Below are positions 1-64,000 of a stretch of 64,000 nt of DNA, one piece after another. How positions within the stretch are numbered: the first letter of the stretch is position 1; each line of letters begins with the position of its first letter. The position numbers were made by a program, and so were the translations under genes. The notes beneath the pieces were generated by a model. The model worked only from the letters and a program-made list of their open reading frames with translations, did not search any database and was not told where the DNA came from. The stretch is from the IMG/VR virus record IMGVR_UViG_3300037010_002844, positions 1-64,000 of that record; one strand, 5' to 3'. Source of the stretch: a virus.

Positions 1-6
1 CTAATC

Positions 7-375
7 ATGGCCAACACCACCAACGAAATCATCGGCTACCGCGTCGTCAACACCCGTGACCAGGTCTTCGTCGACCATAACCCTAGCTTCTCTGGGTCCG
101 GCAACTTCCAGACCTCCCGTGAGCCGACGCCCATCTCGCGCGGCGATGCCTTCCGACGCCTCGCGGCCTTCCTCGATGCCTTCCCCGAGGAAGATCACCA
201 GAAATTCGCCGTCGAGCCCGTCTACCGTGAGCTGACGCCCATCGAGTCCAGTGCCCGCGAGCTCGGGAGTCTCCTGTCTTCCCTCTGCCAACGCCACGGG
301 ATCAATCTCGGTATGTCCCAGGCCGAGATCGAGGCCCAGCTCGTCCGCGAGCTCCGGGCGTTCGGCGCCCGCTGA
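7..375 (+). CDS. hypothetical protein (122 aa)
   Basis: Intact ORF with codon usage typical of the window. First gene of a + strand block of four. No recognisable motif. Confidence 0.4.
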   Translation: MANTTNEIIGYRVVNTRDQVFVDHNPSFSGSGNFQTSREPTPISRGDAFRRLAAFLDAFPEEDHQKFAVEPVYRELTPIESSARELGSLLSSLCQRHGINLGMSQAEIEAQLVRELRAFGAR

Positions 376-463
376 GTTCACACCACAACTAGCGCACACG
401 GGGCTCGGGCAATCGCTCGGGCCCCGTGTGCATTTTATCCCGCGATCGTGATACACTAGAACC

Positions 464-766
464 ATGGCAACCAACCTCAAGTTCGCTGATGTGCTAAACT
501 ACCTCGCCACGTGCCAGCTCACCCCCACGGAGACGCAGCAGCTGGCCAAGGCCTGGAACGCCAACATCAAACGGCAGCGTACCGCGACGAAGGAGACCGC
601 GATCGCCCAGTTCCGCGTCGGACAGCGCGTCAGCTTCACGGCCCGTGGCGGGTTTCCCTGCACCGGCGTCATCGAGAAGGTGATGCGGGTCAACTGCTGG
701 GTCCGTGAGGATATGACGAAGCAGCGCTTCTACTGCCCGTCGACCTGCCTCAAGATCATCGCCTGA
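464..766 (+). CDS. small hypothetical protein (100 aa), SH3/KOW-like 'GQRV...G.I..V' motif
   Basis: ORF. Its start lies in the conserved context ACTAGAACCATGGCAA, which recurs in inverse orientation at 5453-5468. Contains FRVGQRVSF...GVIEKV, resembling the recurrent small-protein family in this window. Confidence 0.45.
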   Translation: MATNLKFADVLNYLATCQLTPTETQQLAKAWNANIKRQRTATKETAIAQFRVGQRVSFTARGGFPCTGVIEKVMRVNCWVREDMTKQRFYCPSTCLKIIA

Positions 767-770
767 TCCT

Positions 771-800
771 CGCTCGCGGGTGTGCAACTCGTTGCAAAGG
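771..800. promoter_or_regulatory. 30-nt inverted-repeat operator/promoter element, copy 1 of 3
   Basis: CGCTCGCGGGTGTGCAACTCGTTGCAAAGG. TGTGCAA and TTGCACA are reverse complements. Near-identical copies at 5852-5880 and 7525-7553. The TTGCAA half doubles as a -35-like hexamer 18 nt upstream of TAGGAT (816-821) and the ATG at 828. Confidence 0.6.
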
Positions 801-827
801 CACCGACAGGTGTGGTAGGATAAATCC

Positions 828-1283
828 ATGACCTGGGGCAAGCGACCCTCATCACGTGGTAGGGGACCGATCAACTGGAAGAAGGACGCAGAGACCTTCG
901 CGGTGCCGGTTGGCAAGATTCGGCGTCATACCCACGAGGAAGACGTCCCACTCGAGAAGCAAGAACTATACGCCGCCCACATGGTCCCGGGCGCGATGTG
1001 GGAGGTGATGAAGGACCTCGAGCTGGTCAAGCTCGGTCCCAACGTGGTGCAGCCGCCCTTTCCACTGCTGCAGGTCCACATACCTCGCACCTGGGATCCG
1101 ACCTACGATCCCAACAAGTCGACCGTTGCCCGCGCCAAGGCCATCGCTCTCTACGTTGACTCCGTCCGCGTGGATGAGCAGGGCAAGCAGGGCACGCTCC
1201 GCGTGGTCCGCCACACCTTCATCGTCGGCGGCGGGCGCTACATCATCACAGATCTCAACTGGGTCAGGCCGATTGATGACTGA
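828..1283 (+). CDS. hypothetical protein (151 aa)
   Basis: ORF preceded by GGTAGGATAAATCC directly before the ATG. Stop overlaps the next start (ATGACTGA). Confidence 0.45.
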   Translation: MTWGKRPSSRGRGPINWKKDAETFAVPVGKIRRHTHEEDVPLEKQELYAAHMVPGAMWEVMKDLELVKLGPNVVQPPFPLLQVHIPRTWDPTYDPNKSTVARAKAIALYVDSVRVDEQGKQGTLRVVRHTFIVGGGRYIITDLNWVRPIDD

Positions 1284-1563
1284 GAAGAAGCGTTCTCCAC
1301 GGCAGCTGGCCCGCCTAGCGTTGGGCGAACTCGTCATCTACAACGAACACCCGTCCCGGAAGGACGAGCCCGACCGCTTAGCGATGGTCATCGGCTGCTG
1401 GCGCTGGGGTGCTGACAGCAAGACACGGGAGGACCTCTTCAACGTCTGCCCCCGCGAGGTCGACTGGGCACAGGGCTACCTGCTACTGCCCAACTCAGAA
1501 TCGCGCTGGGTCCGTTGCTGGTTCGGCGACATAGACACACCCGAAAAGCTCCGCCGCGCTTAA
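1276..1563 (+). CDS. small hypothetical protein (about 95 aa)
   Basis: ATG at 1276 overlaps the upstream stop (translational coupling). The longer 1126..1563 frame is mostly an out-of-frame overlap with the previous gene. Contains LALGELVIYN, resembling the small-family motif. Confidence 0.4.
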   Translation: MTEKKRSPRQLARLALGELVIYNEHPSRKDEPDRLAMVIGCWRWGADSKTREDLFNVCPREVDWAQGYLLLPNSESRWVRCWFGDIDTPEKLRRA

Positions 1564-1571
1564 ACGACTTT

Positions 1572-1600
1572 CGCCCCCGAAACTCTGTGGAGTCCGGGGG
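1572..1600. terminator. bidirectional stem-loop terminator between convergent gene blocks
   Basis: GCCCCCGAAACTC-TGTG-GAGTCCGGGGGC, a 12/13 bp stem. Lies between the end of + genes (1563) and the end of - genes (1742). Confidence 0.55.
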
Positions 1601-1741
1601 CGAACCTCATTTTCGAGGCCTAGGTTACAGGGACTACGTCGGTTCGCCCTTTCACCTGCTTATAAAATATATTTGCTCAGGGCATGCACCATGCCATACC
1701 CGACCCCCGAGCGACGCTGGTTGATGGGAAGTCCCTACGGA

Positions 1742-2149
1742 CTATCCCTCTTTCTTCCCATCGCTTGACTCCTCCTCTCGCTTGATGGTCTTGAGCTGCT
1801 TGACCATCGGCTCAACCTTGGTCTTCATGACTTCATCGTAGACAGCCTGCTTGCGCGCCAGCCTCTGCCTCCGTGAAGGTCGCGTCGGCTTGCCTTTCTT
1901 TGGGACGGCAACGTATTTGTTCTTGACGAGCTTCTTTCGCTCCTCGGGCAGCTTCACCAGCTGCTTCTTCATCTGCTTACGCCACAGCTTGCGAAACTTC
2001 CGCTTCAAGCGTCGGGCATCTTCCTGCTGCAGGCCTTTCAACGCACGGCGGACGTCCATCGTCGGGTCTTCCATCGGGACGATGCCCTCTTGGAACATTG
2101 CCGTATGGATGAAGATTCGCGTGGCGTCGTTGAGCTTGTTGTTGCGCAT
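1742..2149 (-). CDS. lysine/arginine-rich basic protein, possibly DNA-binding (135 aa)
   Basis: Very basic composition (KRKFRKLWRKQMKKQLVKLPEERKKLVKNKYVAVPKKGKPTRPSRRQR). ATGA overlap with the upstream gene. Confidence 0.45.
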   Translation of the reverse strand: MRNNKLNDATRIFIHTAMFQEGIVPMEDPTMDVRRALKGLQQEDARRLKRKFRKLWRKQMKKQLVKLPEERKKLVKNKYVAVPKKGKPTRPSRRQRLARKQAVYDEVMKTKVEPMVKQLKTIKREEESSDGKKEG

Positions 2150-2484
2150 CAGCTGCCTCCGACCTTCTGCTGCCAGACTCGTCGAATCGATTCTATCGCC
2201 TGGTGCATCCGTTGTGCACCGACGGGATTGGCCGAATGAACGCTGATGATCTCAGGCGGGATGAAGTCCTGACGGGCGCACTGCTCTTCCAACCAGCAGA
2301 CAACATCGTAGCCGGTGCCTGCGCTCAGAGGTCCCAGATCGTGGTCGAGGCTTAGCTCCACCACGCGGCCCGTCTCCAACAGGCGCTGCGCGCCCGCCGC
2401 TGTCTTGGCGTGGATCCAACCTGAGGGCGCAGGCCGCTCATCATCAAGCCACAGTCGCATCGTCATCTGCTTCTGCTGGGTCAT
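2149..2484 (-). CDS. hypothetical protein (111 aa)
   Basis: ORF coupled on both sides by start/stop overlaps. Pattern LWLDDER...LSLDHDLG...ISVHSANP suggests a small Rossmann-like fold of unknown function. Confidence 0.4.
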   Translation of the reverse strand: MTQQKQMTMRLWLDDERPAPSGWIHAKTAAGAQRLLETGRVVELSLDHDLGPLSAGTGYDVVCWLEEQCARQDFIPPEIISVHSANPVGAQRMHQAIESIRRVWQQKVGGS

Positions 2485-3031
2485 CGTATTTCTCGTATCC
2501 AGGCGCCTTCGTCGCCCAGAGCAGGTATGTCCGCAGCATGGCGACCCGCGTCCTGTCGAAGGCTGCCTTGTCTTTCTTGGTCAACGCACCCAGGCGCCGC
2601 GCTAGCTTCCAACCACGGTGCCAGGCCTCGAACTCTTCATCAACGATGTCAATTCGATGATGAAATGAACGCTTAACGTCGGGATCCTGGTTGCCGTAGC
2701 CCATCCCGTAGCGCTCATATTTGTCCTTGCTGCCGATCAGGTGGTGCCCACACTCATGCAGGAGGATGTGCAGCTGGTGCTTCGGCGAAGCCCGGCCGCT
2801 GACCTTGATCTCCTTGTCAGCCGTGTAGTAGATACCACCGCTGCGCTTGCAGAAGGTCACTGTCAGCGACCGGGCCTCACACCACTCCACCACCACGCGG
2901 AGTGCCGAAACGTAGTGGCGATCTTCCGTCCACCGCTTGGTGGCCCGGTCTGCGTTCTTGCCCGCTTGGATCGCTTTTTGAAAGCGATCCCAGGCACGTG
3001 CATTCCACAGCTCGAGATCGAAGGCCGCCAT
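2444..3031 (-). CDS. putative zinc metallopeptidase-like protein (HExxH)
   Basis: HECGHH motif (LHILLHECGHHLIG). Immediately downstream of the AAA_5 ATPase in the same operon. Confidence 0.45.
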   Translation of the reverse strand: MAAFDLELWNARAWDRFQKAIQAGKNADRATKRWTEDRHYVSALRVVVEWCEARSLTVTFCKRSGGIYYTADKEIKVSGRASPKHQLHILLHECGHHLIGSKDKYERYGMGYGNQDPDVKRSFHHRIDIVDEEFEAWHRGWKLARRLGALTKKDKAAFDRTRVAMLRTYLLWATKAPGYEKYDDPAEADDDATVA

Positions 3032-3044
3032 GCAGGTAACTAGG

Positions 3045-4205
3045 TCACTTCTTCTTCCCTCCCGCCCCGGGCGACTTGAAGATGCCGGGGATGTCAGGAA
3101 CGATGCCGATGCCAGCCTCGCCCATCGGGACGCCGAAGACGTCCAGGACTGCGGCCGCGCAGTACTTGTGGATGCTGCGTGCCAGCTCCATTTTGTCGGT
3201 GCCAGGCAGGGTCAGCTTGGACCAGCAGTTGACGCGCTGCTCACCCGGCAGGTCCTTGAGAAACTGCTTCAGGTTGGTGCCTTGCTTCTCGGTCAGACTG
3301 TTGAGGTTCTTGGTCACGTGGTCCGAGACCTTATCGACCAGATCGTTGATGCGGTCGGCCGTGAACTTCTTGACCTTGTGCTGGACCTTGTCGTACCCGT
3401 CGATCACGTCTTTGCCCGAGACGCGGGTGTCGACGGTGACCGCGAAATCGTGGAAGGCGATCGCCGCCTCGACACCGACGAAGCCCACGGCTATGTGGTA
3501 GAACAGCGGGTTGCTGGGATCATCCGCGACCCCGGCGTGCTTGTGCGAGCGGTCCATACGCTCCCAGCTACGCCGCGAGGAATGAACGCTGCCGGCCTCG
3601 GCGCCCTTGGGCGGGTCGAGCCACTTCTCGCCGTTGGCAGCGTGGAAGTCGATCAGGGTCGGGTGAATGTCACCCTCGCCCTTTGCCCAGGCGAGCCAGT
3701 CCTTGACGTCCGGCTTGAGGTCGACGACCCAGAAGCGATCGAGGAGCGCCGGATCCATCTCGTTGACCGTGTACTCCTGTGAGGAGTTGATGGCCGACCA
3801 GACGCGGGTCTGGGGGTGCAGCTTCCAGCCGTTGAGCTCACGGTCGAGCACGATCTGGAACGCTGCCTGCATGACCTCCTGGGTCGCGCGGTTCAGCTCG
3901 TCCAGCAGGAGGAAGCAGGGCCGGACGCAGGCACGCTTGTACCAGTCGGGCGGATTGAAGCGCGTGACCTCGCCGTCGGTGCTGGGGAGGCCGATGAGAT
4001 CGCCTTCCGTCTTCTGCGACAGGCGCTGGTCGATGAACTCGAAGTCCTTGATCTGCTCCGCGTGAGCGATGATGCGGGCGACCTGGCGAGCCAGCTGCGA
4101 CTTGCCGATCCCGTGAGGACCGCGCAGCAGGACGGAGATGAAGGCGGGGAGCTTGGGAGAGACGTCCACAAGGGTATGGATCGCCATGGAGTTGGGAGTT
4201 GCCAT
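3045..4205 (-). CDS. AAA+ ATPase, AAA_5/MoxR-like subfamily
   Basis: Walker A LLRGPHGIGKSQL, Walker B FLLLDELNRA, sensor region QTRVWSAINSS. Layout typical of MoxR/CbbQ/GvpN-type AAA_5 ATPases. Confidence 0.7.
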   Translation of the reverse strand: MATPNSMAIHTLVDVSPKLPAFISVLLRGPHGIGKSQLARQVARIIAHAEQIKDFEFIDQRLSQKTEGDLIGLPSTDGEVTRFNPPDWYKRACVRPCFLLLDELNRATQEVMQAAFQIVLDRELNGWKLHPQTRVWSAINSSQEYTVNEMDPALLDRFWVVDLKPDVKDWLAWAKGEGDIHPTLIDFHAANGEKWLDPPKGAEAGSVHSSRRSWERMDRSHKHAGVADDPSNPLFYHIAVGFVGVEAAIAFHDFAVTVDTRVSGKDVIDGYDKVQHKVKKFTADRINDLVDKVSDHVTKNLNSLTEKQGTNLKQFLKDLPGEQRVNCWSKLTLPGTDKMELARSIHKYCAAAVLDVFGVPMGEAGIGIVPDIPGIFKSPGAGGKKK

Positions 4206-4249
4206 GTGGTGGTGTCTCTATCCTAACTTAGCGAGTCCCGGCTTTACAC

Positions 4250-4945
4250 TCAGGAGACGCGGTGGAGGTGCGAGGTGTTCGGCCGCCGCTCGTCGACGGT
4301 GATGGTGTACTTGCGCTCGACCTTGCCGTTGTAATCGTCCCGCGAGACGGGGTAGACGCCCGTCTTGATGCCCGGCAGCAGCGAGGAGGGGATGTTGCGA
4401 TCCTGACCCACGCGCATACCCTTGCGGACCATGTCGGCGGCCTCGTGGAGAACACGCTCGATGCGGGCTTCCTCGGCCTTGCGTTCCTGCTCGGCCATGA
4501 ACGCCGCCTGCTCCTCCGCGGTGCGGATGCAGACCGCGATCCCGTCGCCGATTTCCGCGTTGATCGCCTCCGTGAGCTCGACGACCCTGGTGTAGAACTC
4601 CAGGCGCGCCTTGGCGAGGGCGGGCCGCGTGTCTCCGTGGCTGGGCCAGTTGACCTCGACGCGGAACTTGTAGTTCCGCCAGATCGACCCGTCCTCACGG
4701 GGCTTCAGGTCGCGGGTCCAGTCGATCGTATCGAACCGCACGTAGAGGTCACAGCTCGTGTCGATCTGCTCCGTGGTATCGCGGAACATCACGGACACGT
4801 TGCCCGCGGAGCCCGACTTGCGCTGCTCGCGGAGCGACTGCATGGTGTGCGGGGACAGGTACTTCTGCGCGATCTCGCTGGCAAGGATGAGGTCGATGGC
4901 CTTGTGAGCGCGGTCGATGATGAGGGGCTGTTGCATGGCGTTCAT
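4250..4945 (-). CDS. hypothetical protein (231 aa)
   Basis: ORF preceded by the conserved 35-nt leader repeat containing GGTAGGATAGA. Confidence 0.45.
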   Translation of the reverse strand: MNAMQQPLIIDRAHKAIDLILASEIAQKYLSPHTMQSLREQRKSGSAGNVSVMFRDTTEQIDTSCDLYVRFDTIDWTRDLKPREDGSIWRNYKFRVEVNWPSHGDTRPALAKARLEFYTRVVELTEAINAEIGDGIAVCIRTAEEQAAFMAEQERKAEEARIERVLHEAADMVRKGMRVGQDRNIPSSLLPGIKTGVYPVSRDDYNGKVERKYTITVDERRPNTSHLHRVS

Positions 4946-4981
4946 GAGTCTATCCTACCAGGATCAGAGATGAAGGTTCAC
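4946..4981 (-). promoter_or_regulatory. conserved 35-nt leader/promoter repeat, copy A
   Basis: On the minus strand it reads GTGAACCTTCATCTCTGATCCTGGTAGGATAGACTC then ATG. About 80% identical to 5272-5307. Confidence 0.5.
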
Positions 4982-5271
4982 AGCAGCGCCAGCGAGATCG
5001 CCAGCTCCAGTCCGGGCTCCGTCAGTGCAAACACGTGAGCACCTGACTTCGTCTTGCCGACGACCTCGATGAAGCCTCGGTGCACCAGGGACGCTCGCCA
5101 GCCGTACCCGTCTCGTCCGGAGGTGACGAGGGAGTGCCCCCACGTCGGGCTCTGGAGCGCTCGTCGCTTCTGTTGGATCACTGCGAAATCTTTCACCGTT
5201 GCCGTCTTGTTGCGGACGAGGGTGAACAGGATATCGCGGATCGTGGGAGAAATGCGGCTTGGATTGACCAT
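4978..5271 (-). CDS. small hypothetical protein, possible winged-helix DNA-binding (97 aa)
   Basis: ORF preceded by the second copy of the 35-nt leader repeat. No strong motif. Confidence 0.4.
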   Translation of the reverse strand: MVNPSRISPTIRDILFTLVRNKTATVKDFAVIQQKRRALQSPTWGHSLVTSGRDGYGWRASLVHRGFIEVVGKTKSGAHVFALTEPGLELAISLALL

Positions 5272-5307
5272 GAGACTATCCTACCAGGTTCAGCGTTGAA
5301 GATTCAC
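5272..5307 (-). promoter_or_regulatory. conserved 35-nt leader/promoter repeat, copy B
   Basis: On the minus strand it reads GTGAATCTTCAACGCTGAACCTGGTAGGATAGTCTC then ATG. Confidence 0.5.
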
Positions 5308-5460
5308 TGCGCGCCACAGGCGCTTGACCTCACGCCATAGTTCCTCGACTGTGCACGCAATCTCCTTGCGGAACTCTTTTGAGAGAGGACGCGAGGACTG
5401 TGCCCGGACGTTGTCCGTTAGGATCTCGATGTCCGCGTCGGTCAAGGGGCGCTTGCCATG
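5294..5460 (-). pseudogene. small gene with apparent 1-nt frame disruption just after the start
   Basis: The ATG at 5458-5460 sits in the conserved ACTAGAACCATGGCAA context but opens only 5 codons (MASAP*). A 56-codon frame lacking an ATG (KRPLTDADIEILTDNVRAQ...LWRAVNLQR*) continues in the +1 frame. Confidence 0.3.
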
Positions 5461-5540
5461 GTTCTAGTTTAACTCAGCGAACCCAAAGTTTGCACTGCGA
5501 GCACAGAATATTCGTAGAATCAAGCCATAAGATACCCCGT

Positions 5541-5630
5541 CGGGCCCATGAAAGCCCTCCCGTGGGTCCCCTGTGGGCACAGTTTTGGTTGCTCATGGGC
5601 CCGAGAAGTGTAAGAGCTCATGGGCCCAGG
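5541..5630. repeat. GCTCATGGGCCC iterons in a divergent intergenic region
   Basis: GCTCATGGGCCC occurs directly at 5591-5602 and 5615-5626. Its inverse GGGCCCATGA occurs at 5543-5552. Lies in the 480-bp spacer between the - block and the RecA-like gene. Confidence 0.5.
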
Positions 5631-5851
5631 GTACTATAAGACCATGAGCAACGCCTTCTAGAACTTCGTCAGGCAGCACGATACAGGCATCTCGCGGACC
5701 GGGTGTCCACGCGGCACCTCTCGGGTTCGATCTTGACCTGACTCACCTGTCGGAGCTGCTGCGGCTTGCCCAGCAGACGGGTTACCAGCTCTGCAACACG
5801 GGCTGGGATGACTGCATCATGGTCACCTAGACTTTCAGCGTTGGCTGATCG

Positions 5852-5880
5852 CGCTCGCGAGTGTGCAACCCATTGCACTG
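5852..5880. promoter_or_regulatory. 30-nt inverted-repeat operator, copy 2 of 3
   Basis: CGCTCGCGAGTGTGCAACCCATTGCACTG, about 60 nt upstream of the RecA-like gene. Confidence 0.6.
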
Positions 5881-5941
5881 GGTGAAAATCAGCGCCTGGG
5901 CGTGATAGACTGTAGACCTCCACCACCACGGGGTAAGATAT

Positions 5942-6706
5942 ATGGCGAGCATGAACCTCAACGTCGGAATCAAGGGCCTGAAGCAGGGCACCAACATCAT
6001 GGATGTTGAGGTGCCTGAGAAGCTGAAGCAGCGCATCAAGACCGGCATCACCTGGTTCGATGACGCGGTTGGTGGCCAGGGTTTCGTGCCCAGCTCCGTC
6101 ATGATGCTGACCGGTACGCCTGGCGCCGGCAAGACCACGATGCTGCTGCAGCTGGCGGACGCCATCACCGGGCAGGGGAACATCTGCCTCTACAACACCG
6201 GCGAGGAGTCGCTCTACCAGGTGCGCATGGTGACCGAGCGCCTGAAGTTGAAGCACGGCTTCATCTGTGGCCAGGACATCATGGTGCCCGACCTGCTGAA
6301 GCACGCGGACGCGCTGCGCAAGGCCAACCCGAAGAAGCAGGTCTTCATTCTGCAGGACTCGCTGCAGACCCTGGACGACGGCAAGTACTCCAACGGTACC
6401 AATGGCGCCACGCCGCTGCGCTGCGTCGAGATGCTGACCGACTGGGCGAAGAGCACCTACGGCATCGTCATCTTCATCGGACAGGTCAACAAGAGCGGCG
6501 AATTCGCCGGCAAGAACGGGATCCTCCACGCGATCGACGTCCGCGGGTCGCTCTACATCGACCAGGAGAAGAACAGCGAGACCTACGGGGAGCGCATCTT
6601 CGAGGTCACCAAGAACCGCTTCGGTTGCTCGGGCCGCGCCTACGTCCTCGGCTTCCAGGAGAAGGGGCTCTTCGAGAAGGGCAGCTTCGGCATGAACGAG
6701 CGCTGA
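5942..6706 (+). CDS. RecA-superfamily ATPase (RadA/KaiC/Sak4-like recombination or DnaB-C-like)
   Basis: TWFDDAVGG...VMMLTGTPGAGKTTMLLQL Walker A. Walker B-like VFILQDS. RecA-fold layout. Confidence 0.6.
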   Translation: MASMNLNVGIKGLKQGTNIMDVEVPEKLKQRIKTGITWFDDAVGGQGFVPSSVMMLTGTPGAGKTTMLLQLADAITGQGNICLYNTGEESLYQVRMVTERLKLKHGFICGQDIMVPDLLKHADALRKANPKKQVFILQDSLQTLDDGKYSNGTNGATPLRCVEMLTDWAKSTYGIVIFIGQVNKSGEFAGKNGILHAIDVRGSLYIDQEKNSETYGERIFEVTKNRFGCSGRAYVLGFQEKGLFEKGSFGMNER

Positions 6707-6789
6707 ACCCGCGATCTGGGGGCGCAATTCTCGGGAGAGACGGGGGCACGGGTCCTTAGGGACCCAAGCTCACGCGGCCAACGGGAGAC

Positions 6790-6830
6790 CAATAGCGCCG
6801 AACCCGGTTCGATTCCGGGGCGCTCCACGA
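6790..6830 (+). other. tRNA 3'-half-like fragment (T-arm plus 3' acceptor strand)
   Basis: CCCGG-TTCGATT-CCGGG is a canonical T-arm (GGTTCGATTCC), followed by GCGCTCC-A. No complementary 5' acceptor strand or anticodon arm lies within 110 nt upstream, so this is not a complete tRNA. Confidence 0.35.
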
Positions 6831-7124
6831 GAGACGGATATACTGACAAGGGCAACACCACGTGCCGGGAGGTAAAGGAACAACTAGTCGAAGTCGTCAG
6901 TTGACAGATGCCTTGACAAGACTGGATCTACGTAGCATTGCAAGAACCTGCCAGATCAAGTCAAAAGAGGTCGTTTCTCTCTTTCAATGACGATGTTAGC
7001 TCGTGATTCTTCTCCTTTGCGGGAGAAATGTCAGCCAACATCTACGTTCTATAAGTTGACCGTAGATCTCGTAAGACAGATGCATGTTTAACAATGACAG
7101 GGAGAGGAAGAGAAAGTCTCTGCT

Positions 7125-7158
7125 CCCCGGTCAACCCCATCTCAACACCGGGGTTTTT
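7125..7158 (+). terminator. intrinsic terminator (hairpin plus T5)
   Basis: CCCCGGT-N15-ACCGGGG followed by TTTTT. The T-run overlaps the stop codon of the convergent minus gene. Confidence 0.55.
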
Positions 7159-7576
7159 ACGGCTTCTTAGCCTGAGACTTGCGGAGGCGTTCCGCCTTCT
7201 CCTTGTCCTTCTTTTCTTTTTCCTCGGCACGCTCGTCTGAGGTCTTGACGGTGTGCAGGGACTTCTCATCATCGAGATAGTAATAGAGGGTACGCTTGGC
7301 AACGCCCAGCTCGCTGGCTGCCTTGGCAGCATCGCCCCCGTGACCGTTTACGGCGGCGCGGACCCTGTTGCGGAACTTCTCAGGGTTGAGCTGGCGCACT
7401 GCCCCGATGTCGGTGCGCGGCCCGCCGGGCTTGGCGTGGCGCTTCTTCTCGTCGAGGAGATCCAACGTCTCCTTGATGAACTCCTTCAACAGTGCTGCAC
7501 TCATGGGTCTAAGTAGGCAGCCCGCGCTCGCGGGTGTGCAACTCATTGCACAGTTGATACCCATGAGAGGGCCCAA
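7157..7576 (-). CDS. HTH DNA-binding protein (candidate regulator or small terminase-like)
   Basis: AAKAASELGVAKRTLYYYL is a helix-turn-helix. Basic/acidic KE-rich tail. Operator copy 3 lies directly upstream. Confidence 0.5.
   Translation of the reverse strand: MGPLMGINCAMSCTPASAGCLLRPMSAALLKEFIKETLDLLDEKKRHAKPGGPRTDIGAVRQLNPEKFRNRVRAAVNGHGGDAAKAASELGVAKRTLYYYLDDEKSLHTVKTSDERAEEKEKKDKEKAERLRKSQAKKP
7525..7553. promoter_or_regulatory. 30-nt inverted-repeat operator, copy 3 of 3
   Basis: CGCTCGCGGGTGTGCAACTCATTGCACAG, upstream of the minus-strand HTH gene. Confidence 0.6.
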
Positions 7577-7738
7577 TTCCGCAACTCACAGGTAGAGTTC
7601 ATAGTCGAAGTTCCACACGGGGATGCGGGCACGGGCCCAAGAAAAAGCTTCCAACCCCGCGGCAACCCCATCTCTTTGCCGGCATTTATGCAAATGTTCT
7701 GAGTGCAAAGCTCGCTTGGGAAGGGATAGAATCTGAAC

Positions 7739-17687: not shown

Positions 17688-18176
17688 ATGCAGCCTAACA
17701 CGCGTAGGAGCATTGTGGACTTCGGACTGAACGTCGGTGACATCGTTACGTTTGCGTCTGAGAACGATAACACCGGTGGGTGTATCTATCAGATCGTCTT
17801 CGACCAGACGCCCATAGCGCCGCACACCACGCGGCGCACGACCACACGAACTCGAACAAAGTTCAACTGGCGGGACAATAGCAAATCTCAAGAAACTGAG
17901 ACGTACGAACACGTCGAACACGGCAGGTGGGACGAACAAGGTCGCAAGATCAAGCCTTGCGACGTCGCCGGCTACGTTCGTATCAAGCCGCTGTTCACCT
18001 TCTATCCGACGCCTCGAGGCAAGAAGCCCAAGGGAGCGGGTGAGACCATCATGGTCTACTACGGCCATGGTGTTTCACAGTTGAAGAAGGTCGAGGTTGC
18101 TGACCTGGGTGCCAAATACGTGGAACTGGGCGAACTGATGAAGTTCCTGCTCCGTAAGGGAGGCGCCGAACTGTGA
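17688..18176 (+). CDS. paralog-family protein A2 (162 aa)
   Basis: Paralog of 15769..16269. Confidence 0.5.
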   Translation: MQPNTRRSIVDFGLNVGDIVTFASENDNTGGCIYQIVFDQTPIAPHTTRRTTTRTRTKFNWRDNSKSQETETYEHVEHGRWDEQGRKIKPCDVAGYVRIKPLFTFYPTPRGKKPKGAGETIMVYYGHGVSQLKKVEVADLGAKYVELGELMKFLLRKGGAEL

Positions 18177-18448
18177 AGGTCAAGCCTGAAATTGGCGAGT
18201 TCGTCACCCACGTTCACTGGAACGGCGCCCGAGAGGGCGTCATTTGGCAAGTTTTGGCACACAAGGGTTCCAAGGTTCGAATCGACCCGATCTTCACCGT
18301 CACTGGCCCGTCGATCCTCAAGGCCAAGTGGGTTCACTATAGTGAGATTGAACTGATCGACCTTGTCACGTTGGGTTCCTCGCGGGCTCAGATCGACATC
18401 ATCATCCAGGAGCTGGTCCGTCGGCGTTCCAGCGAAGTCACCGCCTGA
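18173..18448 (+). CDS. small SH3/KOW-like family protein
   Basis: IGEFVTHVHWNGAREGVIWQVL motif. ATGA coupling. Confidence 0.4.
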   Translation: MKVKPEIGEFVTHVHWNGAREGVIWQVLAHKGSKVRIDPIFTVTGPSILKAKWVHYSEIELIDLVTLGSSRAQIDIIIQELVRRRSSEVTA

Positions 18449-18752
18449 TTGGCGGCGTCGGCAACGGAGAGAAATCGCGAACAAACGGGTCCTGAGACAC
18501 ATAGGGTTCCGGAGTCGTCGGCGGCACAGGACCCCAGCAATCTTCGGGATCTTCCTGTGGATCTCTTAGGTGTTCAGGTAGCTCGTCGTCAATGGGCGTG
18601 CCGCTCTGCAACTTTCCTAGCTGCTCACGGTTGTTGATGTCGGGCGACATGGCATTGCGTGCCGCGGGCTGCGGCGGTGAGGCCCAACCACCGCCGGTCT
18701 CAATCAGGATTGTCCTGATGATGTGCCTTAGTTCACCTAGCTTTATCCGCAC
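18438..18752 (-). CDS. N-terminal targeting-motif family protein (104 aa)
   Basis: Starts MRIKLGELRHIIRTILIETGGGWASPPQP, which is the shared N-terminal motif followed by a Gly/Pro linker. Confidence 0.45.
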   Translation of the reverse strand: MRIKLGELRHIIRTILIETGGGWASPPQPAARNAMSPDINNREQLGKLQSGTPIDDELPEHLRDPQEDPEDCWGPVPPTTPEPYVSQDPFVRDFSPLPTPPIRR

Positions 18753-18801
18753 ACAATAAGTAGGCGAGTACTCAGGCCGTAGCAGGGGTTAGGATAGACG
18801 C

Positions 18802-19035
18802 ATGACGACACTGGCAGTTGAAGTCACTTGGGCCCGACAGCCCGCACCTGACGAGACGGTGACGATGATCATCGCCTTGACGTTGCCGCCCCCGTTGCGG
18901 GCGACGTTTCCGAGTTCCAACATCGTGGACGTCAACATTCCGCCCAACTTTATTCCCAACGTCATCGGCAGGACGTTCATCGTCTTTGACGACAACTACG
19001 AAAGACTCGGTTCGGGAAGGATCGTTCGCCAATGA
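18802..19035 (+). CDS. small hypothetical protein (77 aa)
   Basis: Preceded by GTTAGGATAGACGC directly before the ATG. Confidence 0.4.
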   Translation: MTTLAVEVTWARQPAPDETVTMIIALTLPPPLRATFPSSNIVDVNIPPNFIPNVIGRTFIVFDDNYERLGSGRIVRQ

Positions 19036-19145
19036 AGCCCAAGATTCTGATGATCCTGTCTGACATCCTGTGGAAGGTCGGCCTCCATCAGTTCAGCCTG
19101 CGTTGTTACATCAATGCGAGGTTGATGCAGCAGTGATGGTGTCTC

Positions 19146-19391
19146 ATGTGGTCCCCCGGCACGTTCTTGCACCTCCGTAAGGAGTACGTCAACAGCATTC
19201 TTGGCTTTAGCCGCAGCTCGACCGCGCCACGGGCCACAACAGCGTTGGTGATTGCCATCCGCGAGACGGGCTTCGGCACGCGCGGTCGCAAGTGGGACGC
19301 CTTACTGTTGATCAATGGGTATATCTTCGAAGTTGAGGACGCCTGGAAGAAGGAAGACATGTTCTACGTCCACGTGTGGAATCACAAATGA
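19146..19391 (+). CDS. small hypothetical protein (81 aa)
   Basis: ORF only. Confidence 0.3.
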   Translation: MWSPGTFLHLRKEYVNSILGFSRSSTAPRATTALVIAIRETGFGTRGRKWDALLLINGYIFEVEDAWKKEDMFYVHVWNHK

Positions 19392-19829
19392 GTAGGACGA
19401 TCGTCATCGGCGACCTTCACGGATGTTAGAGAGAGGCCATCGACCTCAGATCAAGTAATCTTCCCGGGCGACTACGTCAATCGCAGGCCCGACAATGCCA
19501 AGTGCTGCGATCTCGTCCGCGAGCGTGAGCAGGTCCAGGATTCACCCGCCGGCGTGCTGGGAAATCACGAGGACCACGTTCAATGCATCGGTCGCGTGCC
19601 CAGCATGCCCGACAGTCACGTGAAGACTCGAGCGCAGCTGCAGTCAGAGCATTACGAGTGGTTTCGTTCACTGCCTCTGCTCATCAAGGTATCAGACCAT
19701 AACGTGGTGTGCGTCCATGCGGGCATCGATGGCGGCGCAGTGTTCGGTCATGACCTTCACGCTCTCGTGTTGGGAGATGAGTCCGACCGCATCGTCACCG
19801 TCAAAGGCGTCCACGATTACGGCAAATGA
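19388..19829 (+). pseudogene. disrupted lambda-PPase/ApaH-like metallophosphoesterase (Ser/Thr phosphatase family)
   Basis: MSRTIVIGDLHGC ends in an in-frame TAG. The other motifs lie in the +1 frame: VIFPGDYVNRGPDNAKC (GDxVDRG) and GNHEDH (GNHE), then the ...VHAGIDGG ORF. An in-frame stop plus a frameshift are needed to assemble the enzyme. Confidence 0.55.
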
Positions 19830-19943
19830 CATCGAGGTCGCCAGACCGAGGAGGAAATCATCCGCGGTGGGCACATCAAGCTATTCCTTGTCCGCGGTAA
19901 CGTTGGCACCTTCAGTTGACCCTCGCGCGCCTATTTACCCTCG

Positions 19944-22289
19944 ATGAGGGCGAAGGTACAAGAAGTCGCACTGCTGTTGGAGATCAGTTTCAACGGTTTC
20001 GTTGATCGCTTTAAGCAGCTTGCCAAGCAGATCAAGGCGACAGCTATCGTCAAGGCCATCGACTCGCTAGACGATGCGCCCCCAGGCCTCAAGGCCAAGC
20101 TACATGACGCATTCGATGCCTGGGTGGATTCTGGCGGGCTGAGCAACAGCGGTTACTACAGTGAAGTTCTCTTCACTAAGCTGAAGGCTGCTTTGGGCAG
20201 TCTGTCAGACGATCAGCTCGATGATCTCTTTTCAAAGATCACAAACTTTGAGGCGGTCCCAAGCCACGCTGACAAGAGCATTCAGGACATTGCGTTCAAC
20301 TCGATCCTGAAGCGACTGTCACACATCCCAATTCCGATCCTGCGTGACCTCAGGGAAGACCTGCAGGACCTGCAGCTTAACGTCAAGAACCACGCCACGG
20401 CTCGTGACTTCTTGAATTACGCCCTGGGCGCAGTGATTGAAAGCAACCCGACTGAAAAGCACTTCAGGTTGCAGTCGTCCAAAGGTTACTTCACGCGCTG
20501 GTTGGAACAACTGGACAGCGAGGACGCTGAGTCCGAGATCGACAAGCTCGACAAGATCATCGCTGGGTTTGAGGCCAAGAAGGCCGAGGCCGCCTGGGAC
20601 GTGGTCGACGCAGGCCGCGAATTGCTCGACCTTCTGAAGGAGAAGGTTCCGAGCGACCTAAAGCCCTACTATGAGACCGTAATCTCATACGACTACCACA
20701 TTGGTATGTCGGACTACAATTCCATCAACACGTTCAATGCGTATCTTAACGAGGATGAAAACGAGTTTCTCGAAGAGTACGCAAGGATTGCAGAACGCTC
20801 GAGCAGGCTAGCGCGCAAGGTCATCACGCAGATCAAGGCAATGCTCGAGCGCGAGACTCCCAAAGCCGCCAGGTACGTGCAGACCCTGAAGGGTGAACTG
20901 ACCGAGGAACAGCTGCAGGACCTGCAGACGCTCGCGGATTACGCTCGCTTCACTCACAAGTTGGGCGGCGCCAAAGTTTCAAGGGACTACTTCGGCAAGA
21001 GCATTTGGAACTTTCCCAACGACTTTACTGACAAAATCGACAAGATCACCAAGATCGATCCCGAGGTCGGACCTAAGTCAATGACACGCTTGCGAGCTGT
21101 CATGGCCTACTCGCAGATCATCAACTCCTCTGAGTTGCATGAATACATCAAGAACCTGAGAGACGATCTCGCTCAGGTCAAGGAACAGCTCAAGGCAAAG
21201 GACGATCCTCAATTCATTGCGTTGATCGATGGCCTGATCAAGTTGTCGGACACCATCAGATCGATGCCCGATGATGACATCGTGGATACGTTTGAAACGC
21301 TTGGACCCGAGAAGTCATCGAACGAGACCTACTTTTGGGGCAGCATCATTTCGACAATGCGCTCCAAAGGTGATGACTTCACCAAACAGCCCAATGATCT
21401 CAAACGCGCCCTGAAAGCATGGGCACTGACCTCAGAAGGTGACAGGCCAAAACTGCTGCAGCGCGCCAAGAAGATCGCCAGCAGTTGGATCAAAAAGACG
21501 AAGGCGAAGAACGCCGAGCTGTTGAAGAAGGCGCCTCCTGAAGCAGAGCCCTCAGCGCCCCTACAGCAGTGGGCCTTTGCCGACCAGCGCAAGGGAAAGG
21601 TTCCGTATGAGGCAAACTCGAAGGAAGAGCAGAAGTTGTACAATGACCTGTATGCCCACTTCGTCAACAACGATCCGATCTCACCCGCTCACGCTAAGCT
21701 GATCCAGTCCTTCCTGCAAAAGGGTCAATACGCTAGCGTCTTCCGCGAGCCTAAGCAGGCGTACGTCCTCCGTGGCATGAACGTTCCTGCAGATTATCTG
21801 CGCAAGGCCTTGAAGCTAAAGCCCGGAGATGATCTGCCACCGAAGGGAAACAAGGCCGCATCATTCACGTTCACGCCGTTGTCAGGTCGCGGGGCCACTA
21901 GCTGGTCATCAACGTCGCAAGGTGCTGTCAAGTTTTCAAACGATGGAGGTTACGGTTCTTACGCCATCATCATGGTCGCCTCTGTCAAGAAGAATCCAAA
22001 CAAGTTCTGCATGGGACCGGGCGCTCTCTACAACGTTCAGGGCTTCGATGAGTACGAGACTGAAGACGAGGTCATTGCCTTGGGCGAGATCAATGTCTCA
22101 AAGGTCTTCTGGTCAATCAACTCCATCACCAAGTCGACGCCGGGCCTGCCAAAGGGCGGTGTTGGCCACAAGACGTTGAAGAAAAAGAAGAAGGTGGCGA
22201 CCAATAAGTCAGTGGCTAAGAAACCGATCGCCAAGAAGAAACCTGTGGCCGCCAAGAAGCTCGTCAATAAATCCACGAAAAAGAAGTGA
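19944..22289 (+). CDS. large hypothetical protein (781 aa) with lysine-rich C-terminal tail
   Basis: Long, predicted mostly alpha-helical. C-terminal tail KKKKKVATNKSVAKKPIAKKKPVAAKKLVNKSTKKK is histone H1-like. Confidence 0.5.
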   Translation: MRAKVQEVALLLEISFNGFVDRFKQLAKQIKATAIVKAIDSLDDAPPGLKAKLHDAFDAWVDSGGLSNSGYYSEVLFTKLKAALGSLSDDQLDDLFSKITNFEAVPSHADKSIQDIAFNSILKRLSHIPIPILRDLREDLQDLQLNVKNHATARDFLNYALGAVIESNPTEKHFRLQSSKGYFTRWLEQLDSEDAESEIDKLDKIIAGFEAKKAEAAWDVVDAGRELLDLLKEKVPSDLKPYYETVISYDYHIGMSDYNSINTFNAYLNEDENEFLEEYARIAERSSRLARKVITQIKAMLERETPKAARYVQTLKGELTEEQLQDLQTLADYARFTHKLGGAKVSRDYFGKSIWNFPNDFTDKIDKITKIDPEVGPKSMTRLRAVMAYSQIINSSELHEYIKNLRDDLAQVKEQLKAKDDPQFIALIDGLIKLSDTIRSMPDDDIVDTFETLGPEKSSNETYFWGSIISTMRSKGDDFTKQPNDLKRALKAWALTSEGDRPKLLQRAKKIASSWIKKTKAKNAELLKKAPPEAEPSAPLQQWAFADQRKGKVPYEANSKEEQKLYNDLYAHFVNNDPISPAHAKLIQSFLQKGQYASVFREPKQAYVLRGMNVPADYLRKALKLKPGDDLPPKGNKAASFTFTPLSGRGATSWSSTSQGAVKFSNDGGYGSYAIIMVASVKKNPNKFCMGPGALYNVQGFDEYETEDEVIALGEINVSKVFWSINSITKSTPGLPKGGVGHKTLKKKKKVATNKSVAKKPIAKKKPVAAKKLVNKSTKKK

Positions 22290-22299
22290 TAAACGCACT

Positions 22300-23169
22300 A
22301 TGAAGATAAAGGTAAAAGACCTACGCCGCACCATCCGCGAGGCACTCGTTACCGAAGTCGGTATCGATAAGCTCAAGGGCATGAAGGGCACCTTGGGCTC
22401 CACCCATGAGATGAACGTGGCCAAATTGGTGGGCTCGGAGGAGAAGTTCTTCGTCAAGTTCTCTGACATCGCAGAGGACCTTTGGAACGAAGGCGACCCC
22501 GATCCTAGCATGCAGTGCATGAGCGAGTACCTCGCCTACAAGCTGTATGCCCTCTACCCGGGCGTCAAGATTCCCAGCCGTATTGAGTTGGTCTATGATC
22601 CTAACAACTCACGGGTCGGTATTGCCACGGCTGCTGTCAAAGGCAAGATGGCGCTCGGTCGCATCAAGCCTCAGGCGCTGGCGAAGCAGCTCGAGGCAGG
22701 CGTCTACGTCGACATTTTCCTGGCCAATTACGACGTCATCGGTACTGGCGCCGGCAACCTGATATCGTCGGACGACGGCTCAGTCACCCGTATCGACCCG
22801 GGTTCATCGTTCAAGTACCGTGCACGGGGTGGTCGCAAGGGACCTGGCTTCAACGACAAGGCTGGTGAGCTGAACACAATGTTGGACCCTGACTTCGGCT
22901 ATGGCGAGGCAGCCGGGTCAGTCTATCAGTACGCTGACCTCAAGGTCGCAGCCAAGGAGTTCATGACAGTAAGTTGGCCCGCAATCGCCGCGCGTATCGA
23001 TGAGGTTCAGGGGTCAGTCGCGGCTGAACTTGAGGAGAACGGCATGGACGACCTGCTGCAACAGTGGCACGCCGAGGTCAACGACATCAAGAAGGTCCTG
23101 GCTGGCCGTTACAAGGTTGTTACAATGCACGCGCAGAAGGTCCTCGCTGCCGACAAGAAGACACGTTGA
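22300..23169 (+). CDS. N-terminal targeting-motif family protein with a PI3/4-kinase-like catalytic signature (289 aa)
   Basis: Starts MKIKVKDLRRTIREALVTEV. Internal IFLANYDVIGTGAGNLISSDDGSVTRIDPGSSF resembles the GDRHxxN...IDFG catalytic/activation loops of PI3/PI4-kinase-like atypical kinases. Confidence 0.45.
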   Translation: MKIKVKDLRRTIREALVTEVGIDKLKGMKGTLGSTHEMNVAKLVGSEEKFFVKFSDIAEDLWNEGDPDPSMQCMSEYLAYKLYALYPGVKIPSRIELVYDPNNSRVGIATAAVKGKMALGRIKPQALAKQLEAGVYVDIFLANYDVIGTGAGNLISSDDGSVTRIDPGSSFKYRARGGRKGPGFNDKAGELNTMLDPDFGYGEAAGSVYQYADLKVAAKEFMTVSWPAIAARIDEVQGSVAAELEENGMDDLLQQWHAEVNDIKKVLAGRYKVVTMHAQKVLAADKKTR

Positions 23170-23546
23170 TATTGCGACAACGATTCATTGCCACAATCAA
23201 CTCCACTCGCGGGGCCTAACTCTTTTGTTCAAAACGATAGAGGCTCTCAAAGAACTTGTCAAGTATTTTGACCCGTTTGACGGGTATTCCGACGTGTTCA
23301 GCGTACTACTACAGGTACTTGGCATCACGTTGGTCGCTCTCTAGGCGATGCATGTCACCGCAAATGCAGGACTTTCCATCCTAGAGACCGCTGGCCCACC
23401 AGTAACCTGGACCGCCGAGGTCACTTCGTCTGACCAGGCGCTCAACGCCTTGAAGGCCGCGTAGCAGACGTTAATCACCGCCAACGCCAAGAAGAACATC
23501 ATGATCTCGTAGTGACTACACCACGTGAACAGCATCTCTGCGTTCG

Positions 23547-23813
23547 TCACTTTGAGCGCCAGGCAACACGGCCCCGCGTCAGGTCGTAAGGCGAGACTTC
23601 AATCGTCACTCGATCGCCGGGCAGCAGGCGAATGTGGTGGAGCCGCAGCTTGCCCGACAGGGTGCACAGCACCTTGATGCCATTGTCACAGATGACCCTA
23701 AACAGGGTTCCCGGCAACGCTTCGTCGATCATGCCCTGAAGTTCGATCGAGTCCTCGCGCTCGGGCTGCTCTTGCGCCGAGTTGCTCCAGTTCTTCTTGT
23801 TCTTCTTTGCCAT
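23547..23813 (-). CDS. infA: translation initiation factor IF-1 homolog with lysine-rich N-terminal extension
   Basis: [70 protein letters not shown] aligns over its length with bacterial IF-1 ([67 protein letters not shown]). Confidence 0.85.
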
Positions 23814-23976
23814 CGTCTTGTGTCTCGTCGTCACCGAGTTCGGGCGGGGGTGCGGCACCATTGCCGCCATTGTAGCCACCCTCTTGTCCGCCGCTAAAGA
23901 TTCCTGCGCTCCAGCGCATGTTGCGCTCGACTTCTTCTCGAATTAGAGCGCGCAGTTCGCGGATGGTGATCCTCAT
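23698..23976 (-). CDS. N-terminal targeting-motif peptide ORF overlapping the infA start
   Basis: [45 protein letters not shown], which is the motif followed by a Gly/Pro linker. The frame then overlaps the first 115 nt of the IF-1 gene in the -1 register. Confidence 0.4.
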
Positions 23977-23984
23977 CCATCTAA

Positions 23985-24611
23985 CTATGCCTTGACGATC
24001 ACCGTCGAGATACTGATCAACCAGTCTGCGGCAATCTCATAACGACCCTGCGGGCTGCCAGAAGCATCGAGCTGCACCGTGTGCCCGTGGTCGATGGGCC
24101 AGGCCTGACCGGGAGGAAAATACTTGGCGGGCGCGGACATCATCGTGCCGTCACCCGTGATGAAGTCAATGTCAGCCCTTCTCGTCACGCGACCACACGC
24201 CAAGATCATCTTGGATCGCTGAGGGGCATCATTGACCTCGACCATCTCGCGGTCACTGAGGACGTTGAAGTGCTCAGGAACAACAATTTCATAGTCGCCA
24301 TCGACCGTGATGGGATCTGAACTACCGTTGAGCTCCAACCTCATGTCCACCACTAGGATGTAATCCGTCACACGATGCTGTACAACGGAATCATGGGTCT
24401 CAGTCGAACTCGGTCGCTGTCGTCGACAATTGACAAATATTGCAAGACAGTACCAACCATGGTCCATCACGTGAATAAACCTGGGATCTCTGTGGGTCCC
24501 GAGGGTGGCACCTACGACCTCTTGAGAACCATAGTTACGAGTCGGCCAAGCCATGTCGGACCCGGGACTACTCGCGCCCATCCTGATGTTGTTCGGGATG
24601 GGCTTGATCAT
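23985..24611 (-). CDS. hypothetical protein (208 aa)
   Basis: ORF only. Confidence 0.4.
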   Translation of the reverse strand: MIKPIPNNIRMGASSPGSDMAWPTRNYGSQEVVGATLGTHRDPRFIHVMDHGWYCLAIFVNCRRQRPSSTETHDSVVQHRVTDYILVVDMRLELNGSSDPITVDGDYEIVVPEHFNVLSDREMVEVNDAPQRSKMILACGRVTRRADIDFITGDGTMMSAPAKYFPPGQAWPIDHGHTVQLDASGSPQGRYEIAADWLISISTVIVKA

Positions 24612-24825
24612 CGCTCAGTTGGCAGAACAAGCTAAGACGCGTGATACCCACCCCTTCGTTCAAGACCTACGTGATATGGAGCGTGGACGCTGCCCTGAGT
24701 GCCACAGTGTCCATCCTGAAGCTGCAAACCACGATGGGCCGGAAGGGTTTTGGACTGTTTTTGCGTGCCCTGAATGTGGTTTCAAGCTTCGAGCACACGT
24801 ACACTCCACGGATCCCAAGCCCTGA
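24553..24825 (+). CDS. small membrane protein with zinc ribbon (90 aa)
   Basis: N-terminal TM helix LLAPILMLFGMGLIIAQL. Two CPEC pairs (CPECHS...CPECGF). Confidence 0.4.
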   Translation: MSDPGLLAPILMLFGMGLIIAQLAEQAKTRDTHPFVQDLRDMERGRCPECHSVHPEAANHDGPEGFWTVFACPECGFKLRAHVHSTDPKP

Positions 24826-25006
24826 GTTGAAGCCAGGGTCCTACGTGGTCCAGGTAGGAAGACACAAGCAGATCGGCCTCATCACTTCTCGCGGGACGAG
24901 CTATGCTTTGAGGCCGGCGTCTTGGAAGACGGTCGCTCGGTGACTTGGCTTCTATGGGAACGTGACAGAGGTCTGACGTGGCACGTTTGCTCTGAACTAT
25001 GATACA

Positions 25007-25606
25007 ATGGCACAGAGGTCGACCGTGTTCAAGAAGTTCTTCGTTGGTTTGTTCGCCGCGCTGATGATCACCGGCTGCGCTCATGTCGTCAAGGAACCCG
25101 TCCCGGGTGGCTCGTGCCCGTCAGGGGGCTGCCACGAGGAACTGCAGACGTCACATGAGATCAAGGGAACGGGATGGTCGTTGACGTTGCCAGATTCCTA
25201 TATCATTAAGTCTGTTCCGGCGCGTTCCGTCAAGGTGGCTGAAGGCAACCGTGAACTGTTGGCAATGACGAAGCAGAAGGAGCCGGTCGGCCGCGGGCCC
25301 ATCATCGTCACCGTTACCGTCGCTGACCTCGACAAGGACCTGCCACCCGAGAAGTACGGGTTGACTGCCATGGGCGCCCTGCTGTCACAGGAAGATATCA
25401 TACCGTTGGGAATGAAGGAAATCAAACTAGGCGCCTACCCGGGCACATTGACTGTCGTCCTTGCCGATGGCAACGTTGCCATCGCTCAGCTGGCGGTCGG
25501 CAAGGGAGCCCGCGGAATCATGCTGGCGTGCGGCGGCGAGGCTCACGAGTACAAGAAGGTCGCCGAGGCCTGTGGTGATGTGATCAAGTCCTTCAAGCTA
25601 TTGTGA
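25007..25606 (+). CDS. lipoprotein (199 aa)
   Basis: Signal peptide with lipobox LMITGC (FVGLFAALMITGCAH). Confidence 0.55.
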   Translation: MAQRSTVFKKFFVGLFAALMITGCAHVVKEPVPGGSCPSGGCHEELQTSHEIKGTGWSLTLPDSYIIKSVPARSVKVAEGNRELLAMTKQKEPVGRGPIIVTVTVADLDKDLPPEKYGLTAMGALLSQEDIIPLGMKEIKLGAYPGTLTVVLADGNVAIAQLAVGKGARGIMLACGGEAHEYKKVAEACGDVIKSFKLL

Positions 25607-25815
25607 TGCCTGACGAGTGGCTGCAGCGCCTGACCCCGGGCACATTATTGGCGAGGCCTTCCGGCGAGGTGGTGATGGTGATCACTTGCGAGGTGCAAAC
25701 GCTGCCCATCGGCTGGATTCAGCTCAACTTCACCACGATTGGACCCTCGGGCCTGCTGCGAAACAGCGTCGAAGCCAACACATTCGATAGAACGTGGAAA
25801 ACCTTGACCTCATGA
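25603..25815 (+). CDS. small SH3/KOW-like family protein
   Basis: LTPGTLLARPSGEVVMVITCEV. ATGA coupling. Confidence 0.4.
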   Translation: MMPDEWLQRLTPGTLLARPSGEVVMVITCEVQTLPIGWIQLNFTTIGPSGLLRNSVEANTFDRTWKTLTS

Positions 25816-26063
25816 GGCAGCTGATCCCGCGCCCGGGTGACATGGTCATCGCTCGCAAAACGATGGCGGCGTGGTTCTCTGACAGCGAGCGTCGTCCCGT
25901 TGGGATCCAGGTCGATCCAGGTGATGTCTGTCTGGTCGTCCAATCGTGGATGGTAGGTGCCAACGTGCGGCTCAGATTGATCGCCAGGGGGACCATGTCG
26001 ATGTTTTCCTGTCGGCTGGAACACGTGCGGCTCAATTGGACGGTTGTTCAAAATGCTGAATGA
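25794..26063 (+). CDS. small SH3/KOW-like family protein
   Basis: PRPGDMVIARK...PGDVCLVVQ, a tandem double motif. Confidence 0.4.
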   Translation: MENLDLMRQLIPRPGDMVIARKTMAAWFSDSERRPVGIQVDPGDVCLVVQSWMVGANVRLRLIARGTMSMFSCRLEHVRLNWTVVQNAE

Positions 26064-26080
26064 AGTTGGCTACTTAAAGT

Positions 26081-26350
26081 GTGTCCACCCCTCCAATTCG
26101 TCCAGGTGACCTCGTCACATTCACGTTCTGGTCCTCGTACTTGGCGCCCTCAGCGGCGCCGACCGAGCTGGGCCTCATCAACTGGTATGAACTGCACCCC
26201 GGCGACGCTGGCCTGGTCGTCTCGGTCGGGAGCGACGTTTCTGCGTCTAACACTCACGATAACACAGTCACCGTGATGTTCTCAAGGGTCAACAAGCTGC
26301 TGCGGGTTCACTTGAACCAACTGACCAGGGCCAATGACTCCACCAGGTGA
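26081..26350 (+). CDS. small SH3/KOW-like family protein
   Basis: IRPGDLVTFTF...HPGDAGLVVSVG. Confidence 0.4.
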   Translation: MSTPPIRPGDLVTFTFWSSYLAPSAAPTELGLINWYELHPGDAGLVVSVGSDVSASNTHDNTVTVMFSRVNKLLRVHLNQLTRANDSTR

Positions 26351-26370
26351 TTGTCTCGAATAATCCTGAG

Positions 26371-26616
26371 TCACTCTATGGACTCCAAATCCAAGGCAGC
26401 GATCCACCAGAGTGACCCTTCTAACAGGACCAATGATAGTTGTTCGCCGAGTTCATTGCAGCGATAGTGGTGAGCGATGAGCAGGCCGATCCCCTCGTGC
26501 CACATCTCGCAGTAGCCTCCCAGCTGTTCGATCAAGACTTGGCCTTTGGTCGCGACCAAATCACCAGGCAGGAGCGTCTGAGACATGACTGAGCTCGGAT
26601 GAAAAAAGTGGTCCAC
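26371..26616 (-). CDS. small SH3/KOW-like family protein
   Basis: LLPGDLVATKGQVLIEQ. Confidence 0.35.
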   Translation of the reverse strand: MDHFFHPSSVMSQTLLPGDLVATKGQVLIEQLGGYCEMWHEGIGLLIAHHYRCNELGEQLSLVLLEGSLWWIAALDLESIE

Positions 26617-26791
26617 TAATGCCGCTGCACGTCAAGACGTAGTAAACCCACGGGTAGCGGTCAGACCGTGCTGATCCCGCTGCCAGTGGGTCTCGGTTCG
26701 CCTTGGTGGCGCAGATGACCAGACCGAACTTGGGGCGCCCCGCGAACGGATCACAGATGACCAATTCGCCGATCAGGTGGCGAGGTGCCAT
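26561..26791 (-). CDS. small SH3/KOW-like family protein
   Basis: LIGELVICDPFAGRPKFGLVICAT. Confidence 0.35.
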   Translation of the reverse strand: MAPRHLIGELVICDPFAGRPKFGLVICATKANRDPLAAGSARSDRYPWVYYVLTCSGISGPLFSSELSHVSDAPAW

Positions 26792-27000
26792 CGACCCTCC
26801 ACCTGCTTAGCGTTGTGATCATTGACGACGAGGAGCGCATCGGCAAGGTGGACCTTGAAACCGACGCGATCATCCTCGTGCCACATCACAAGCCACTCGC
26901 CTTCCCTGATTTGACCGATAACCAGACCGAACTGTTGAGCGTCAACGCCCCAGCGTATCCTACGCACCACTAGCTCGCCCGATTGCAGGCCGCTACCCAC
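26773..27000 (-). CDS. small SH3/KOW-like family protein
   Basis: LQSGELVVRRIRWGVDAQQFGLVIGQI. Confidence 0.35.
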   Translation of the reverse strand: MGSGLQSGELVVRRIRWGVDAQQFGLVIGQIREGEWLVMWHEDDRVGFKVHLADALLVVNDHNAKQVEGRWHLAT

Positions 27001-27021
27001 AAATATAAATATCGTCTTGAT

Positions 27022-27405
27022 TCAATGATCGTCTGCGGGCATGCGTTGCTTGAACGTCGTCACCATCTCCATTGTGTCCTTGACGGCCCGATCGTGCAAC
27101 AGCTTGGAACCCGAGCTCGCCAGCGCTGTGATTGCTGACATAAACAACTGCAGGCCCGCGGTGCAGACCAGGATAGTACCCGCGGCCACGTGGAATAGCG
27201 CTAGGACCAGCGCCAAGACCATGGTGAAGACCAGCATGGAAACTCGGCTGTTGCTGGCGCTAGCTGCGGTCACCCAGGCCATCGCTGCCTTCTCGAGGAC
27301 GATCATCTGCAACGTGAAGTTGATCTTCTGCTTGTCGCTGACCGTCTCCCAATCAACGTTTTCCAGCTTCTTCGCGAGTTGTTCCTTGGCCTCTTCCACC
27401 TTCAT
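27022..27405 (-). CDS. membrane protein translationally coupled to groEL (127 aa)
   Basis: Two predicted TM helices (AAMAWVTAASA..., VFTMVLALVLALFHVAAGTILVCTAGL) and an N-terminal coiled coil. Its ATG overlaps the groEL stop (ATGA). Confidence 0.45.
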   Translation of the reverse strand: MKVEEAKEQLAKKLENVDWETVSDKQKINFTLQMIVLEKAAMAWVTAASASNSRVSMLVFTMVLALVLALFHVAAGTILVCTAGLQLFMSAITALASSGSKLLHDRAVKDTMEMVTTFKQRMPADDH

Positions 27406-29009
27406 TCCTTCTTCTCCTCTTCCTCGACCACAACCGCATCGAGCGACAGGAACGTCACCGCGACGGAGACGGCGTTCTTCAGGGCGGTGCGAGTCACCTT
27501 GACGGGATCCACGACGCCAGCGGCGATTAGGTCCTCGTAGGTCTCCTTAGCTGCGTTGTAGCCCAGGGTGACGTCATTGAGGTGCAACTTGTGCAGCTCA
27601 TTGATGACCACGTCGGGAGAGACGCCCGCGTTGGTGACGATGCGCCGCAGGGGCGCAACACATGCAGCCTGCACCACCTTGGCACCGGCGCCGAACGTGG
27701 AGACTGGAATCTGCTGGCTCGCAGCCGCCAGTGCCATGCCGCCGCCGGGAACGATGCCCTCTTCTGCGGCAGCCTTCGTGGCATTGAGAGCGTCTTCAAT
27801 GCGGTACTTGCGTTCCACCATCTCGACTTCCGTCGCGCCACCGACGCGGATGATGGCGACGCCGCTCGCCAACTTGGCGATTCGCATCTTCAGCTTGGTG
27901 ACCTCATCCTGCGTCTTGGTGACGTCTTCCACCTGCGATCGCAGGTTGGCCACGTGAGCGTCGACCTCGGGCTTCGTGGTACCGGTGCCGACCAGCGTCG
28001 TGGACTTGGCGTCGACCGTGACACGCTTGATGGTGCCGAGGTCAGCCAACGTCAGTGTCTCGAGCTTCAATCCCTGCGATGCAGAGACGAGCTTTGCGCC
28101 CGTCAGGGTGGCGATGTCCTGCAGTAGCTCGTCGCGGTGCTGCCCATAGCCCGGTGCCTTAACGGCCACAATCGGCAGGTTGCCCTGGACACGGTTGAGA
28201 ACCAGGCCGTGCAGCGCCTCACCTTCCACGTCTTCTGCGATGATCAGCAGTGGCGTCCGCGTCTGGAGAACCTTCTCTAGGATTGGCACTAGGTCCTTCA
28301 ACACGCTGATCTTCTTGTCAGTGACCAGGACTCGGGCGCCCTCGTAGGTCGCCAACATCCTGTCGGGATTGGTGACGAAGTACGGCGATAGGTAGCCGCG
28401 GTCGAACTGCATACCTTCGACGACGTCGAGGCTGGTCGTCATGCCTTTGGCGTCCTCAACAGTGATAATACCGTCCTTACCGACCTTGCTCATGGCCTGA
28501 GCGATCAGTTGCCCGATTTTCTCGTCACCGTTCGCGGAGATAGTGCCAACCTGGGCGATCTCTTCCGCCGTCGTTAGCTGCTTCGCAGCGCGGATCAGCT
28601 CCTCATCGACAGTGGCCCGTGCCAGCTCGATGCCTTCACATAGTTCCTTCGCCGAGAAGCCAGCCTCCAGCAGTTTCAGGCCTTCCCTGACCATGGCGTG
28701 GGTCAACACCGTTGCTGTTGTCGTGCCGTCACCGGCGACCTCGTTGGTCTGCGATGCGGCCTCCCGGATCAGCTCTGCGCCCATCCTCGCGATGGGGTCC
28801 TTCAGCTTGACAGACTTGGAGACCGTGACGCCATCCTTGGTGACAACCGGCGCCTCGCCCTTGCGCTGGATCAGTACCGTTTTGCCCTTCGGGCCCAGCG
28901 TGCAGCTGACGGCCTCCGCGGCGATCTCGAGACCGTTGTAAAGCTTACGGCGGGCCTCGTCCTTGAAAACAACCTTGGTGACTGCGGGAGTGTCGACGTC
29001 TTGAAACAT
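27402..29009 (-). CDS. groEL: chaperonin GroEL (Cpn60), 535 aa
   Basis: Full-length match to GroEL (AAVEEGIVPGGG, DGTTTATVL). C-terminus lacks GGM repeats and ends EEEEKKE. Confidence 0.95.
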   Translation of the reverse strand: MFQDVDTPAVTKVVFKDEARRKLYNGLEIAAEAVSCTLGPKGKTVLIQRKGEAPVVTKDGVTVSKSVKLKDPIARMGAELIREAASQTNEVAGDGTTTATVLTHAMVREGLKLLEAGFSAKELCEGIELARATVDEELIRAAKQLTTAEEIAQVGTISANGDEKIGQLIAQAMSKVGKDGIITVEDAKGMTTSLDVVEGMQFDRGYLSPYFVTNPDRMLATYEGARVLVTDKKISVLKDLVPILEKVLQTRTPLLIIAEDVEGEALHGLVLNRVQGNLPIVAVKAPGYGQHRDELLQDIATLTGAKLVSASQGLKLETLTLADLGTIKRVTVDAKSTTLVGTGTTKPEVDAHVANLRSQVEDVTKTQDEVTKLKMRIAKLASGVAIIRVGGATEVEMVERKYRIEDALNATKAAAEEGIVPGGGMALAAASQQIPVSTFGAGAKVVQAACVAPLRRIVTNAGVSPDVVINELHKLHLNDVTLGYNAAKETYEDLIAAGVVDPVKVTRTALKNAVSVAVTFLSLDAVVVEEEEKKE

Positions 29010-29046
29010 ACAGCCATTCTACCGCGTGGGTAGGGCTCTGTACACA

Positions 29047-29328
29047 TCAACCGTCCTTTGTGACGGGCAACCAGACAGGCTGTCCCTTGCGCCAGGCGAT
29101 GGCGACGAGGCCCTTCTTGTAGTTGGTGATCAACTCCTTCAGGGTTGCCTTCTGTTGCGGGTCCTTGACTTTGTCGGCATAGCGGAGCAGCCGGTGTTCG
29201 GTGTAGTCAATCACCTTGTGCATGATCCCTGCAAAGATTGACTGCTGAGACTTGTGGAGGTGAAACTCCGTGCCTTCAACGTCCACCTTTGTGCCACCGG
29301 GATTACGAGTCGCCATGCTAGCATTCAT
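29047..29328 (-). CDS. small protein in the GroES position, not GroES-like by sequence (93 aa)
   Basis: Sits immediately upstream of groEL where groES normally lies, but shows no GroES signature. Confidence 0.35.
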   Translation of the reverse strand: MNASMATRNPGGTKVDVEGTEFHLHKSQQSIFAGIMHKVIDYTEHRLLRYADKVKDPQQKATLKELITNYKKGLVAIAWRKGQPVWLPVTKDG

Positions 29329-29778
29329 AATTACTTGTCACCTCCCTTTTTGTCTCGCGCTCAGTTTATCCACATTCGCAATGGCGATATTGTCGACTTC
29401 TATGAGTGCCCGTGTCCAGAGTGCACGAATATTCGCCTGTCCGTGATCCTCACGGTGTAGCTTATCACGCGCCCGTGTCGACGCAGGGCCTGAAATGCAA
29501 ATCAGCCCGGTGCCGAAAGACGGCACCGGGCTGATTGATTCGCAGACGACACTGCAAGACACAGTTACTTGTTCACCCTGTGTTGAGCGGGTTCTTGACC
29601 CTAGGCGTCGGCGGTGTGTGGCAAACATGACTTCTCGAGACCATCGTACATAAGTACGTGTCTACGAGACAACGCTTCGGCGGCATGAGCTTTTTCTGCA
29701 TGCCATGAAGGCGCCTCAAATGTTGCATTGTCCTGAACGGGGGCTTGCCATTGTGATCAGCGTGCACCTTGTCGAACT

Positions 29779-31164
29779 TCACTTTCGATCGAAAGAGCGC
29801 TCAACCTCTTCGACCTCATCGTGCGAGACCTTCACGATTTCGACATCCTTGTCGAGGTTGTAGTTGGGATCGGGCGGGTCGGTGTCAGGCCCGTCTTCCT
29901 CGTCATCCTCTTCAATTTCGACCTTCGTCATCTTGAGGTGCTTGCGGGTCAGGCGATGCATCCGCTCGACCTCATCGACATCCTTGTACTTCTCGAGACG
30001 CTTGACGCGGTCGGCCAACTCCTTGGTTGAGGCCTCGGCCTCTTCGGCGCTCATGAAACGTCGGCGCTTGACGTACTCCTGGATGAAGGCGATGGGCCAA
30101 TCCTTGACACTTTTCATGGCGTCCTTCAGTTCGGGACCCAGCACGGCCTCGATGACCTCAGGCTCCATCTCGTTGATCAACAACAGCTCATCGAAGCGAC
30201 CGGGGCGCAGAATCGCCTCGTCCAGCGAGTTGCGGTCGTTGACCGTCGCGATGACCAACTTCACGTGACGTTGGAAGAACTCCAGCGTCTCCAGGAGCTG
30301 CGCCTGAGCGTGAGCCCGATCGAAGTCATCCAAGATGATCGCGTCTGGTTCGAAGATGCTGATGGCCTCGAACAACGTCGAGCTCTCCAGGCCCGCCACA
30401 TCTTCCACGCGGATGCGGAAAGAGCGCATCTTCAGCTCGGTGACGATGGTTCGCGCCATCGTCGACTTGCCGGTTCCCGGCGGCCCGTACAACATGACAG
30501 ACCGCGAGACGTTGGCATCGATGCAGCGCTTCAGATAGGCCGCGTAGTTTGAGGCCCGCCTCGAGGGCATCGAGTGGAAAGCATCGTCCAATTCGAACAA
30601 CACTCGGGATTCATCGTCATGCAGCACCAGACGCTTGTTCTGGCGCATCACCAGGTTAGCGTCCTTGAACTGTTCCCAAAGCAGGCGCTTGATAACGTTG
30701 CGAGCGTCCTGCAACCGCGCGGTCTCGACGTAGATGTTGTCGATGGCCGACAACTTGGTGTTCATGATGTACCCACACTTGATGCCTTCGACATCGACGA
30801 TGCGGATGATGTTGTTCTCGTCTGACGTTCGAATTGTCTCATACGGATACCCGGTGATCACCTTGATGATCGTCTGGTTGAAGTCCCGCGAGTAGGGCAG
30901 GTTCCACTCGTCACCTGCGAAGTAGTCCTCGCTCCACAGCTCAACCTCGTCAACAAACACCTTGCCGATGGCGAAGGCAGCCTTGACGCCGTTCCACCAA
31001 TTGGGCTTCTCGAGGAAGGGCGCGACAGCGGTGAACACCTCGGTTCCCAAGGCGATCGTCTTCTTGACCTTGCTGATGTTGAACGCGGCCTTCAATTCCT
31101 CCACGAGCGTCCTTTCTTTCTCGAGGCTGGGATCACTCGCCGGGACACGGCTCTTCTTACGCAT
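29779..31164 (-). CDS. classical AAA+ ATPase with 200-aa N-terminal domain
   Basis: Walker A LYGPPGTGKST, Walker B IILDDFD, second region of homology ATVNDRNSLDEAILRPGRFD. Confidence 0.8.
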   Translation of the reverse strand: MRKKSRVPASDPSLEKERTLVEELKAAFNISKVKKTIALGTEVFTAVAPFLEKPNWWNGVKAAFAIGKVFVDEVELWSEDYFAGDEWNLPYSRDFNQTIIKVITGYPYETIRTSDENNIIRIVDVEGIKCGYIMNTKLSAIDNIYVETARLQDARNVIKRLLWEQFKDANLVMRQNKRLVLHDDESRVLFELDDAFHSMPSRRASNYAAYLKRCIDANVSRSVMLYGPPGTGKSTMARTIVTELKMRSFRIRVEDVAGLESSTLFEAISIFEPDAIILDDFDRAHAQAQLLETLEFFQRHVKLVIATVNDRNSLDEAILRPGRFDELLLINEMEPEVIEAVLGPELKDAMKSVKDWPIAFIQEYVKRRRFMSAEEAEASTKELADRVKRLEKYKDVDEVERMHRLTRKHLKMTKVEIEEDDEEDGPDTDPPDPNYNLDKDVEIVKVSHDEVEEVERSFDRK

Positions 31165-31327
31165 CCGATTCTCCTGATAGTGTTGCTAGTCGATGACTTC
31201 GATGTCCTCGTCGCCGAGGGAAGCTTCTGTCAGGTCGCTTAGGTCAAGCGACAGCAGGTCTATTGTCATATCCAGGCCTAGCGATTTACAAGGATGACCC
31301 TCACCGTGAAACCACGTGAGATTGCAT

Positions 31328-31615
31328 TCATTCTCGAAAAGGACGACTGCGGACAATCTGGTCCCCAATTATCCCAGTGGCGTGCACGCACAGGGCCTGA
31401 TATGGGTCGTGTTTACAGTTATCGTGGTTGCTAAGCACGGAGTGCAACTTGACCACGATGACCTCTTCGGAATCGTCAGGCTCCATATGCGAGGCCAACG
31501 CCATGGCGTGGTTCGTCTTGAGACGATACTTGTCGCCCGATCTCTCATCGCGGGACGCCACGATCATTGGACTATGCCCACGGCGAAAAGGCCGATGGAC
31601 GATCGTAACGCTCAT
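31328..31615 (-). CDS. hypothetical protein (95 aa)
   Basis: ORF only. Confidence 0.3.
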   Translation of the reverse strand: MSVTIVHRPFRRGHSPMIVASRDERSGDKYRLKTNHAMALASHMEPDDSEEVIVVKLHSVLSNHDNCKHDPYQALCVHATGIIGDQIVRSRPFRE

Positions 31616-31681
31616 CGTGGTTTGCCGCGACGACTAGAGGGTACTTGTGATGTACCAGGTACATCACAATCAAAGTACACA

Positions 31682-32596
31682 TCAGATCTTCAACTCCATC
31701 AAGCGCTTGCCCAAGTCCTGGAGGAAGGGCACACCATACTTCAAGTTGCCTTTCGCCTCGAGATCGTGGACCAAGAACTCAGGCAGCACTTCGTCCTGGT
31801 GACGGGCGCCCGCGATTCCCCATGCGATGGCCGCGACAGAGTCCGTGTCGCCGCCCCACTCGATGACCTGGTCCATGATCTCACGGAGAGAGCGCTTGTG
31901 AATCAACAAGGTGTTGACGGCCCAGGCCGTGTTGATGCCCACGTCGTACGGCGAGTGCTTGACATTGCCTTGAACCGGGCCCTCCCAAGGCACACGGAAT
32001 TTTTCGAACAAGGGTAAGCGGGGTTCCAACCACCCCTGCATTGCAGAAAGTTTGCGATGATCGTAGAGCGCGTAATGCGACATCAGGGCGATTGCCATCG
32101 CCGACTGCACGCCCTCGTAAGAGGCGTGCGTGGTGGTCGCCTGAAACGCTGCGACTGTCAGCAACTTGTCAACGTCTTTGATGACGCCCAAGGGCACGGC
32201 ACGCATGGCCGCGCCATTCTTCGTCGAATTGGGCCGCAATGTGGCGCGGAGCTCGTCAGCTGACTTCACCGACTCTAGGATCGCCTGGAACCCACGGGAA
32301 TACCCATCGCGTGGATCACGCTTGAAGGTGTCGAACCAGGCGGCGACCCAGTCGTTGTAGCTAGCGGACGTTCCCTTGTTGATCAGGGTCTCAGCCACCG
32401 CGATCGACATCTGCGTATCGTCAGTGTACATGCCAGGACGCAGGCCTTGGTGACCCGGGTGCTGCATGTAGCCCTGGAAGGCGCGGATTTCCTTGAACTC
32501 CGGCTCATCGGGATGGAACTTGATGTACTCGAACCCGGCAGCGTAGGCATCGCCCAAAGCGATGTGCAGCAGCATGTTGTCGTTGCGGTATCTCAT
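31682..32596 (-). CDS. ADP-ribosylglycohydrolase family protein
   Basis: MLLHIALGDAYAAGFEYIKF...MYTDDTQMSIAVAETL matches the DraG/ARH N-terminal signature. Start placed at the MRYRNDN internal Met, which is an assumption. Confidence 0.65.
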   Translation of the reverse strand: MRYRNDNMLLHIALGDAYAAGFEYIKFHPDEPEFKEIRAFQGYMQHPGHQGLRPGMYTDDTQMSIAVAETLINKGTSASYNDWVAAWFDTFKRDPRDGYSRGFQAILESVKSADELRATLRPNSTKNGAAMRAVPLGVIKDVDKLLTVAAFQATTTHASYEGVQSAMAIALMSHYALYDHRKLSAMQGWLEPRLPLFEKFRVPWEGPVQGNVKHSPYDVGINTAWAVNTLLIHKRSLREIMDQVIEWGGDTDSVAAIAWGIAGARHQDEVLPEFLVHDLEAKGNLKYGVPFLQDLGKRLMELKI

Positions 32597-32606
32597 GTTA
32601 TTTCTC

Positions 32607-32807
32607 TTATGAAAGCCACCAAATGACCAGCATCGTGAATGCGCAGATGATAGCAATGACCATCACGCCTGAATTGAACTTGCGCTGAAACTCTGCGTCG
32701 GCCTTGCGGTACGCCCGCTTCTGGTCTTTGTTGAGCGTCAGCCACCAACGATGAAATCGTTCGCGGCGTTGCCGATCCTTGCGGTTTCTGCGCATCCAGC
32801 CCAACAT
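32607..32807 (-). CDS. small basic tail-anchored membrane protein
   Basis: GGAGGTG RBS before MLGWMRRNRKDRQRRERF. C-terminal TM VMVIAIICAFTMLVIWWL. The longer ORF 32607..32990 is probably an upstream extension. Confidence 0.4.
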   Translation of the reverse strand: MLGWMRRNRKDRQRRERFHRWWLTLNKDQKRAYRKADAEFQRKFNSGVMVIAIICAFTMLVIWWLS

Positions 32808-33444
32808 TACACCCACCTCCTGTGCGGCCTGCGGAACCTGTCGATTTTGTCGACCAAGACTTGATTCATGATCTCGACCGCGATTCCCAACATGTCTTCC
32901 TCGGACCTTGAACGTCGATTGAACTGTCCATTCTAAGTGATGCTGCCGAGGTCGTCGAGGCCCAAGGATCGCATCTCTGAATCCAACCAATTGCCGATCG
33001 TCACCAGCTCACGGGTCCGCGGGTCACAGGCCCATTGAGCAGGTCGATTGGCGGCGTTGGGCAACGCCGAAATGTTTTGCAGGCATCACAACACATATTC
33101 TTCGGACGCGTGAATGCGCCGCGCTCAAGAGCTGGTCGCTTTCAACGATCGTCTTGATCACACGCTTGTTGCACTGCATCTGCACAGCCAGCTTGGGATC
33201 GGTGCTAAGGATGAAGATGTTCAACAGTTCTTAACTGGTCGCTTGTTGTAGAGGACCACATCCTTCTTGTTCTTGGCGGCCTCGATCAACTTCGGCAGCA
33301 TGCTCTTACGAATCATGATGATATGGCCGTCCTTGACCGTTGAGCACACCACGCCATTGATGTCGTAGACTTCTATCGTGAAGTCGACTGCATCATCCAA
33401 CACTTTTCGTCTTACATGCCGCCATCCTACACCAGATGCGGTGG

Positions 33445-34344
33445 TTACTTCATTCGACCAACAGCACGCAGCAATCGCTTGTTGTAACCGCCAAACGAAC
33501 CCGCGAGCAGGACGCTAGGGTCGACCCAGCGGACAACGCCCGATTCTTCGGTGTCGATTTGGCCCTCAACGCGGCCGGTAAACGTGATAACGTGGTAACC
33601 TCCCTCGTCGACGTCTTCAAAGACTTGATTCAAGTCAGTGATGTGAAGGCCCGTCTCTTCTTCCAGCTCACGGGCCGCTGCAGTCGCTGCGTCCTCGCCT
33701 GGGTCGATCTTGCCACCGGGCAGGCCAAAGTCGCTTGGGTCATTCTTCCCGGAGACTGCGAGGATCTTGCCAGCGCGATTCATCACCAACACACAAGCCG
33801 CACGAGGCAGTGCGGCGGCGTCCTGTTGGACCTTGGCGTCCACGTCAGCCTCATCGTCCAGGATGTTACGATTCTTCTGAGCCAACGTGGCGTCCCCGTA
33901 GCGCAAGTTGCCGGCGACGCCGTCGCGGCCTGCAGTGTTCAACGACTTGAAGCCCGTCAACACTTCGTTGACGAAGACCTTTAGCAGCTCGTGAGACTCT
34001 CGGGCCGGCGTCCTGTAGGGACCCATATCGGGTGACTCTGCGGATTGATCGTCCTGAACGTCAAAGCCTGCTGCGTCGAGGTCGGTGATGAACCGACCAC
34101 GCTCTTCGGGAGTCATCTCCACGAAGATAAAGCGCTCAGTGTCAGCCATGTCATAGGCCCCCGACGACTGACGCCAGGGTTCTTGCGTGGCATTCCACTT
34201 GGCGAGCACCTTGCGTAGCCTCGACCAGTGATCCTGTGACTGCTCAAACGTCCACGTCTTGGACAGGCGGACGTTGCCAGCTCGCCAAGGACCGACCTTC
34301 AATGGCAGAAACTTGCTCATTTCTTCGGTTGTGGGGTTGGACAA
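33445..34344 (-). CDS. Nudix hydrolase with N-terminal extension domain
   Basis: Nudix box GGKIDPGEDAATAAARELEEETGL (GX5EX7REUXEEXGU) in the C-terminal half. Confidence 0.7.
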   Translation of the reverse strand: MSNPTTEEMSKFLPLKVGPWRAGNVRLSKTWTFEQSQDHWSRLRKVLAKWNATQEPWRQSSGAYDMADTERFIFVEMTPEERGRFITDLDAAGFDVQDDQSAESPDMGPYRTPARESHELLKVFVNEVLTGFKSLNTAGRDGVAGNLRYGDATLAQKNRNILDDEADVDAKVQQDAAALPRAACVLVMNRAGKILAVSGKNDPSDFGLPGGKIDPGEDAATAAARELEEETGLHITDLNQVFEDVDEGGYHVITFTGRVEGQIDTEESGVVRWVDPSVLLAGSFGGYNKRLLRAVGRMK

Positions 34345-34685
34345 CTGTCAACCTGGTCGCAGCTGGTGATCTGAGAAACGCAGATGGGATCCAGCCAGAC
34401 ACCTTGGTCCTCTGTATCGCGACAAAACTGCTCGCATGAGGCGTGGCACGTGCCCCCAGAACACGTCTGGCCCGGGCCGCATTCAGCCTGGATGACACAC
34501 GATTTCTTCATGTCGATCGGCTCGCCGTCAGCACAGTGCAACTCCTTGAGCTTGGCACACGCCGGCACGCACTGGTCCTGGTCGGTCACAACTGGCGGCT
34601 GCGAGGTTACGCCGAGGCTCTTGGGACACCCCACAAAAATCGCGGCCAGGAGGACCATGGCCGCAGCACTCAACTTTTTCGTCAT
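34317..34685 (-). CDS. cysteine-rich lipoprotein (122 aa)
   Basis: Signal peptide plus lipobox IFVGC. Thirteen Cys in the mature part. Confidence 0.5.
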   Translation of the reverse strand: MTKKLSAAAMVLLAAIFVGCPKSLGVTSQPPVVTDQDQCVPACAKLKELHCADGEPIDMKKSCVIQAECGPGQTCSGGTCHASCEQFCRDTEDQGVWLDPICVSQITSCDQVDSCPTPQPKK

Positions 34686-35011
34686 TTCTTGTCCCTTCCG
34701 GCAAGGCCACCTGTAAACGCAGAGAACCTGCTGTCGATGAGCCGGTTGAGCTCAGCGCGGGCCCTTGAATCGTCGCCCGTCTTGAAGACGAGCGCGGAAT
34801 ACTGTGCAACCGCGAACGACCTGATGTCGTTCTTTGTCTTTCCTGGCAACAGTCGCCCGCCACGCTCGTAGTCCGCAATCCAGGCATCGGCGACGAGGCG
34901 GGCCTTCGACGACAGCGACGGTCCGCTTCCACGTCGAAGTCGTTTGACAAAATTGCGATCCACACGCAGTTCAACCAACACGGATCTAACGTATTCCTCG
35001 AGCAGCCTCAT
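34682..35011 (-). CDS. hypothetical protein with weak N-terminal motif (109 aa)
   Basis: MRLLEEYVRSVLVELRV is a weaker match to the shared N-terminal motif. Confidence 0.35.
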   Translation of the reverse strand: MRLLEEYVRSVLVELRVDRNFVKRLRRGSGPSLSSKARLVADAWIADYERGGRLLPGKTKNDIRSFAVAQYSALVFKTGDDSRARAELNRLIDSRFSAFTGGLAGRDKK

Positions 35012-35019
35012 GTTCAGCC

Positions 35020-35829
35020 TCAGACCTGTGCATCAGGCGCCGGCGTTCCAGGCAAGTAAGGAACCCAGAAGTCGTTGGCGTTCGAGGCGTCCAAGTACGC
35101 ATAGGGAACGTAGGCATAGCCCTTGTCACCCCACCAGGTACCCCAAGAGTTGCGGACGATCCAGCATTGTTTGTTTTCGTCGTAGCCAACGATGACCTGA
35201 CAGTGACCGCCCGAATTGACCCGCGTGGATTTGGGCATCGGCATGATGCCCCCACGGTAGTCCATGTATTCCTGATCGACCGTCATGCCGAAGACGACCA
35301 CATGGTTGGCCTGCAATGCTCGCTTGATGAAGTCAATCCTCGTCTGACCCGAGCCGCCAATCGAGTAGTAACTGTCGATCTTATTTGGGTAGGCTTCACG
35401 ATACGAGCTCCATGAGGGTCGAATGAAAACCTTGGAGACATCATAAGGCCACTTGGCTTCAGTGCAGGTTCCCAAAGACGACAAGGTGCCAAAGGCCAGG
35501 TGAATGTAGGTGCCGTTGTCCTGGTCCTGTTCCTGCGTCATCAACCTTGAGTTGTAGTAGATGAAGAGGCGGCTGAGATCCGTCAGCTGCTGGCCATTAC
35601 GGATCTGCAGAAACTCGAGGGCGCCGACTGTACCATTGCCCACGCATGAACCTAGGTGACCCTGGTCCTCGACAGGCGAACACCACTTACGTAGGTCCAG
35701 GACGCCGTCGACCTCGGTGGATGCAGGCGAGAACTTGTCGAGGTTCTCATGGAACTGATAGTCCTGGCTGGCGTCGTGGCCGGGAGCTGTGTTATCGGGG
35801 CGCCATCCGCCCAATTTAGGAGTGTACAT
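35020..35829 (-). CDS. papain-like cysteine peptidase (C1 family)
   Basis: Cys motif DQGHLGSCVGNG, and His/Asn region GGHCQVIVGYDE...WIVRNSWGTWWGDKGYAY. Catalytic triad context conserved. Confidence 0.6.
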   Translation of the reverse strand: MYTPKLGGWRPDNTAPGHDASQDYQFHENLDKFSPASTEVDGVLDLRKWCSPVEDQGHLGSCVGNGTVGALEFLQIRNGQQLTDLSRLFIYYNSRLMTQEQDQDNGTYIHLAFGTLSSLGTCTEAKWPYDVSKVFIRPSWSSYREAYPNKIDSYYSIGGSGQTRIDFIKRALQANHVVVFGMTVDQEYMDYRGGIMPMPKSTRVNSGGHCQVIVGYDENKQCWIVRNSWGTWWGDKGYAYVPYAYLDASNANDFWVPYLPGTPAPDAQV

Positions 35830-36735
35830 TTAGGAACCCTTTCGGCCCGTCAGAAACATGAAGATCGCCCTGATGAATGCGAAGAACGTTGCCAAGAAAC
35901 CCGTCGGATTGCCAGGCACGATAGGTGCGGAAGGCACGGGCTTTGGAGGATCGGGAGACGGAGCGACTGGTTCAGGCGTGGGAGGCACGGGTTGTTCTTC
36001 CTGAGGAACTGGTGACGGAGGTGGCTCAGGTGCGGGCACCATGGGTACCGACTCTGGCTTCTTCAACTTGGACGCTTCGATCCAGTCGACCAGGTCGTTG
36101 GCTGCGCCCTGAGTAACATCGAGGTCAACGACGCTGCCGATGCCGTCGATTCGGAAGCCAGGCTTGCCGTCGGCCGCCACGTCTCCGCTCTTCTGCCAGA
36201 TGACCCAGCCTTTTGATTGCCAACACGGTGGAACCCACTTCGTTGGATCATTAACGTAGGCGGCCAACCAAAGATCGCGGGTGGCGAGGGCGGCCAGGGT
36301 CTCAGGTGCAGCACCCTTCATCTCTGCAATGATGATGGAGAGGCCCGTGTAGACGACCACGCGGCGCTCGAACAACTTTTCTAGATGTTCGATGCAGGCC
36401 AACACGTCCTTGGCATACTGGTCGCCTGTCTTGCTGGCGGGCCTCGTCTGCTCAACGTCGAGCATGGGAGGTAGGTCGCTGTCGTTGAGCGGGCCCACCG
36501 TCTTGAAGAAGTGTTCAGCCTGTATGATCGGATCAATCGAGGCGATGTAGAAGTGATACGCCCCACGCGGTAGACCCGCTTTGGGTAGCTCGGCCCAGTT
36601 ATATGCAAAGGAGGAATCGACGGTCTTATCACCGCCGCTCGCCTTTGCATATACGAAGTCAATCTTGCCCGTCGCCTTGACCTTTGCCCAGGCAGGCTTG
36701 CCTTGGGCGTAGGACACATCAATGCCTGTCGCCAT
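35830..36735 (-). CDS. GH25 lysozyme/endolysin with Pro-rich linker and C-terminal hydrophobic anchor
   Basis: GIDVSYAQGKPAWAKVKATGKIDFVYAKASGG...GAYHF is the GH25 signature. C-terminal PEPPPSPVPQEE linker plus TM-like tail FLATFFAFIRAIFMFL. Confidence 0.8.
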   Translation of the reverse strand: MATGIDVSYAQGKPAWAKVKATGKIDFVYAKASGGDKTVDSSFAYNWAELPKAGLPRGAYHFYIASIDPIIQAEHFFKTVGPLNDSDLPPMLDVEQTRPASKTGDQYAKDVLACIEHLEKLFERRVVVYTGLSIIIAEMKGAAPETLAALATRDLWLAAYVNDPTKWVPPCWQSKGWVIWQKSGDVAADGKPGFRIDGIGSVVDLDVTQGAANDLVDWIEASKLKKPESVPMVPAPEPPPSPVPQEEQPVPPTPEPVAPSPDPPKPVPSAPIVPGNPTGFLATFFAFIRAIFMFLTGRKGS

Positions 36736-36755
36736 GATCGATAACTAGGCGATGT

Positions 36756-37400
36756 TCAGGCCTTCTTGTTCTGCTCAACAATTCGCTTGAGCCTCCCCTC
36801 GACGTCGACGATCTGCCCAGCCGCACGTCGGGCGTCGATCTCGAAGGGGTTCGAGTAGTAAGGATCGCTGCCCGTGCACCCAAACTTGAGCGCTAGGTAG
36901 CTCAGTGCATAGACCAGCGGCTGAAAGACACCAAGACGCATGCACTGGTCAACGTGCTTCTGCTCGTGGGTCAGGATGACGGGCCTTGCGGCAGGCGTCT
37001 GCTTCAACACCACGACATTGCCAATGGTGTGACCCGCCCACTTCTTCCACAGGTTCAACAGCCACGTGGGAGCCTTGTCGGTCTTGACGACCCAGACTAG
37101 AGCATCACCAAAGACGCCGCACCAAGCGTACCAGCCCAACAGGTTGAACAGCAGAGCGTACACAAGGCCGAACACCGTCACCGGTGCCGACCAGATGTAA
37201 CCCAAGACCTTGAAGAATTTCGACATGAGCCACCTACCCTTCACGGATAGGTAGGCCCGGTCGTTCAGCCCTGCGAGATCTTCTTCAGTGAGTTGACGAT
37301 GACACCGGCCTGTGCCGGAGACCTTCTTCAACGACAGCCCAGTTGACGTCAGCGGGATCCCACCCGTGTTGGTCCATCTCGTCAGCCATCTCTGCTGCAA
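36756..37400 (-). CDS. membrane protein with HExxH metalloprotease motif
   Basis: TM helices (VLGYIWSAPVTVFGLVYALLF...) and ILTHEQKHVDQCM (HEQKH). Confidence 0.45.
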   Translation of the reverse strand: MQQRWLTRWTNTGGIPLTSTGLSLKKVSGTGRCHRQLTEEDLAGLNDRAYLSVKGRWLMSKFFKVLGYIWSAPVTVFGLVYALLFNLLGWYAWCGVFGDALVWVVKTDKAPTWLLNLWKKWAGHTIGNVVVLKQTPAARPVILTHEQKHVDQCMRLGVFQPLVYALSYLALKFGCTGSDPYYSNPFEIDARRAAGQIVDVEGRLKRIVEQNKKA

Positions 37401-37499
37401 GTTCGCTCATGTCATCGCTGATGACATTGGGGATCACCACCTCCTCAAACCACCACTACGTCTTGTTGACTGCGTAACCCGTCTCGCCACCCTTTGCCA

Positions 37500-38336
37500 T
37501 CAGCCTTCTCCCCACAGCGGTTCAAACGTCGCCACGAACTTGTCCCACGTCTTGTCCTTGAGCAGCGACTTGAAATCGTGTTGTTCGAACAACTTTCGCA
37601 GTGGCTCCCAATCCTTGGTCGGATGCGAGCACGACATCTCAAGGGCCTCATCATCGGACCAGGTGATGAACTTGATGAGTTCGTAGTTCCTTGAGAACGT
37701 ATCACCTATAACCGAATCGCACAGCAGTAGGTCAGACAGCGCCTCAGGGTCATTGACGATGCGATCAGCGGCCCCGTCAGTGATGATGCCCGGGATGTTA
37801 TCGCTGGGGTCGCCGCGCAAAGCCTTCCAGGTGACGTAATCGTAGTCGGGTACCTCAACGAACTCCTTTTTCATTGGGTTATAGAGGCTAACGTTCGGGA
37901 ACTCGTTCAACAACTGCGTGAAATCCGAATCATTAGATGCCACGACCCACGGGACCGCAGAGCTAGAGCGCTTGATGAGATTGTAGATGGTATCGTCGCA
38001 CTCGTAGTGTGGGTGGCGCACCACAGAGACCGGAAAGTGCTGGCTCAGGTGATCCACGATCACGTGGACTTGCTCGAAGAACTTCACAAGCTCATCGTGC
38101 TCGGGAGTCCCGGGCTCTACCACGCGGTTGGCCTTGTACTCCGGTAGGATGTCCTTACGCTGTTGCGGATGACCCTCCAGGACGAAGTAGACACGGGTCG
38201 GCTTATGGAGTTCGACCTGTGCCCGAAAGTTTCGCATGAAGTTGAAGATGACGGGTGCGGACCCCAACTGCCAACCGCTCCGAGCGCGGTGGAGGAAGTT
38301 CATGCCGTCAATGCAAAGAATCTTTGGATTGCCCAT
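37500..38336 (-). CDS. 5'-3' exonuclease / flap endonuclease (T4 RNase H-like)
   Basis: KILCIDGMNFLHRA, YKANR, ECDDTIYNL and SNDSDFTQLL are the FEN/5'-3' exonuclease motifs. Confidence 0.8.
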   Translation of the reverse strand: MGNPKILCIDGMNFLHRARSGWQLGSAPVIFNFMRNFRAQVELHKPTRVYFVLEGHPQQRKDILPEYKANRVVEPGTPEHDELVKFFEQVHVIVDHLSQHFPVSVVRHPHYECDDTIYNLIKRSSSAVPWVVASNDSDFTQLLNEFPNVSLYNPMKKEFVEVPDYDYVTWKALRGDPSDNIPGIITDGAADRIVNDPEALSDLLLCDSVIGDTFSRNYELIKFITWSDDEALEMSCSHPTKDWEPLRKLFEQHDFKSLLKDKTWDKFVATFEPLWGEG

Positions 38337-38613
38337 GATTGACTCTACCACTCTGACAGGTGAATTTCACAGCAATAGCTCAAGTCCCTCGTAGACCGGC
38401 GTCGTAGTGATCTTCGATAATGTCGGCCACCTTATCGAAAATCCGTTCTTGTGCCATGGTCTCAGTCTACCTATCAAGGGTCAAAGATTGCGCTGTGGCC
38501 CAAATGAGCCCACGGATCACGAGAATGACCCAAAAAGAGGAGGTGGTTTCCCCTTCTTGGGCCGTGCAGGCACTCACGTGGGTCACGCGGGGGCCGAGTT
38601 TGGGCCACAGGAA

Positions 38614-39789
38614 TCAGCCCGAGCCACTGGTGGCGGCCAAGATGATGCCGAGCATCGACCAATCGATAAAGACTTTGCCGGCGACGAGGTCATCGAGGTC
38701 GTACACCTCCACGTAAGTCAACTCAGTATCGTTGGCGATCCCGTGAGTGACGCCGGAACTGTGTTCGTCCTCCAGGCGATTCATTTCAAGTGCTGTCAAC
38801 TCAACAGCGTAGACCACGCCATGATGGGTCGACAGGGCAGCACACATCTGCCGCGAGCCCACGTAACGTAGCCGCGTGGGATCAATATTGATGCCCATCT
38901 CTTCTTCCAACTCGTGGGCCGCCACCACGCGGGCATCCTGACTCAACTTCAGCGAACTACCACCAGGAGCCTCATATACGAAGCCTGCATTGTTGCGAAC
39001 AGAGCTGCGGAACTCCTTGACAAGGGCGACCCTCGTCCCAAGGACATCGGAGTCCGGCCTGTGATACGCCACCACGACGAAGACGTCCGGCCGCGAGAAG
39101 ATGAACTCGTTGGTCTTGTTGCGTTTCTCGGCCGCCACATAGACATCAACCTTCAAGGCATAGCAGAAGGTCACTGCTTTGTTGGGCCCAATGCGGAACG
39201 ACCACAGCAACTGTGCGCCGTCTAAACGATTACCAACAGCCCTCTGGGCCGCGTGCCACGAGCGGAACGCAGGCTGGTGCCAGATATGCAGTGGAACTGA
39301 ACGTTCCCCGCCGAATCGAAGTGCCTTGTGCTTCGTCCTCTCGAGTGCCTGCAGCAGCGTGTTCTGGAGCGTGCTCTCTACTGGGACGCCCTCGAGACGA
39401 GCACGGTGCGCCAGGTAGCGCATGTTATAGGCCTCGGGCGGGTAACCCAGGACCGTCTTTCCGGCATCATAGTACATACCGAACTCGACGTTCGTCGTCA
39501 GGGCAGGTGCCACCTGCATGTCGCGAGGAACCCAGAAGACGACCACGTCGCTCATGTCGAGGTGTTTCTTTTCCCATTCGACCTGATGATCGAAGCCGCA
39601 GTTCCACTTACCATCGCGGGGCAGCGGCACGAAGACGACGCCATCATAGCCCATCTCTTCGAGGAGCTTAAGGGCATCCGGTCGCCAATTCAAATGCGCA
39701 TCAGAACGGGGAGAAGGCCCCGCCAAAAAGATGGACTTCTCAAACGAAGCCGGCGCCTCTTCGGCTGCATAGACGATCTGCATGTTCAT
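38614..39789 (-). CDS. nucleoside 2-deoxyribosyltransferase-like (DRTase/Rcl-like) domain fused to Nudix hydrolase
   Basis: N-terminus SIFLAGPSP...DGVVFVP has a DRTase-like Rossmann signature. C-terminus carries the Nudix box GGSSLKLSQDARVVAAHELEEEMGI. Confidence 0.55.
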   Translation of the reverse strand: MNMQIVYAAEEAPASFEKSIFLAGPSPRSDAHLNWRPDALKLLEEMGYDGVVFVPLPRDGKWNCGFDHQVEWEKKHLDMSDVVVFWVPRDMQVAPALTTNVEFGMYYDAGKTVLGYPPEAYNMRYLAHRARLEGVPVESTLQNTLLQALERTKHKALRFGGERSVPLHIWHQPAFRSWHAAQRAVGNRLDGAQLLWSFRIGPNKAVTFCYALKVDVYVAAEKRNKTNEFIFSRPDVFVVVAYHRPDSDVLGTRVALVKEFRSSVRNNAGFVYEAPGGSSLKLSQDARVVAAHELEEEMGINIDPTRLRYVGSRQMCAALSTHHGVVYAVELTALEMNRLEDEHSSGVTHGIANDTELTYVEVYDLDDLVAGKVFIDWSMLGIILAATSGSG

Positions 39790-40305
39790 TCCTCAGTTGA
39801 CAGGTAACGCTTGATGTACTCCGAATGAGATGCACAAAATTCGATCTTGAGTTCTGGCAATTAAATTGCATGTCTTTCGTGATTCTGGCAATGATTTTCA
39901 CGATTTGCTCAATGTGATGAGCATCTAAACGTGTCGTCACCATACATTTGACACACTTCAAATTGTCTCGCTCAAGCACACGTGAAAACCAGTGATGCCT
40001 TATCTGACACAACTTTTACTCGTCGTGTGACAGAACTCCTACTGCCCTTCCACGCTGTGGCACTTGGGCCCAACTTACCAGTTCGTGACCGTAATATCCT
40101 CTCTCACGAGTTTCAACACTGTGCGCTCTATCCAACATGCCATTCTTGGCGCCAAACATATTACGACGTTTGATCGCTTCGTAGTACGCTTCTGACGAAC
40201 GCATCGATTGACTGTGTTTATCTTTGATGGCTTGATCTGACCAATGCGCTGAGTTGTTATGAGGTCGACACGTACAACATCGATAGTGTCCGTTACGTCA
40301 TACAT
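39740..40305 (-). mobile_element. HNH homing-endonuclease gene, possibly frame-disrupted, inside an AT-rich island (about 39790-40440)
   Basis: CVKC...LDAHHIEQ is an HNH motif. Three overlapping reading frames are needed to cover the region. Local GC is far below the window average. Confidence 0.55.
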
Positions 40306-40411
40306 TCCCTTCGTACGTATTCAACCACACTGTGTTAGGTTGACCACACTCATCGCATGGAATTGTGACTCTACGATCATCTTTCATGATGATACGCATT
40401 CAATCGTCACA

Positions 40412-40699
40412 TCACTGTCCATTCAACATTCGGGCGCACAGCGCTTCAAGGGTCCTCGCCGTCTCACGGAGGTCATTTAGGACCGCCAGCTGACACTGGC
40501 TGATCAGGACCTTGCGAACGGACTTCCGCCGATGTGAAGGTGCCAGGGCAACGCGGAGGCCGATGATCATCGTCCGTTTCTTGACCTCGAGTACCTCGTA
40601 GATGGCGCCTTTGGTCTTACAGGTGACCAGTTGACCTTTGAGAAAGTTCATCTTAGACATGTTGCAATCTGTGATCTGACTCGAGCGTGAACTTTTCAC
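40412..40699 (-). CDS. small SH3/KOW-like family protein
   Basis: LKGQLVTCKTKGAIYEVLEV. Confidence 0.35.
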   Translation of the reverse strand: MKSSRSSQITDCNMSKMNFLKGQLVTCKTKGAIYEVLEVKKRTMIIGLRVALAPSHRRKSVRKVLISQCQLAVLNDLRETARTLEALCARMLNGQ

Positions 40700-40800
40700 C
40701 GTGCCACGGGCCCATCCACATCACGCGAAGTTGCGTGATTGCATAAAGGGGACCGCAGAAAATTTATAAACCAACCCATACCCTGATGGGCTGTCAGGGT

Positions 40801-41385
40801 TCACAAGGTACCGCGGAATGTCCTGAAGGCCCTGTCACAGACGAAGGTGAAGATACCGAAGTTAGTCTGCATGTAGCAGTGGTGCACGTAGTGCAGTTCG
40901 TTCATGCGCTTGTATCCCGGCAAGACGCGGGCGAGCCAATGGTTACGCACGTGGAACGAATCGTGAATGTAGTCGTTCAAAAATCCAATCAGCAACGAGG
41001 CGCCCACCATCGCCAACGCAGTGGGCCAGGCCACCAGAGAAAGGAACGTGAGCGCCAGGGGCGCGAGCACGAGCGGGCTGCCCAAAACTAGGAACGGAAA
41101 GACCGTCGAATCCTTGCCGGGATCGCGGTAGACGTCCGACATGTAATCCTCGGGTGGATACAACTTGACGTGGTGCGTCATGTGCCCGCGGTAGAGCCTA
41201 CCCGACCAACGCTGGTGAATGGCCCAGTGAAGCACGTGACCGAACACCATCGTAACGAACATCATCAACGCAACAAAAAAGAACGTTAGCATCAGTTGAT
41301 CTATCCCTTCTTCTCGAGGTCTTCCTTCTCGAGTTGGGCCAAAGAAATGTTTCCCGTGTTCCAGGTGCAACCAGTGACCTTGCAA
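40801..41385 (-). CDS. fatty-acid hydroxylase/sterol desaturase-superfamily membrane protein
   Basis: His boxes HVLHWAIHQRW, HMTHHVKLY and HYVHHCY. Multiple TM segments. Confidence 0.5.
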   Translation of the reverse strand: MQGHWLHLEHGKHFFGPTREGRPREEGIDQLMLTFFFVALMMFVTMVFGHVLHWAIHQRWSGRLYRGHMTHHVKLYPPEDYMSDVYRDPGKDSTVFPFLVLGSPLVLAPLALTFLSLVAWPTALAMVGASLLIGFLNDYIHDSFHVRNHWLARVLPGYKRMNELHYVHHCYMQTNFGIFTFVCDRAFRTFRGTL

Positions 41386-41513
41386 ACGACGATCGAGTAA
41401 ATCTGGATCTTGAGGACCTTGATGACGTCCATGACCTCATCGTGAATTCCAGTGGGGGTACGCCGCCTCTTCCTTCGGCGTCTCCATGGCCCTTTCGGTA
41501 ACTAAAAGCCGAT

Positions 41514-41807
41514 TCACTTCCCATGAAGAAGCTTGACGTAGTTTCGAGCCCAGGCCAACGGGTTGAACAGAAAGACGCCGTACTCCTCGGGAGTCATGCC
41601 TAGGTGTTGCCAAACGGTGACGCCTTGGCGATCGTTGCGCAGCAACCAGGCAGCCAACTCATCATCGACTGCATCAAGGATGATTTGAGCTCGATAATCG
41701 AGATCAGTCAGGCGCTCGAGCTGCGTGTGTTGTGTTATATCCATCACTTCACCGGACAGTTCATACACGCCACGTCCTTGCGAGCATTGTTGACCGTGTA
41801 GTAGCAA
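41514..41807 (-). CDS. hypothetical protein (97 aa)
   Basis: ORF only. Confidence 0.35.
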   Translation of the reverse strand: MLLHGQQCSQGRGVYELSGEVMDITQHTQLERLTDLDYRAQIILDAVDDELAAWLLRNDRQGVTVWQHLGMTPEEYGVFLFNPLAWARNYVKLLHGK

Positions 41808-41823
41808 TTTTCGATGTCGTACA

Positions 41824-42179
41824 TCAACGGCCTCCCACCGGGATAACGCGAGCCACGCGGCAGCCCGAGTTAATGGTCAGCGAGGCTGCACATTCGATGG
41901 GCACGATTGAGATCGTACCGTCCTTGCCCGCCGTGCTCAGCGAACAGGAAACGTACCCGTCAACGTTGGAATCGACGTTGACACATGAGACGCCCTTGAC
42001 GTCGAGGCCCATCTCTTGGCCCCACTTGCCGGCCTCGTTGACCGCTTTCTTGTGATCCATGCCAGTGACGTCAGTGCAGCCCCTGCCGACCATCGCAACG
42101 ATAATCGCGAGGACGATGGCGACCACGGCGACCAAGATCATGAGCTCGACGAGAGCGTGTCCCCGTTTGTTCTTCATTG
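41824..42179 (-). CDS. type IV pilin/pseudopilin-like protein
   Basis: AGGAGA RBS, then MKNKRGHALVELMILVAVVAIVLAIIVAMV. This is a class III (prepilin) signal: G-H-A-L-V-E plus hydrophobic helix. Confidence 0.45.
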
Positions 42180-42362
42180 ATTTTCTCCTGACTCGTTCTT
42201 TGCGAATTGTGATCATTGCAGCCCTTCGCCACGCCGTCAATGATGCAGGCGACGATGAGCGCCTCGGATGACGAAGAGCCCCGAGAGCGGGTGCGGATGT
42301 TCATGTTCTATGAGTACCACGTTAGGGTCATGGTTTGCACCAGCGCGGAATACTTACTTCGC

Positions 42363-42866
42363 ATGAAGCTTACCGCTAAACAGTTGCGCAATATCATTCG
42401 TGAGACAATTGATGAAGTCTCAGACGCCGAGAGTGACTGGGAACGCCTCGAGGCTTTGAAGAATCAGGGCGCTGCCTCATTGAAATCAGTTGTGGAAGCT
42501 TGCAATGAAGTCGGCATTGATGATGCCGCACTTGCGAAGATGCGGGCGACTCGCAATGGTTACAATCAGTTTTTCTTCACCTTTGTCAAGGCCAAGGGTC
42601 AATCTTGGACTAGCGCAAGGGCACACAGCCTCTATGACTTTTTCCACAGTCAGACTACTCTTACAGAGGCGGAATCATTGGCGGCGGAGTATGCCGACTT
42701 GTCGTCGAGGTTCATTCACGGAAATGACCCAGACGCAAACTCAGGTGATCCCTACTACCGCAGCGGTGGAATGACGACGCACAAGCCCAGTGGCAAGACG
42801 AGCTCGTGGCGTGAGGATTATCGTTCGCCGAGCACGTACCGCGATCGCAAGCGTGTCTGGCGTTGA
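42363..42866 (+). CDS. N-terminal targeting-motif family protein
   Basis: MKLTAKQLRNIIRETIDEVSD at the internal Met of ORF 42216..42866. Confidence 0.45.
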   Translation: MKLTAKQLRNIIRETIDEVSDAESDWERLEALKNQGAASLKSVVEACNEVGIDDAALAKMRATRNGYNQFFFTFVKAKGQSWTSARAHSLYDFFHSQTTLTEAESLAAEYADLSSRFIHGNDPDANSGDPYYRSGGMTTHKPSGKTSSWREDYRSPSTYRDRKRVWR

Positions 42867-42935
42867 TTATCACTTCTTGTTTTGCTTACGCGGAGCATTA
42901 AGTTTACGCCGAACCTTACGAAGATCGTCGGCGGC

Positions 42936-43298
42936 TTACTGTTCCTTACGCTCAAGCTCGCGGAGCAGCACATTCTCTCGCATTTCGTCAGTGATCCAGG
43001 ATTCCCTGGAGCCATTTTCGGCCTCGTACTGCACTATACCAACTTCGTACATCTTCCAGGGCGAAATCCGAGCTTCCTTGCAGCGCTGCCACCAGGTGAC
43101 CAACGCATACAGTCCATGATCGAACGCGTAACGCTGCACGTCCTCGGTCAACATGTTGATTTCACCACGTTGACGGACGTACTCGTACTCCAGGATCTCT
43201 TCCCAGGTTGGGAGGCACAAAATGGTGTTGTTCCACTTGACGACCTCGGCGTAAACGCCGAACTCAGGATCGCCTGGCTTGGTGCGTTCCCGTTCCAT
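42936..43298 (-). CDS. hypothetical protein (120 aa)
   Basis: ORF only. Confidence 0.4.
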   Translation of the reverse strand: MERERTKPGDPEFGVYAEVVKWNNTILCLPTWEEILEYEYVRQRGEINMLTEDVQRYAFDHGLYALVTWWQRCKEARISPWKMYEVGIVQYEAENGSRESWITDEMRENVLLRELERKEQ

Positions 43299-43333
43299 GC
43301 CTCGAGTCTACCTTGTGAGTAGGCAGAGGTTCA

Positions 43334-43591
43334 CTACTTCTGCTTTGCCAATTTCACGAAGACATCATAAGGGATCATCTTCAGTGCCTTGACGGCCATA
43401 TCGACGGTCTTGAAGTATTCAACAAGGTCTTTTTCATCCTTGATGTCACCCTTCATCACTGCCTCGATGACGCGGTCCTGCAAGTCCTCGCGAATACGCT
43501 CCTTTTTCATGTAGTCCTCAGAGGCAGAGATCGCCTCGCGGATCAGGCTGCGCAGCCTCGACAATGACAGCTTCATCCGAGTAAGTATCAA
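43334..43591 (-). CDS. N-terminal targeting-motif family protein (85 aa)
   Basis: MKLSLSRLRSLIREAISASEDY. Confidence 0.45.
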   Translation of the reverse strand: MILTRMKLSLSRLRSLIREAISASEDYMKKERIREDLQDRVIEAVMKGDIKDEKDLVEYFKTVDMAVKALKMIPYDVFVKLAKQK

Positions 43592-44049
43592 TCCTTCAGG
43601 ACATCAGGCAGCTTCACTCGAGCAACGATACCATCGCCGAGGTCAATCGCGGGATCAGCAGACGCCGGCCGTGGTGTGTCTTGACCGACAGCCTCGTGGG
43701 CCGAGGGCTTCTTCAACGCATCGATGATGTTATCATCTGAGCTGCCTTCGAATGCACCCGGGTACCATTCTTCCGCCTTCTTCGTCGCTGACTCAACGAG
43801 TCGAGCAACGGACTTGATGGCACGGTCGGTCAGCACTGTCTTGGCACGGACAGCACTTTCGTAGATCTCGCCTTTGATTTCCTTGAGCTTGATCGTCTTG
43901 CTCTCAGTCGCACTGCCAGCGCGGAGAACGTAATCGACCTCCGTGCCGTTTAGCGTCTTTTTGGTCAACTCTTCAACGACCTGCATTGGATAAATGATGG
44001 CCTGTTGGGATGGGACCACGTACAGGATTTGTCCAACCTTGAGGTTCAT
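43588..44049 (-). CDS. hypothetical protein (153 aa)
   Basis: ORF, ATGA-coupled. Confidence 0.4.
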   Translation of the reverse strand: MNLKVGQILYVVPSQQAIIYPMQVVEELTKKTLNGTEVDYVLRAGSATESKTIKLKEIKGEIYESAVRAKTVLTDRAIKSVARLVESATKKAEEWYPGAFEGSSDDNIIDALKKPSAHEAVGQDTPRPASADPAIDLGDGIVARVKLPDVLKD

Positions 44050-44456
44050 GCCTCGGAATCCTTCCCGCCAAAGATGCGATCAGGATCTTCGGGCTCACAA
44101 TGCGGCCTGTGATGCGTTCCGCACTCTGGACATGGGCCTTCAGGCTCAGCAACAGGCATCGGCTCGTGAGCCAACTGGAAGACGCCCATCGGGGGCGGCG
44201 CTGACGGGGCCACAATGTAGTCGGGTGCCTCTTCTCCGAGAGGCAGCCCAGCTTCTTCGCAGGCCTCGCTAATCTTTCGCCACAGGTACGTCTCGATCAT
44301 GGGTCGACCCTCAAGTGCTGCCAGTGCCTGCGACAGCGTCTGCTTCCCGTCCGGGGGCAACGTCACAGACATCAAGTCGCGGAGGTGTAGCAGCTCGAAT
44401 CGAGTAAATCTGATTGGATGCGTCTTGCGACGCTTGATCTCAGGTTTGTCAGTCAC
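44046..44456 (-). CDS. hypothetical protein with C-terminal Cys/His cluster (136 aa)
   Basis: CPECGTHHRPHC. Confidence 0.35.
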   Translation of the reverse strand: MTDKPEIKRRKTHPIRFTRFELLHLRDLMSVTLPPDGKQTLSQALAALEGRPMIETYLWRKISEACEEAGLPLGEEAPDYIVAPSAPPPMGVFQLAHEPMPVAEPEGPCPECGTHHRPHCEPEDPDRIFGGKDSEA

Positions 44457-44752
44457 GGCTGCTCCTTGGTTCTCTCGAACTTGATCAGACGATTGCCTTC
44501 AAATCTTGCAACAATGAAGCCCCAACTCTCACGAGGGCCAGAATCGATTGTTCCCACGATACCATTCAACTGGCCAAGAAATCCCAAAAGACCAGTTGGG
44601 CACTGGATTGATTTGTGATTTAGCGTGGCCTTCGAGGAGATAGGCGTCTTTCCGTACAGGATGAGACGTCCAACATCCTGGGCAACGTCAGGGTCAACGA
44701 CAATGTCATTGAGACGCTCGATCACTTCATCAGCAAACGCTCGATCGTCCAT
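44453..44752 (-). CDS. hypothetical protein (99 aa)
   Basis: ORF only. Confidence 0.35.
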   Translation of the reverse strand: MDDRAFADEVIERLNDIVVDPDVAQDVGRLILYGKTPISSKATLNHKSIQCPTGLLGFLGQLNGIVGTIDSGPRESWGFIVARFEGNRLIKFERTKEQP

Positions 44753-44766
44753 GTAACAATCCTACA

Positions 44767-45060
44767 TCACTGAGCAGGATCAGTCAATGCCTCGATGAAC
44801 AAGTCGAACGTATCTTTGTGCGCCACGCCACGCTGAATCTGGACGACACGGAGGGCAGCCGTCAGCGTCTTCATGTCGAGCTTTTCTGCGTACTCCTCGA
44901 TGATTTCCTTGCGGTCCTCCTTGAGGAGGTCGATCTCGTTGTCGACATTGTTGATCTTGCCGATGAACTCCTTGACGAGGGCGCGTAGGGCGTTAACCTC
45001 ATCCGGCATCATCTCGCCGATGTTATACTGTTTCTCAGGACCCTTGCTTCGCTTTGCCAT
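44767..45060 (-). CDS. hypothetical coiled-coil protein (97 aa)
   Basis: ORF only. Confidence 0.35.
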   Translation of the reverse strand: MAKRSKGPEKQYNIGEMMPDEVNALRALVKEFIGKINNVDNEIDLLKEDRKEIIEEYAEKLDMKTLTAALRVVQIQRGVAHKDTFDLFIEALTDPAQ

Positions 45061-45092
45061 GTTCTGAAAGATACTACACGTGAACTCAGTGT

Positions 45093-46211
45093 TCAGAAGC
45101 TTTTGATCTTCTGAATAACGCTCTCGTAGTCTCGAACATAGCCGCTGTTCTTGGGAATGCCGGCCTCGAGGACCTGCTTGACGTTGCCTTCCAACGACTT
45201 CACATAGAACTCCTTCATGGATTTCTTGACCGTTGCTAGCATCTGCTGCTCTGCAGCCTGGCGTTCCTCGGGCTTGGCTTGCTGTAGTTTATCGAGTCCC
45301 TTCAACGGCTTGCCGATCTTCTTCTGTAGCTCTTCCACCGACTTGGCGGTGCAGACGGCCTGAGCATGTTCCAACACTGTCTTCAAGGTATTGTGCACTG
45401 CCGCCCGCGCTTTCTTCTGCATACGCTGAGCCTCCGGCGAACTGAGCGCCTTCTTGACGACTTTTTCAGAGGTGATCAGGTCGACCACCTTCTGCTTCTT
45501 GTTTTTCTTTTGATCGTCCTCACGGATGACGCTCTCGTGAGTGCCACCGTAACCTCCGCCCCCGCCATAATCGAATCCGTACATATAGTCCATGCCCATC
45601 GTGCCGCCACCTCCATAGCCGCCCGCTGGTGATTCGAAGTGATCCTTGCTGCTTTTGCCAGTACCAAAGCCCCCGCCGATTGCCTTACGGACCTTTTCGA
45701 TCCACGAGTCCAGCGTGCCGCCCGACAGGATGCCCAACATTCTTAGCGCAACATCAGGGGCCTTCTTGGCCATGACGCCCGTCAGGACGGCACCAGGATA
45801 ACAGAAGAACGCCGTCAGCGCCACATCGGTCTGCTTGAAGGCGTCCCAGGTCGCTGCATAGACCTCACTGTACTCGTTGCGGATCTTGTCGAGCTCTTCC
45901 TTTTCCTTGTCGAAGATCTCCTTGTAATCAGACGTCAAGAAAGGCAGCAGGCTCGTCGCCACTGCCTCAAAGCCGACCTTGGCCAGGGTCTGAACGCGCT
46001 GGCTCATCTCCTTGGTCTTGCCAACGGCGACGTCGACCACGTCAACGAAAGGCTTAACAAACGCCTTGTAGAGCATATCGCCCGACGTGTAGTGAACGCC
46101 ATACGGCGTCATCGCGTAGGCAGCACTCATCACAGAGGCAACGTCGTCCCCCTCTTTCAGGACTGTTCTGACGTACTCACGTAGGACCTGATGTTCCTTG
46201 AGGCGCTTCAT
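45093..46211 (-). CDS. hypothetical protein with Gly/Tyr-rich low-complexity segment (372 aa)
   Basis: GGGFGTGKSS...AGGYGGGGTMGMDYMYGFDYGGGGGYGG. N-terminus MKRLKEHQVLREYVRTVL is a weak match to the shared motif. Confidence 0.4.
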   Translation of the reverse strand: MKRLKEHQVLREYVRTVLKEGDDVASVMSAAYAMTPYGVHYTSGDMLYKAFVKPFVDVVDVAVGKTKEMSQRVQTLAKVGFEAVATSLLPFLTSDYKEIFDKEKEELDKIRNEYSEVYAATWDAFKQTDVALTAFFCYPGAVLTGVMAKKAPDVALRMLGILSGGTLDSWIEKVRKAIGGGFGTGKSSKDHFESPAGGYGGGGTMGMDYMYGFDYGGGGGYGGTHESVIREDDQKKNKKQKVVDLITSEKVVKKALSSPEAQRMQKKARAAVHNTLKTVLEHAQAVCTAKSVEELQKKIGKPLKGLDKLQQAKPEERQAAEQQMLATVKKSMKEFYVKSLEGNVKQVLEAGIPKNSGYVRDYESVIQKIKSF

Positions 46212-46554
46212 CTCGACTAAATACCACCGGGCGCCCCGACATTTCAGACCAACGTCGCGCTAGTTCGTAACGGTTGATGTTGACTTCCTTGCGCAGGGGT
46301 GCCGGCAACGTCTTCAACAATTCACGATTGATGACCTTCCACTCATCCACGTGAGCGGCATACGTAAAGACATCAGCAAGGGCCTCGACTATTTTCGGGT
46401 CCATTCAGCAACTCCGACAGGATCTTGAGAGCTCGATACAGGTTCTGTCGAAGGAACTCAATGTCTGCGGCGTCCTGCACTTGGTCAACACTACCCGACA
46501 CTGGGTACTTGATTTCGATATAGAAATCCTCATCGACTGACGGTGGATTGGCCT

Positions 46555-47019
46555 TCACCCTTCCTCCTTATGAAAGGCCTCATGCAGGCGATTGACGGCC
46601 TCTGCAATCAACGCACGTTGGTAGGCGTGAATGATCGGCAGCTCGCCGACCCTGAACCAACGCGCGTCGGCGACCTCAGAATCTGGATCGCTGGCATCAG
46701 GCACCCGTGAGCACGATTGCTGTGCCAGGTACGAGACCACGGTCTTGTCTTCATGCTTGTAGCCGGCATACGCGTCAGGCAGACGATCCTCTAGGATGAC
46801 GTCAATTCCTGCTTCTTCACGGGTCTCACGGGTCGCGCACTGTTCCGGTGTCTCGCCTTCGTGCATGTGACCCTTGGGAATGCCCCACGAGTCCTTGTGA
46901 GCGAACTGCTTCACCAGCAAAATACACGTGTCATCCCAGGTTTCTCCAAACCTGTACACCAGCGTGCCACAAGAGATGGTCTTTCGGCGCTCCTTGTGCT
47001 CCTTGTTCTTTGCTCCCAT
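46555..47019 (-). CDS. Nudix hydrolase
   Basis: Nudix box GIPKGHMHEGETPEQCATRETREEAGI. Start at MGAKNKEH is preceded by GTGTAGGATAACTAGC. Confidence 0.7.
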   Translation of the reverse strand: MGAKNKEHKERRKTISCGTLVYRFGETWDDTCILLVKQFAHKDSWGIPKGHMHEGETPEQCATRETREEAGIDVILEDRLPDAYAGYKHEDKTVVSYLAQQSCSRVPDASDPDSEVADARWFRVGELPIIHAYQRALIAEAVNRLHEAFHKEEG

Positions 47020-47054
47020 GCTAGTTATCCTACACTGGATCCGGAGATTTTGAC

Positions 47055-47705
47055 ATGGCAACTATCGGTCTGATCGCGATGTCGGCGAAACCATTTCACG
47101 CAGGTCACGATGGCCTGGTGCGGTGGGCAGCCAAGGAAAATGATGAAGTCCACCTATACGTAAGCCTCAGCGATCGCATGCGGCCTGGTGAGCTGCCCAT
47201 CCTTGGCTCCGACATGGAGCAGATCTGGAAGAGGTTCATTGAGCCCTCGCTGCCAGGCAACGTCCGCGTGACGTACGGCGGTTCGCCTGTCCGAAACGTC
47301 TATGAAGACATTGGCGAGGCCAATGAGGCCGGCGACACCGAGGACATCTTCACCATCTACGCTGATCCCGAGGACCTTGCACAAAACTTCCCGGAAAAAT
47401 CGCTCGACAAGTATGCTGGAAACCTATTCCACAATGGGCAGATTATTCTGAAGCCGATCGAGAGGACCCAGACGGTTAACGTTAGCGGCACCAAGATGCG
47501 ACAGTTCCTGTCCACGGGAGACAAGAAGGGCTTCATTGCCAACCTGCCAAAAGAAATCGACCGCGAGGCCGTCTGGAACATCTTGTCGGCGCCCAAGGCC
47601 CCGGCAGCCCCTGCCAAAAAGCCTGCAGCGAAGAAGCTCACAAGCAAAAAGGTCAGGGGCGAGGCCTTGATCCGCGACTTCGTGTCTCGGTACCTAAAAG
47701 GCTGA
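47055..47705 (+). CDS. HxGH nucleotidyltransferase (NMN adenylyltransferase/NadM-like) with Ala/Lys-rich tail
   Basis: IGLIAMSAKPFHAGHDGLVRWAAKENDEVHLYVSLSDR resembles the archaeal-type NMNAT motif (G.F.GRF.PFH.GH...). C-terminal tail APAAPAKKPAAKKLTSKK. Confidence 0.55.
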   Translation: MATIGLIAMSAKPFHAGHDGLVRWAAKENDEVHLYVSLSDRMRPGELPILGSDMEQIWKRFIEPSLPGNVRVTYGGSPVRNVYEDIGEANEAGDTEDIFTIYADPEDLAQNFPEKSLDKYAGNLFHNGQIILKPIERTQTVNVSGTKMRQFLSTGDKKGFIANLPKEIDREAVWNILSAPKAPAAPAKKPAAKKLTSKKVRGEALIRDFVSRYLKG

Positions 47706-47707
47706 CG

Positions 47708-49093
47708 TCAGTTGTGAGGCAGCGTTAGGGCAAACCTGGGCTGCATCTGCGTGACCTTGTCGAACCGCAGGGCCTTCTTCAACATCGACTTGGGTATCAT
47801 CATGAACCCACGTGGGTTGACAACGATGACGCCGTCGGTCTCCGAGAAGACCTCGTTGACGTCGACCGAAAGGAACCACTCATTGAAGAACTCAGCTGGG
47901 TTCTCGAAGGCAGGGTCCTTTAGCGTCGACAGTAGCAGATCAATCTTCTCAAAGTCGGCCAGGATGTTCTTGGTGCCGGTGGACTTCTCTACCTTTTTGG
48001 CCACGTCGATGAACGTTGGCTTGTCGACCTTGACTTCCTTGTCGTTCAAGGCAACCCGCGTGTCAGGTTGGTCCTCCATTGACGTTTGGTTGCCGTGCTT
48101 CTGACGGAACTGCTGCAGTGCCTTGAGCACGCCGCGGAGGGCAATGAATCTGTCCCGCGAGATCTCACCCTTGCCGACGATCATCTCATAGTCGTCTTCC
48201 ACGAAGACGTTGACGTAGTCGACGATCCGCTTGTCAGTCTCATCTAGCTCGCCGGGTTGCAGGAACCCCGAGCGCCGGGCCAGGATCGAAAAGTTACGCA
48301 GTTGCTGGACGATGCCCTCGAGGCGCTTCTTGGCGCGCTTGAATGCCTTGCGACCTTCAGTGCCCGGGCGAATGGTGTCTGAGGATTTCTTGAGCTCCTT
48401 GACCTCCCAAATGCGACCGTCAGGAGTGACAACGTCGAATGGAACGCCGCCGCCCTGGACCTGGCCGCCAAACAGCCAGGCCAGCCACTGCTCGCCTGGG
48501 CCCACGTTCTTGTCATTGGCATCATGGTAGATCAACTTTGACGATCCTATCGGGGGCCAGGCGTACCACCTCAGTGGCTTGACGCTGTCGATTGACAGGC
48601 GGACTGCCTTCCCATTCGGGGGCATCACCTTATCGGCCGCAGTTTTGGCACCGCCGGACCGAGCCCGGACGTAACCGCGAAGTTCAGGATTGTACTCAGC
48701 GTATTCCGTCTCGGCCTTGGCGAGCTGCTTCTCAAGCGTCGGCCGTTTGGTCTGCGCCAGCTTGACATCGTACCGCGTCGCGGGGTTGCTCATCAACTCC
48801 TTGCGCGCATTGTCCTTGCTGATCTTCTTGGAGGCCCTAAGGGCATCGACAGCGGCCGGAAAGTTGACGCGTCGCTTTTCGTTTTCATCCCAGGCCTTGA
48901 GCTCAGCCTGCGCGGCCTCGTAGCGCTCCTTGGCAGCCTTCTCGAGGGCGTCAAATTCCTCGCCGGCCTTGAACGTTGAGGTGGGCAAGGACTGTGACTC
49001 ATCGTCAGCCTCAACGATGAGCTTCTCGACCAGCATCTGTCGAATAATGTGCCGCAGCACCTCAGGAATCTTCTTCTGGATGATCGTCGGCAT
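47708..49093 (-). CDS. N-terminal targeting-motif family protein (461 aa)
   Basis: MPTIIQKKIPEVLRHIIRQMLVEKL. Confidence 0.45.
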   Translation of the reverse strand: MPTIIQKKIPEVLRHIIRQMLVEKLIVEADDESQSLPTSTFKAGEEFDALEKAAKERYEAAQAELKAWDENEKRRVNFPAAVDALRASKKISKDNARKELMSNPATRYDVKLAQTKRPTLEKQLAKAETEYAEYNPELRGYVRARSGGAKTAADKVMPPNGKAVRLSIDSVKPLRWYAWPPIGSSKLIYHDANDKNVGPGEQWLAWLFGGQVQGGGVPFDVVTPDGRIWEVKELKKSSDTIRPGTEGRKAFKRAKKRLEGIVQQLRNFSILARRSGFLQPGELDETDKRIVDYVNVFVEDDYEMIVGKGEISRDRFIALRGVLKALQQFRQKHGNQTSMEDQPDTRVALNDKEVKVDKPTFIDVAKKVEKSTGTKNILADFEKIDLLLSTLKDPAFENPAEFFNEWFLSVDVNEVFSETDGVIVVNPRGFMMIPKSMLKKALRFDKVTQMQPRFALTLPHN

Positions 49094-49096
49094 AGT

Positions 49097-51217
49097 CTAA
49101 GTCTCCTTGCCACTAGCTATCATATCGATATAGCGGAGTGCACTATCAGGGTCATCTCCCAGCATGTGGGGCGTCTTAGCCACCAACTCCCTCATTTCCT
49201 GAGCAAACGTGGCAAGAATCTCAGGTGCGAGCCTATTGAGCAGCGGCGAGCGCCTGAGCGCTGCGGCCACGTCTTCGATGCGGCGGAGATCGTCAGCCTT
49301 GACGCCCTTGCCGAACATCACAGAGGCAATCTTGTTGGGATCGTCGCTGACCAGCTCACGCTCCACCGTGCGCCAGTCCTTGAGTGGTGGCTTGCCGGGC
49401 GTTTTGTTACGCTTGGTCTGGACGACCTTGAACAGGCCTTTGTCGAAGTCAACACTGTAACGCGTGCGATCAAGGTCGGTCTGCTGGCCTGGGAACTGCT
49501 GAGCCGCCGCGAACCTATTGATGACGTTGAGCAACACATTGCGACCGACGCCCTTGACGGGCGAGTAGTCCACGTGGCCCGGATCAGGTGAGGTTCCGAA
49601 GCGGGACCAGGTCATGTAGCCGACCTTGCCCATCATCACGTCAACCTGCACGTGAGTCCCAGACGAGGGAACCAGATAGCTGATAGAGACGATGTTCGAT
49701 CCGATCTTCTCGACTGAAGACTTGCCAAACATGTCGACGGCGGCAGCGTAGAGTTCATCGCGGGTCCCAGGATATTCTGCCGCCAGGTCGATGTCGCCCA
49801 TCAGCTGCTTCTTGCCCGTGGTGCCAATAAATTCGACCTTGGTGCAGCCCAGTGCCATCAGGTCGGCCTTCAACTGAGGCCAAACAGAACGAAAGTCCTG
49901 CAGTGAGATTGGGCCCACGTTGTCAAAGGCATGGCCGCCCTCACGGAGGAGGCGGCTAATAGCGGCGCGTAGACGTGCCTCGCCAATGTCCATTTTCGGG
50001 ATGCCCTTGCGTCCGTACTTGAACAATGACAAGATCTGGTGAGCTGGCGCAAATGCGCCCGTAAACTTGTAGGCCTTGCCCTTGTAGAAGAAGACCATGC
50101 CTTCCATCGCCGCACTGATATTTTCAACGCGGCCCAGGCGAGACATTTCCTTCTGCAGGACGTCCATCGCTGCTGCGTTACCTGAGGCCTCGATTGCCCT
50201 GATCGCCTTCTGCAACTGCGCACGGAGACGGGCGACCTCCTCGTCAGACTTGGAGATCAACGTCGAGTCAACACCACGGAGCACCTCAATTGCAAAATCC
50301 GTGATCGCCTGTTCGATGGGCTGGACCATACGCTTCAGAAGGTCTTCGGAACGCTTGACGAAGTCAGCAGCGACAGCTTGCTGTTCCTTAGGCAGCATCT
50401 TCTTGATCTCCGGCACGCCTGGAGCTCCGGGCGCCGTGATCGACCTCTCAACAACGGCGGCGGCGGCAGACTTGGGCAGCCCGAGCTCTGCGACCTCCTG
50501 CGACATCAGGACACGCAGGTAGTCATAGACCGTGTTGGAATCATCGACGCCCGCAGTGGCCATTGCCGCATCAATCCGCGAGATGGCCTTGGCTGCCACG
50601 CTGCCATCCGACAATCGCTTCAAGTTGAGCAGAGAGGGCCCGCGGACTCGCCAGTCGCGGAGCGAGATCGCCTTCTGCATCTGGTCAACGCGCCTTGAAA
50701 GCAGCTCAACACCGGTGTCATCGTCGGTCTGGTCGACGCTGCCGTCCTTGTTGACCTGAAAGATAGGCCACCCGTGAAAAATGATGCTGTTGGAATCGTA
50801 GATGATGGTATTGGGCTCTGGGGAGTAGATGATCTCCATTGAGTACCACCGCGTGCCCGTCTCGCCAAAGACCTTGATTGCGTCCTGCTTGCCGAGCGAT
50901 CCTAGGGCATCATTTAGGACCTTAAAGGCCGAATTGAAGGCGACCTCCACATTTCCGCGTCCGAAGAACTTCTTCGCCAGGCCCGCCGCGTCCATGCCTC
51001 CTCCCTTGATGTCACTGCCGGTGCGGGCGACCTTCAGGCGACCCTCCGACACGTCGTAGGTGAAGACGAGGTTCATGCCATCGAGCTTCTCAGAAGCCTT
51101 CTCCAGTTTGCCCTCCGAGGCATTGGTGATGACCTCTTTGATCTCGCCAAAGGTTAGCTCCAGATTTTCGTACAGGTGTTGCAGGTGACCTGCAGCACCG
51201 CCTTCATTCAGGATCAT
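49097..51217 (-). CDS. large protein with covalent nucleotidyltransferase (RNA/DNA-ligase-like) motifs (706 aa)
   Basis: EKLDGMNLVF (motif I, KxDGxN, Rnl2-like) and EGMVFFYKGKAYKFTG (motifs IV-V, EGxVxK...KxK). Confidence 0.4.
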   Translation of the reverse strand: MILNEGGAAGHLQHLYENLELTFGEIKEVITNASEGKLEKASEKLDGMNLVFTYDVSEGRLKVARTGSDIKGGGMDAAGLAKKFFGRGNVEVAFNSAFKVLNDALGSLGKQDAIKVFGETGTRWYSMEIIYSPEPNTIIYDSNSIIFHGWPIFQVNKDGSVDQTDDDTGVELLSRRVDQMQKAISLRDWRVRGPSLLNLKRLSDGSVAAKAISRIDAAMATAGVDDSNTVYDYLRVLMSQEVAELGLPKSAAAAVVERSITAPGAPGVPEIKKMLPKEQQAVAADFVKRSEDLLKRMVQPIEQAITDFAIEVLRGVDSTLISKSDEEVARLRAQLQKAIRAIEASGNAAAMDVLQKEMSRLGRVENISAAMEGMVFFYKGKAYKFTGAFAPAHQILSLFKYGRKGIPKMDIGEARLRAAISRLLREGGHAFDNVGPISLQDFRSVWPQLKADLMALGCTKVEFIGTTGKKQLMGDIDLAAEYPGTRDELYAAAVDMFGKSSVEKIGSNIVSISYLVPSSGTHVQVDVMMGKVGYMTWSRFGTSPDPGHVDYSPVKGVGRNVLLNVINRFAAAQQFPGQQTDLDRTRYSVDFDKGLFKVVQTKRNKTPGKPPLKDWRTVERELVSDDPNKIASVMFGKGVKADDLRRIEDVAAALRRSPLLNRLAPEILATFAQEMRELVAKTPHMLGDDPDSALRYIDMIASGKET

Positions 51218-51483
51218 TTCTTCTTCGCCTTTTCTGCGGCGCGCCTCGCTGACTTCAACTCTGCCTTCAGGCGAGCGACCACGCGGGCATAGTTGGCTCG
51301 TGCCTCAGAACCTTTACGTTGCTTGTCACGCCACCGCGTCAGATCAGCAATGCGGGCCTCGAGGTCCTTGATGTGCTTCGTTGATCCGTGTGGAACCCTC
51401 GTGCCATCGGAAACGTCGGCCTCACGCATCCGGGCCTCAGCCACCAACTGGATGTACTCGACCAACGTTTCCTTCTCAGCCAT
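51214..51483 (-). CDS. small coiled-coil protein (89 aa)
   Basis: ORF, ATGA-coupled. Confidence 0.35.
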   Translation of the reverse strand: MAEKETLVEYIQLVAEARMREADVSDGTRVPHGSTKHIKDLEARIADLTRWRDKQRKGSEARANYARVVARLKAELKSARRAAEKAKKK

Positions 51484-51717
51484 GTGCCATCTCCAGTTCA
51501 GCCTTGTCGACGGCCGAATTGACTGAACCCCAGACGAACATCCTCACGTGATCGTCTTCGATCTTCTGGTCAGGTGACAGGCCGAACTGATACCTGATCC
51601 TGTCGATCAGCCCTTGGGTCATTCCGACCTCGAGTTCGCCGCCCCTTGGCAGAGAGATCACCCTTGTTTCAATGATTGGTTGCATGCGTGTACCCTAAAC
51701 TGAGATTGTCAGATTGA

Positions 51718-52314
51718 TCACTTCTTCTTGGGAGTGATCGGGACCGGTCCTGAGGTGTCCTCAGCGCCCGGCTTCTTGCTCGTCTTGGGCTGCTGCGACT
51801 TGATGACGTTGGGCTTGATGTGCTTGACCTGCGCTGGCTCCGGGCCCTTTTTCATCTTGACGTCTGCGGGCTTCTCGCTCGGGTCAGAGGCCTGCTGCGC
51901 CGCAATCTCGCCTGTCACAATCTGCGAGATGCCCTTCAGGAAGGCCAACAGCGCGGTCTTCTCTGCGTCTGACAGGGACTCCACGTACTGCTGCATGTTG
52001 CCTTTGACCTTCTCGTCGCGGAAGGAGTGGCCTGAACGAATCGCGTTGAGCTTTTCGATGACATCGTCAGCACTGACCTTGCCCGATTCCATCGCCTCCT
52101 CATCGTCATCACCTGTCTTTGACGAGTGATCAACGTCAGGAGCCTTGTCGGGCGCCTCATCAGGGTCTGTCGACGTCATTGACGATGACAACGAATCCTG
52201 CTTTTCTTTTTCCTGCAGCGAACGCTGGTACAGCGCCTGCTTCACTGCCTCCTCAACGAGCGTGTCGAAGAAGACGCCGAGGCTCTTACCTGTCTTCAGT
52301 TTCTGTGTCATCAC
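51718..52314 (-). CDS. acidic hypothetical protein (198 aa)
   Basis: ORF with charged low-complexity tail. Confidence 0.4.
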   Translation of the reverse strand: MMTQKLKTGKSLGVFFDTLVEEAVKQALYQRSLQEKEKQDSLSSSMTSTDPDEAPDKAPDVDHSSKTGDDDEEAMESGKVSADDVIEKLNAIRSGHSFRDEKVKGNMQQYVESLSDAEKTALLAFLKGISQIVTGEIAAQQASDPSEKPADVKMKKGPEPAQVKHIKPNVIKSQQPKTSKKPGAEDTSGPVPITPKKK

Positions 52315-52781
52315 TTGCCTCCGACGCGGGTGCGGTTTGCAGGCGTCTCGCGGTACTTCTTGTTGTAGATGCGCTGTGGCGTGTCCTTGGCCACGACGGT
52401 GCGCGATGCGGCCTCCTTGATCAAGGTGGCGTCCATGAACTTGTCGAACGAACCGATGATCTGATCGCTCGTCGATCGACGACGGGCTGATTCAGCGAGG
52501 CCCGTGGCGGGCTCGGCGGGGCAGCCTGGGGCGTGTGGCTCGTTTTCTAGCGCTCCACATTCACCGCACGGAGGAGCGCCTTCCGGTGCCAGTGGCTCAC
52601 GGTAGAGCTCGCTCTCGGCGCAGCGCTCGCAACTGCAGTCACAATCCACGTCTTCATAGTTGTAGTCGGCGCTAGGAGCGTAGCATCCCGAATCATAGCT
52701 GCAACAATGGCTTTTCATGGCAAGAACGTCCTCAGGTCGTAAATAGGTCACTCGCGGCGCAGCTGCATGGACACAGTGCAC
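52311..52781 (-). CDS. cysteine-rich putative zinc-binding protein (156 aa)
   Basis: CCSYDSGCY...DCDCSCERC...CGECG. Confidence 0.4.
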   Translation of the reverse strand: MHCVHAAAPRVTYLRPEDVLAMKSHCCSYDSGCYAPSADYNYEDVDCDCSCERCAESELYREPLAPEGAPPCGECGALENEPHAPGCPAEPATGLAESARRRSTSDQIIGSFDKFMDATLIKEAASRTVVAKDTPQRIYNKKYRETPANRTRVGGK

Positions 52782-53160
52782 ATCCCTCTTTGTGGATCGA
52801 GATCCTGCAGACCGAGGCCTTGAATGATCATCGGCCCCTCGACGCGGTGGATTTCCTCGCCAAAGTGTAGCTCAAAGCCCGCAATCTTCAATGAAGTCCC
52901 GGCTTGAACTAGGCCGTAACCATCCTCGATCGTCACTCTTGCCTCGAGATCGTGAACCTCGACCACGGCCTTTTCAGCACGATACGATTTGACCGAGCCG
53001 ACGACGGTCTCGATGCCAGCGCCCACCTGGACTCCGATAACGGCAATAATGAAGCCTAGGGGTTGCTGTGACTTTTCCGCATCATCGAGGTGACCCTCGA
53101 GGATCTCGCTCATCAGGACTCTGCTAGTGTCAGCCTTTGCTTCCATCTCCCAATCTTACA

Positions 53161-53532
53161 TCAATCGGGCCGCATGGCGAGGTCCTTGTAGACGTCGTCA
53201 GCGTACTTAGCAAATTCCTTGTCGAGTTCTGTGACCTGCTCGATGTCCCTCGTCAGCAGCTCCACCTTCACGGTATCCTCATCTAGGGTCAACCGCGCGT
53301 GGTGTCCAACCTGTTCCTCGTATTCCATCAAGGCCAACACAAAGGGATTGCGATCAGACTGCCTGCGAAACTTATACGTCTTCGTCAGATGGGCTGGCGA
53401 GCCTTCCTTGACCCAACGATCCATCGGCACCACGGGCAGTTCAACCCTACGGGTATTGACGGGCAGGCGACCGAATTGCATCGGTCTTCGCGCCACGTTG
53501 ATGAACTCCTCGTGTAGGTCCGTCAACTTCAC
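53161..53532 (-). CDS. hypothetical protein (123 aa)
   Basis: ORF only. Confidence 0.35.
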   Translation of the reverse strand: MKLTDLHEEFINVARRPMQFGRLPVNTRRVELPVVPMDRWVKEGSPAHLTKTYKFRRQSDRNPFVLALMEYEEQVGHHARLTLDEDTVKVELLTRDIEQVTELDKEFAKYADDVYKDLAMRPD

Positions 53533-54296
53533 AGCAACACCACTCCACCGACGACGGCCGACTCTGTGAAGGAAGAGCCATTGGTCCAGATCCGACGATC
53601 GCGGTCAATGATGCAGGAACCGCCCTTCCACTTCAGGTCACGTTCTTCACCCACGCGGTTGCTGACGATCAAGTTGGCTCGAGTGTCCTCGACCAGCTCG
53701 ACCCAGGCCGAGTCAGGATAACCGAAGGCAGCGCCCCAGTTGGTCAACAGTGCAATGGTGTCGACTGAGCCTTTGGGATAGAACTTGTGACCGGGCTTGA
53801 AGAACTGGTACGATTCCCGGTACTTGTTCATGGCATCCCGACAGATCAGCACACCCAGGCGACCGACCGGAGTTACCAGGACCTCATGTTGAACATCTGA
53901 AGGCTGCGCCCAAAGATTGTCATTGCCCCATAGGTTGTGTTTCTGCGAATTTCCTACGAGGCCTCCAGGGCCCACGGTAGCCGCTGAGTTGTACAGCATG
54001 CCTTCGCGGAGCTCTGGATAACCGAAGACGATGTGACAGTTGAACCGTCGAGCGATCGGCAGGAACGCTTCTGTTTGGTACCCATCACGGGTCTGAGCGC
54101 ACTCCATCGCCTCGCGGGGATTGCGGAAGACATAGCCGGAGGTGCAGAGCTCGGGCAACACGATCACGCGAGCGCCCTTTGCAGCAGCCTCGAAGGCCAA
54201 CTGCTGCGCTGTCGCGAGGTTCTGCCTCACGTCGAACAGCTTAGGCTCGAACTGAACTGCTGCAACAATTACTGCGTTAGGTTGCCCGAAGTCCAT
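53529..54296 (-). CDS. carbon-nitrogen hydrolase (nitrilase superfamily)
   Basis: AVQFEP...RVIVLPELCTSGY...GVLICRDAMN has the CN-hydrolase Glu/Lys/Cys layout. Confidence 0.6.
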   Translation of the reverse strand: MDFGQPNAVIVAAVQFEPKLFDVRQNLATAQQLAFEAAAKGARVIVLPELCTSGYVFRNPREAMECAQTRDGYQTEAFLPIARRFNCHIVFGYPELREGMLYNSAATVGPGGLVGNSQKHNLWGNDNLWAQPSDVQHEVLVTPVGRLGVLICRDAMNKYRESYQFFKPGHKFYPKGSVDTIALLTNWGAAFGYPDSAWVELVEDTRANLIVSNRVGEERDLKWKGGSCIIDRDRRIWTNGSSFTESAVVGGVVLL

Positions 54297-54304
54297 GCAT
54301 CACC

Positions 54305-55756
54305 TCAGGTAGCTGCTGCGACTCGCGATTTTGACCCGTGACACGGGCCGTGGTCGTCGAGGTACTTCTCGCCACCCGGAATTGCGATCATCACCTCAAC
54401 TGGCTGCCCACAGAACTTGCAAGTCACCTGGTCGCCGGTGCCGACCATGCGGGCACCGGCCTCGAGGACGATGGTGACGTTGCCCTTCTTGATCACCTTC
54501 TTGATGACCTTCGACTCGCCGACCGGATCCCAAATTTGAGTGTGATCAGAGCCCGTCTTCTTGACCTTTAGCTTGTCGCCATCCATCGAGACCCGACCTG
54601 TCTCACCCGGTTTGAACTCCGAGGCGCCCGACTTGCCGTAGACCTTACCCTTGTACCGCGTCACCACGGAGGCGCCACCGTACTTCGGTCCACCCTTGTA
54701 GACCTTGTACGTGTCCTTACCGGCCTTGGCAGCGGGAGCCGTCGCGGGTGGCGCTGCAGATGCGGCCGCGGAGGCGGTGACTTTGGGAGCCTCGCCGCCC
54801 TCGTCGCTGATAGGATTGATGATAGCCTGATTAGTCTTGCGGGCCTTGCGAATCGACTTGTCGAGGAACTCGCGGAAGCCGTCGAGCTCGCGGACGATGT
54901 CTGGATGATCCTTCATCAGCTGCACGTCGGCAGCCGTCAGTTCGCCCGACTTGGTCAACAGCTTGATGTAGTCATTTATGGCTGACAGAACGAGGATTTC
55001 GAGTTCCTCGGGAGATTCCTCCTCGAGCTGACCCAACCATTGGGCCTTCGCCATCGCCTTGTCGACGGCCTGCTTGGCGCCCGCAACTGAAAAGCCAAGC
55101 TCGGCAGCGATGTCCTGGAAGGAGGCGCCGCCCACGTCAGAGACAGTTTTGAACTTGCGAGCGTCATCGTCAGCCATCGCCTCGACCTCGTCAGCTTCTG
55201 GTTCCTCCAAAGGACCCTTCAGTGCCGACCTGAGGTCCTTGCGGTACTTCTCGGCCTTGCGCATGTACTCAGCACCGTGAACGCCCGTCGGGACCTTCGT
55301 GACAGGGGGCAGAGGTCCGACGACTGGACCAAACTCCTTCTGTTTCTTCGGAAAGGCCTCGGTCAGGTCGAGGTTATCACGCAGATGCTGCCTGACCGCA
55401 GCACGGATCACAGCCTCGGTCTTCGTGTCCTTCTTCATCTTGTCCCCATCATCCTTTTCTTGTGAAACCTCAAGGGCACCGACCAACTTCTCGTAGACAT
55501 CGGGCACCTTTTCATCGGGCAGATCTGCGCTAAGCGCATCGACAGCAACCTTGAGCTCTGCTCGGCTGTGTGGCCGAAAATCTGGGTTGCCGGGATTGGT
55601 CACGGCGGCCGAAGGATCGACCACGTCATTGACCTTGATTGGTTCATCGGTTTTGCCGGTGCCCTCAGGCACCAGAACGCGGCCAAGGTCCTTGTTGTCA
55701 AGGACCTCGCGGACCATCTCACGGATGGCCTCCTCGGTGACTGTGACCTTGCTCAT
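54305..55756 (-). CDS. hypothetical protein with C-terminal zinc ribbon (483 aa)
   Basis: CKFCGQPV...HGPCHG. N-terminus MSKVTVTEEAIREMVREVL is a weak match to the shared motif. Confidence 0.4.
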   Translation of the reverse strand: MSKVTVTEEAIREMVREVLDNKDLGRVLVPEGTGKTDEPIKVNDVVDPSAAVTNPGNPDFRPHSRAELKVAVDALSADLPDEKVPDVYEKLVGALEVSQEKDDGDKMKKDTKTEAVIRAAVRQHLRDNLDLTEAFPKKQKEFGPVVGPLPPVTKVPTGVHGAEYMRKAEKYRKDLRSALKGPLEEPEADEVEAMADDDARKFKTVSDVGGASFQDIAAELGFSVAGAKQAVDKAMAKAQWLGQLEEESPEELEILVLSAINDYIKLLTKSGELTAADVQLMKDHPDIVRELDGFREFLDKSIRKARKTNQAIINPISDEGGEAPKVTASAAASAAPPATAPAAKAGKDTYKVYKGGPKYGGASVVTRYKGKVYGKSGASEFKPGETGRVSMDGDKLKVKKTGSDHTQIWDPVGESKVIKKVIKKGNVTIVLEAGARMVGTGDQVTCKFCGQPVEVMIAIPGGEKYLDDHGPCHGSKSRVAAAT

Positions 55757-55758
55757 GC

Positions 55759-56076
55759 TCAGTCCTTGGGACCGGGTGTCGAGGCAGTTCCGAACTTGGC
55801 GTCAGTGAACTTGCGGCCAAAGTACAGCGTCAAGATCGGAATAAAGTAAGCAGAGCATGCTGCCACGTCAAACGGTCTGATCGTCACGCCGCCGATCTTC
55901 TCGACCAACGAGACAATGTAGGCCAAGGTCGTCACCCAAAAGGCGACGAAAACCATCGTCACAGTGACAGAGCCATAGCCTTTTGTGTCCTTGATCCAGT
56001 ACCACGCTGGTTTGACCTCAGTCGGGTCAGGAGTTGTGTTATCGTCTGCCATGGGAGCCTCCGAAGTGTCCGGCAC
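55759..56076 (-). CDS. small two-TM membrane protein (holin-like topology)
   Basis: VTVTMVFVAFWVTTLAYIVSL and FIPILTLYF. Confidence 0.4.
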   Translation of the reverse strand: MPDTSEAPMADDNTTPDPTEVKPAWYWIKDTKGYGSVTVTMVFVAFWVTTLAYIVSLVEKIGGVTIRPFDVAACSAYFIPILTLYFGRKFTDAKFGTASTPGPKD

Positions 56077-56097
56077 GGTCTAAATAGGACGCTCGCG

Positions 56098-56613
56098 TTA
56101 TTTGCTGGTCACCTTCGACACCGTGTAGACAGTCAACAACGTGAGGCCAATCCCGCCTGCGGCGCCCAGACCCACGTAGACGGGCATCCAAGAGTTTGAC
56201 GACTGCGCCTTCTTGAGTTGCTCTTCGGCCGCATTGAGCTCCTTCTGCTTGGCGTCAATCTGAGCCTGCAACACCTTCTGGTCTGCGTCTGACTTCGCTT
56301 TGGCTTCAAAAAGCTTGAAATCGCACTGGGCCTTGTCCTCGCCCCTCGCGCGATCTACCTCGATCTTGATCTGATCGTTGGCAGCGTGTAGCTGAGCGAT
56401 CACCGTCGCCACAGCCTTAGGGGACAGGAGGATGCCAGTGAAGGGCGCCTTGTCGCCCTTCTTCATCGGCGAAATGACTGCGCCTAGGTCTTTTTCACCG
56501 TCAGGGACGGTGATGTCAGGCAACGTCACGCCGTTGTCGTCGGCCAACGCCGGGCGAACATAGCTAAAGATCAATGTGAAACAGAGGATAAGGGAGAAGA
56601 GTCTTTTCCACAT
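56098..56613 (-). CDS. secreted coiled-coil protein with C-terminal TM anchor (171 aa)
   Basis: Signal peptide MWKRLFSLILCFTLIFSYVRPALA. C-terminal GLGAAGGIGLTLLTVYTV. Confidence 0.4.
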   Translation of the reverse strand: MWKRLFSLILCFTLIFSYVRPALADDNGVTLPDITVPDGEKDLGAVISPMKKGDKAPFTGILLSPKAVATVIAQLHAANDQIKIEVDRARGEDKAQCDFKLFEAKAKSDADQKVLQAQIDAKQKELNAAEEQLKKAQSSNSWMPVYVGLGAAGGIGLTLLTVYTVSKVTSK

Positions 56614-56627
56614 GCCCTCATACTACA

Positions 56628-57020
56628 TCACGCAGGTAGGACGATCTGAAAGCCAGTCGCCGCGCTCAACTGCTTGGCGAGCTCGTTAGGATTCGAACCG
56701 TACTGCTTGACGATGTCCTCGATCTCCTTCTTCTTCTTGTCGTCGAGGTCCTTCTTGGCAGCATCATACTGTGCCTGAACTGCGCTCAGAGCATCCTGCA
56801 GGCGCTTGACATCGAGATCATGTTGGCGCTCTTCTTCAGCGCGAGCGGCGTTGATTTGCTTGATTTCATCATCGTGAGCGTCCTGAATCTCCTTCAGGCG
56901 CTTAGCGTAGTCACTACCCTGCCCGCGAAACAGGATGAATCCGACGATGACTCCAAGGACTAGGAGGCCGATCTGCCAGTACTTCTTGACGAATGCCCAA
57001 GTTGTTAGCAACCACGTCAT
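56628..57020 (-). CDS. N-terminal TM plus coiled-coil protein (i-spanin-like topology)
   Basis: MTWLLTTWAFVKKYWQIGLLVLGVIVGFILF, then a heptad-rich region. Confidence 0.4.
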   Translation of the reverse strand: MTWLLTTWAFVKKYWQIGLLVLGVIVGFILFRGQGSDYAKRLKEIQDAHDDEIKQINAARAEEERQHDLDVKRLQDALSAVQAQYDAAKKDLDDKKKKEIEDIVKQYGSNPNELAKQLSAATGFQIVLPA

Positions 57021-57616
57021 ATTCAGTTAGGCTTGTCACGCCCCTCCTTCTTCTTGCCTTCGGAGAGCTTGGAATCAAGAGAGTTGCCATTCATGACCTT
57101 AAGAATCTGCGCCTGGATGGCGTACAGCTCCGAAATCGCCTGATGATGCGACTGAACCGCCTGCGCGACTCCGACGACTGACTTGGTCAATATGTTGACG
57201 TTGTGTGCCAGGTCAAGGATGTCGTTCTTCAAGTCCATGACCTTCGCTGAAGTATCAATGGCCTTGTCGATTAGCTTGTTAAGCAAGCTCTTCTTTGGCG
57301 TCGGGCTTTCCATCTTGAGTTCCATCTTGTTCGTCCCTGTTGATCAAACTGTACAACGCCTCTGAGTCCAGTTCACCGAAACCTTCGATGCGACGCTTTT
57401 TGGGCTTGCCGTCGATCACCTCACGCAACTTGCGATTGACGAGGCCGTCGACGATGGCAATTGCCCGAGGCGAGCCTTCCGCCACTTGACGAGCAAACTC
57501 GTCAAAGACATCCTGCATCGAAATGCCGTGTTGGAAGAGCCGCGCCCGCAGGGCTGCGTGAACTTCCTTCGTCAGCTTGACGTGGATGCATTTTCGTGAC
57601 TGGAAGATGTCATGTC

Positions 57617-58216
57617 TCATGCGGGAGCGCCTCCGGCACCACCCCCAGCTCGGGCGGCGGCGGGAGCCGGGAACTCATCGTCGGCTGCCTCTTCAGGCGA
57701 CTTACCGATCTCGATGCCGTGCTCAGAACGCAGGTTCTCCTTGAACGCCTCTACGACTTCTGGGGCATAGTTCTTGCCCAGGAAGTTGGCCGCTCGACGG
57801 AGCAATGTGTTGCGCAACTCCAACAGTGACGCGGCGTTGTCGATCAGGCGCATCACAGAATTGGCATAAGAGTCCATGTCGATGGAATCGACGCCGGGCT
57901 TCGAGGGCGCGTCGCTGCCTTCGTCGCCGAGGCCGAACTCATCATCGCCACCTTCATTGTCACCCTCGTCATCGCCGGCCTCGACAATGCGCCGGACCGC
58001 GCGACGCCAGTCCTTGCCTTCGGTCTTGGCGGACTTGGCTTCGCTCTCGTATTCTCCGAGGTAACGATCGATCTGCGCGTCGACAGAGTCCTCGCCGTCC
58101 TCACGCTCAGGTTCCTTACCGGCCGTGGGATCATTGCCGCCGGCCTCACGTAGAAATTCCTCGCGGAGGATTCGCTTCAGATCGCCGACCTTGATCCTGA
58201 TCTTTCTGTCCATCAC
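57617..58216 (-). CDS. N-terminal targeting-motif family protein, acidic (199 aa)
   Basis: MMDRKIRIKVGDLKRILREEFLREAGGNDPTAGKEPE, which is the motif followed by a linker. Confidence 0.45.
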   Translation of the reverse strand: MMDRKIRIKVGDLKRILREEFLREAGGNDPTAGKEPEREDGEDSVDAQIDRYLGEYESEAKSAKTEGKDWRRAVRRIVEAGDDEGDNEGGDDEFGLGDEGSDAPSKPGVDSIDMDSYANSVMRLIDNAASLLELRNTLLRRAANFLGKNYAPEVVEAFKENLRSEHGIEIGKSPEEAADDEFPAPAAARAGGGAGGAPA

Positions 58217-58923
58217 TTCACCGCCACTGCAATCGCCTCACCGCGCTTGAAGCGGTCTTCGATCACGGTCCAGTTGAACTCGCGCATCTGCGAGATGAGA
58301 TAGCTTTTCTTGTCGGACAGGTAGTCGCGGTAGTAGGCATGTTCATGCATGTCGACCACGATGATAGGGTACAACCCAACCATGACGTCCTGGCTGTGAT
58401 TGCTGATGATGACATTGACATAGCGCTTCAAGAAGGCGTGATAACCGCACACCACCCAACCGTTGCCCGCCGCCATGCCGCAGGCAATGAAGTCACGTTG
58501 CCAGTCCTCGAAGGTCCCGAAGTCACGCTGTAGCTTCAGGTACGAGATCGAATCCATCACGATCTCGCTGTGAGGATCGAAACAGTTGGCAAAGTACAAC
58601 TCGTGCAGCCAGACGGCATTGAGGTTGTATGCCTCGTCTAGCTTCAACGATCTGAAGTCGCTGTGCTTCGAATTGGCACCCGAACGATCTGCGGTGTCGA
58701 GCTCCGACGAGACCTGATTCACTTGCTCAATGTAGTCCTTGTAGAGGGCGGTGTGAGCGTCCTTGGTCTTCTGTGAGATGAGCTCGGAGACCTGTTTGAA
58801 GGGCTTCTGCTCGGCCACGTACGCTTCCTTGAGAGGCTCGCGTGCCGCGCCCATCGTCTCCTTCACGGACTTCCTTAGAAGGCCGTCGACGTCGAGGCCC
58901 GTGTCTTTGTCAGTCAAGCTCAT
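58213..58923 (-). CDS. Fe/Mn superoxide dismutase family protein with about 70-aa N-terminal extension
   Basis: NAVWLHELYFANC (WNHTFYWNC), FGTFEDWQ...GNGWVV (FGSFADF...GSGWTWL) and DMHEHAYYRDYLSDKKSYL (DVWEHAYYIDYRNARPGYL). Metal-ligand His/Asp positions are conserved. Confidence 0.75.
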   Translation of the reverse strand: MSLTDKDTGLDVDGLLRKSVKETMGAAREPLKEAYVAEQKPFKQVSELISQKTKDAHTALYKDYIEQVNQVSSELDTADRSGANSKHSDFRSLKLDEAYNLNAVWLHELYFANCFDPHSEIVMDSISYLKLQRDFGTFEDWQRDFIACGMAAGNGWVVCGYHAFLKRYVNVIISNHSQDVMVGLYPIIVVDMHEHAYYRDYLSDKKSYLISQMREFNWTVIEDRFKRGEAIAVAVK

Positions 58924-59454
58924 ATTCTTGCTCCAAGGTTGTAGCGTCAACAAGGAAGGTCTCACCTTCCGGCGTTCGGAGAATGCAATCGCGGGGCCCG
59001 ACGGAGTCAACCGTGTAGCGGATGCCGCTCTTCTTGTGCAGTACCTTTAGCTCGGGAGAGATGACGATCTTCTCATCACCTTTGCCCAGTTTCGCCGTCA
59101 GTGCGACGTCGATGGTCTCAGCGAGTTGATTGACCTTGTTATCCCATTCCTCACGCATAATGCGAAGGACATCAGCCTCAGTCAGTGTCTTCATCGGGCC
59201 CTGGCGGTAAGTATTCTCTCCAGCTTGAGACGCAGGTCATCACGATTGGCTTTCGTTCTTCCATGTACAACTATCGATAGAGTCATGTTTTGAGCGGTAA
59301 ACCACTCATCCTTTGCACGATCTGAAAGCCAGTTGCGATAGATTCCTTTGTCACGTGGATTTGTGATGCCATCATGACGTCGATGGAGCGGTCAAGACCG
59401 TGCCAATATTCGCTGTCGTACTGAATGTACGTATTGATGCTTTTGACGTAAAAG

Positions 59455-59913
59455 TCAACGGGCCAATCTTGAGTTGATAATCGCATCCTCTAGCGATAGC
59501 ACTTCAATACCGACGGACCGCAGGAGATTTAGCCCTGCCGGATCGCGGTAGGGAATCTCATAAACAACTCGGGCAATCTCAGCATTGATGATCAACTTGG
59601 CGCAGTCCTTGCACGGGCTGTGAGTCACGTACAGGTGTTTCTTCTTGGGAAAGTTGAAGTCACACTTGACCAGCGCATTGACCTCGGCGTGAATAAAGCC
59701 TGACTTGCCAGGTTCCTTCGACTCGTGCTCGTGTGGCCCGCCTTTGTAGTTGCCGTTGTACCCGATCGACAACATCTGGGTATTGTCGTATGAGACGACG
59801 ATGGCGCCCACCTTTAGCCTGGGATCGTAAGAACGCAAGGCAATCGTCTTGGCGACTGCCATCCAGATCGAAGGCCAGGTGGGCCGCAGTTCTTCGCTAT
59901 TGTGGGTCATCAC
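59455..59913 (-). CDS. dCMP (deoxycytidylate) deaminase
   Basis: HAEVNALVKC...HSPCKDCAKLI are the zinc-binding H(A)E and PCxxC motifs of the CDA fold. Confidence 0.85.
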   Translation of the reverse strand: MMTHNSEELRPTWPSIWMAVAKTIALRSYDPRLKVGAIVVSYDNTQMLSIGYNGNYKGGPHEHESKEPGKSGFIHAEVNALVKCDFNFPKKKHLYVTHSPCKDCAKLIINAEIARVVYEIPYRDPAGLNLLRSVGIEVLSLEDAIINSRLAR

Positions 59914-60785
59914 AGTAACTCCTTGAAGAGCTCCGTCTCACGGCGCTCCATCTCCTTGCCCAACTGAGCGCCCGTGAATCCTTGTGCCATTAGCTCATCA
60001 CCTGTGATGGTGGGCCTGTACTTCAGGAAGGCTCGAACCAAGCGCGGTTCAGGCGTGCTCTTCATTGCAGCGAACTCAATCAAGTCCTTGTCCGACAGCT
60101 TGCTGATCAGGTAAGCCTTGCGTAGCCTGAAGGCATTCTCGGGAGTCAAGTCCTTGAATCGCAGGAGAAACGTCACCTGCGCTACCTCGTCGGCAGAGTA
60201 CTTCAACGCATTAAGGCGCTTTGCCACAAGATCGGGAGCGTTACCCCACAACAATCGGGCGAGAACCACCGGCACGTTCTTCGTGTCGATCGGAACCCGC
60301 GCAACGTTAAGACCCGGGAACACCTGTGGCCAGAGGTCGTACTCCTCCATCATGTCAAGGAACGACGGCACAGATCGGGTCGCTAGAATGCCCTTCAAAA
60401 ACTCGTCTCTAATTCGTTCAGGGGAAACCCCGCTCAACTTATTGTCATTTTTGATGGCCTGAGCCGTCGCAGGGTCAAGTTGTGACCCCATGCGTGTCGC
60501 AAATCGCAGGGCCCGCAGGATGCGCAACCTGTCTTCTGCAAATCGCGCACCTGGGTCTCCAACTGCCTTGACGATCCCGTTCTGGATGTCGTCGATTCCG
60601 CCGACGAAGTCGACGATCTCCCCTTTGTCGATGTCGTAGAACAAGGCGTTGATCGTCAGATCGCGGCGCTGCACGTCCGAAGCAATGTCAGTGAACTCGA
60701 CCGCGTCGGGCCGACGACCATTAAGTCTTTCAAATTGCTTGAATTCTTCAGGAAATATTTCCTTTGCTATCTTTTGCCACGTCAT
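59910..60785 (-). CDS. cca: CCA-adding tRNA nucleotidyltransferase, body/C-terminal part (exon 2 or split product)
   Basis: RRPDAVEFTDIASDVQRRDLTINALFYD...EDRLRILRALRFA are PolyA_pol-family motifs downstream of the head domain. Confidence 0.7.
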   Translation of the reverse strand: MTWQKIAKEIFPEEFKQFERLNGRRPDAVEFTDIASDVQRRDLTINALFYDIDKGEIVDFVGGIDDIQNGIVKAVGDPGARFAEDRLRILRALRFATRMGSQLDPATAQAIKNDNKLSGVSPERIRDEFLKGILATRSVPSFLDMMEEYDLWPQVFPGLNVARVPIDTKNVPVVLARLLWGNAPDLVAKRLNALKYSADEVAQVTFLLRFKDLTPENAFRLRKAYLISKLSDKDLIEFAAMKSTPEPRLVRAFLKYRPTITGDELMAQGFTGAQLGKEMERRETELFKELL

Positions 60786-61075
60786 CTGTTACGTCTTTCT
60801 TAGAAGTTGTAGTAAGTCGACCGGTCAATCCTTTTGCCCACATTTCACGTTTTGATTGAGCAATACGTTCTGAATGTTCTTTTGTTCTAGGGGCTTGGGA
60901 ACACCCAATTTACGTTTGTGTTCTTGAGTTGCCAGAACACCTTTATTCCACGGTCCTACAGTTATACCAACGTAACGAATTTTAGGCGTGATCGGATCGA
61001 TCAATGAACAGACGAAGCCTTTTCTCATACTCTGGTCCCTTTGCGCGGATAAACTTCACAAAGTCATCCCTAGTA
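60786..61075 (-). mobile_element. AT-rich insertion splitting the cca gene, with a GIY-YIG-like mini-ORF (60825..61028)
   Basis: GC drops sharply. The 67-aa ORF KGFVCSLIDPITPKIRYVGIT resembles the GIY...YIG motif. Candidate group I intron or free-standing homing-endonuclease remnant. Confidence 0.5.
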
Positions 61076-61434
61076 TTAGAAGCATACGTCTCCTTGCGGA
61101 AGGTGGCGATCTCATATTCACCGCCCTCGGGAGTGATCACCTTGACGACGCCGAATGACTTGCCGATGGGCAGGATCTTGAGGCCGGGATCAGTCTCCAG
61201 GAGCGAAATAACCTGGTCAGGAGTCGCCTCAGTCGCAACGTCGTAATCCTTGGGCTCCTTGCCCAGCAAAGCATCGCGGACTGAACCGCCGACAACGTAG
61301 AGCTGGTGTCCAGCGCTCTTGAAGAGGGTCGCCAACTGCCTGAGATCATCGGGCAGGTGCATGTTGAACTTCTTGCGGACCTGTTCAAACAGGTGCGCCC
61401 GTACCGCCTCGGTAATGAGTGATTTTAGCGTCAT
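60982..61434 (-). CDS. cca: CCA-adding tRNA nucleotidyltransferase, head domain (exon 1 or split product)
   Basis: LYVVGGSVRDALLGKEPKDYDVAT...GEYEIATFRKETY is the catalytic head (GGxVRD, DxD). Confidence 0.7.
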   Translation of the reverse strand: MTLKSLITEAVRAHLFEQVRKKFNMHLPDDLRQLATLFKSAGHQLYVVGGSVRDALLGKEPKDYDVATEATPDQVISLLETDPGLKILPIGKSFGVVKVITPEGGEYEIATFRKETYASNTRDDFVKFIRAKGPEYEKRLRLFIDRSDHA

Positions 61435-61449
61435 CTGATGATGTATTTG

Positions 61450-62025
61450 TCAAGGCATCTTGTGCTTGTTGTTGATCAGCAAGTGGTGCTCCCAACACCG
61501 CGGCTCGTAGAGCTCGTCGCCGCCCACCTCGACGGTGTGTTCATCACCGCCCGTGACCTTCTTATGCGTATAATGAGCATCACGGCCGCAAACAGTGCAG
61601 ACAGCGGTACACTTGATGACCTCGGTCGCCCAAGGCAACAGTTGGGTGACTTCCGGGAATGGCTTCCCATTGGCGGCCATGTCCAACGTGGAGACGATGA
61701 TCGAGAAACCCGAGCGATACAAGAAAATTAGCACTTCAGCGATCCCGTGAATCATGAAGGCCTCGTCGACAGCGATGACCTTGTAGTCGGTGTCGCTGTC
61801 GAGGATGTGCTGCAACAGGTCGGCGCCTTCCTTCACCGTCACAGCCTGCGCTCGCCAGCCGCTGTGACTGACAATGTCACCGACTGCATAACGAGTGTCG
61901 ATCTGCGGCTTGAAGACCGCGACGGACTTGTGCTGGAACTTGCAACGCTCCAGTTCCATCAACAGTCGCGATGTTTTTGACGAGAACATCGGACCGCAGA
62001 AAACGGTGAAGGAAGGGTTCTGCAT
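61450..62025 (-). CDS. tdk: thymidine kinase (TK1-type)
   Basis: P-loop FCGPMFSSKTS. C-terminal zinc ribbon CTAVCTVCG...YTHK. Confidence 0.85.
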   Translation of the reverse strand: MQNPSFTVFCGPMFSSKTSRLLMELERCKFQHKSVAVFKPQIDTRYAVGDIVSHSGWRAQAVTVKEGADLLQHILDSDTDYKVIAVDEAFMIHGIAEVLIFLYRSGFSIIVSTLDMAANGKPFPEVTQLLPWATEVIKCTAVCTVCGRDAHYTHKKVTGGDEHTVEVGGDELYEPRCWEHHLLINNKHKMP

Positions 62026-62037
62026 CTCTCTCCTGTG

Positions 62038-62583
62038 TCAGAGGCTCAAAAAGGCGAAGGGTCCTCGAACGCCCGCGCTGTACTCTGCTGCGGCCTCGAG
62101 GGCCACGCGGAGACGATCTTGGGGTTGCATGTTGCTGTTCCTCGTAGCGTACAGGGCGCCCAGAGCGATCTGGGCGCCGCAGCCCACGGCCGCGTAGTTC
62201 TCACGGGGTCGACCCACCTGGTAGTCCTCTTCAACCACGTAAATCTTACCCTTGAAGCCAACGATGAAGGACGACTCATGCTCTTCCAGCTCGTTCTCCT
62301 TCTTCGCCGCGCCCTTCTCATTCAGGAGTTCTCTGACAGCATCAACAAAGTCATTGACCAGGTACTCCATGTCGTCGGTCTGCTTCACCGATTGCTCGGG
62401 GACCTCGAGCGAGTAGCGTAGCAACTGACCGATGCGGAAGGACCCGCAGAACCCCATGATGAGGTTCTCGTTGATAAAGACCTTCTCATCGGCCCGGTTG
62501 CAGATGCTCAAACCATCGATGCCTGCAGAGTCACCACCGACCCAGACAGTACCCTCGTGTTCCAGTGCGACAATGCAGGTCAT
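62038..62583 (-). CDS. HslV/proteasome-beta-like Ntn hydrolase, paralog 1 (181 aa)
   Basis: MTCIVALEHEGTVWVGGDSA aligns with HslV [20 protein letters not shown]. Thr1 follows the initiator Met. Conserved GxxG/GSG segments. Confidence 0.6.
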   Translation of the reverse strand: MTCIVALEHEGTVWVGGDSAGIDGLSICNRADEKVFINENLIMGFCGSFRIGQLLRYSLEVPEQSVKQTDDMEYLVNDFVDAVRELLNEKGAAKKENELEEHESSFIVGFKGKIYVVEEDYQVGRPRENYAAVGCGAQIALGALYATRNSNMQPQDRLRVALEAAAEYSAGVRGPFAFLSL

Positions 62584-62586
62584 GGT

Positions 62587-64000: not shown

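Follow-up and report, generated by a model that had tools for sequence, protein, structure and literature searches.

Lambda-type Cro/CI operators (OR and OL) are short dyad sites placed at several early promoters, where they overlap -35 or -10 elements, and the regulator, encoded beside one of its sites, controls its own gene. Fis/NtrC-type domains bind dyad sites as dimers, as do the Mor/C middle and late activators of phage Mu, small phage helix-turn-helix (HTH) dimers whose dyad lies just upstream of and overlapping the -35. Repeated short regulatory units also occur as the T4-type promoter-early stem-loop (PeSL) cassettes, which border small early genes in a plastic region. In mycobacteriophage L5 and Cluster A phages, one regulator is served by many short sites in promoters and intergenic gaps, with a striking orientation bias; these sites are asymmetric 13-mers bound by a two-domain monomer (PMC9283540).

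The 30-nt repeat described here belongs to an uncultivated giant phage and is found among its early genes, in a stretch of 64 kb (the window). From sequence comparison, we consider that its central dyad is probably (about 0.6) the operator of an adjacent Fis-type HTH protein, the putative binder, which would regulate its own gene and a few early promoters; together the copies would constitute a small regulon in the early-gene region. The arrangement resembles the lambda operators, by analogy, in its repeated dyads at early promoters and a regulator gene beside its own site. Unlike lambda, the HTH is Fis/NtrC-like and not detectably related to Cro or CI, the sites occur singly instead of in tandem triplets, have a polar centre and are spread over ~10 kb, and the setting is a giant phage in which no repressor, integrase or other lysogeny function was recognised among the window proteins scanned. 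The principle of a phage HTH protein acting on dyads at early promoters is already textbook, and the present case adds an example but no new concept; the regulator, however, is unstudied. Very little is known of how uncultivated giant phages control transcription, and a candidate regulator-operator pair offers a testable circuit.

The repeat unit and its dyad core

The unit is sharply bounded, about 30 nt long, and present in three same-strand (+) copies in the window, at 770-799, 5851-5880 and 7524-7553. A scan with the 20-mer GTGTGCAACTCATTGCACAG, allowing up to 3 mismatches, gave exactly three matches in 64 kb, all on the + strand (780-799, 5861-5880 and 7534-7553), against a mean of 0.01 in dinucleotide shuffles, of which 0/100 gave three. 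A repeat finder returned the identical three copies as a 32-nt family, and their alignment with 45-nt flanks yielded the unit consensus CGCTCGCGrGyktGCAACyCrTTGCAmwG between unrelated flanks. The three near-identical copies reported in a preliminary description of this DNA are thus borne out, and a fourth is present elsewhere in the same genome, 2.8 kb upstream of the window, at 6390-6417 of the overlapping contig L128 (window position 1 is L128 9174; the overlap is identical at 11283/11283). This copy lies between two co-directional genes, 8 nt past a stop codon and with its centre 75.5 nt upstream of the next start.

Each unit comprises two separate elements, a 5' GC box (GCGCTCGCGGG) and a dyad, which occur together in the lineage of the window and at one site each in L135 and L164. 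In copy 1 the GC box (770-780) precedes the core GTGCAACTCGTTGCAA at 782-797, centred 38.5 nt upstream of the ATG at 828; the core of copy 2 is GTGCAACCCATTGCAC at 5863-5878, and that of copy 3 is GTGCAACTCATTGCAC at 7536-7551, with its centre 39.5 nt ahead of the start codon of the HTH gene, which is on the opposite strand. Across lineages the core is a 16-bp near-palindrome, GTGCAAC-YC-RTTGCAC, with 29 copies tabulated in HTH-bearing lineages and more in a further lineage, L164. These 29 sites give the flanked consensus cwGTGCAAC-YC-RTTGCACwg, with a 10-bp spacing between the TGCA cores and arms that hardly vary, dyad positions 2-7 and 11-15 being constant or varying at a single site. The half-site centres are ~9-10 bp apart, and weak symmetric flanks stretch the dyad to ~20 bp. 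Inverted half-sites about one helical turn apart are what the operator of a dimeric HTH regulator would present. The geometry proposed in the preliminary description, TGTGCAAC-N3-ATTGCACA, was wrong; in copy 3 it is TGTGCAA-N4-TTGCACA that forms the perfect dyad.

Neighbouring proteins in the dyad-bearing lineages are only ~50% identical, yet the dyad is kept nearly base for base. Moreover, 16/22 scored sites are fully intergenic, compared with 25% intergenic DNA (binomial P = 4e-6). An inverted repeat at gene junctions could also function at the RNA level, its hairpin serving in transcript termination, processing or stabilisation, and several copies do lie ~8-15 nt past a stop codon (the fourth copy at L128 6402, copy 1, L135 10362, L161 8309, and L143 2110 and 2816), while copy 3 can be folded into two adjacent hairpins. 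However, copies 1 and 2 do not form the dyad hairpin in their minimum-energy folds, the z-score is beyond -2 in only 1/8 folds, and the stem has only 6-7 base pairs without a U tract. Moreover, the arms are invariant rather than covarying, with single-arm changes mostly uncompensated. An RNA element is therefore very improbable. An intrinsic (Rho-independent) terminator was rejected: no copy was detected by a terminator scan, energies are mostly no better than those of shuffled sequences, and no T run follows.

Promoters and gene junctions at the copies

The first gene downstream of copy 1 (828..1283, +) encodes a 151-aa product with weak homologues in relatives and no match in a search for its family. 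Its predicted leaderless promoter (791..820, +) comprises a -35 TTGCAA at 791-796, an 18-nt spacer, a -10 TAGGAT at 815-820 and 7 nt (821-827) before the ATG, confirming the TTGCAA-TAGGAT spacing first noted for this copy, and fits a promoter family of ~20 members. The -35 hexamer doubles as the 3' half-site of copy 1, and a protein bound here would close the promoter by excluding RNA polymerase.

Copy 2 precedes a RadA/KaiC-type ATPase gene (5942..6706, +; 254 aa, with a KNRFG motif), whose predicted promoter (5882..5911, +) has a -35-type box GTGAAAAT at 5882-5889 and a -10 TAGACT at 5906-5911, in the exact register of the family, and is conserved ahead of the orthologue in seven relatives. 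The dyad stops 3 nt short of the -35 box, with its centre at ~-47.5 from the inferred start site, and in L144 a dyad is also found upstream of the RadA-like orthologue. A protein abutting the -35 box in this way could repress or assist. The position of copy 2, and that of the L161 site at 6738, is like that of Mu Mor/C sites, although the HTH protein has no match to the Pfam Mor family. Most sites here overlap the -35 and the spacer, unlike those of Mor/C, which suggests repression as the sign of regulation.

Copy 3 faces the candidate regulator gene (7157..7504, -; 115 aa). The preliminary description placed the start of this gene at a TTG at 7576; public gene calls of 115 aa, the alignment of homologues and a conserved -10 place it instead at the ATG at 7504, so that copy 3 falls between genes, with 19 nt separating it from the start codon downstream. 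The -10, TACTTA at 7510..7515 (-), stands 5 nt before the leaderless ATG, and TACTTA or TACCTA is found at all homologous loci. With its centre at -39.5, the site overlies the -35 region, and by binding there the protein would hold down its own production. The divergent neighbour, a conserved gene for a 221-aa AT-hook protein (7739..8404, +), has a separate leaderless promoter at 7704..7732 (+), GTGCAAAG-N14-GATAGAAT, and copy 3 is therefore not its core promoter.

Five further sites in relatives have centres at -28.5 to -30.5 of leaderless promoters. Sites thus overlap or abut core promoter elements, as predicted from sequence, at copies 1-3 and at these five. Others in relatives lie away from promoters, one between convergent genes, one in coding sequence and some directly after stop codons. 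The earlier view of co-regulated promoters is favoured by copies 1 and 2, which overlap or abut -35 elements, but placement at a promoter does not extend to the fourth copy or these relatives' sites; the fourth copy may serve as a roadblock or an auxiliary site.

The half-site resembles the -35 consensus of the clade (GTGCAAA), so RNA polymerase or a host factor could be the reader. The dyad might then be a promoter element recognised by polymerase or a sigma factor, its halves GTGCAA and TTGCAC forming two overlapping -35s or one extended -35. The ~20 leaderless promoters of the clade use GTG[AC]A[ATC] as -35, copy 1 supplies the -35 of the gene 828 promoter, and the distal half is exactly in -35 register at the five relatives' sites. 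We nonetheless hold this unlikely: a second half-site occurs in only one of ~22 L128 promoters, for many dyads neither strand offers a -10 at a workable spacing, and the copies between convergent genes, in coding sequence or straight after stop codons are poorly placed for such a role. In addition, both arms are equally conserved, which a one-sided -35 role would not require. The very regular leaderless early-promoter pattern exposed here is usable for annotating the clade.

The HTH protein and its co-occurrence with the dyad

The likeliest binder of the 16-bp dyad would be a dimer of the HTH protein encoded at 7157-7504 (-), a member of a small uncharacterised family with 180 cluster representatives at E up to 0.001, 56 of them at E up to 1e-10, among 1.84 billion. 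The HTH, with the pattern GD..KAA..LGV..RTLY, matches the Fis/NtrC domains of Pfam HTH_8 in 11/13 family members at E up to 1 (best 2.2e-5), and the window protein scores 17.8 bits, below the gathering threshold of 22. The AlphaFold2 model (mean pLDDT 81) has as its top Foldseek matches in the PDB the DNA-binding domains of the NtrC family (NtrC1, NtrC4) and Fis, with probability up to 0.94 and non-significant E >= 0.6. Unlike NtrC and Fis, the protein scores below or near threshold, has no receiver or AAA+ domain, and carries an N-terminal motif, PGGPRTDxGAxRQL, that is foreign to both. This motif and the recognition helix, RTLY(Y/H)YL, are invariant across homologues. We counted the invariance that this helix shares with the dyad arms toward an operator of the HTH protein; no covariation of specificity is seen, because helix and site are both invariant.

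All loci fetched via a close HTH homologue carry a dyad within ~10 kb, a co-occurrence that is in part built in, since most of the loci were retrieved by means of that gene. In four lineages the dyad lies just upstream of the leaderless HTH gene, centred at -39.5 (window), -29.5 (L143 and L144) or -47.5 (L164); no canonical dyad was found at the HTH promoter in the L135, L139 and L140 lineages, and in L135 and L161 one copy lies 8 nt past the HTH stop codon. Conversely, the exact 16-mer was scanned across 2.9 million viral contigs, and an HTH homologue is likewise encoded on the contig that has three exact copies and a RadA-like relative, as well as on that contig's twin from a sister sample. 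As a negative control, seven related lineages share the promoter type and a RadA-like gene 72-79% identical. No HTH homologue was found in them, and no dyad with up to 1 mismatch occurs in the ~67 kb of contig flanks that were covered. Likewise, no dyad lies in the 11.5 kb around a divergent HTH homologue with an altered recognition helix (L162), while in L148 a divergent homologue (helix RTAHYHI) stands alongside perfect dyads.

What the sequences show directly is where the sites lie, how far they are conserved and that they co-occur with the HTH gene; we infer that a dimer binds them, and likewise the sign of regulation and the positions of transcription starts. The preliminary description had proposed a dyad operator, the adjacent HTH gene as its regulator and a small early regulon. 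This survives in outline, with conservation alongside the HTH gene, intergenic enrichment and -35 overlap in its favour, while the dyad geometry, the HTH start and the placement of all copies at promoters needed correction. The operator reading provides a candidate binding consensus at base resolution, with target promoters that include those of the regulator's own gene and the RadA-like ATPase gene.

The dyad could instead be the site of a host transcription factor exploited by the phage, with the neighbouring HTH gene unrelated. Conservation of the sequence across phages with divergent proteins would fit such a factor, as would identical 16-mers, sometimes paired, in unrelated viral contigs of different GC content. 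This too is improbable, as relatives that share the promoter architecture, and presumably hosts of a similar kind, carry no dyad in the flanks covered when no HTH gene turned up in them, and the dyads cluster within ~10 kb of the HTH gene, with none in the window's other 56 kb.

Polarity of the sites and rearrangement of the region

The dyad centre is non-palindromic, YC in 29/29 sites, and 26/29 sites have the same polarity with respect to the HTH gene, irrespective of which way the local genes run. A constant centre and a near-uniform orientation are unexplained by a symmetric dimer. Where sites are flanked by co-directional genes, the YC strand is the gene strand in 10/13, a count confounded with the constant orientation relative to the HTH gene. 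In this polarity, and in copies a few bases past stop codons, the sites resemble the stoperators of L5 and Cluster A phages; unlike those, they are dyads accompanied by a small single-HTH protein, and nothing observed pointed to an elongation block. The sites could go beyond plain operators and be polar, genome-oriented elements, either direction-dependent stoperator-like blocks or copy-and-paste regulatory cassettes, which we consider an outside chance. The grounds are the YC centre, the shared orientation, the several copies after stop codons and flanks shared within lineages. Polar blocks would partition the early region of the giant phage into transcription domains, and copy-and-paste units would drive the visible reshuffling of early genes.

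Those flanks are common to the copies of one genome, namely the GC box in the window, AGTGC..GGTA in L144 and a TTGCAA arm in L161, which suggests that whole units were copied. Together with the single orientation of the units, they raise the question of whether the 30-nt units mark recombination or shuffling boundaries, as repeated regulatory cassettes rearranging early genes in the manner of T4. The region is indeed rearranged between lineages, with the RadA-like gene inverted in the window and L144 and an AAA_5 block moved, and as with T4 PeSL cassettes, repeated short units lie amid early genes whose order around them differs between lineages. Unlike PeSL, the units have no stable stem-loop, and their core is kept among distant relatives and tied to one regulator gene. 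Shuffling boundaries appear distinctly doubtful, given that the core is kept at positions that are not rearranged and in part orthologous, that no indel or breakpoint was shown to fall exactly on a copy, and that no recombinase gene came up when the main genes from 464 to 8404 were scanned against Pfam and PHROGs. In three relatives, the coding sequence of the AT-hook protein itself holds a dyad, located in the variable linker between AT-hooks.

The repeat unit and nearby putative promoters

Inspection of the sequence agrees with the positions that the preliminary description gave for the three copies of the repeat, which run here from 770 to 799, 5851 to 5880 and 7524 to 7553. A 20-mer from copy 3, scanned across the 64-kb window with up to three mismatches, matches solely at 780-799, 5861-5880 and 7534-7553, all on the plus strand; three matches were reached in 0 of 100 dinucleotide-preserving shuffles, and a repeat finder recovered the same three-member family. 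Aligning the copies with their flanks reveals a sharply bounded unit of approximately 30 nt (CGCTCGCGrGyktGCAACyCrTTGCAmwG) between unrelated flanks. An exact-protein look-up identified a public assembly of the same genome (L128), which is identical to the window over the entire overlap (11283/11283 bases; window position 1 is L128 9174). It extends the confirmed repeat observation with a fourth copy at L128 6390-6417 (+), ~2.8 kb before the window start. Every copy had been proposed to head a transcription unit, a claim that must be corrected; the fourth copy, for instance, lies 8 nt past the stop of a minus-strand gene, and its centre precedes the next start codon by 75.5 nt. No near-identical DNA was matched in the named-phage collection. 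In viral contigs a strict 24-mer returned zero matches and a loose 17-mer motif scattered single chance matches alone, while a 25-nt degenerate unit returned three matches in JGI metagenome contigs, unrelated and by chance. The entire window matched no Rfam family, and a search of its long intergenic gaps for inverted repeats found none of relevance.

Small genes abound over the initial 8 kb of the window and the 9 kb that precede it. Nearly every small gene of this early region is preceded by a member of a common sequence family (GTG[AC]A[ATC].. - 14 nt - GGTAGRMT - 6 nt - ATG), of which L128 (1-20456) holds ~20 and which is also kept in related viral contigs. The regularity of these sequences suggests that they are promoters of leaderless mRNAs. 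Consensus matches in the window include 793-821 (+), 7704-7732 (+) and 5466-5494 (-), together with a pair of 42-nt repeats at 4943-4984 (-) and 5269-5310 (-).

Each copy stands in a different relation to these putative promoters. The core of copy 1 (782-797, +) is centred 38.5 nt upstream of the ATG of gene 828, and the 3' half of its dyad forms the -35 element (TTGCAA, 791-796) of that gene's promoter, followed by TAGGAT at 815-820, as was correctly assigned in the preliminary description. The core of copy 2 (5863-5878, +) ends 3 nt before GTGAAAAT (5882-5889), which together with TAGACT (5906-5911) falls in the exact register of the promoter family. In seven relatives the orthologous RadA-like gene has a conserved promoter with which this downstream element aligns. 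The dyad centre would fall at about -47.5 relative to the start site predicted in the window. The core of copy 3 (7536-7551, +) sits between divergent genes. The HTH gene had been given a TTG start at 7576, but public calls (115 aa), homologue starts and a conserved TACTTA all indicate ATG 7504: every HTH homologue begins at the equivalent position in the alignment, and TACTTA, 5 nt before the ATG, is kept in every lineage. This start places the centre of the copy 3 dyad at -39.5 relative to the HTH gene. Its candidacy as the promoter of the plus-strand gene at 7739 was dropped, since a separate consensus promoter, at 7704-7732, precedes that gene.

Co-occurrence of the dyad with the HTH gene

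Contigs for dyad comparison were found via the HTH protein, and thus sample HTH-bearing lineages: L135-138, L139, L140-142, L143, L144, L145, L161 and L164, in addition to the window's own. The HTH homologues share ~45-60% identity and neighbouring proteins are only ~50% identical across these lineages. In each independent lineage fetched, the 16-nt core occurs several times within a few kb of the HTH gene. Over 29 sites the consensus is GTGCAAC-YC-RTTGCAC, with positions 2-7 and 11-15 invariant or varying at one site, and symmetry continues weakly into the flanks (c w ... w g). This cross-lineage core replaces the dyad geometry first described. In the reverse test, the exact 16-mer was scanned in all IMG/VR contigs. 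One phage, sampled twice (3300016471_000965 and 3300016472_000994), features three perfect copies, a RadA-like relative and an HTH homologue; the other matches were scattered and single. The identical 16-mer is also found in viral contigs of different GC content, at L150 705 / L154 21 (IMGVR_UViG_3300013120_000903) and L157 2533-2607. In one of these contigs it occurs twice, inside a longer repeat; in the other a pair of copies is spaced 59 nt apart amid AGTTGTATAGACAAC repeats. No relative of the window's proteins was detected in the stretches fetched.

Seven lineages with the RadA-like gene (72-79% identity) and the same promoter type served as a negative control. Searches of these lineages by tblastn, profile HMM and a collection-wide profile scan yielded no HTH homologue, and no dyad with at most one mismatch occurs in their ~67 kb. 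The dyad may yet be a site for a host factor, though this fits poorly with the lack of dyads over those ~67 kb of relatives that share the promoter type and in which the HTH gene was not found. In one control lineage, L124, the promoter of the RadA-like gene carries a different dyad, TTGAAAG-N3-CTTTCAA, where the window has copy 2. This second dyad recurs in divergent control regions (L124 5833-5886; L139 8428-8609; L140 5846-6029 and 13031), and is not present in the window. A divergent HTH homologue in L162 has its recognition helix altered to RTVYYWM, and no dyad lies within 11.5 kb of it.

Two elements are invariant in the alignment of the HTH family: the helix-turn-helix (GD..AA..L.VA.RTLY.YL) and, towards the N terminus, the motif PGGPRTDxGAxRQL. 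The invariant recognition helix fits the invariant dyad arms; because both are invariant, no covariation of specificity is observable. The Fis/NtrC-type Pfam family HTH_8 matched 11 of 13 members, with the window protein below threshold. AlphaFold2 modelled it mostly with confidence (mean pLDDT 81), and the best PDB matches of the model are NtrC-family and Fis DNA-binding domains, of which 0 are statistically significant; a PDB sequence search with the HTH profile returned only a 25-residue designed HTH_8 peptide (E = 0.2). A single-sequence search of viral contigs with the HTH protein found no relatives and a profile search found one. The family is small, with 180 cluster representatives at E<=0.001, 56 of these at E<=1e-10, among 1.84 billion.

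The original proposal that the repeats are operators is the best supported overall, with dyad geometry, HTH start and the position of copies relative to transcription units amended. The arrangement appears to be an ordinary phage regulator-operator circuit with an uncharacterised regulator family, for which we infer binding, stoichiometry, sign of regulation and start sites. Lambda-type operators are among its closest analogues, and the operator/stoperator system of Cluster A mycobacteriophages is the closest for inter-gene copies and polarity (PMC9283540). The circuit belongs to a clade of giant phages about which very little is known.

Placement and polarity of the sites

Sixteen of 22 sites lie wholly outside called genes, compared to 25% intergenic DNA (binomial P = 4e-6, a somewhat generous test because some of the sites are orthologous). 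In four lineages a dyad immediately precedes the HTH gene, centred at -39.5 (window), -29.5 (L143 and L144) and -47.5 (L164), while L135 and L161 feature a copy 8 nt past the HTH stop codon. The RadA-like gene of L144 also has an upstream dyad, as in the window. For five more sites in relatives the centre falls between -28.5 and -30.5 of a leaderless promoter, with the distal half-site at the -35 position. The resemblance of a half-site to the -35 of this clade could indicate that the dyad is purely a promoter element, but the second half accompanies only 1 of ~22 L128 promoters, and many dyads have no nearby -10 or occur where no promoter is expected. Neither is an RNA hairpin or terminator supported: the dyad stem is missing from the minimum-energy folds of copies 1 and 2, only one of eight folds (four copies, both strands) has a z-score beyond -2 with no consistent hairpin, and the arms keep their sequence instead of covarying. 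Moreover, no T run follows any copy and a terminator scan picks up none.

Three dyads lie inside the coding sequence of an AT-hook protein, the HTH gene's divergent neighbour (L135 9160-9175, L139 5645-5660 and L140 3801-3816; homologous to window 7739-8404, which is itself without a dyad). These are orthologous, located in the linker between two GRP AT-hooks, and two of the three are perfect, with one mismatch in L135. As the linker is poorly conserved yet the dyads are near perfect, their conservation suggests selection acting on the DNA, not the protein. The public call of the HTH homologue at L164 4087-4512 (protein P0015) runs upstream across the dyad and translates it as CNELH; mis-extended calls of this kind could be used to spot more dyad-bearing loci from protein sequences alone.

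The dyad is also polar. Its centre is always the non-palindromic YC and never a palindromic dinucleotide (29 sites), and YC lies on the strand opposite the HTH gene in 26 of the 29, whatever the local gene direction. Dyads of the window's lineage carry a fused GC box, GCGCTCGCGGG (770-780, 5851-5861, 7524-7534; L128 6390-6400); alone, the box is mildly over-represented and present inside genes too. A similar box adjoins one L135 site (17308), the HTH promoter of L164 has a comparable GC-rich palindrome (about 4122-4135) separating the dyad from the TACTTA -10, and related boxes are found in the HTH-upstream regions of L135, L139 and L140, near other dyads there. The 30-nt unit may thus derive from the HTH promoter region, with copies spread to other sites in the window's lineage. 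Gene order is rearranged, and copies within the same genome have lineage-specific flanks in common; both hint at a possible role for the units in recombination or as cassettes, with no breakpoint mapped onto a unit.

Genome setting

The genome behind the window is very large, virus-like and uncultivated. A 309,481-bp contig encodes the HTH protein, and a neighbouring gene has relatives on IMG/VR viral contigs as long as 297,894 bp (IMGVR_UViG_3300009181_000033). Among the window's products are a chaperonin, a major-vault-protein-like protein, a 5'-3' exonuclease, a GH25 lysozyme and others of that kind. Genes at 27402-29009, 31682-32656, 33445-34344, 35020-36735, 58213-59010 and 59910-60785 encode a chaperonin (Cpn60), an ADP-ribosylglycohydrolase, a NUDIX protein, a papain-like protease by the GH25 lysozyme, a superoxide-dismutase C-terminal-domain protein and a poly(A)/CCA-polymerase-like protein. 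The largest proteins gave 0 matches to PHROGs, and none of the largest ORFs (706-781 aa) has a PHROG or Pfam family. Two stretches are free of gene calls, 8644-9198 (555 nt) and 6707-7156 (450 nt, between the convergent RadA-like and HTH genes), with no Rfam match and no notable inverted repeat in either. An 859-aa protein (11150-13729, +) matches the Major Vault Protein repeat, the MVP shoulder and SPFH/Band 7, which is unusual for a phage-like genome. Alongside three unknown proteins, the operon at 1742-4945 (-) encodes a cREC_REC receiver-like protein (2149-2484) and an AAA_5/MoxR-like ATPase (3045-4205). This ATPase and two partners are linked to the RadA-like gene in all relatives, and the RadA-like gene is inverted relative to this block in the window and L144.

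What the first reader, a model, noticed from the sequence alone, without database searches (positions are those of the whole stretch)
814..47035. Conserved GGTAGGATAGA element 5-14 nt upstream of at least six start codons, possibly a leaderless-type promoter -10
GGTAGGATA(A/G)A occurs just before the ATG of the genes at 828, 4205, 4945, 5271, 18802 and 47019. For 4945 and 5271 it sits inside a 35-nt direct repeat (4946-4981 and 5272-5307) that also carries GTGAAC/GTGAAT about 17 nt upstream. For gene 828 a TTGCAA lies 18 nt upstream.

TAGGAT fits the TAnnnT -10 consensus, and the 5-7 nt distance to the A of ATG is what leaderless mRNAs show. The AGGA core could equally be an extended Shine-Dalgarno.

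Either way, it marks a distinct class of genes with a shared expression signal.
Basis: seen in the sequence. Interest (0 to 1): 0.5.

Follow-up and report, generated by a model that had tools for sequence, protein, structure and literature searches.

The report
Leaderless-gene promoters of a jumbo phage
The repeated GGTAGGATAGA is very probably the -10 box of a bacterial-type promoter placed directly against the start codon, so these genes of a large uncultured phage would be transcribed without a leader. This is a known way of expressing genes, seen here in a new phage family and with an unusual upstream box.

Summary
TAGGATA occurs 7 times against about 1 expected. Six copies lie directly before a start codon, four of them on the minus strand. 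The seventh, at 26956, is inside an ORF and is the expected chance copy.

The motif is one allele of a wider signal: GTG(C/A/T)A(A/C/T), 18 nt, TAnnnT, 6 nt, ATG.
- The strict pattern occurs 11 times in the window against 0.08 in shuffles. It occurs 22 times when 5.75 kb of adjoining contig is added.
- G at -14 is present in 20 of 22 sites, and C at -1 before the A of ATG in 21 of 22.
- Other -10 alleles at the same spacing (TACACT, TACGAT, TAGAAT, TAGACT) have no Shine-Dalgarno complementarity.
- The same promoter with a leader is followed by a canonical GGAGG.
- Orthologues in a related phage keep the 6-nt spacing but change the hexamer (TAGGAT to TAATAT).

The leaderless -10 reading is therefore supported, and the Shine-Dalgarno reading is rejected as the main role.

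The window is part of a 309-kb metagenomic phage contig. At least 20 viral contigs (GC 42-63%) carry the same architecture, with a longer box, CRGTGCAAAGTY. No transcription start site has been mapped, and the host and the sigma factor are unknown. This is a known kind of signal in a new family.

The parts
792..830 (+). Full promoter with a leaderless start. TTGCAA (792-797), 18 nt, TGG-TAGGAT (816-821), AAATCC, ATG 828. Gene 828-1283.
4943..4981 (-). Full promoter with a leaderless start. GTGAAC (4981-4976), 18 nt, TGG-TAGGAT (4957-4952), AGACTC, ATG 4945. Gene 4250-4945 (231 aa).
   Evidence: The orthologue in L002 has the same promoter type but a 65-nt leader and a Shine-Dalgarno sequence.
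5269..5307 (-). Full promoter with a leaderless start. GTGAAT, 18 nt, TGG-TAGGAT (5283-5278), AGTCTC, ATG 5271. Gene 4978-5271 (97 aa, weak EarA-like match).
   Evidence: The orthologue at L002 9322(-) is also leaderless but with TAATAT, and the alignment starts at residue 1.
4203..4249 (-). Same promoter type with a short leader. GTGTAA (4249-4244), 18 nt, TAGGAT (4225-4220), then 14 nt (AGAGACACCACCAC) before ATG 4205. Gene 3045-4205 (AAA_5 ATPase). The predicted 5' UTR is about 8 nt.
18766..18804 (+). TAGGAT (18790-18795), AGACGC, ATG 18802. Gene 18802-19035 (77 aa). The -35 position reads GAGTAC, one mismatch from GTGTAC.
47017..47056 (-). TAGGAT (47032-47027), 7 nt, ATG 47019. NUDIX gene 46555-47019. 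No GTGNAN box, so this looks like a -10-only site (GTG directly before TAGGAT).
44750..44788 (-). TAGGAT (44764-44759), TGTTAC, ATG 44752. Gene 44453-44752 (99 aa). The TGA stop of the upstream gene is embedded in TGATGTAGGAT. TTGACT lies 17 nt upstream.
33415..33453 (-). TAGGAT (33429-33424), GGCGGC, then ATG TAA (a start-stop). The next ORF, 33221-33403, starts at a GTG 14 nt downstream of the ATG.
428..466 (+). Same promoter class with another -10 allele. GTGCAT, 18 nt, TGA-TACACT, AGAACC, ATG 464. A strong terminator hairpin (394-431) overlaps the -35 box.
7703..7741 (+). GTGCAA, 18 nt, TAGAAT, CTGAAC, ATG 7739 (221 aa). The orthologue at L002 11615 is leaderless with TAGAGT.
13777..13815 (+). 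GTGCAT, 18 nt, TGG-TACGAT, GGAGTC, ATG 13813 (239 aa).
15748..15786 (+). CTGAAC, 18 nt, TATGAT, GATACC, ATG 15784 (161 aa). A weaker member of the class.
17653..17690 (+). GTGCAA, 18 nt, TACCAT, 5 nt, ATG 17688 (162 aa).
29007..29045 (-). GTGTAC, 18 nt, TAGAAT, GGCTGT, ATG 29009. GroEL-like chaperonin gene 27402-29009.
38334..38370 (-). GTGAAA, 17 nt, TGG-TAGAGT, 5 nt, ATG 38336. 5'-3' exonuclease gene 37500-38336.
43296..43334 (-). GTGAAC, 18 nt, TAGACT, CGAGGC, ATG 43298 (120 aa).
5457..5495 (-). GTGCAA, 18 nt, TAAACT, AGAACC, ATG 5459, followed by a 5-codon ORF. A 51-aa ORF (5290-5445) follows in another frame.
5608..5646 (+). GTGTAA, 18 nt, TACTAT, AAGACC, ATG 5644, followed by a 5-codon ORF. 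There is no long ORF before 5942.
9888..9926 (+). GTGAATCTTCAC, ..., TAAGAT, AAGCTC, ATG 9924, followed by a 26-codon ORF.
2147..2219 (-). Leadered version of the same promoter. GTGCAC, 18 nt, TAGAAT, then a gap of about 40 nt that contains GGAGG 6 nt before ATG 2149. Gene 1742-2149.
5882..5944 (+). Leadered version. GTGAAA, 18 nt, TGA-TAGACT, then about 24 nt of leader (CCACCACCAC...), ATG 5942. KaiC/RadA-like gene 5942-6706.
53144..53158 (-). -10-only site. TGATG-TAAGAT, TGGGAG, ATG 53146 (132 aa). The upstream gene's TGA stop is embedded in the site.
56611..56625 (-). -10-only site. TGATG-TAGTAT, GAGGGC, ATG 56613 (171 aa). The upstream gene's TGA stop is embedded in the site.
51683..51721 (-). 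GTGATC, 18 nt, TAGGGT, ACACGC, ATG 51685 (69 aa). A possible member of the class.
26957..26962 (-). TAGGAT inside ORF 26773-27000. No start codon follows. This is the background copy and not part of the system.

Best explanation
GGTAGGATA(G/A)A is the -10 region of a sigma-70-family promoter. It comprises G at -14, G at -13, the hexamer TAGGAT at -12 to -7, and the first bases of the discriminator (the stretch between the hexamer and the start site).

It works together with a -35-position box, GTG(C/A/T)A(A/C/T), exactly 18 nt upstream. Because the hexamer ends 6 nt before ATG, RNA polymerase would start at the A of ATG, with C at -1. The mRNA would then have no 5' UTR and no Shine-Dalgarno sequence, and would be translated by the leaderless route.

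The element belongs to a 309-kb uncultured phage, in which almost every small gene of one region has its own copy. TAGGAT is simply the commonest of several interchangeable TAnnnT alleles.

**Shown**
- The motif, its spacing and its statistics.
- The co-occurring box.
- The absence of Shine-Dalgarno sequences at these sites.
- Conservation of the architecture across related phages.

**Inferred**
- That transcription starts at the A of ATG.
- That the host primary-sigma holoenzyme reads the promoter. This rests on a promoter of this type lying upstream of the relatives' own sigma gene.
For: 1. **Position.** Among 76 called genes, TAnnnT lies exactly 6 nt before the start in 10, against 0.4 expected. 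Every other gap from 0 to 59 holds 0-3.
2. **Full pattern.** [GT]TGNAN-N18-TANNNT-N6-ATG occurs 11 times in the window against 0.08 in 200 dinucleotide shuffles (largest 1). It occurs 22 times against 0.055 when 5.75 kb of adjoining contig is added.
3. **Logo of the 22 sites.** G at -14 in 20 of 22, G at -13 in 16 of 22, C at -1 in 21 of 22, and always ATG. Pyrimidine at -1 with purine at +1, and G at -14, are established features of promoters, not of ribosome binding sites.
4. **Other -10 alleles lack Shine-Dalgarno complementarity.** TACACT, TACGAT, TAGAAT, TAGACT, TACCAT and TAGAGT occur at the same spacing. Among the leaderless-type genes the only anti-Shine-Dalgarno matches are short 4-mers, in 6 of 20. 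Four of these are the AGGA inside TAGGAT, and the other two are a GTGA and an AAGG at 12-nt spacing.
5. **The genome uses canonical Shine-Dalgarno sequences elsewhere.** About half of the called genes (39 of 76) have a match of 4 nt or more to AAGGAGGTGA, among them GGAGG, AAGGAG and GGAGGTGA. The same promoter type with a leader is followed by GGAGG (2195-).
6. **Orthologues.** Window 5271(-) TAGGAT-N6-ATG corresponds to L002 9322(-) TAATAT-N6-ATG, aligned from residue 1. Window 7739 TAGAAT corresponds to L002 11615 TAGAGT. The orthologue of window 4945(-) has the same promoter type with a 65-nt leader and GGTGAGGTGG.
7. **Leadered promoters in relatives keep C at -1 and A at +1.** They often read N5-C-ATCAAC at the position where leaderless ones read N5-C-ATG.
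8. **Family level.**
   - In 20 multi-hit IMG/VR loci, 215 of 260 GTG[ACT]A[ACT]-N18-TANNNT matches have ATG at gap 6, and C at -1 in 200 of those 215.
   - In 95 loci (732 kb), TANNNT at gap 6 occurs 266 times against a background of about 38.
   - 135 sites that were not selected on the box still show CRGTGCAAAGTY at -38 to -27.
9. **Literature.**
   - TANNNT starting about 12 nt before the start codon is the accepted signature of leaderless genes (PMC3160421).
   - In Deinococcus radiodurans a TANNNT motif 6-7 bp upstream of ORFs was shown experimentally to act as the -10 region, to interact with RpoD (the primary sigma), and not to be replaceable by a ribosome binding site (PMC12340547).
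   - TAnnnT together with 33% leaderless mRNAs is reported in Corynebacterium glutamicum (PMC3890552).
Against: - No transcription start site has been mapped for this phage or any relative, and the host is unknown.
- The upstream box starts with G (21 of 22), not the T of TTGACA. In relatives it extends to 12 conserved bases, longer than a normal sigma region-4 contact, so a factor other than the host sigma could read it.
- Five TAGGAT-type sites lack the box (18790, 33429, 44764, 47032, and 26962, which is the intragenic background copy). Their promoter status rests on the -10 and the spacing alone.
- TAG and TAA alleles at gap 6 are in-frame stop codons, which could inflate counts based on the first ATG of an ORF. 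However, gaps 0, 3 and 9 show no such peak, TAC alleles occur, and the -35 box cannot arise that way.
- -10 alleles containing AGG or GGA are over-represented in leaderless-configured promoters (32% against about 8%). A secondary ribosome-binding role on read-through transcripts is therefore not excluded.
Confidence: 0.82

Rival explanations
1. The element is an extended Shine-Dalgarno or 'start-associated' translation signal. The AGGA core would pair with the 16S 3' end at 7-8 nt spacing on transcripts that start far upstream.
For: - AGGA lies 7 nt from ATG, which is an optimal spacing.
- -10 alleles containing AGG or GGA make up 130 of 412 leaderless-configured promoters in the family, against 12 of 155 other matches.
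- Many of these genes follow co-directional genes without a visible terminator, so read-through transcripts are plausible.
Against: - Only 4 nt are complementary to the anti-Shine-Dalgarno sequence. The conserved T at -12, A at -11 and T at -7 play no part in pairing.
- Most sites of the class have alleles with no complementarity.
- The spacing is fixed at 6 nt rather than spread over 5-10 nt.
- The orthologue changes TAGGAT to TAATAT.
- Real Shine-Dalgarno sequences in the window are GGAGG, AAGGAG or GGAGGTGA.
- A box co-occurring at a fixed 18 nt has no meaning for a ribosome site.
- Shine-Dalgarno-like 4-mers in the family sit at positions fixed by the promoter consensus (2, 7 and 12 nt), not in a broad peak. 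The test by gene context was not significant, P = 0.096.
Confidence: 0.05
2. It is a promoter, but one read through a phage-encoded factor rather than the unaided host primary sigma. The factor could be a phage sigma or a MotA-like box-binding activator, and the GTGCAAAGT-type box would be its recognition site.
For: - The box is 10-12 nt long and nearly invariant (CRGTGCAAAGTY) in phages whose GC content ranges from 42 to 63%.
- No bacterial species representative had more than one match to the strict pattern. The only multi-hit locus was a phage-like contig binned into a Bdellovibrionota metagenome-assembled genome (MAG).
- 13 related loci encode a sigma-70-like protein with regions 2 and 3 but no recognisable region 4.2.
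Against: - In most sigma-bearing loci a GTGCAA-18-TAnnnT promoter lies 330-400 nt upstream of the sigma gene on the same strand. The promoter should therefore work before that sigma is made.
- A sigma without region 4.2 would not be expected to read a -35-position box.
- The window phage's own box is looser (GTGCAA, GTGAAY, GTGTAA, TTGCAA), as host-read promoters often are.
- No sigma gene was found in the window or in the flanking DNA fetched on either side, 10 kb to the left and about 8 kb to the right.
- Phage early promoters read by the host enzyme can differ from the host consensus. T4 early promoters are an example (my own knowledge).
Confidence: 0.2
3. It is the binding site of a repressor or other regulator, or merely sequence left by recent duplication of small gene cassettes, with no promoter role.
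For: - The two copies at 4946-4981 and 5272-5307 share 31 of 36 bases, including the spacer.
- A subset of boxes reads GTGAAYCTTCA(C), which is nearly palindromic.
- A separate palindrome, TGCAACnnRTTGCA, lies next to three of the promoters.
Against: - GGTAGGATAGA has no dyad symmetry.
- The invariant positions are exactly T at -12, A at -11 and T at -7.
- The genes downstream of the copies are unrelated to each other.
- The same architecture, with different spacers and different hexamer alleles, is found in distant relatives with 48% protein identity.
Confidence: 0.03

Closest known systems
The '-10-motif adjacent to ORFs' of Deinococcus-Thermus, and the TA-led (leaderless) genes of Actinobacteria and other bacteria (PMC12340547, PMC3160421, PMC3890552, PMC4633059)
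   Same: - TAnnnT lies 6-7 nt before the start codon.
- These genes have no Shine-Dalgarno sequence, and they coexist with GGAG-type sites on other genes.
- Gene callers often place the start too far downstream. Here JGI started two of these genes 3 and 6 codons late.
   Different: - Here the signal is in a phage, not a cellular genome.
- Most sites also carry a strongly conserved box at the -35 position. The D. radiodurans study found that most such genes lack a classical -35.
- The box begins GTG rather than TTG.
- The start codon is always ATG in the 22 strict sites.
Leaderless middle and late transcripts of Thermus phages phiYS40 and P23-45 (Sevostyanova et al. 2007, listed as bib46 in PMC12340547; details are from my own knowledge, because the paper was not held in the library)
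   Same: - A large phage whose promoters abut the start codon, so that many phage mRNAs are leaderless.
- Both -10/-35 and -10-only promoter classes occur in one genome.
- There is a possible link to translation initiation factors.
   Different: - In phiYS40 the leaderless class is the -10-only middle and late class.
- Here the best-supported leaderless class has a -35-position box and precedes small early-like genes.
- There is no sequence relationship to those phages.
Start-associated sequences of Cluster K mycobacteriophages (my own knowledge: a 13-bp GGGATAGGAGCCC motif a few bp upstream of start codons)
   Same: A conserved motif of 11-13 nt immediately upstream of a subset of phage start codons, containing a purine-rich AGGA core.
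   Different: - That motif contains a full AGGAG, is thought to act in translation, and has variable spacing.
- Here the invariant bases are TA...T, the spacing is fixed, and a box lies at 18 nt.
- The sequences are not the same.
T4-type phage promoters: early (variant -35 plus extended -10) and middle (MotA box at -30 plus -10) (my own knowledge)
   Same: - Phage-specific, highly uniform promoters with a normal TAnnnT -10.
- The upstream element differs from the host -35 consensus.
- There is one promoter per small early gene.
   Different: - T4 transcripts have leaders and Shine-Dalgarno sequences.
- The MotA box has a different sequence and lies closer to the -10.
- No MotA or AsiA homologue was looked for or found here.

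Membership tests
Sigma-70-family (-35/-10) promoter | -10 hexamer with T at -12, A at -11 and T at -7 | tested here: met
   All reader sites are TAGGAT. The class shows TAnnnT with a sharp positional peak.
Sigma-70-family (-35/-10) promoter | A second element about 17 nt (plus or minus 1) upstream of the -10 | tested here: met
   GTGNAN lies at 18 nt (occasionally 17). The full pattern occurs 11 times against 0.08 in the window and 22 times against 0.055 with the extension. The sequence is GTG(C/A/T)A(A/C/T), not TTGACA, so a generic TTGACA/TATAAT scan missed almost all of these sites. Its only overlap was the TAGAAT -10 of the leadered promoter at 2190-2219, paired with a different upstream hexamer.
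Sigma-70-family (-35/-10) promoter | Extended -10 (TG at -15/-14) | tested here: inconclusive
   G at -14 in 20 of 22 sites, but T at -15 in only 10 of 22. In relatives the motif is TGGTAnnnT, 21 copies against 3.9 expected in L002.
Sigma-70-family (-35/-10) promoter | Pyrimidine at -1 and purine at +1, at 7 nt from the -10 | tested here: met
   C at -1 in 21 of 22 sites with A at +1. In relatives C at -1 in 200 of 215. Leadered promoters often keep CAT at the same position.
Sigma-70-family (-35/-10) promoter | RNA polymerase holoenzyme initiates transcription there | not testable with these tools
   This needs 5'-end mapping or in vitro transcription.
Leaderless (TA-led) gene | -10 hexamer ends 6-7 nt before the start codon | tested here: met
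   The gap is 6 in four of the six reader sites, 7 in one and 14 in one. The class peaks at 6. It matches the 6-7 bp reported in PMC12340547.
Leaderless (TA-led) gene | No Shine-Dalgarno sequence between the promoter and the start; AUG start | tested here: met
   Only 4-nt matches to the anti-Shine-Dalgarno sequence occur, in 6 of 20 leaderless-type genes. Four are the AGGA inside the hexamer and two lie 12 nt from the start. All 22 strict sites start with ATG.
Leaderless (TA-led) gene | The mRNA 5' end coincides with the start codon | not testable with these tools
   No transcript data are available.
Shine-Dalgarno ribosome binding site | Complementarity to the 16S 3' end is the conserved feature | tested here: not met
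   The conserved bases are TA...T. Alleles without complementarity are the majority. The orthologue swaps TAGGAT for TAATAT.
Shine-Dalgarno ribosome binding site | Spacing to the start codon spread over about 5-10 nt | tested here: not met
   The element has a single-position peak at gap 6. Real Shine-Dalgarno 5-mers in the family show a broad peak over gaps 4-9.
Cluster K mycobacteriophage start-associated sequence | The 13-bp GGGATAGGAGCCC consensus (from memory) | not tested
   The sequence differs by eye. No search with that motif was run.

The most novel reading that the evidence does not exclude
The motif is the visible tip of an expression programme shared by a large, uncultured family of jumbo phages (200-310 kb, GC 42-63%).

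- Most small early genes would be made as leaderless mRNAs from a family-specific promoter: CRGTGCAAAGTY, then G at -14, then TAnnnT, N5, C, ATG.
- The 12-nt box would be read by a phage-directed mechanism rather than by the plain host sigma.
- A phage sigma that lacks region 4.2 would then switch transcription to -10-only or TAnTTA promoters, which also abut start codons.
- A phage IF-1 homologue would help tune the host ribosome towards leaderless initiation.
Probability: 0.2. Interest if true: 0.7.

Novelty: new member of a known kind. Interest (0 to 1): 0.42.

Why it matters
**Annotation.** These phage genes should be started at the promoter-adjacent ATG. The public gene calls start two of them 3 and 6 codons late. 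The rule GTGMAW-N18-TAnnnT-N6-ATG gives a cheap way to find gene starts, tiny ORFs and transcription units in a whole family of uncultured jumbo phages.

**Biology.**
- The host must translate leaderless mRNAs efficiently. That narrows the candidate hosts to lineages known for this, such as Actinobacteria, Deinococcus-Thermus, and some former Deltaproteobacteria and Acidobacteria (PMC3160421).
- The family offers a natural set of several hundred near-identical promoters that differ mainly in the three middle bases of the -10.
- Whether the unusual upstream box is read by the host sigma or by a phage factor is a clear, testable question.

Tried and rejected
- **Nucleotide searches against cultured phages.** Two 20-24 kb pieces of the window gave no match. 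An exact 54-nt search of IMG/VR also gave nothing.
- **A too-specific pattern.** GTGAAYCTTCA-N13-TAGNNT-N5-CATG found nothing in IMG/VR.
- **Two mis-counted searches.** Searches used a spacer of 21-22 nt instead of 17-18 nt and should be ignored.
- **Identifying the host failed.**
  - GroEL, endolysin, peptidase, the KaiC-like protein and a 2,950-aa concatenate of ORFans gave only distant or contaminant hits.
  - Sample and run accessions are not in the paper library.
  - Names of cluster members carry no taxonomy.
  - The only binned relative sits in a Bdellovibrionota MAG. For a 17-kb contig that is weak evidence.
- **Literature search for the box sequence** returned only primers.
- **Rfam** found nothing in the window.
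- **The generic sigma-70 scan** missed almost all of these promoters because of the GTG box. It was still useful for finding the terminator at 394-431.
- **Looking for the sigma gene on this contig.**
  - None was found in the window's proteins.
  - None was found in the flanking DNA fetched on either side, 10 kb to the left and about 8 kb to the right.
  - None of the best 120 sigma homologues lies on a 309,481-bp contig.
- **A dual -10/Shine-Dalgarno role** was tested by gene context. The result was not significant, P = 0.096.
- **An ORF-definition artefact** (TAG or TAA as an in-frame stop at -12) was considered and rejected.

Full report
**1. The observation**

The 11-mer GGTAGGATARA is present exactly at 814-824 (+) and 4949-4959 (-), against none in shuffles. 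With one mismatch it is also at 4217 (-), 5275 (-) and 18788 (+): 5 copies against 0.51 expected. The core TAGGATA occurs 7 times against 0.99 expected.

Reading each site shows that six copies lie directly upstream of an ATG on their own strand, and that four of the six are on the minus strand. The gap between TAGGAT and ATG is 6 nt at 828, 4945, 5271 and 18802, 7 nt at 47019 and 14 nt at 4205. The seventh copy (26956-26962, -) lies inside an ORF and is the copy that chance predicts.

Six of the 23 TAGGAT hexamers having ATG exactly 6 nt downstream gives a binomial P of 1.3e-6. The 36-nt repeat between 4946-4981 and 5272-5307 is 31 of 36 identical.

**2. What the window is**

The window has about 57% GC and carries no tRNA. 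Identifiable genes include:
- a GroEL-like chaperonin;
- a major-vault-protein-like protein;
- two NUDIX proteins;
- an ADP-ribosylglycohydrolase;
- a GH25 lysozyme next to a papain-like peptidase;
- a 5'-3' exonuclease;
- thymidine kinase, thymidylate synthase and a dCMP deaminase;
- two CCA-adding/poly(A) polymerase-type nucleotidyltransferases;
- an Fe/Mn superoxide dismutase;
- an IF-1 homologue.

Many other genes are ORFans.

An identical protein places the window on a 309,481-bp JGI metagenome contig, Ga0373632_0000002. No cultured phage is similar at the nucleotide level, and protein hits are distant. I treat it as an uncultured jumbo phage of unknown host.

**3. The motif is one allele of a larger signal**

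Listing the sequence upstream of 77 roughly called genes showed many other TAnnnT hexamers exactly 6 nt before ATG:
- TACACT before 464;
- TAGAAT before 7739 and before the GroEL-like gene at 29009 (-);
- TACGAT before 13813;
- TAGACT before 43298 (-);
- TAAGAT before 53146 (-);
- TAGTAT before 56613 (-).

The offset profile has a single peak: 10 of 76 genes at gap 6 against 0.4 expected, and 0-3 at every other gap.

Exactly 18 nt upstream of these hexamers lies GTG(C/A/T)A(A/C/T).

The strict pattern [GT]TGNAN-N18-TANNNT-N6-ATG occurs 11 times in the window against 0.08 in 200 dinucleotide-preserving shuffles (largest 1). It occurs 22 times against 0.055 once 5,751 nt of the same contig beyond window position 1 are added. 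In that extra stretch almost every small gene has its own copy.

The logo of the 22 sites is GTG(C/A)A(A/C/T) - N18 - TAG(A/G)(A/C)T - AGAnnC - ATG, where the spacer ends in G at -14 (20 of 22) and G at -13 (16 of 22), and C at -1 occurs in 21 of 22.

**4. Promoter or Shine-Dalgarno?**

Five lines of evidence separate the two.

- *Which bases are invariant.* They are T at -12, A at -11 and T at -7. The AGGA is not conserved. Most alleles at the same spacing have no complementarity to the 16S 3' end.
- *What real ribosome sites look like here.* About half of the called genes (39 of 76) have a match of 4 nt or more to AAGGAGGTGA, including GGAGG, AAGGAG and GGAGGTGA, and across the related loci such 5-mers peak broadly at gaps 4-9. 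The same promoter type placed further upstream is followed by such a site: 2195 (-) has TAGAAT, then GGAGG 6 nt before ATG 2149.
- *The start-site dinucleotide.* C at -1 with A at +1, together with G at -14, are features of RNA polymerase initiation, not of ribosome binding (established knowledge of sigma-70 promoters).
- *Distant relatives.* L002 and L003 share 48% protein identity in the 231-aa orthologue. L017 is a 17-kb contig binned into a Bdellovibrionota MAG. All use GTG(C/T)AA-N17/18-(TGG)TAnnnT.
  - Orthologous genes keep the 6-nt spacing while changing the hexamer: TAGGAT to TAATAT, with the alignment starting at residue 1, and TAGAAT to TAGAGT.
  - One orthologue has the same promoter type with a 65-nt leader and a strong Shine-Dalgarno sequence.
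- *Leadered promoters in relatives.* They often read N5-C-ATCAAC at the position where leaderless ones read N5-C-ATG. The same C and A are kept whether or not a start codon is there.

One possible artefact was checked. TAG and TAA at -12 are in-frame stops, which could inflate counts based on the first ATG of an ORF. This does not explain the data: gaps 0, 3 and 9 show no peak, TAC alleles occur, and the artefact could not create the -35 box.

**5. A family-wide architecture**

A scan of IMG/VR with GTGCAAA-N15-GGTAnnnT-N5-CATG returned 95 loci. At least 20 contigs carry two or more matches, and contigs range up to 298 kb. These loci encode close homologues of window proteins: the KaiC/RadA-like protein at 74-77% identity and the AAA_5 ATPase at 58-60%.

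- In 20 multi-hit loci, 215 of 260 box-plus-hexamer matches have ATG at gap 6, with C at -1 in 200 of those 215. Locus GC content ranges from 42 to 63%.
- After removing every site that matched the search pattern, 135 sites chosen only as TANNNT-N6-ATG with an ORF of at least 40 codons still show CRGTGCAAAGTY at -38 to -27, G at -14 and ACC at -3 to -1.
- The commonest -10 alleles are TATACT (56), TAGGAT (42), TATAGT (23), TAAGGT (22) and TATATT (22). TATAAT occurs once.
- Across all 95 loci (732 kb), TANNNT at gap 6 occurs 266 times against a background of about 38.

**6. Which polymerase reads it?**

The bipartite layout, the 17-18 nt spacer and the TAnnnT hexamer point to a sigma-70-family holoenzyme.

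Thirteen related loci encode a sigma-70-like protein that is 35-40% identical to E. coli RpoD from region 2 through region 4.1. Pfam finds regions 2 and 3 but not region 4, and the protein ends shortly after region 4.1. In most of these loci a GTGCAA-18-TAnnnT promoter lies 330-400 nt upstream of the sigma gene on the same strand.

I infer that the GTGCAA class is read before that sigma exists, that is, by the host enzyme, and that the phage sigma serves another promoter class. This is inference only. No sigma gene was found in the window or in the flanking DNA fetched on either side, 10 kb to the left and about 8 kb to the right. The length and invariance of the box across a wide GC range leave room for a phage-directed recognition mechanism.

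**7. Comparison with what is known**

- TANNNT whose first T lies about 12 nt before the start codon is the published in-silico signature of leaderless genes. Such genes make up more than 20% of genes in Actinobacteria and Deinococcus-Thermus, and a substantial share in Acidobacteria and Deltaproteobacteria (PMC3160421).
- In D. radiodurans the motif lies 6-7 bp upstream of ORFs. It was shown to act as a -10 region that interacts with RpoD, to need that spacing, and not to be replaceable by a ribosome binding site. A -35 added at 17 bp increased expression (PMC12340547).
- C. glutamicum has TAnnnT, a weak ttgnca -35 and 33% leaderless mRNAs (PMC3890552).
- Thermus phage phiYS40 is, to my knowledge, the closest phage precedent, with -10-only middle and late promoters and mostly leaderless transcripts. 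I could not read that paper here.

The present case is a new member of this kind. It differs in being a phage early-type class with a strongly conserved GTG-initial box.

**8. Verdict**

The leaderless -10 interpretation is supported, with confidence about 0.8 because no transcription start site has been mapped. The Shine-Dalgarno alternative is rejected as the main role.

A minor ribosome-binding contribution of AGGA on read-through transcripts cannot be excluded. Alleles containing AGG or GGA are enriched. However, the Shine-Dalgarno-like 4-mers sit at positions fixed by the promoter consensus, and the gene-context test was not significant.

Interest is moderate. The mechanism is known, but the family-wide, near-uniform leaderless promoter with its unusual box, the region-4-less phage sigma in relatives and the phage IF-1 homologue make the system worth a transcript-mapping experiment.

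Noticed in passing
window 23547-23879 (-): The phage encodes a homologue of translation initiation factor IF-1 (Pfam eIF-1a/IF-1, E = 9.8e-22). It is 51% identical to E. coli IF1 over 70 residues and has a Lys-rich N-terminal extension. This is notable in a genome with so many putative leaderless genes.
   Followed up: partly
window 3042(-), 7515(-), 9180(+), 18762(-), 19932(+), 23987(-), 26071(+), 27011(-), 36747(-), 43587(-), 46223(-), 56086(-): A second start-adjacent motif, (gcc)TA-n-TTA, lies 4-6 nt before ATG or GTG of real-sized ORFs. There are 12 cases at gaps 4-6 against about 1 expected. The motif is also present across the family, with 29 and 12 cases at gaps 5 and 6 against a background of about 3 in 95 IMG/VR loci. 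It may be a separate promoter class, perhaps the one read by the phage sigma.
   Followed up: partly
L053 375-1253 (-). Also L022, L024, L033, L042, L047, L075, L076, L077, L096, L097, L101, L112: Related phages encode a sigma-70-like protein of about 255-296 aa with regions 2 and 3 and region 4.1, but no region 4.2 helix-turn-helix. At least 120 homologue clusters (90% identity) share 54% identity or more, some on contigs up to 357 kb. A GTGCAA-18-TAnnnT promoter lies 330-400 nt upstream of the gene.
   Followed up: partly
window 783-796, 5864-5877, 7537-7550; L017 878-891 and 2040-2053: The palindrome TGCAACnn(G/A)TTGCA lies just upstream of, or overlaps, three promoter regions and recurs in a relative. 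It could be an operator or a hairpin.
   Followed up: partly
window 5457-5459 (-), 5644-5646 (+), 33415-33417 (-), 9924 (+): Full-consensus promoters are followed by very short ORFs of 5, 5, 1 (ATG TAA) and 26 codons. At 5459 a run of four C residues, CCCC, precedes a 51-aa ORF in another frame. The cause could be a leaderless mini-ORF, a 14-nt leader with a TTG start, or an assembly indel.
   Followed up: no
window 4206-4219 (-) and 5912-5941 (+): Both short leaders of leadered promoters contain CACCACCAC or CCACCACCAC and have no Shine-Dalgarno sequence. A related leader in the adjoining contig reads ...CCACCACGGAAG.
   Followed up: no
window 394-431 (+): A strong terminator-like hairpin (17-bp stem with 13 GC pairs) has a 3' arm that supplies the GTGCAT box of the next promoter. 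Terminator and promoter are fused.
   Followed up: no
window 44759-44769, 53153-53163, 56620-56630 (-): Three -10-only sites share TGATG-TAnnAT-N6-ATG. The TGA is the stop codon of the upstream gene, which gives a fixed 14-nt intergenic module.
   Followed up: partly
window 4250-4945 (-) and 3045-4205 (-): The public JGI gene calls start these two genes 3 and 6 codons downstream of the promoter-adjacent ATG (228 against 231 aa, and 380 against 386 aa). A Logan assembly calls the 231-aa form.
   Followed up: yes
window 11150-13729 (+), 22300-23169 (+), 31682-32656 (-), 2149-2484 (-): Unusual cargo:
- an 859-aa protein with major-vault-protein shoulder and repeat domains and an SPFH domain;
- an ADP-ribosyltransferase-like protein, together with an ADP-ribosylglycohydrolase;
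- a cREC_REC (cyclic-phosphate processing receiver) domain protein.

   Followed up: no
window 16527-16862 (+) and 17325-17684 (+): Two small ORFs (111 and 119 aa) give local matches to the T4 Gp23 major capsid family (Pfam best E = 2.1e-08, and blastp to T4 gp23). They are far too short to be capsid proteins.
   Followed up: no
IMG/VR loci L023-L094 (family level): The canonical TATAAT occurs once among 260 -10 hexamers, while TATACT, TAGGAT, TATAGT and TAAGGT dominate. Alleles containing AGG or GGA make up 32% of leaderless-configured promoters, against about 8% of other matches.
   Followed up: partly

Follow-up and report, generated by a model that had tools for sequence, protein, structure and literature searches.

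Does the short repeat that lies upstream of a RecA-fold ATPase gene in a 64-kb stretch of phage DNA (the window) mark a start of replication, or does it belong to the control of transcription? The initial annotation had left the choice between a replication origin and a complex operator array. The repeat is genuine and locally unique, and most likely its explanation is an ordinary one, namely regulatory sites in a promoter. To our knowledge, almost nothing is known about the start and control of early transcription in uncultivated huge phages. The locus offers a concrete and testable control region, with a rigid class of leaderless promoters, repeats in the promoter spacer and a candidate winged-helix regulator. 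We know of no replication start mapped so far in this phage group, and an origin at this locus, if true, would mark one.

The source phage and the repeat copies

The source of the window is a huge freshwater phage that has not been cultivated. Megablast of positions 4900-6800 against 50,697 phage records gave no nucleotide match. Genes for a chaperonin, a GH25 lysozyme and a protein carrying major-vault-protein domains lie in the window; for the same region of an identical public contig, a T4-type capsid protein has been called as well. Relatives of the vault-like protein were found only in metagenomic huge phages of 462-735 kb, and protein searches lead to LR756500-3. Proteins identical to those of the phage occur on contigs of up to 309 kb, thus its genome measures at least 309 kb. 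The window together with flanks taken from identical public contigs gave 82.6 kb of this genome. About 90 related loci were found in freshwater metagenomes, the identity of the RecA-fold ATPase being 49-91%. Five independent contigs of the same phage are identical over 5272-5941, with no within-population variation among them, and hence the phage population gives no sign of constraint on the repeat copies.

Several other features of this genome may be recorded here. The vault-like protein (859 aa, 11150-13729) combines an SPFH domain with the shoulder and repeat domains of the major vault protein, and its homologues in the phage collection are the metagenomic huge phages LR756500-3 only. The phage encodes a Cpn60 chaperonin (27402-29009) and a weak proteasome-subunit-like protein (62038-62583). 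Thymidylate synthase, thymidine kinase, Fe-superoxide dismutase and CCA-adding/polyA-polymerase-like enzymes are encoded inside the window and just past its right end (beyond 64000, L105/L106). A tRNA-like element at 6743-6828, in a 450-bp gap, has a GGTTCGATTCC T-loop and a ...GCTCCA end; a relaxed threshold was needed for ARAGORN to call it (86 nt, 'Gly'), and it has no Rfam match.

The locus under study is a cluster of small early genes. The gap between called genes extends over 5272-5941 (670 bp), or over 5446-5941 (496 bp) if a 51-codon ORF with a TTG start (orf51) is counted. The units on its two sides diverge, as was described initially with a spacer of 480 bp. On the right side the RecA-fold ATPase recognised earlier (5942-6706, plus strand) is a RadA/Sms-like, KaiC/DnaB_C-like protein of 254 aa. 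It has KaiC, AAA_25 and DnaB_C domain matches, the last one weak and below the Pfam cut-off, and tblastn leads to RadA/Sms.

The 10-mer TCATGGGCCC is present in three exact copies within 86 bp, at 5593-5602, at 5618-5627 and, inverted, at 5542-5551. The 12-mer GCTCATGGGCCC has exactly two direct copies, 5591-5602 and 5616-5627, with a start-to-start distance of 25 nt. The initial annotation had seen both, and placed the second copy at 5615-5626 with a spacing of 24 nt, which is one position short. The inverted copy that it reported is present as GGGCCCATGA, at 5542-5551 instead of 5543-5552.

Four segments, S1 to S4, can be distinguished. S1 is the inverted copy (5540-5551, its minus strand being TCATGGGCCCGA). 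It makes a perfect 12-nt inverted repeat with S2, TCGGGCCCATGA at 5540-5551 against TCATGGGCCCGA at 5593-5604, the two being 41 nt apart. S2 (5588-5604, plus strand) is the fullest copy, GTTGCTCATGGGCCCGA, and includes the first 12-mer. S3 (5616-5627, plus strand) is the second direct copy. The fourth element, which had been missed, is a partial inverted copy: S4 (5642-5652, minus strand), CCATGAGCAAC, is an 11/11 complement of GTTGCTCATGG at 5588-5598. S2 can pair with S1 through its right 12 nt and with S4 through its left 11 nt, and S4 has only GCTCATGG in common with the other copies. The direct copies stand 13 nt apart and are not contiguous, and the inverted copy lies 51 bp away. Only the GGGCCC core is dyad-symmetric; S3 is palindromic at 10 of its 12 positions and S1 and S2 are less so.

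The clustered repeat is not a product of chance. The exact 10-mer occurs nowhere else, either in the 64-kb window or in the 82.6 kb of this genome. In the window this locus is the only one where a 10-mer recurs to give three occurrences inside 100 bp, and a comparable case appeared in one of 200 dinucleotide-preserving shuffles. GGGCCC alone is scattered, with 28 sites in the window. It had been considered initially that the repeat could be spread through coding regions as a compositional artefact; the 10-mer was found only here. The direct copies are identical at 12 of 12 positions and their flanks differ, at about 7 positions per 25-nt unit. The probability of such an unchanged 12-nt block arising by chance is about 0.004-0.007 by a hand estimate made without a tool. 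Since an identical 12-nt block with sharp borders is left between diverged flanks, plain tandem duplication is a poor fit. An IMG/VR scan for two 10-mers 5-35 nt apart, in a collection that does not hold this phage, returned unrelated contigs only. An 86-codon ORF (5379-5639) was rejected as coding sequence; it is uncalled by the source pipelines, and the two copies stand in different frames. Two other clusters, of 8-mers present three times within 100 bp, were seen at 54484-54563 (CTTCTTGA) and 57435-57504 (CTCGTCAA), in the densely ORF-covered 47-64 kb.

Divergent leaderless promoters around the copies

A scan with a simple sigma-70 consensus found no promoter. Gene starts and alignments yielded the motif that the phage itself uses. 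When the sequences ahead of the ATPase gene were aligned among the relatives, a conserved GTGCAAAG, a spacer and GGTAnAnT appeared. About 20 promoters in the window and the 10 kb upstream of it (contig L099, 1-9994) have a rigid geometry: a GTGCAA-like -35, 18 nt, TAnnnT, 6 nt and ATG. In the window they include 4945-4981, 5271-5307, 5459-5495, 5608-5644, 7703-7739, 29009-29045 and 43298-43334, among others. In the 11 promoters of the first matrix the ATG, 36 nt past the first G, falls on a gene start that was called independently or on the start of a long ORF. Because the ATG stands at this fixed distance and coincides with gene starts, these promoters are expected to make leaderless mRNAs, and in this huge phage the early genes are apparently leaderless. 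A '30-nt operator' (ctatcctaccagg...) reported initially at 4950 and 5276 is probably the promoter consensus itself read on the other strand. One subclass of these promoters has a common spacer, CTTCAACnnCGAnCnGGG.

Two promoters of this class diverge from the region of the copies. The rightward promoter P_R (5608-5646, plus strand) reads GTGTAA-N18-TACTAT-AAGACC-ATG, with the -35 at 5608-5613, the -10 at 5632-5637 and the ATG at 5644-5646, 36 nt from the first G. The leftward promoter P_L (5457-5495, minus strand) has GTGCAA at 5495-5490, TAAACT at 5471-5466 and ATG at 5459-5457. With a position matrix made from 20 other promoters, P_R ranked 26th and P_L 17th among the 147,906 positions scored. 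The ATPase gene has a promoter of its own (5882-5911, plus strand; -35 GTGAAA at 5882-5887, -10 TAGACT at 5906-5911), whose motif is kept in all the relatives aligned.

S1-S4 are placed in the spacer between P_L and P_R. Relative to the P_R start at 5644, S3 occupies -28 to -17 and fills the 18-nt spacer between -35 and -10. The 12-mer of S2 covers -53 to -42 and ends 5 nt upstream of the -35. S4 lies at -2 to +9, over the start point and the ATG. S1 stands at -104 to -93 from the P_R start and at -81 to -92 from the P_L start. As the copies are in the spacer of divergent promoters, the P_R and P_L transcripts would be without S1-S3. S2 and S3 were also considered as leaderless start sites themselves and were rejected, there being no TAnnnT at the right distance.

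The ATG of P_R is without a real gene and opens a five-codon ORF, MSNAF* (5644-5661, plus strand); the +1 frame is open for 60 codons over 5648-5830. This frame starts ATPS and its counterpart in the related locus L011 starts MATDP, a weak homology (E 0.03 in a tiny search space). From a reading of the sequence, this suggests that a single A has been inserted after the P_R ATG, and the same extra A completes the complementarity of S2 and S4. On the left, the ATG of P_L opens a five-codon ORF, MASAP* (5442-5459, minus strand), whose TGA overlaps the TTG of orf51 (5290-5445), which is in a different frame. MASAP* and MSNAF* could be either short leaderless upstream ORFs, coupled on the left through the TTGA overlap, or two frameshifted or broken genes. 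Longer open frames, shifted by one nucleotide, are present behind both five-codon ORFs.

Since both promoters open just five-codon ORFs, the unit may be decaying. This brings in the explanation that the copies have no function and were left by recent local template switching and slippage in a decaying phage-specific cassette, which we consider rather unlikely. The two five-codon frames agree with it, and the extra A disrupts the frame while making S4 a perfect complement of S2, as quasi-palindrome correction would. For orf51, the 60-codon frame and a nearby 97-aa gene no homologue was found in any related locus, which points to fast turnover, and the perfect copies suggest youth. However, such a history would have to consist of three or more separate events, by which overlapping parts of a single 17-mer came to lie within 110 bp. 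Moreover, the copies occupy positions relevant to the promoter (in its spacer, at the upstream border of the -35 and over +1), and P_R retains the exact 36-nt geometry.

Proposed operator-like sites at P_R and a candidate binder

It is quite possible, and we propose it tentatively, that the 12-mer copies are putative operator-like sites controlling P_R. The reading is supported by the overlap of the sites with the core promoter, S3 being in the spacer, S2 5 nt before the -35 and S4 over +1. It is supported also by the copies being exact, clustered and locally unique with sharp borders. A sequence-specific DNA-binding protein would bind S2 and S3, and perhaps S4, and would keep RNA polymerase off P_R; the inverted S1 could serve cooperative or looped binding.

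Comparison with the related loci adds to this. P_R is orthologous to a promoter in L011, whose ATPase is 89% identical, and the two have a common -35 stretch, CGAGAAGTG(C/T)AA. In L011 the palindrome TTGAAAGTCACTTTCAA (TTGAAAG-N3-CTTTCAA) ends 3 nt before this stretch, which is the place of S2 in the window, and the L011 promoter spacer is unrelated to S3. Palindromes of the form TTGAAAG-N3-CTTTCAA adjoin promoters in many relatives and are absent from the window. The replacement of a palindrome by S2 at an orthologous position, and the unrelated spacer in the place of S3, support the operator reading. Different sets of palindromes take the same place in these genomes, which suggests that cis sites, and perhaps the proteins that bind them, are swapped as modules.

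Among known systems the tripartite operators O_R and O_L of phage lambda are the nearest comparison. In lambda too a small DNA-binding protein is encoded close to a region of divergent promoters, where several short sites, about 23-25 bp apart, overlap the -35, the spacer and the -10 of an early promoter. The lambda sites, however, are 17-bp quasi-palindromes, all of one orientation class, to which known dimers bind, and the repressor gene is itself transcribed from the region under control. In the window the putative sites are of 12 nt, weakly symmetric, with one inverted 51 bp away, and the gene of the candidate regulator stands behind a promoter of its own. A further comparison is with the anti-CRISPR promoters that Aca proteins autorepress and with the p4 sites of phi29, at its divergent A2c/A2b-A3 promoters. 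These too have inverted repeats in or beside the core promoter of an early small-gene operon, with a small helix-turn-helix protein encoded in the same unit. In contrast to these systems, no match to an Aca family was found here and the sites flank P_R, not the promoter of the winged-helix gene.

The protein in question, of 97 aa, is encoded at 4978-5271 on the minus strand, about 270 bp from the sites, behind its own leaderless promoter (-35 at 5307-5302). A word-indexed search of 5.8 billion proteins returned no relative, and an exhaustive search returned four small remote homologues with 36-44% identity. The single-sequence model was unusable (pLDDT 54); with the homologue alignment a winged-helix model was obtained (pLDDT 76). 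Its best fold matches were RosR, AspA, MarR-family proteins and STIV F93, all winged-helix DNA binders, with TM about 0.6, a Foldseek probability of about 1 and a weak E of about 0.02; a profile search against PDB sequences gave noise only. The homologue with 44% identity, in L102, is the first leaderless gene at the equivalent rightward promoter, and the control region there is of the same kind, with two TTGAAAG palindromes and 21-nt arms.

Judging from this model, the 97-aa winged-helix protein is one candidate binder; the binder could otherwise be a protein conserved in the lineage, which was considered because the 12-mer resembles the CTCACGTGGGTC-type palindrome arms of related phages. 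The 12-mer was absent from all 88 related loci searched, and the occurrence of both the 12-mer and the winged-helix protein in this phage alone among them favours the operator reading. This argument from co-occurrence is weakened by the same resemblance, since those relatives lack the winged-helix gene. The weak dyad symmetry of the 12-mer also counts against operator sites, being unusual for a dimeric winged-helix protein, and so does S4, which matches a different part of S2 than S1 does, as would base-pairing partners more than repeated sites for a single protein.

The AT-hook protein (7739-8404) and the HTH protein (7157-7504), which had been named initially as possible binders, are conserved in relatives that are without the 12-mer. 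The targets of AT-hooks are AT-rich minor grooves rather than GGGCCC. The window has a 26-nt repeat, GCTCGCGGGTGTGCAACTCATTGCAC, at 772-797, 5853-5878 and 7526-7551, with one more copy about 2,770 nt upstream of the window start (L099 ~7215-7240). The repeat consists of a GC hairpin and a GTGCAA-N4-TTGCAC palindrome and lies beside -35 elements; as one copy is at the promoter of the HTH protein, the repeat may be the operator of that protein.

Related control regions, hairpins and the origin question

The proposed operator-like sites have to be seen beside the control regions that the relatives L011, L012, L017, L066, L077 and L102 have at the same place upstream of the RecA-fold ATPase gene. 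These regions have the same leaderless promoter class, a homologous core and block and inverted-repeat arms of the CTCAYG..GGG..C type. Between the divergent promoters the relatives carry about 180 GC-rich bp with a long inverted repeat, centred on a palindromic -10-like GGTAnnnTACC. In L012, L017, L066, L077 and L102 the arms are about 9 to 23 nt long, 36-53 nt apart and partly different in sequence (arms and arm spacing of L077 were read by eye). They fold as long hairpins on both strands, with z of -2.2 to -5.2, which argues that they are DNA palindromes. The relatives thus have one long GGTAnnnTACC-centred quasi-palindrome flanked by TTGAAAG-N3-CTTTCAA palindromes, whereas the window is without those palindromes and has three or four copies of its own 12-mer, one inside the promoter spacer.

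The control region of these relatives is mirror-symmetric (L011 2369-2573, L012 2580-2710, L017 2030-2235, L066 1-210, L077 1195-1395, L102 316-543). Going inward from either end, an outward leaderless promoter is followed by the TTGAAAG-N3-CTTTCAA palindrome, an ATTAYAC-N5-GTRTAAT palindrome and the long quasi-palindrome centred on GGTAnnnTACC.

What the window has kept is a conserved intergenic module (5527-5580, plus strand), a -10-like core TAAGATACCCCGTC followed by the block GAAAGCCCTCCCGTGGGTCCCCTGTGGGCAC (nhmmer E 1.6e-12). Homologues of this 55-nt core and block were found in L011, L012, L076, L077, L066 and L017 (nhmmer E down to 1e-13) and, in the same genome, at L099 6651-6707, L099 7989-8044 and window 38551-38595; related intergenic modules number at least four in 74 kb. 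The module arms have a common loose motif, CTCACG(T)GGG(T)C, of which CTCATGGGCCC in the window is a variant. At a paralogous site (L099 ~7975), GTGAAT, CTCACGGGCCCA and the -10-like core follow each other in the order seen in P_R, and S3, the P_R -10 and S4 can be read, from their sequence, as a compact arm-core-arm design. CTCAYGKG was tried as a genome-wide motif and set aside: there are 30 sites against 13.6 expected, and 24 of the 30 lie in coding sequence by a rough gene map, so that the excess is mostly compositional. The extra module copies (38490-38620, L099 6615-6740, L099 7950-8085) are situated between a stop codon and the next promoter, and may be terminators or insulators. The one at 38490-38620 makes a 110-nt hairpin with z -4.4 on the minus strand.

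Likewise, S1 could pair with S2 and S3 with S4, giving two neighbouring stem-loops. These might form in DNA, as a cruciform or in single strands, or in an RNA whose start lies upstream, and would be the window's version of the long quasi-palindromes that the relatives have in the same spacer. Such hairpins could act as an insulator or terminator, as a target of a structure-specific protein, or by sequestering the P_R start codon in read-through transcripts. We regard this explanation as doubtful, while giving it real weight. Folding of the locus gives exactly two hairpins, 5541-5603 and 5616-5649, with z of -2.4 to -3.4 on either strand. Each partner of S2 pairs with a different part of it, the relatives keep inverted repeats that differ in sequence, and the module copies elsewhere in this genome take the place expected of a terminator. 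A promoter-like TTGCAC-N19-TAGAAT at 5490-5520 could start an RNA across all four segments, but its spacer is 19 nt, not the 18 nt usual for the class, and S1-S3 are outside the transcripts of P_L and P_R. Both strands fold equally, which gives no pointer to RNA. The modules of the relatives give a weak consensus RNA structure (-1.2 kcal/mol), their arms not aligning in register. No U-tract or run of T follows the hairpins, no terminator was called at 5540-5660, and the locus is without an upstream gene to terminate. The window has no Rfam match at the gathering score, and in 5200-6000 the hits were at chance level only.

The symmetry of these regions allows a wider reading, in which the 12-mers are this phage's variant of a dyad-symmetric element found throughout the lineage. 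That element could comprise quasi-palindromes on a two-faced GGTAnnnTACC core, flanking operator palindromes, divergent leaderless promoters and the RecA-fold ATPase gene beside them. It would act either as a transcription-coupled bidirectional origin, to be likened to the HSV oriL palindrome and T4 oriF, or as an undescribed palindrome-based switch of early genes. We hold this to be improbable.

The origin and the packaging or centromere readings are the least supported of all. That the 12-mers are iterons for an initiator, beside the RecA-fold ATPase, is very unlikely. Direct and inverted repeats, unique in 82.6 kb, in a large divergent intergenic region would suit an origin, as would the adjoining ATPase with its weak DnaB_C match and the highly dyad-symmetric region that the relatives have at the same place. 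The iterons of plasmids and lambdoid phages are likewise short repeats between genes, close to one that may take part in DNA metabolism. They usually measure 17-22 bp and number four or more, with whole-helical-turn phasing, an AT-rich unwinding element and an initiator gene nearby, and none of these features was recognised at the locus. There are just two direct 12-nt copies at 25 bp and one inverted copy, the sites overlap a promoter, and 74 kb contain at least four related modules. No AT-rich unwinding stretch is present, since 40-bp windows across 5400-5990 reach an AT fraction of at most 0.57, where the 95th percentile over the whole window is 0.575 and the maximum 0.75. No initiator or Rep-type family was recognised among the neighbours scanned, the adjoining gene being that of the ATPase. 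The cumulative GC skew, profiled over 74 kb of a genome of at least 309 kb, has no turn at 5.5 kb; it is flat from -10 to +26 kb with a shallow local minimum near 3 kb, and its only strong change, at about 26 kb, is where gene orientation changes. Of the two options offered by the initial annotation, the operator array agrees with the anatomy, the copies being in the spacer, upstream of the -35 and over +1 between divergent promoters, and the origin is not supported by these tests.

Another protein-DNA assembly site, such as a terminase recognition site (cosB- or pac-like) or a centromere of the TubR/tubC or AspA type to which a small winged-helix protein would bind, is more unlikely still, to the point of being far-fetched. 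Two direct copies and one inverted resemble lambda cosB, which has sites in mixed orientation, and TubR binds repeats of 12 bp. AspA and the pNOB8 centromere-binding protein are both among the fold matches of the 97-aa protein. Against this, terminase, tubulin-like and ParA-like genes were not recognised among the neighbours scanned, the region is a small early-gene cluster with the sites embedded in a promoter, and the copies are 13 nt apart, not contiguous as in a TubR/tubC centromere.

A separate tandem array of ATTTAGGGGGCC, in 3.9 copies, lies at L099 767-813, about 9.2 kb upstream of the window, with further TTTAGGGGGC nearby. It falls in a 965-bp stretch without a called gene and is a better-looking iteron candidate than the 12-mers.

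Follow-up and report, generated by a model that had tools for sequence, protein, structure and literature searches.

A recurrent N-terminal tag on unrelated proteins of a large T4-like phage: a probable capsid-targeting propeptide

The window, by which we mean the whole 64,000-nucleotide stretch of viral DNA analysed here, comes from a large uncultured phage, at least a dozen of whose unrelated proteins begin with a tag of 14–16 residues (Table 1). Six ORFs open with near-identical copies of the form M-[KR]-I-T-x-x-x-L-R-x-[ILM]-I-[RK]-E-x-[LIV], and in another six the tag is shorter or weaker. A sequence-only reading had listed eleven such N-termini, all of which translate as given; an all-against-all blastp found nothing in common among the carriers but the tag, and the codons vary synonymously from copy to copy, so that the conservation lies at the protein level and does not reflect a DNA repeat. 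Certain details of that list nevertheless required revision. The tags of the ORFs placed at 43591 and 58216 are present, but the first ORF begins at ATG 43576 and the second most likely at ATG 58213, which start puts the tag from residue 5 onwards; the public gene call for the latter carrier likewise comprises 198 aa. Among the copies described as weaker, those at 46211 and 35011 represent a genuine short form, LL[RK]EY[IV]R, whereas 59194, 35011, and 55756 are weak when taken alone, and 59194, in falling below the threshold of the scoring matrix described below, is tentative. One more copy (7157–7504) lies outside the range given there, 18438–58216, and the Gly/Pro-rich linker said often to follow the tag occurs in some carriers but not in others. 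The ORF at 44767–45060 may possibly bear a further copy, in which MPDEVNALRALVKEFI would fit the L8/R9/V12/K13/E14/I16 spacing.

Table 1. Carriers of the tag in the window. Bits, score against the 16-column matrix; regex, position of a match to the core regular expression.
Carrier	Coordinates	Strand	Tag and start
Kinase-like, 289 aa	22300..23169	+	Canonical, MKIKVKDLRRTIREAL (residues 1–16, nt 22300–22347); 37.6 bits; ATG at Met position
Acidic, Gly/Pro-rich, 92 aa	23698..23976	-	Canonical, 16 residues; 39.0 bits; ATG at Met position
Gly/Pro-rich, 104 aa, GTG start	18438..18752	-	Canonical, (M)RIKLGELRHIIRTIL, then IE-TGGG; 38.1 bits
80 aa	43334..43576	-	Canonical, MKLSLSRLRSLIREAI; 32.8 bits; TACTTA 11 nt upstream
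Acidic, 198 aa	57617..58213	-	MDRK extension (4 residues), then canonical, IRIKVGDLKRILREEF; 35.6 bits
167 aa	42363..42866	+	Canonical, MKLTAKQLRNIIRETI; 37.3 bits; TACTTA 12 nt upstream
Variant, 461 aa	47708..49093	-	Helix core LRHIIRQML (residues 13–21), then LVE, IVE; regex 49057
Short form, 372 aa	45093..46211	-	MKRLKEHQVLREYVRTVLKE-GDD; regex 46184; TATTTA 12 nt upstream
Basic, short form, 109 aa	34682..35011	-	MRLLEEYVRSVLVE, from translation; short form as in the 46211 carrier
Weak variant, 483 aa	54305..55756	-	MSKVTVTEEAIREMVREVL; 12.4 bits; regex 55726
Acidic, weak variant, 94 aa	58910..59194	-	MKTLTEADVLRIMREEW, from translation; TACTTA 19 nt upstream
Variant, 115 aa from ATG 7504	7157..7504	-	MSAALLKEFIKETLDLLDE; regex 7489; 7.6 bits; TACTTA 11 nt upstream
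Possible extra copy	44767..45060	-	MPDEVNALRALVKEFI if translation begins at the later of two paired internal Met residues; regex 44988

The core regular expression matched the six-frame translation of the window 14 times, and 10 of those matches were N-terminal in plausible ORFs, within ~25 residues of the start. In a greedy set of 118 proteins, nine matches were situated in the first 30 residues, where shuffling would predict 0.15; the observed total was never reached in 2000 shuffles, and the N-terminal bias had a binomial p of 7e-6, which p-values are optimistic since the expression was derived from the same data. For a check outside the window, a 16-column scoring matrix with a threshold of 12 bits was run over ~774 kb of related phage DNA, with reversed sequences as the control: 110 matches were obtained versus 5 in the control, and in 70 of the 89 distinct matches an ATG, GTG, or TTG occupied exactly the expected Met position. 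The N-terminal matches represent 29 unrelated families. Over 23 unrelated families the conservation is specific to certain columns (L8 in 23, R9 in 21, I12 in 21, and E14 in 20), with 20 of the 23 having an [LIVMF]-x-E tripeptide whose Glu is residue 14. The helix is amphipathic, the mean hydrophobic moment of the tag being 0.52 versus 0.38 for shuffles.

The kinase-like carrier has ~100 homologues down to 40% identity and most of these keep the tag, which retention shows the tag to be under selection; in the orthologues P0067, P0071, and P0086 the short form LL[RK]EYIR stands in for the canonical one. In the AlphaFold2 model (pLDDT 86), residues 1–20 form a low-confidence helix detached from the fold. 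The label given to this protein seems appropriate: the top Foldseek matches are all protein kinases (E ~5e-5), though with a TM of only about 0.35, and no variation is seen at D145, N153, or D166 across the aligned family. The kinase-like domain recurs within a protein of 2146 aa, annotated as particle-associated, in Yersinia phage fHe-Yen8-01. As to the smaller carriers, the one at 18438–18752 belongs to a 13-member family, with ~50% identity in L005 and L007–L009, and the one at 23698–23976 to a 12-member family from related loci, with a conserved 13-residue segment; the 3' part of the latter overlaps an IF1-like ORF (23547–23879). For the carrier at 47708–49093 no Pfam or PHROG family was found.

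The phage is a T4-like huge phage, whose own head gene block was recovered elsewhere on the contig of the window: this contig, of 309,481 bp, encodes both the kinase-like protein of the window (P0001) and a capsid protein (P0169; Pfam Gp23, PF07068). A locus (L219) obtained from a JGI sample that also yielded exact copies of window genes has the gene order X–Y–p187–scaffold–capsid protein. There, X and Y are both small and tag-bearing, with starts ending in MSRQQLKAIVKECLVEILQEG for X and reading MKLTSKLLKKIIEEEVGKFG for Y, and the tag is present on these two head-module proteins in many phages. On gene position, X and Y would be core proteins; for neither did hhalign detect a relationship to T4 gp67, gp68, or gp22 (probability <1%). 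Directly upstream of X, in the 17 related loci whose sequence extends sufficiently in that direction, is a gp21-type protease (phrog_207 at 1.5e-53, and Pfam PF03420), which enzyme was seen directly in those relatives only, the gene of the window phage itself not having been recovered. T4 gp21 cleaves after L/I-X-E (PMC9026906, PMC3012670). The end of the tag, I12-[RK]13-E14, fits that specificity and is of the same tripeptide class, [LI]-[KR]-E, as the site at which the capsid protein is predicted to mature, a conserved V-[LI]-[KR]-E at residue ~60 in 117 of 120 capsid sequences from this lineage.

Within the phage collection, the closest records were LR756508, Mel-JY01, and Flavobacterium phage immuto. 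The first of these, an uncultured phage of 484 kb whose capsid protein is 48% identical, has the tag on ~25 proteins, of which 22 are encoded within an 80-kb block of terminase, portal, protease, scaffold, capsid, and tail genes (binomial p = 9e-15). The partners conserved between LR756508 and the window phage are head and structural genes only; in LR756508, homologues of the MVP, GroEL, the proteasome-like proteins, and the kinase were not found, and the AAA matches, at 1e-5, were generic.

We consider, with a probability of roughly two in three, that the tag is a T4-type propeptide for targeting to the prohead core (capsid), longer and differently spelled. The best reading is that of a previously undescribed variant of the T4 propeptide, marking proteins that would be packaged and probably injected. 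The general idea of a targeting peptide on heterogeneous proteins with a T4 precedent holds, and the packaging into the virion proposed earlier as the alternative to vault loading is now favoured by the head-block carriers, the match with the protease site, and the clustering in LR756508. As we infer the sequence of events, a short strand and an amphipathic helix at the N-terminus (M-[KR]-I-T-x-x-x-L-R-x-h-I-[RK]-E-x-h) would dock each carrier on the scaffolding core, around which cargo-loaded core the gp23-type shell would close during head assembly; the gp21-type protease would then cleave after Glu14 of the I-[RK]-E tripeptide, or at a nearby h-x-E site, so as to free the cargo inside the head, and the cargo would finally be ejected with the DNA into the next host. 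If so, the dozen tagged proteins of the window would be the internal or ejected proteins of the phage, and the cargo set would comprise a kinase-like enzyme, small acidic Gly/Pro-rich proteins, and ORFans of 370–480 aa.

Several observations do not favour that reading. Residue E14 is variable in part and the residue following is not consistently small; one protein of a related locus (L050:797–1855) has a second, internal copy of the tag; the window carriers are scattered among non-structural genes and do not adjoin the head genes; and some carriers in relatives are of metabolic type (a phosphoribosyltransferase, a cytidylyltransferase-like protein, a DnaQ-like exonuclease), for which a role in the capsid interior is not obvious. 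This dispersal, the presence of enzymes expected in the cytoplasm, and the amphipathicity of the helix would also suit a docking helix for some hub other than the capsid—the candidates being a patch of membrane, a factory for replication or assembly, and a chaperone—of which X and Y would be two further clients. We regard such a hub as improbable, though less so than the other rivals: what the window phage shares with LR756508 is the head and structural genes, in whose block the carriers of the latter are concentrated, and not GroEL, the proteasome-like proteins, the MVP, or the kinase; the I-[RK]-E at a fixed position fits both the protease and the capsid-protein site; and the strong charge of the helix (R9, R13, E14) is atypical of a membrane anchor.

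Much less likely is an N-terminal degron for timed destruction by a phage AAA+ and proteasome-like system, a notion to which two proteasome-beta-like ORFs (62038–63192), AAA ATPases (3045–4205, 29779–31164), and a chaperonin in the window lend some appeal. Against it, LR756508 has its ~25 carriers without a proteasome-like or chaperonin homologue, and a degron would be odd on the conserved proteins X and Y and on an enzyme retaining the tag across its homologues.

The loading of cargo into a vault, which the sequence-only reading had put forward as its principal hypothesis, is no more tenable and seems to us very unlikely. In that scheme the tag would dock proteins inside the shell of the phage MVP homologue, which gene product (11150–13729) is genuine (Pfam MVP_shoulder, 3e-28), and tagged proteins also lie near the MVP in close relatives whose MVPs are 62–71% identical. 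Tag and MVP nevertheless occur apart. In the whole phage collection (tblastn, E ≤ 1e-3) the MVP was found in LR756500, LR756501, and LR756503 only, and a local tblastn (E ≤ 0.01) found none in the heavily tagged LR756508; conversely, 1.26 Mb around ~40%-identical MVP genes, in ~75 other viral contigs, contained no genuine tag. The tag on X and Y likewise argues against a vault signal, and PARP4, the known cargo of vaults, attaches by way of a folded INT domain at its C-terminus instead of a helix at the N-terminus; the likeness to the vault system consists in the MVP homologue within the same genome. Finally, that the tag has no function, as a generic low-complexity helix, a chance likeness, or an annotation artefact, is effectively refuted by the match counts in the window and in related DNA, along with the start codons at the Met position, the column-specific conservation, and the synonymous codon variation, even if short amphipathic K/R/E/L/I helices are common and the three weakest copies insufficient alone.

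Among known systems, the cargo-loading peptides of encapsulins are similarly short and in principle enough to send unrelated enzymes into an HK97-fold shell, but are usually C-terminal, have another consensus, undergo no proteolytic removal, and belong to cargo genes adjoining the gene of a dedicated, non-viral shell. Here the carriers are dispersed, no encapsulin-type family was found in Pfam and PHROG scans of 35 window proteins, and the sole HK97-type shell is the gp23-family protein of a true phage capsid, which also packages DNA. Also comparable are phiKZ, 201phi2-1, and SPN3US, large phages with many internal or ejected head proteins processed after Glu by a gp21-related protease (PMC9026906, PMC7411985); there, diverged gp21 homologues cut the head and ejection propeptides after S/A/G-X-E or A-X-E. 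Those propeptides differ, however, in being long, heterogeneous, and largely paralogous, with no single short common tag described, and in having a small residue at P3 of the cleavage motif, compared to the I/L of the tag.

In T4, the sequences for capsid targeting are N-terminal propeptides, 10 residues long, of internal proteins with no other relationship (PMC9026906, PMC3012670). With the T4 peptide MKTYQEFIAE the tag shares no sequence similarity, and the scoring matrix gave no convincing match on the head locus of RB51, whose N-termini read MAKINELLRE (gp24), MLKEQLIAE (gp22), and MNEPQLLIE (gp21). The different length (14–16 residues versus 10) and consensus (MKITxxxLRxIIRE), along with that result and the lack of hhalign similarity for X and Y, make the tag an analogue or variant and not a member of the T4 sequence family. 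The targeting, moreover, is in our case predicted from sequences, and many carriers are acidic, not basic. Other features are common to both. The T4 peptides, in IPI–III and as the short propeptides of gp24, gp22, gp21, and Alt, are likewise short, N-terminal, and borne by unrelated, fast-evolving proteins, as are the six canonical and six variant tags of the window; a gp23-family capsid protein and a separate acidic scaffold are present, with the gp21-family protease (PF03420) in relatives; and the peptide terminates in the L/I-X-E recognition tripeptide of that protease (motif as defined in PMC9026906), the fraction of families being that given above. The cargo, for its part, is larger in both number and size, with at least 12 genes in the window plus 2 just outside and ~25 in LR756508, compared to 4 in T4, and with proteins of up to 1019 aa that include metabolic-type enzymes; yet host-modifying enzymes would be a type of cargo common to both, the Alt ADP-ribosyltransferase in T4 having its counterpart here in the kinase-like protein.

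All eleven N-termini quoted in the sequence-only reading were reproduced on translation, and the contention that otherwise unrelated ORFs have a common start was borne out by an all-against-all blastp comparison, in which similarity was confined to the N-terminal 15–20 residues. A core regular expression, [LIVM][RK]x[LIVMFYAT][LIVM][RK][EQTSD]x[LIVMFW], gave 14 matches in the six-frame translation of the window, 10 of them no more than about 25 residues from a plausible ORF start; among 118 ORFs chosen greedily, nine matches fell within the first 30 residues against the 0.15 expected from residue shuffles, and the observed total was reached in 0 of 2000 shuffles. The motif, hereafter the tag, is thus enriched at N-termini over shuffled sequences (binomial p = 7e-6 for the N-terminal bias). 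Because the expression was composed after inspection of the data, we also tested for the tag in DNA outside the window. None of 10 carriers—the proteins bearing the tag—matched any family in Pfam and PHROG scans. Synonymous codons vary between copies (CTA, CTG or TTG for Leu; CGC, AGG, CGT or CGA for Arg), so that conservation is at the protein level and a DNA-level repeat is ruled out as the origin of the tag. On sequence grounds we also dropped a ribbon-helix-helix N-terminus, whose conserved second helix is absent, and a signal peptide, the tag being highly charged.

Scored with a matrix derived from 26 instances, the window copies separated into six strong canonical and six weaker or shorter ones, as listed below. 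One of the variants (7504) is new and falls outside the range 18438–58216 originally given. Two starts had to be moved, the ORF placed at 43591 beginning at the ATG at 43576, and that placed at 58216 at the ATG at 58213, with four extra residues preceding the tag. The ORFs at 46211 and 35011, formerly taken as weak copies of the same motif, carry a related one of shorter form, LL[RK]EY[IV]R, which we consider a true variant because it stands in for the canonical tag in some orthologues of the kinase-like carrier (P0067, P0071 and P0086).

Tag copies and other features of the window and of the head locus of the same phage (L219)
Feature	Position	Strand	Remarks
Canonical tag	23976	-	33–39 bits
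Canonical tag	18752	-	33–39 bits
Canonical tag	22300	+	33–39 bits
Canonical tag	42363	+	33–39 bits
Canonical tag	58201	-	33–39 bits
Canonical tag	43576	-	33–39 bits
Weaker or shorter variant	49093	-
Weaker or shorter variant	46211	-
Weaker or shorter variant	35011	-
Weaker or shorter variant	55756	-
Weaker or shorter variant	59194	-
Weaker or shorter variant	7504	-
Carrier-associated TA[CT]TTA	18757-18762, 43582-43587, 42351-42356, 46218-46223, 59208-59213, 7510-7515
MVP homologue	11150-13729	+	full-length, 859 aa; MVP_shoulder 3e-28
Cpn60 chaperonin; two AAA ATPases; GH25 lysozyme	window
ADP-ribosylglycohydrolase; two NUDIX proteins	window
Nucleoside deoxyribosyltransferase-like protein; tRNA nucleotidyltransferase; flap-type exonuclease	window
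Proteasome-beta-like/Ntn-hydrolase-like adjacent paralogues	62038-62583, 62587-63192	-	both start MTCI...
NAD-/nucleotide-related gene cluster	31682-32656, 33445-34344, 46555-47061, 47055-47705, 53529-54296, 38614-39789
ORF with superoxide dismutase domain match	58213-59010	-
IF1/eIF-1A-like (S1-fold) ORF	23547-23879	-
Capsid-like ORF, 111 aa	16527-16862	+
Capsid-like ORF, 119 aa	17325-17684	+
X - Y - p187 - 667-aa scaffold - capsid protein	L219		X start ...MSRQQLKAIVKECLVEILQEGLG; Y start MKLTSKLLKKIIEEEVGKFG

The window has a G+C content of about 57%, and no near-identical record was found in the phage collection; a 706-aa ORF gave weak matches to Microcystis phage Mel-JY01 and to two published huge-phage genomes. 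Extension past its right end reached non-structural genes only, with two more carriers of the same phage just beyond that end, a tagged 1019-aa LRV-repeat protein and a tagged 264-aa protein; extension to the left added nothing. Within the window, the NAD- and nucleotide-related cluster comprises two NUDIX proteins, an ADP-ribosylglycohydrolase, a CN-hydrolase, a cytidylyltransferase-like protein and a nucleoside 2-deoxyribosyltransferase-like protein; in relatives the tag is found on a phosphoribosyltransferase and on an enzyme resembling cytidylyltransferases. One member of the proteasome-beta-like pair matches Pfam Proteasome at 4e-6, the pair having a homologue in the related locus L007 and none in the published phage genome LR756508. 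Flanked by two carriers is an ORF (public gene call, 236 aa) with a precomputed Pfam match to the Fe/Mn superoxide dismutase C-terminal domain. The IF1-like ORF, about 70% identical in relatives, overlaps with its annotated 5' part the 3' part of the carrier at 23698-23976; since the overlap in relatives is just 16–67 nt, the window gene probably starts further downstream. The two small capsid-like ORFs, both with a precomputed Pfam Gp23 match, share stretches of about 50% identity with conserved regions of capsid proteins of the gp23 type (roughly residues 296–331 and 79–113 of the Mel-JY01 protein), and belong to an array of small paralogous ORFs with a GD[LI]V motif at 15.3–18.4 kb and 26.0–27.0 kb.

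Outside the window, in 774 kb of related DNA taken around homologues from viral and metagenome contigs, the matrix gave 110 matches of at least 12 bits, versus five in the reversed-sequence control. An ATG, GTG or TTG stood exactly at the predicted Met in 70 of 89 distinct matches, most others being a few codons from a start, and the N-terminal matches fell into 29 families with unrelated bodies. One representative each of 23 families yielded the consensus M1-[KR]2-I3-T4-x-x-x-L8-R9-x-[ILM]11-I12-[RK]13-E14-x-[LIV]16, in which L8 is conserved in 23/23, R9 in 21/23, I12 in 21/23 and E14 in 20/23 families; L-x-E is followed by GG in several. Across these 23 families the hydrophobic moment of the tag exceeded that of shuffles, in keeping with the amphipathic helix first proposed. 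Tagged enzymes in relatives include a phosphoribosyltransferase, a cytidylyltransferase-like enzyme and a DnaQ-like exonuclease. A 353-aa carrier (L050:797-1855) bears two copies of the tag, one N-terminal (MKMTERALRRMIMETLLEGDV) and one at residue ~227 (GLNESGLRMMIRSILEGDV); this looks like an internal duplication, and it shows the tag not to be terminal in every case. A tblastn search of the phage collection with the 27-aa tag gave no match, nor was the tag found in the first 50 kb of Mel-JY01, a phage too distant.

Metagenomes yielded about 100 homologues of the 289-aa carrier at 22300, with identities down to 40%, of which 69 satisfy the strict expression within their first 32 residues; the remainder mostly have a degenerate, recognisable tag, a few have truncated starts, and the tag is clearly absent only in the most distant homologue (31% identity). 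The AlphaFold2 model is confident overall (pLDDT 86), with residues 1–20 forming a low-confidence helix detached from the fold, and its Foldseek matches are protein kinases, in line with the original label 'kinase-like'. Yersinia phage fHe-Yen8-01 has the kinase-like domain as well, inside a protein of 2146 aa with the annotation 'phage particle associated', a hint in favour of packaging. Almost every related locus has, beside its kinase-like gene, a copy of the C-terminal ~190 residues of the neighbouring 781-aa ORFan (19944-22289, plus strand), and L005 has three; this recurrence suggests a conserved partner or module of the kinase-like carrier.

One contig bearing the kinase-like gene (L035) has, in addition, genes for a capsid protein of the T4 type, for an acidic scaffold protein and for a small protein with the tag, and with that capsid protein as query we obtained 80 related head loci, whose common gene order is gp21-type protease - p138 - X - Y - p195 - scaffold - capsid protein. 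For the protease there are matches to phrog_207 (1.5e-53) and to 2614 phage records, T-even gene 21 among them, and its homologues carry Pfam PF03420. Both X (130–170 aa, starting MK[IL][TS][KR]xxLKx[IL]VKEC[LI]VEILSEG) and Y (about 82 aa, starting MKLTxxLLKKIIEEEV) are tag-bearing. Searching the protein database for the capsid protein of the window phage with a GC-matched one as query, we found P0169 (633 aa, Pfam Gp23), whose contig measures 309,481 bp, as does that of the window kinase-like protein (P0001); its locus, L219, is from JGI sample 3300036715, in which exact copies of window genes (L002, L216) occur. The capsid proteins of L219 and L134 share 84% identity; the protease of the window phage itself did not appear among the 120 matches listed. 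At residue ~60, immediately ahead of the conserved mature N-terminal region, 117 of 120 lineage capsid proteins have V-[LI]-[KR]-E, which is of the same tripeptide class as the I-[RK]-E14 ending the tag. By hhalign, X and Y showed no similarity to T4 gp67, gp68 or gp22, and Y gave no tblastn match in the phage collection. The gp21-type proteases P0221–P0226 end in ...DRIDRVLNEILSYKVR, with a faint likeness to the tag helix and to VKECLVEILSEG of the X protein; T4 gp21 is itself processed at its C-terminus. The hexamer TA[CT]TTA, with just 14 copies on both strands of the window, lies 10–19 nt upstream of the start of six carriers versus 5/85 other ORFs (Fisher p = 3e-4), and at L219:1391-1396, 21 nt upstream of the scaffold gene; the hexamer could be a late promoter or a -10-like sequence co-regulating carriers with head genes.

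The first interpretation had preferred loading of the carriers into vaults, with virion packaging as the main alternative. At least 165 IMG/VR contigs encode an MVP homologue, as do the published huge-phage genomes LR756500, LR756501 and LR756503, viral MVPs having already been reported in a 2023 preprint (bioRxiv, 10.1101/2023.11.10.566534). In 285 kb from 15 loci with MVPs at least 47% identical to that of the window we found about 17 genuine carriers, all beside MVPs of 62–71% identity; in 1.26 Mb around MVPs of about 40% identity there were low-scoring matrix matches only, none at start codons. The 484-kb genome LR756508, whose capsid protein is 48% identical, yielded no MVP, chaperonin, proteasome-like or kinase-like homologues, and a scan of the whole record gave about 25 N-terminal carriers. 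Twenty-two of these lie, all on the same strand, in an 80-kb block (binomial p = 9e-15) running from terminase, portal, protease, scaffold and capsid protein to tail sheath and tube, three of them between protease and scaffold, the X/Y position. With LR756508 rich in carriers yet lacking the other partners, and the tag absent around distant MVPs, the head machinery is the only partner set common to the tag-bearing genomes; on this co-occurrence we rejected the MVP-cargo, degron and chaperonin-client readings, and the window MVP appears unrelated to the tag. We regard it as highly improbable that the tag is not capsid-specific and that, in MVP-encoding members such as this phage, it also, or instead, brings enzymes into a vault-like compartment built by the phage during infection; were it so, a vault of prokaryotes or viruses would have its first cargo code. 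The result takes away an attractive but unsupported link between tag and vault protein.

The best-supported reading, to which we give a probability of about 0.68, is that the tag is a prohead-core targeting propeptide, which would bind the scaffolding core during head assembly and be cut off by the gp21-type protease, either at E14 or at an h-x-E site after it, the cargo remaining inside the head and probably being ejected into the next host. Against it count the lack of detectable homology of X and Y to T4 core proteins, of similarity to the T4 tag and of a recovered protease of the window phage, as well as the variability of E14, the metabolic-type enzymes among the cargo and the second, internal tag copy in one protein. 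The competing readings are a docking hub of another kind, a degron, a vault-cargo signal and chance, the last of which the shuffles and the reversed-sequence control speak against.

We judge it an even proposition, more probable than the vault-like compartment and likewise new, that in uncultured huge T4-like phages the tag marks out an 'ejectome' legible from sequence, with between a dozen and several dozen packaged proteins in each genome, kinase-like and nucleotide- or NAD-related enzymes among them. Should the tag be a capsid-targeting propeptide, a single short motif would make the head-packaged protein set readable from metagenomic sequence, and the packaged proteome of these phages predictable from sequence alone. 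The predicted cargo, unusually large and varied (kinase-like, phosphoribosyltransferase, cytidylyltransferase-like, exonuclease, the 1019-aa repeat protein and many small ORFans), would probably be injected along with the DNA and would supply candidate proteins for first-minute host takeover and anti-defence; the tag, if so confirmed, would be a second independent capsid-targeting sequence for engineered protein delivery with T4-like capsids. Full-text searching of the literature brought up no paper on the 14–16-residue motif or its spread, and no cultured relative of the lineage was found in the phage collection.

In T4, capsid-targeting sequences are 10-residue N-terminal propeptides, the sole common feature of diverse internal proteins, which they direct to the scaffolding core (PMC9026906; PMC3012670); gp21 cleaves after L/I-X-E, and 'CTS-like' sequences are reported for T-even relatives (PMC9026906). 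The string MKTYQEFIAE is found in PMC8442874, and in RB51 gp24 starts MAKINELLRE, gp22 MLKEQLIAE and gp21 MNEPQLLIE. The principle is already known from T4, and the present motif would represent a new spelling, length and cargo range: the lineage tag has no sequence similarity to that of T4, from which it differs in spelling and length, and its predicted cargo set is much larger and more varied.

Follow-up and report, generated by a model that had tools for sequence, protein, structure and literature searches.

We interpret the region 19388-19919 on the + strand of the window (the whole stretch of 64,000 nucleotides analysed here) as a non-functional relic, or pseudogene, of a PPP metallophosphatase gene of the ApaH/PrpE/lambda-PPase (NinI-like) type in an uncultured jumbo phage, and we put the probability of this reading at about 0.93. 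The gene would have encoded about 250 aa; its domain is now broken by two in-frame stop codons and one frameshift, and the longest ORF in the relic is 91 aa. The 532 nt of the relic occupy the gap between an upstream ORF, whose stop codon is overlapped by the ATG of the relic (ATGA, 19388-19391), and a downstream gene starting at 19944. When the eight intact relatives described below (P0001-P0008) were compared with the window by tblastn, they matched 19388-19447 in one frame and 19449-19916 in the +1 frame, with E values down to 6e-33, far above chance. An earlier note on this DNA had reported a TAG directly after motif I, with homology resuming in the +1 frame, and had taken a decaying gene as the simplest reading. 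The first point is confirmed in the sequence (TAG 19427-19429; 19449 onward), and the second is supported by at least six lesions relative to the intact relatives. The features discussed are listed in Table 1.

Table 1. Features of the relic and of its surroundings in the window, with the evidence for each.
Feature	Positions	Strand	Evidence or remarks
Whole PPP metallophosphatase relic, ancestral start to ancestral stop	19388-19919	+	tblastn of P0001-P0008, alignment A1
N-terminal fragment MSRTIVIGDLHGC from ATG 19388	19388-19426	+	Sequence, tblastn
Premature TAG	19427-19429	+	A1 column after HGC/HGM
REAIDL, homology kept in the original frame past the TAG; DEAIEL or similar in relatives	19430-19447	+	tblastn, A1
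Frameshift junction	19448	+	tblastn pieces stop at 19447 and resume at 19449 in the +1 frame; gap at A1 columns 22-30
Middle fragment DQVIFPGDYVNRRPDN...GNHE...VHAG, +1 frame relative to ATG 19388	19449-19724	+	tblastn
Degraded motif II, GDYVNRR (AAT CGC AGG for NRR)	19467-19487	+	Sequence, A1
Motif III GNHE, retained	19560-19571	+	Sequence, A1
Junction of 73-codon in-frame deletion, VHAG fused to IDGGAVFG	19722-19727	+	tblastn, A1 columns 131-213
Second premature stop, TGA	19827-19829	+	tblastn, A1
C-terminal relic past the TGA, HRGRQ...FLVRGNVGTFS	19830-19919	+	Aligns in frame with C-termini of relatives
AAA_5 (MoxR-like) ATPase	3045-4205	-	In the high-G+C first ~8 kb
Major-vault-protein-like gene, 859 aa	11150-13729	+	MVP_shoulder E = 3e-28, Vault_3, Vault repeat, SPFH/Band_7
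Double matches of two adjacent L001 proteins	15859-16236 / 17721-18170 and 16626-16805 / 17418-17663	+	
781-aa ORFan directly downstream of the relic	19944-22289	+	Lys-rich C-terminal tail (...KKKKKVATNKSVAKKPIAKKKPVAAKKLVNKSTKKK)
eIF-1a/IF1-like small protein	23547-23870	-	73% identical to L001 counterpart, best-conserved gene of the neighbourhood
Phage-type GroEL, 535 aa	27402-29009	-	PHROG 5725 E = 7e-149; at most 50% identity to GenBank phages
AAA ATPase	29779-31164	-	Cluster conserved in L001, L002, L003
391-aa protein, N-terminal nucleoside 2-deoxyribosyltransferase-like domain	38614-39789	-	PF15891 E = 6e-14

Family and intact relatives

The stitched translation of the relic matches Pfam Metallophos (PF00149) with E = 1.2e-09 and PHROG 246, 'NinI-like serine-threonine phosphatase', with E = 2.8e-14; the latter is the best phage family for the relic and for an intact relative alike (E = 4.9e-32 for the intact relative). 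The closest solved structure of the intact form is that of an ApaH-like phosphatase (PDB entry 2qjc; E = 1e-24 over residues 2-231), and lambda PPase (PDB entry 1g5b) is a more distant relation. Against NCBIfam the intact form matches ApaH (NF001204; E = 1e-22) and PrpE (NF010148; E = 2e-15), with scores of 80.7 and 57.1 bits, respectively. As these scores all lie below the equivalog cut-offs (176 and 340 bits), no substrate can be assigned. Judged by these profile and structure matches, the relic belongs to the ApaH/PrpE/lambda-PPase/NinI-like group of PPP metallophosphatases, in agreement with the lambda-PPase/ApaH-like family first proposed for it. The signature by which PPP enzymes are diagnosed consists of three N-terminal motifs, in which most of the metal ligands lie (PMC535813).

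A search of approximately 5.8 billion proteins with the stitched query returned the eight intact metallophosphatases, which are 246-258 aa long and are each encoded by a single ORF (8/8). They derive from metagenomic contigs, one of 325,360 bp, and are 48-56% identical to the stitched query by BLASTP. With the more distant P0009-P0011 included, the number of relatives aligned is 11. The possibility that the relic represents a naturally short form of the family was rejected, as P0009, with only 205 aa, retains both the GH motif and, in shorter form, the region that is deleted in the relic. No match was found in GenBank phages by blastn of positions 17500-23500 of the window, and nothing was found in IMG/VR with either the downstream 781-aa protein or an exact 60-mer of the relic. 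When an intact relative was compared with GenBank phages by tblastn, only NinI-like phosphatases with 24-27% identity were returned. The relic shares a fold family with the NinI-like phosphatases (PHROG 246; lambda PPase, 1g5b), showing GDxHG, the remains of motif II and GNHE, but it is unlike the annotated phage phosphatases in this low identity and in that the copy in the window is not intact.

Comparison with intact homologs, one of the checks suggested at the outset, also gives the relic a position. The gene order MVP-like gene, small genes, phosphatase, eIF-1a-like gene and Cpn60 is common to the window and to a 325-kb contig (L001), in which the phosphatase is intact at 258 aa; the syntenic proteins are 27-73% identical. 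This shared order indicates that the relic corresponds in position to an orthologous gene still intact in related phages. Two further contigs (L002 and L003) carry an intact phosphatase near the same AAA/Cpn60/eIF-1a-like cluster.

Lesions and extent of decay

The N-terminal fragment, which includes motif I (GDLHG, 19409-19423), matches the first 20 residues (1-20) of the intact relatives with 70-79% identity by tblastn. The TAG stands where these relatives carry Tyr, Phe or His, and a change of TAY to TAG takes one substitution. At 19448 nine codons (LxKCxxxxx) that are found in all full-length relatives are absent and one extra base is left, which fits a deletion of approximately 26 nt that would have set the +1 frame. 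Motif I is severed from the rest of the domain by the TAG two codons on and by the frameshift. Motif II follows motif I at a distance 9 residues less than in any full-length relative (A1); the earlier note had put the shortening at about 10 residues relative to lambda PPase.

Beyond the junction, the +1 frame reads DQVIFPGDYVNRRPDN...GNHE...VHAGIDGGAVFG...DYGK before the TGA at 19827-19829. Its middle fragment is 53-55% identical to residues 30-129 of P0003 (tblastn, E = 2e-31). Motif II had been read as GDYVNRG; it is in fact GDYVNRR, with a mutation in the invariant Gly as well. Each of the eight intact relatives reads GDxxDRG here, so that the relic shows both Asp to Asn and Gly to Arg changes. 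The first of these is natural in ApaH and ALPH enzymes, which replace the second Asp of GDxxDRG (PMC535813), and alone it is not disabling; the second is seen in none of the 11 aligned relatives. ApaH/ALPH proteins (2qjc from Trypanosoma brucei; E. coli ApaH, 2dfj) and PrpE are the known enzymes closest to the intact relatives, but the intact relatives from phages, unlike ApaH/ALPH, retain motif II in its canonical form, GDxxDRG. After GNHE there is an in-frame gap of about seven codons compared with the shortest intact relative, in a stretch that is variable.

The largest lesion is the in-frame loss of 73 codons (219 nt; residues 130-202 of P0003), which removed the GH motif (FGHS). In the tblastn comparison, the match to P0003 up to residue 129 ends at 19724 and that to residues 203-258 begins at 19722. 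VHAG (19713-19724) is present in the relic. Among PPP enzymes, lambda PPase included, metal ligands come from the GH motif and from the His of VHAG. The GH motif is kept by every relative, including P0009 and the distant P0010-P0011. Further on, the TGA replaces the Gly of GKG (present in seven of the intact relatives, with a gap in the eighth), and GGA to TGA is again one substitution. Homology does not stop there: the segment that follows pairs in the same frame with GRRGTQ...FNVHGNVCTYS at the C-termini of the relatives and runs to 19916, making the TGA at 19917-19919 the ancestral stop, whereas the earlier note had ended the feature at 19829. That note had mentioned neither the 73-codon deletion, nor the second nonsense codon, nor the shorter in-frame gap.

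The count of lesions, as read from the alignment, is at least six independent events, and the decay is dominated by deletions. Among the 86 columns that are invariant in the intact relatives, the relic keeps 56, loses 24 and alters six, the altered ones including two in motif II (Asp and Gly) and the Gly codon turned into TGA. A leave-one-out comparison places the relic first in the proportion of changed invariant sites, at 9.7% compared with 0-7.1% in the intact members. Over the aligned columns of A1, the surviving codons are 51-62% identical to the relatives, which are on average 61% identical among themselves. As the identity of the relic is no lower than that between relatives, decay by point substitution has been modest. 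This suggests that the death of the gene was fairly recent relative to the divergence of these phages, or else that some residual constraint may act on the remaining frame.

Overall, the relic retains similarity to the family, motif I (GDxHG) and motif III [GNH(E/D)], and lacks motif II (GDxxDRG), the complete C-terminal ligand set (VHAG is present, GH absent) and an uninterrupted ORF of about 250 aa. Homology across frames and beyond stop codons, real lesions and an intact counterpart at the matching position are all found. In these respects it resembles pseudogenes in bacteria and large phages, which likewise combine several disabling lesions, mostly deletions, with homology past the stops and an intact ortholog.

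We propose that the ancestral gene lay here, between the major-vault-protein-like gene and the eIF-1a-like/GroEL/AAA cluster. In this lineage it has gained two nonsense mutations (TAG 19427 and TGA 19827), the frameshifting deletion of approximately 26 nt at 19448, the motif II substitutions and the short in-frame gap, and has lost 219 nt in frame, a part of the core that includes the GH metal-ligand motif. No route of translation would yield an active phosphatase. The relic DNA is probably still transcribed within the run of + strand genes, and its maximal output would be a 13-residue peptide made by coupling to the upstream ORF and perhaps an inactive fragment of 74-91 aa. The relic remains in the genome as DNA that deletion has yet to clear away.

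Alternative explanations

The first alternative is that the relic has been put to new use, either as a truncated non-catalytic protein of 91 aa (from GTG 19554) or 74 aa (from ATG 19605; 19605-19829) or as a regulatory spacer for the gene of the 781-aa protein. Such ORFs do exist, IMG calls a gene here under the name 'ApaH/PP2A family phosphatase', and the surviving codons are not strongly diverged. An N-terminally truncated product starting at the Met of MLGNHEDH had been suggested before, but the codon in question is the GTG at 19554, the first in-frame ATG being that at 19605. An ORF of 74-91 aa has no motif I, motif II or GH motif and, going by the PPP signature (PMC535813), its product cannot bind two metals and should have no phosphatase activity. 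The relic contains no promoter-like sites and no terminator; the only terminator-like site in the scanned region is upstream of it, at 18958-18977. A search of the window against Rfam gave no family match, and there is no independent short homolog, cluster 1 consisting of a single member. No recognisable ribosome-binding site precedes the fragment ORFs, which is uninformative as Shine-Dalgarno-like motifs are sparse throughout the window. We regard new use of either kind as highly improbable.

Programmed recoding would take the form of readthrough or reassignment of the TAG, or of a +1 shift at UGU-UAG. The arrangement of the frames is suited to such a shift: the downstream frame is exactly +1 and is open over 19392-19829, and one such event at the TAG would be enough to put the first three motifs together in one chain of 146 aa, MSRTIVIGDLHGC-RERPSTS-DQVIFPGDY...GK. 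This product, however, would still be short of 82 residues (9 from between the first two motifs and 73 from the segment with GH), would keep GDYVNRR and would terminate where a conserved Gly has given way to TGA. The intact relatives, all eight of which are plain single ORFs, give no indication of a conserved recoding site. The heptamer UGU-UAG-A would appear to allow tRNA-Cys no re-pairing in the +1 frame, and we see no Shine-Dalgarno-like stimulator in the sequence upstream of UGU-UAG.

The genetic code also speaks against recoding. Under the standard code, 94 non-overlapping ATG ORFs of 70 aa or more account for 84% of the window, and long conserved genes such as those for GroEL (535 aa) and the MVP-like protein (859 aa) are open. 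The stop codons of the 94 ORFs are TGA in 75 cases, TAA in ten and TAG in nine, so that the second premature stop is the main terminator of this genome; one of the TAG codons ends a 706-aa ORF (49097-51217) that abuts the next gene. The code here is the standard one, with TAG as a working terminator. A search for suppressor tRNAs in the complete genome had been advised, and in the 64-kb window, which is part of a genome at least 309 kb long, no tRNA was found; reassignment of TAG as a sense codon was rejected on this result and on the TAG ends of nine of the 94 ORFs. With at least six independent lesions, including the loss of 73 codons with the GH motif, no single recoding event rescues the gene. 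The earlier suggestion of readthrough or recoding combined with a frameshift fails for these reasons, with lesions that cannot be rescued, a TAG that terminates and relatives that are single ORFs, and we give recoding next to no credence.

A related proposal is that the relic still gives rise, for instance by way of a +1 shift at UGU-UAG, to a catalytically dead protein of about 146 aa with a non-enzymatic role such as binding a substrate or host factor. The near-normal identity of the surviving codons is compatible with an expressed phosphatase-like protein of this kind. Nevertheless, we consider this extremely unlikely beside the reading of the region as a non-functional relic.

Equally, we can find hardly any room for an assembly or sequencing artefact that conceals an ordinary intact phosphatase gene, although consensus errors can create frameshifts and stops and the comparison was made at the level of contigs. 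A Logan contig of SRR11727740 (L005/L006) matches the window with 100% identity over 8,346 bp, and a JGI contig of sample 3300036715 (L007) does so with 99.85% identity over 3,302 bp. The five mismatches of the latter all lie at 20872-20894, beside the end of that contig, and are uninformative on selection. The 532 nt of the relic are identical base for base in both assemblies, which come from two pipelines and from two samples besides the source of the window itself. Identical bases in separate assemblies from two other samples make an assembly error very unlikely. The lesions, moreover, are deletions of approximately 26 and 219 nt and base substitutions, not errors in homopolymer length; the genes flanking the relic are intact; and no near-identical intact version occurs among the approximately 5.8 billion proteins searched, the best match being 56% identical. 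The assembly errors that the earlier note thought might restore a single ORF are accordingly not seen. To judge from these contigs, the relic is fixed, its sequence being the same in all assemblies of this phage that were examined.

Genome context

From its gene content, the window seems to come from an uncultured jumbo phage, whose genome measures at least 309 kb. The ORF of the 74-aa fragment is present on 6-8 contigs and the downstream 781-aa protein is likewise found on several (5-8 overall), the longest being 309,481 bp. Compact phage genomes seldom carry pseudogenes; in jumbo phages these are less rare. In our view, this one is an ordinary, fixed pseudogene produced by routine gene decay, with nothing unusual about it when compared with known pseudogenes. 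It does indicate that a jumbo-phage lineage can do without an ApaH/NinI-like phosphatase, and the persistence of a relic with six lesions across samples points to some tolerance of non-coding DNA in a genome of this size. The IMG label of the 74-aa fragment, 'diadenosine tetraphosphatase ApaH/Ser-Thr PP2A family phosphatase', would wrongly credit the phage with this activity.

The surrounding genome, with its MVP-like gene, GroEL and eIF-1a-like gene, is of more interest than the relic. The MVP-like protein has a homolog of 894 aa at the same place in the 325-kb contig (L001 1-1772). A search of the full-text literature for major vault protein in jumbo phages returned one paper, which concerned Borgs, and nothing on phages; the gene may merit a study of its own. 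The genes for GroEL, the AAA ATPase and the eIF-1a-like protein form a cluster that is conserved across L001, L002 and L003. The window also contains many ORFans. One of them is the 781-aa protein, for which there is no Pfam or PHROG match and no detectable homolog in L001, where three small genes follow the phosphatase instead; its 90% cluster also holds a member of 470 aa.

Several smaller observations concern the neighbourhood. The window as a whole shows a strong preference for TGA as the stop codon, and many gene junctions overlap as ATGA. Immediately upstream of the relic, two ORFs on the + strand (19032-19136, 34 aa, and 19146-19391, 81 aa) lie in one frame and are split by a TGA at 19134-19136. 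They could be a second interrupted gene beside the relic; the only match to the joined query was the 81-aa ORF itself, and the upstream gene of L001 has no similarity to it. Each of two adjacent L001 proteins (132 and 135 aa) has two separate matches in the window (Table 1), which suggests, on sequence similarity, that a pair of small genes upstream of the relic has been duplicated. Finally, the G+C content of positions 1-8000 is 0.60-0.62, compared with 0.53-0.59 elsewhere in the window, and this first stretch of approximately 8 kb may be a distinct module.
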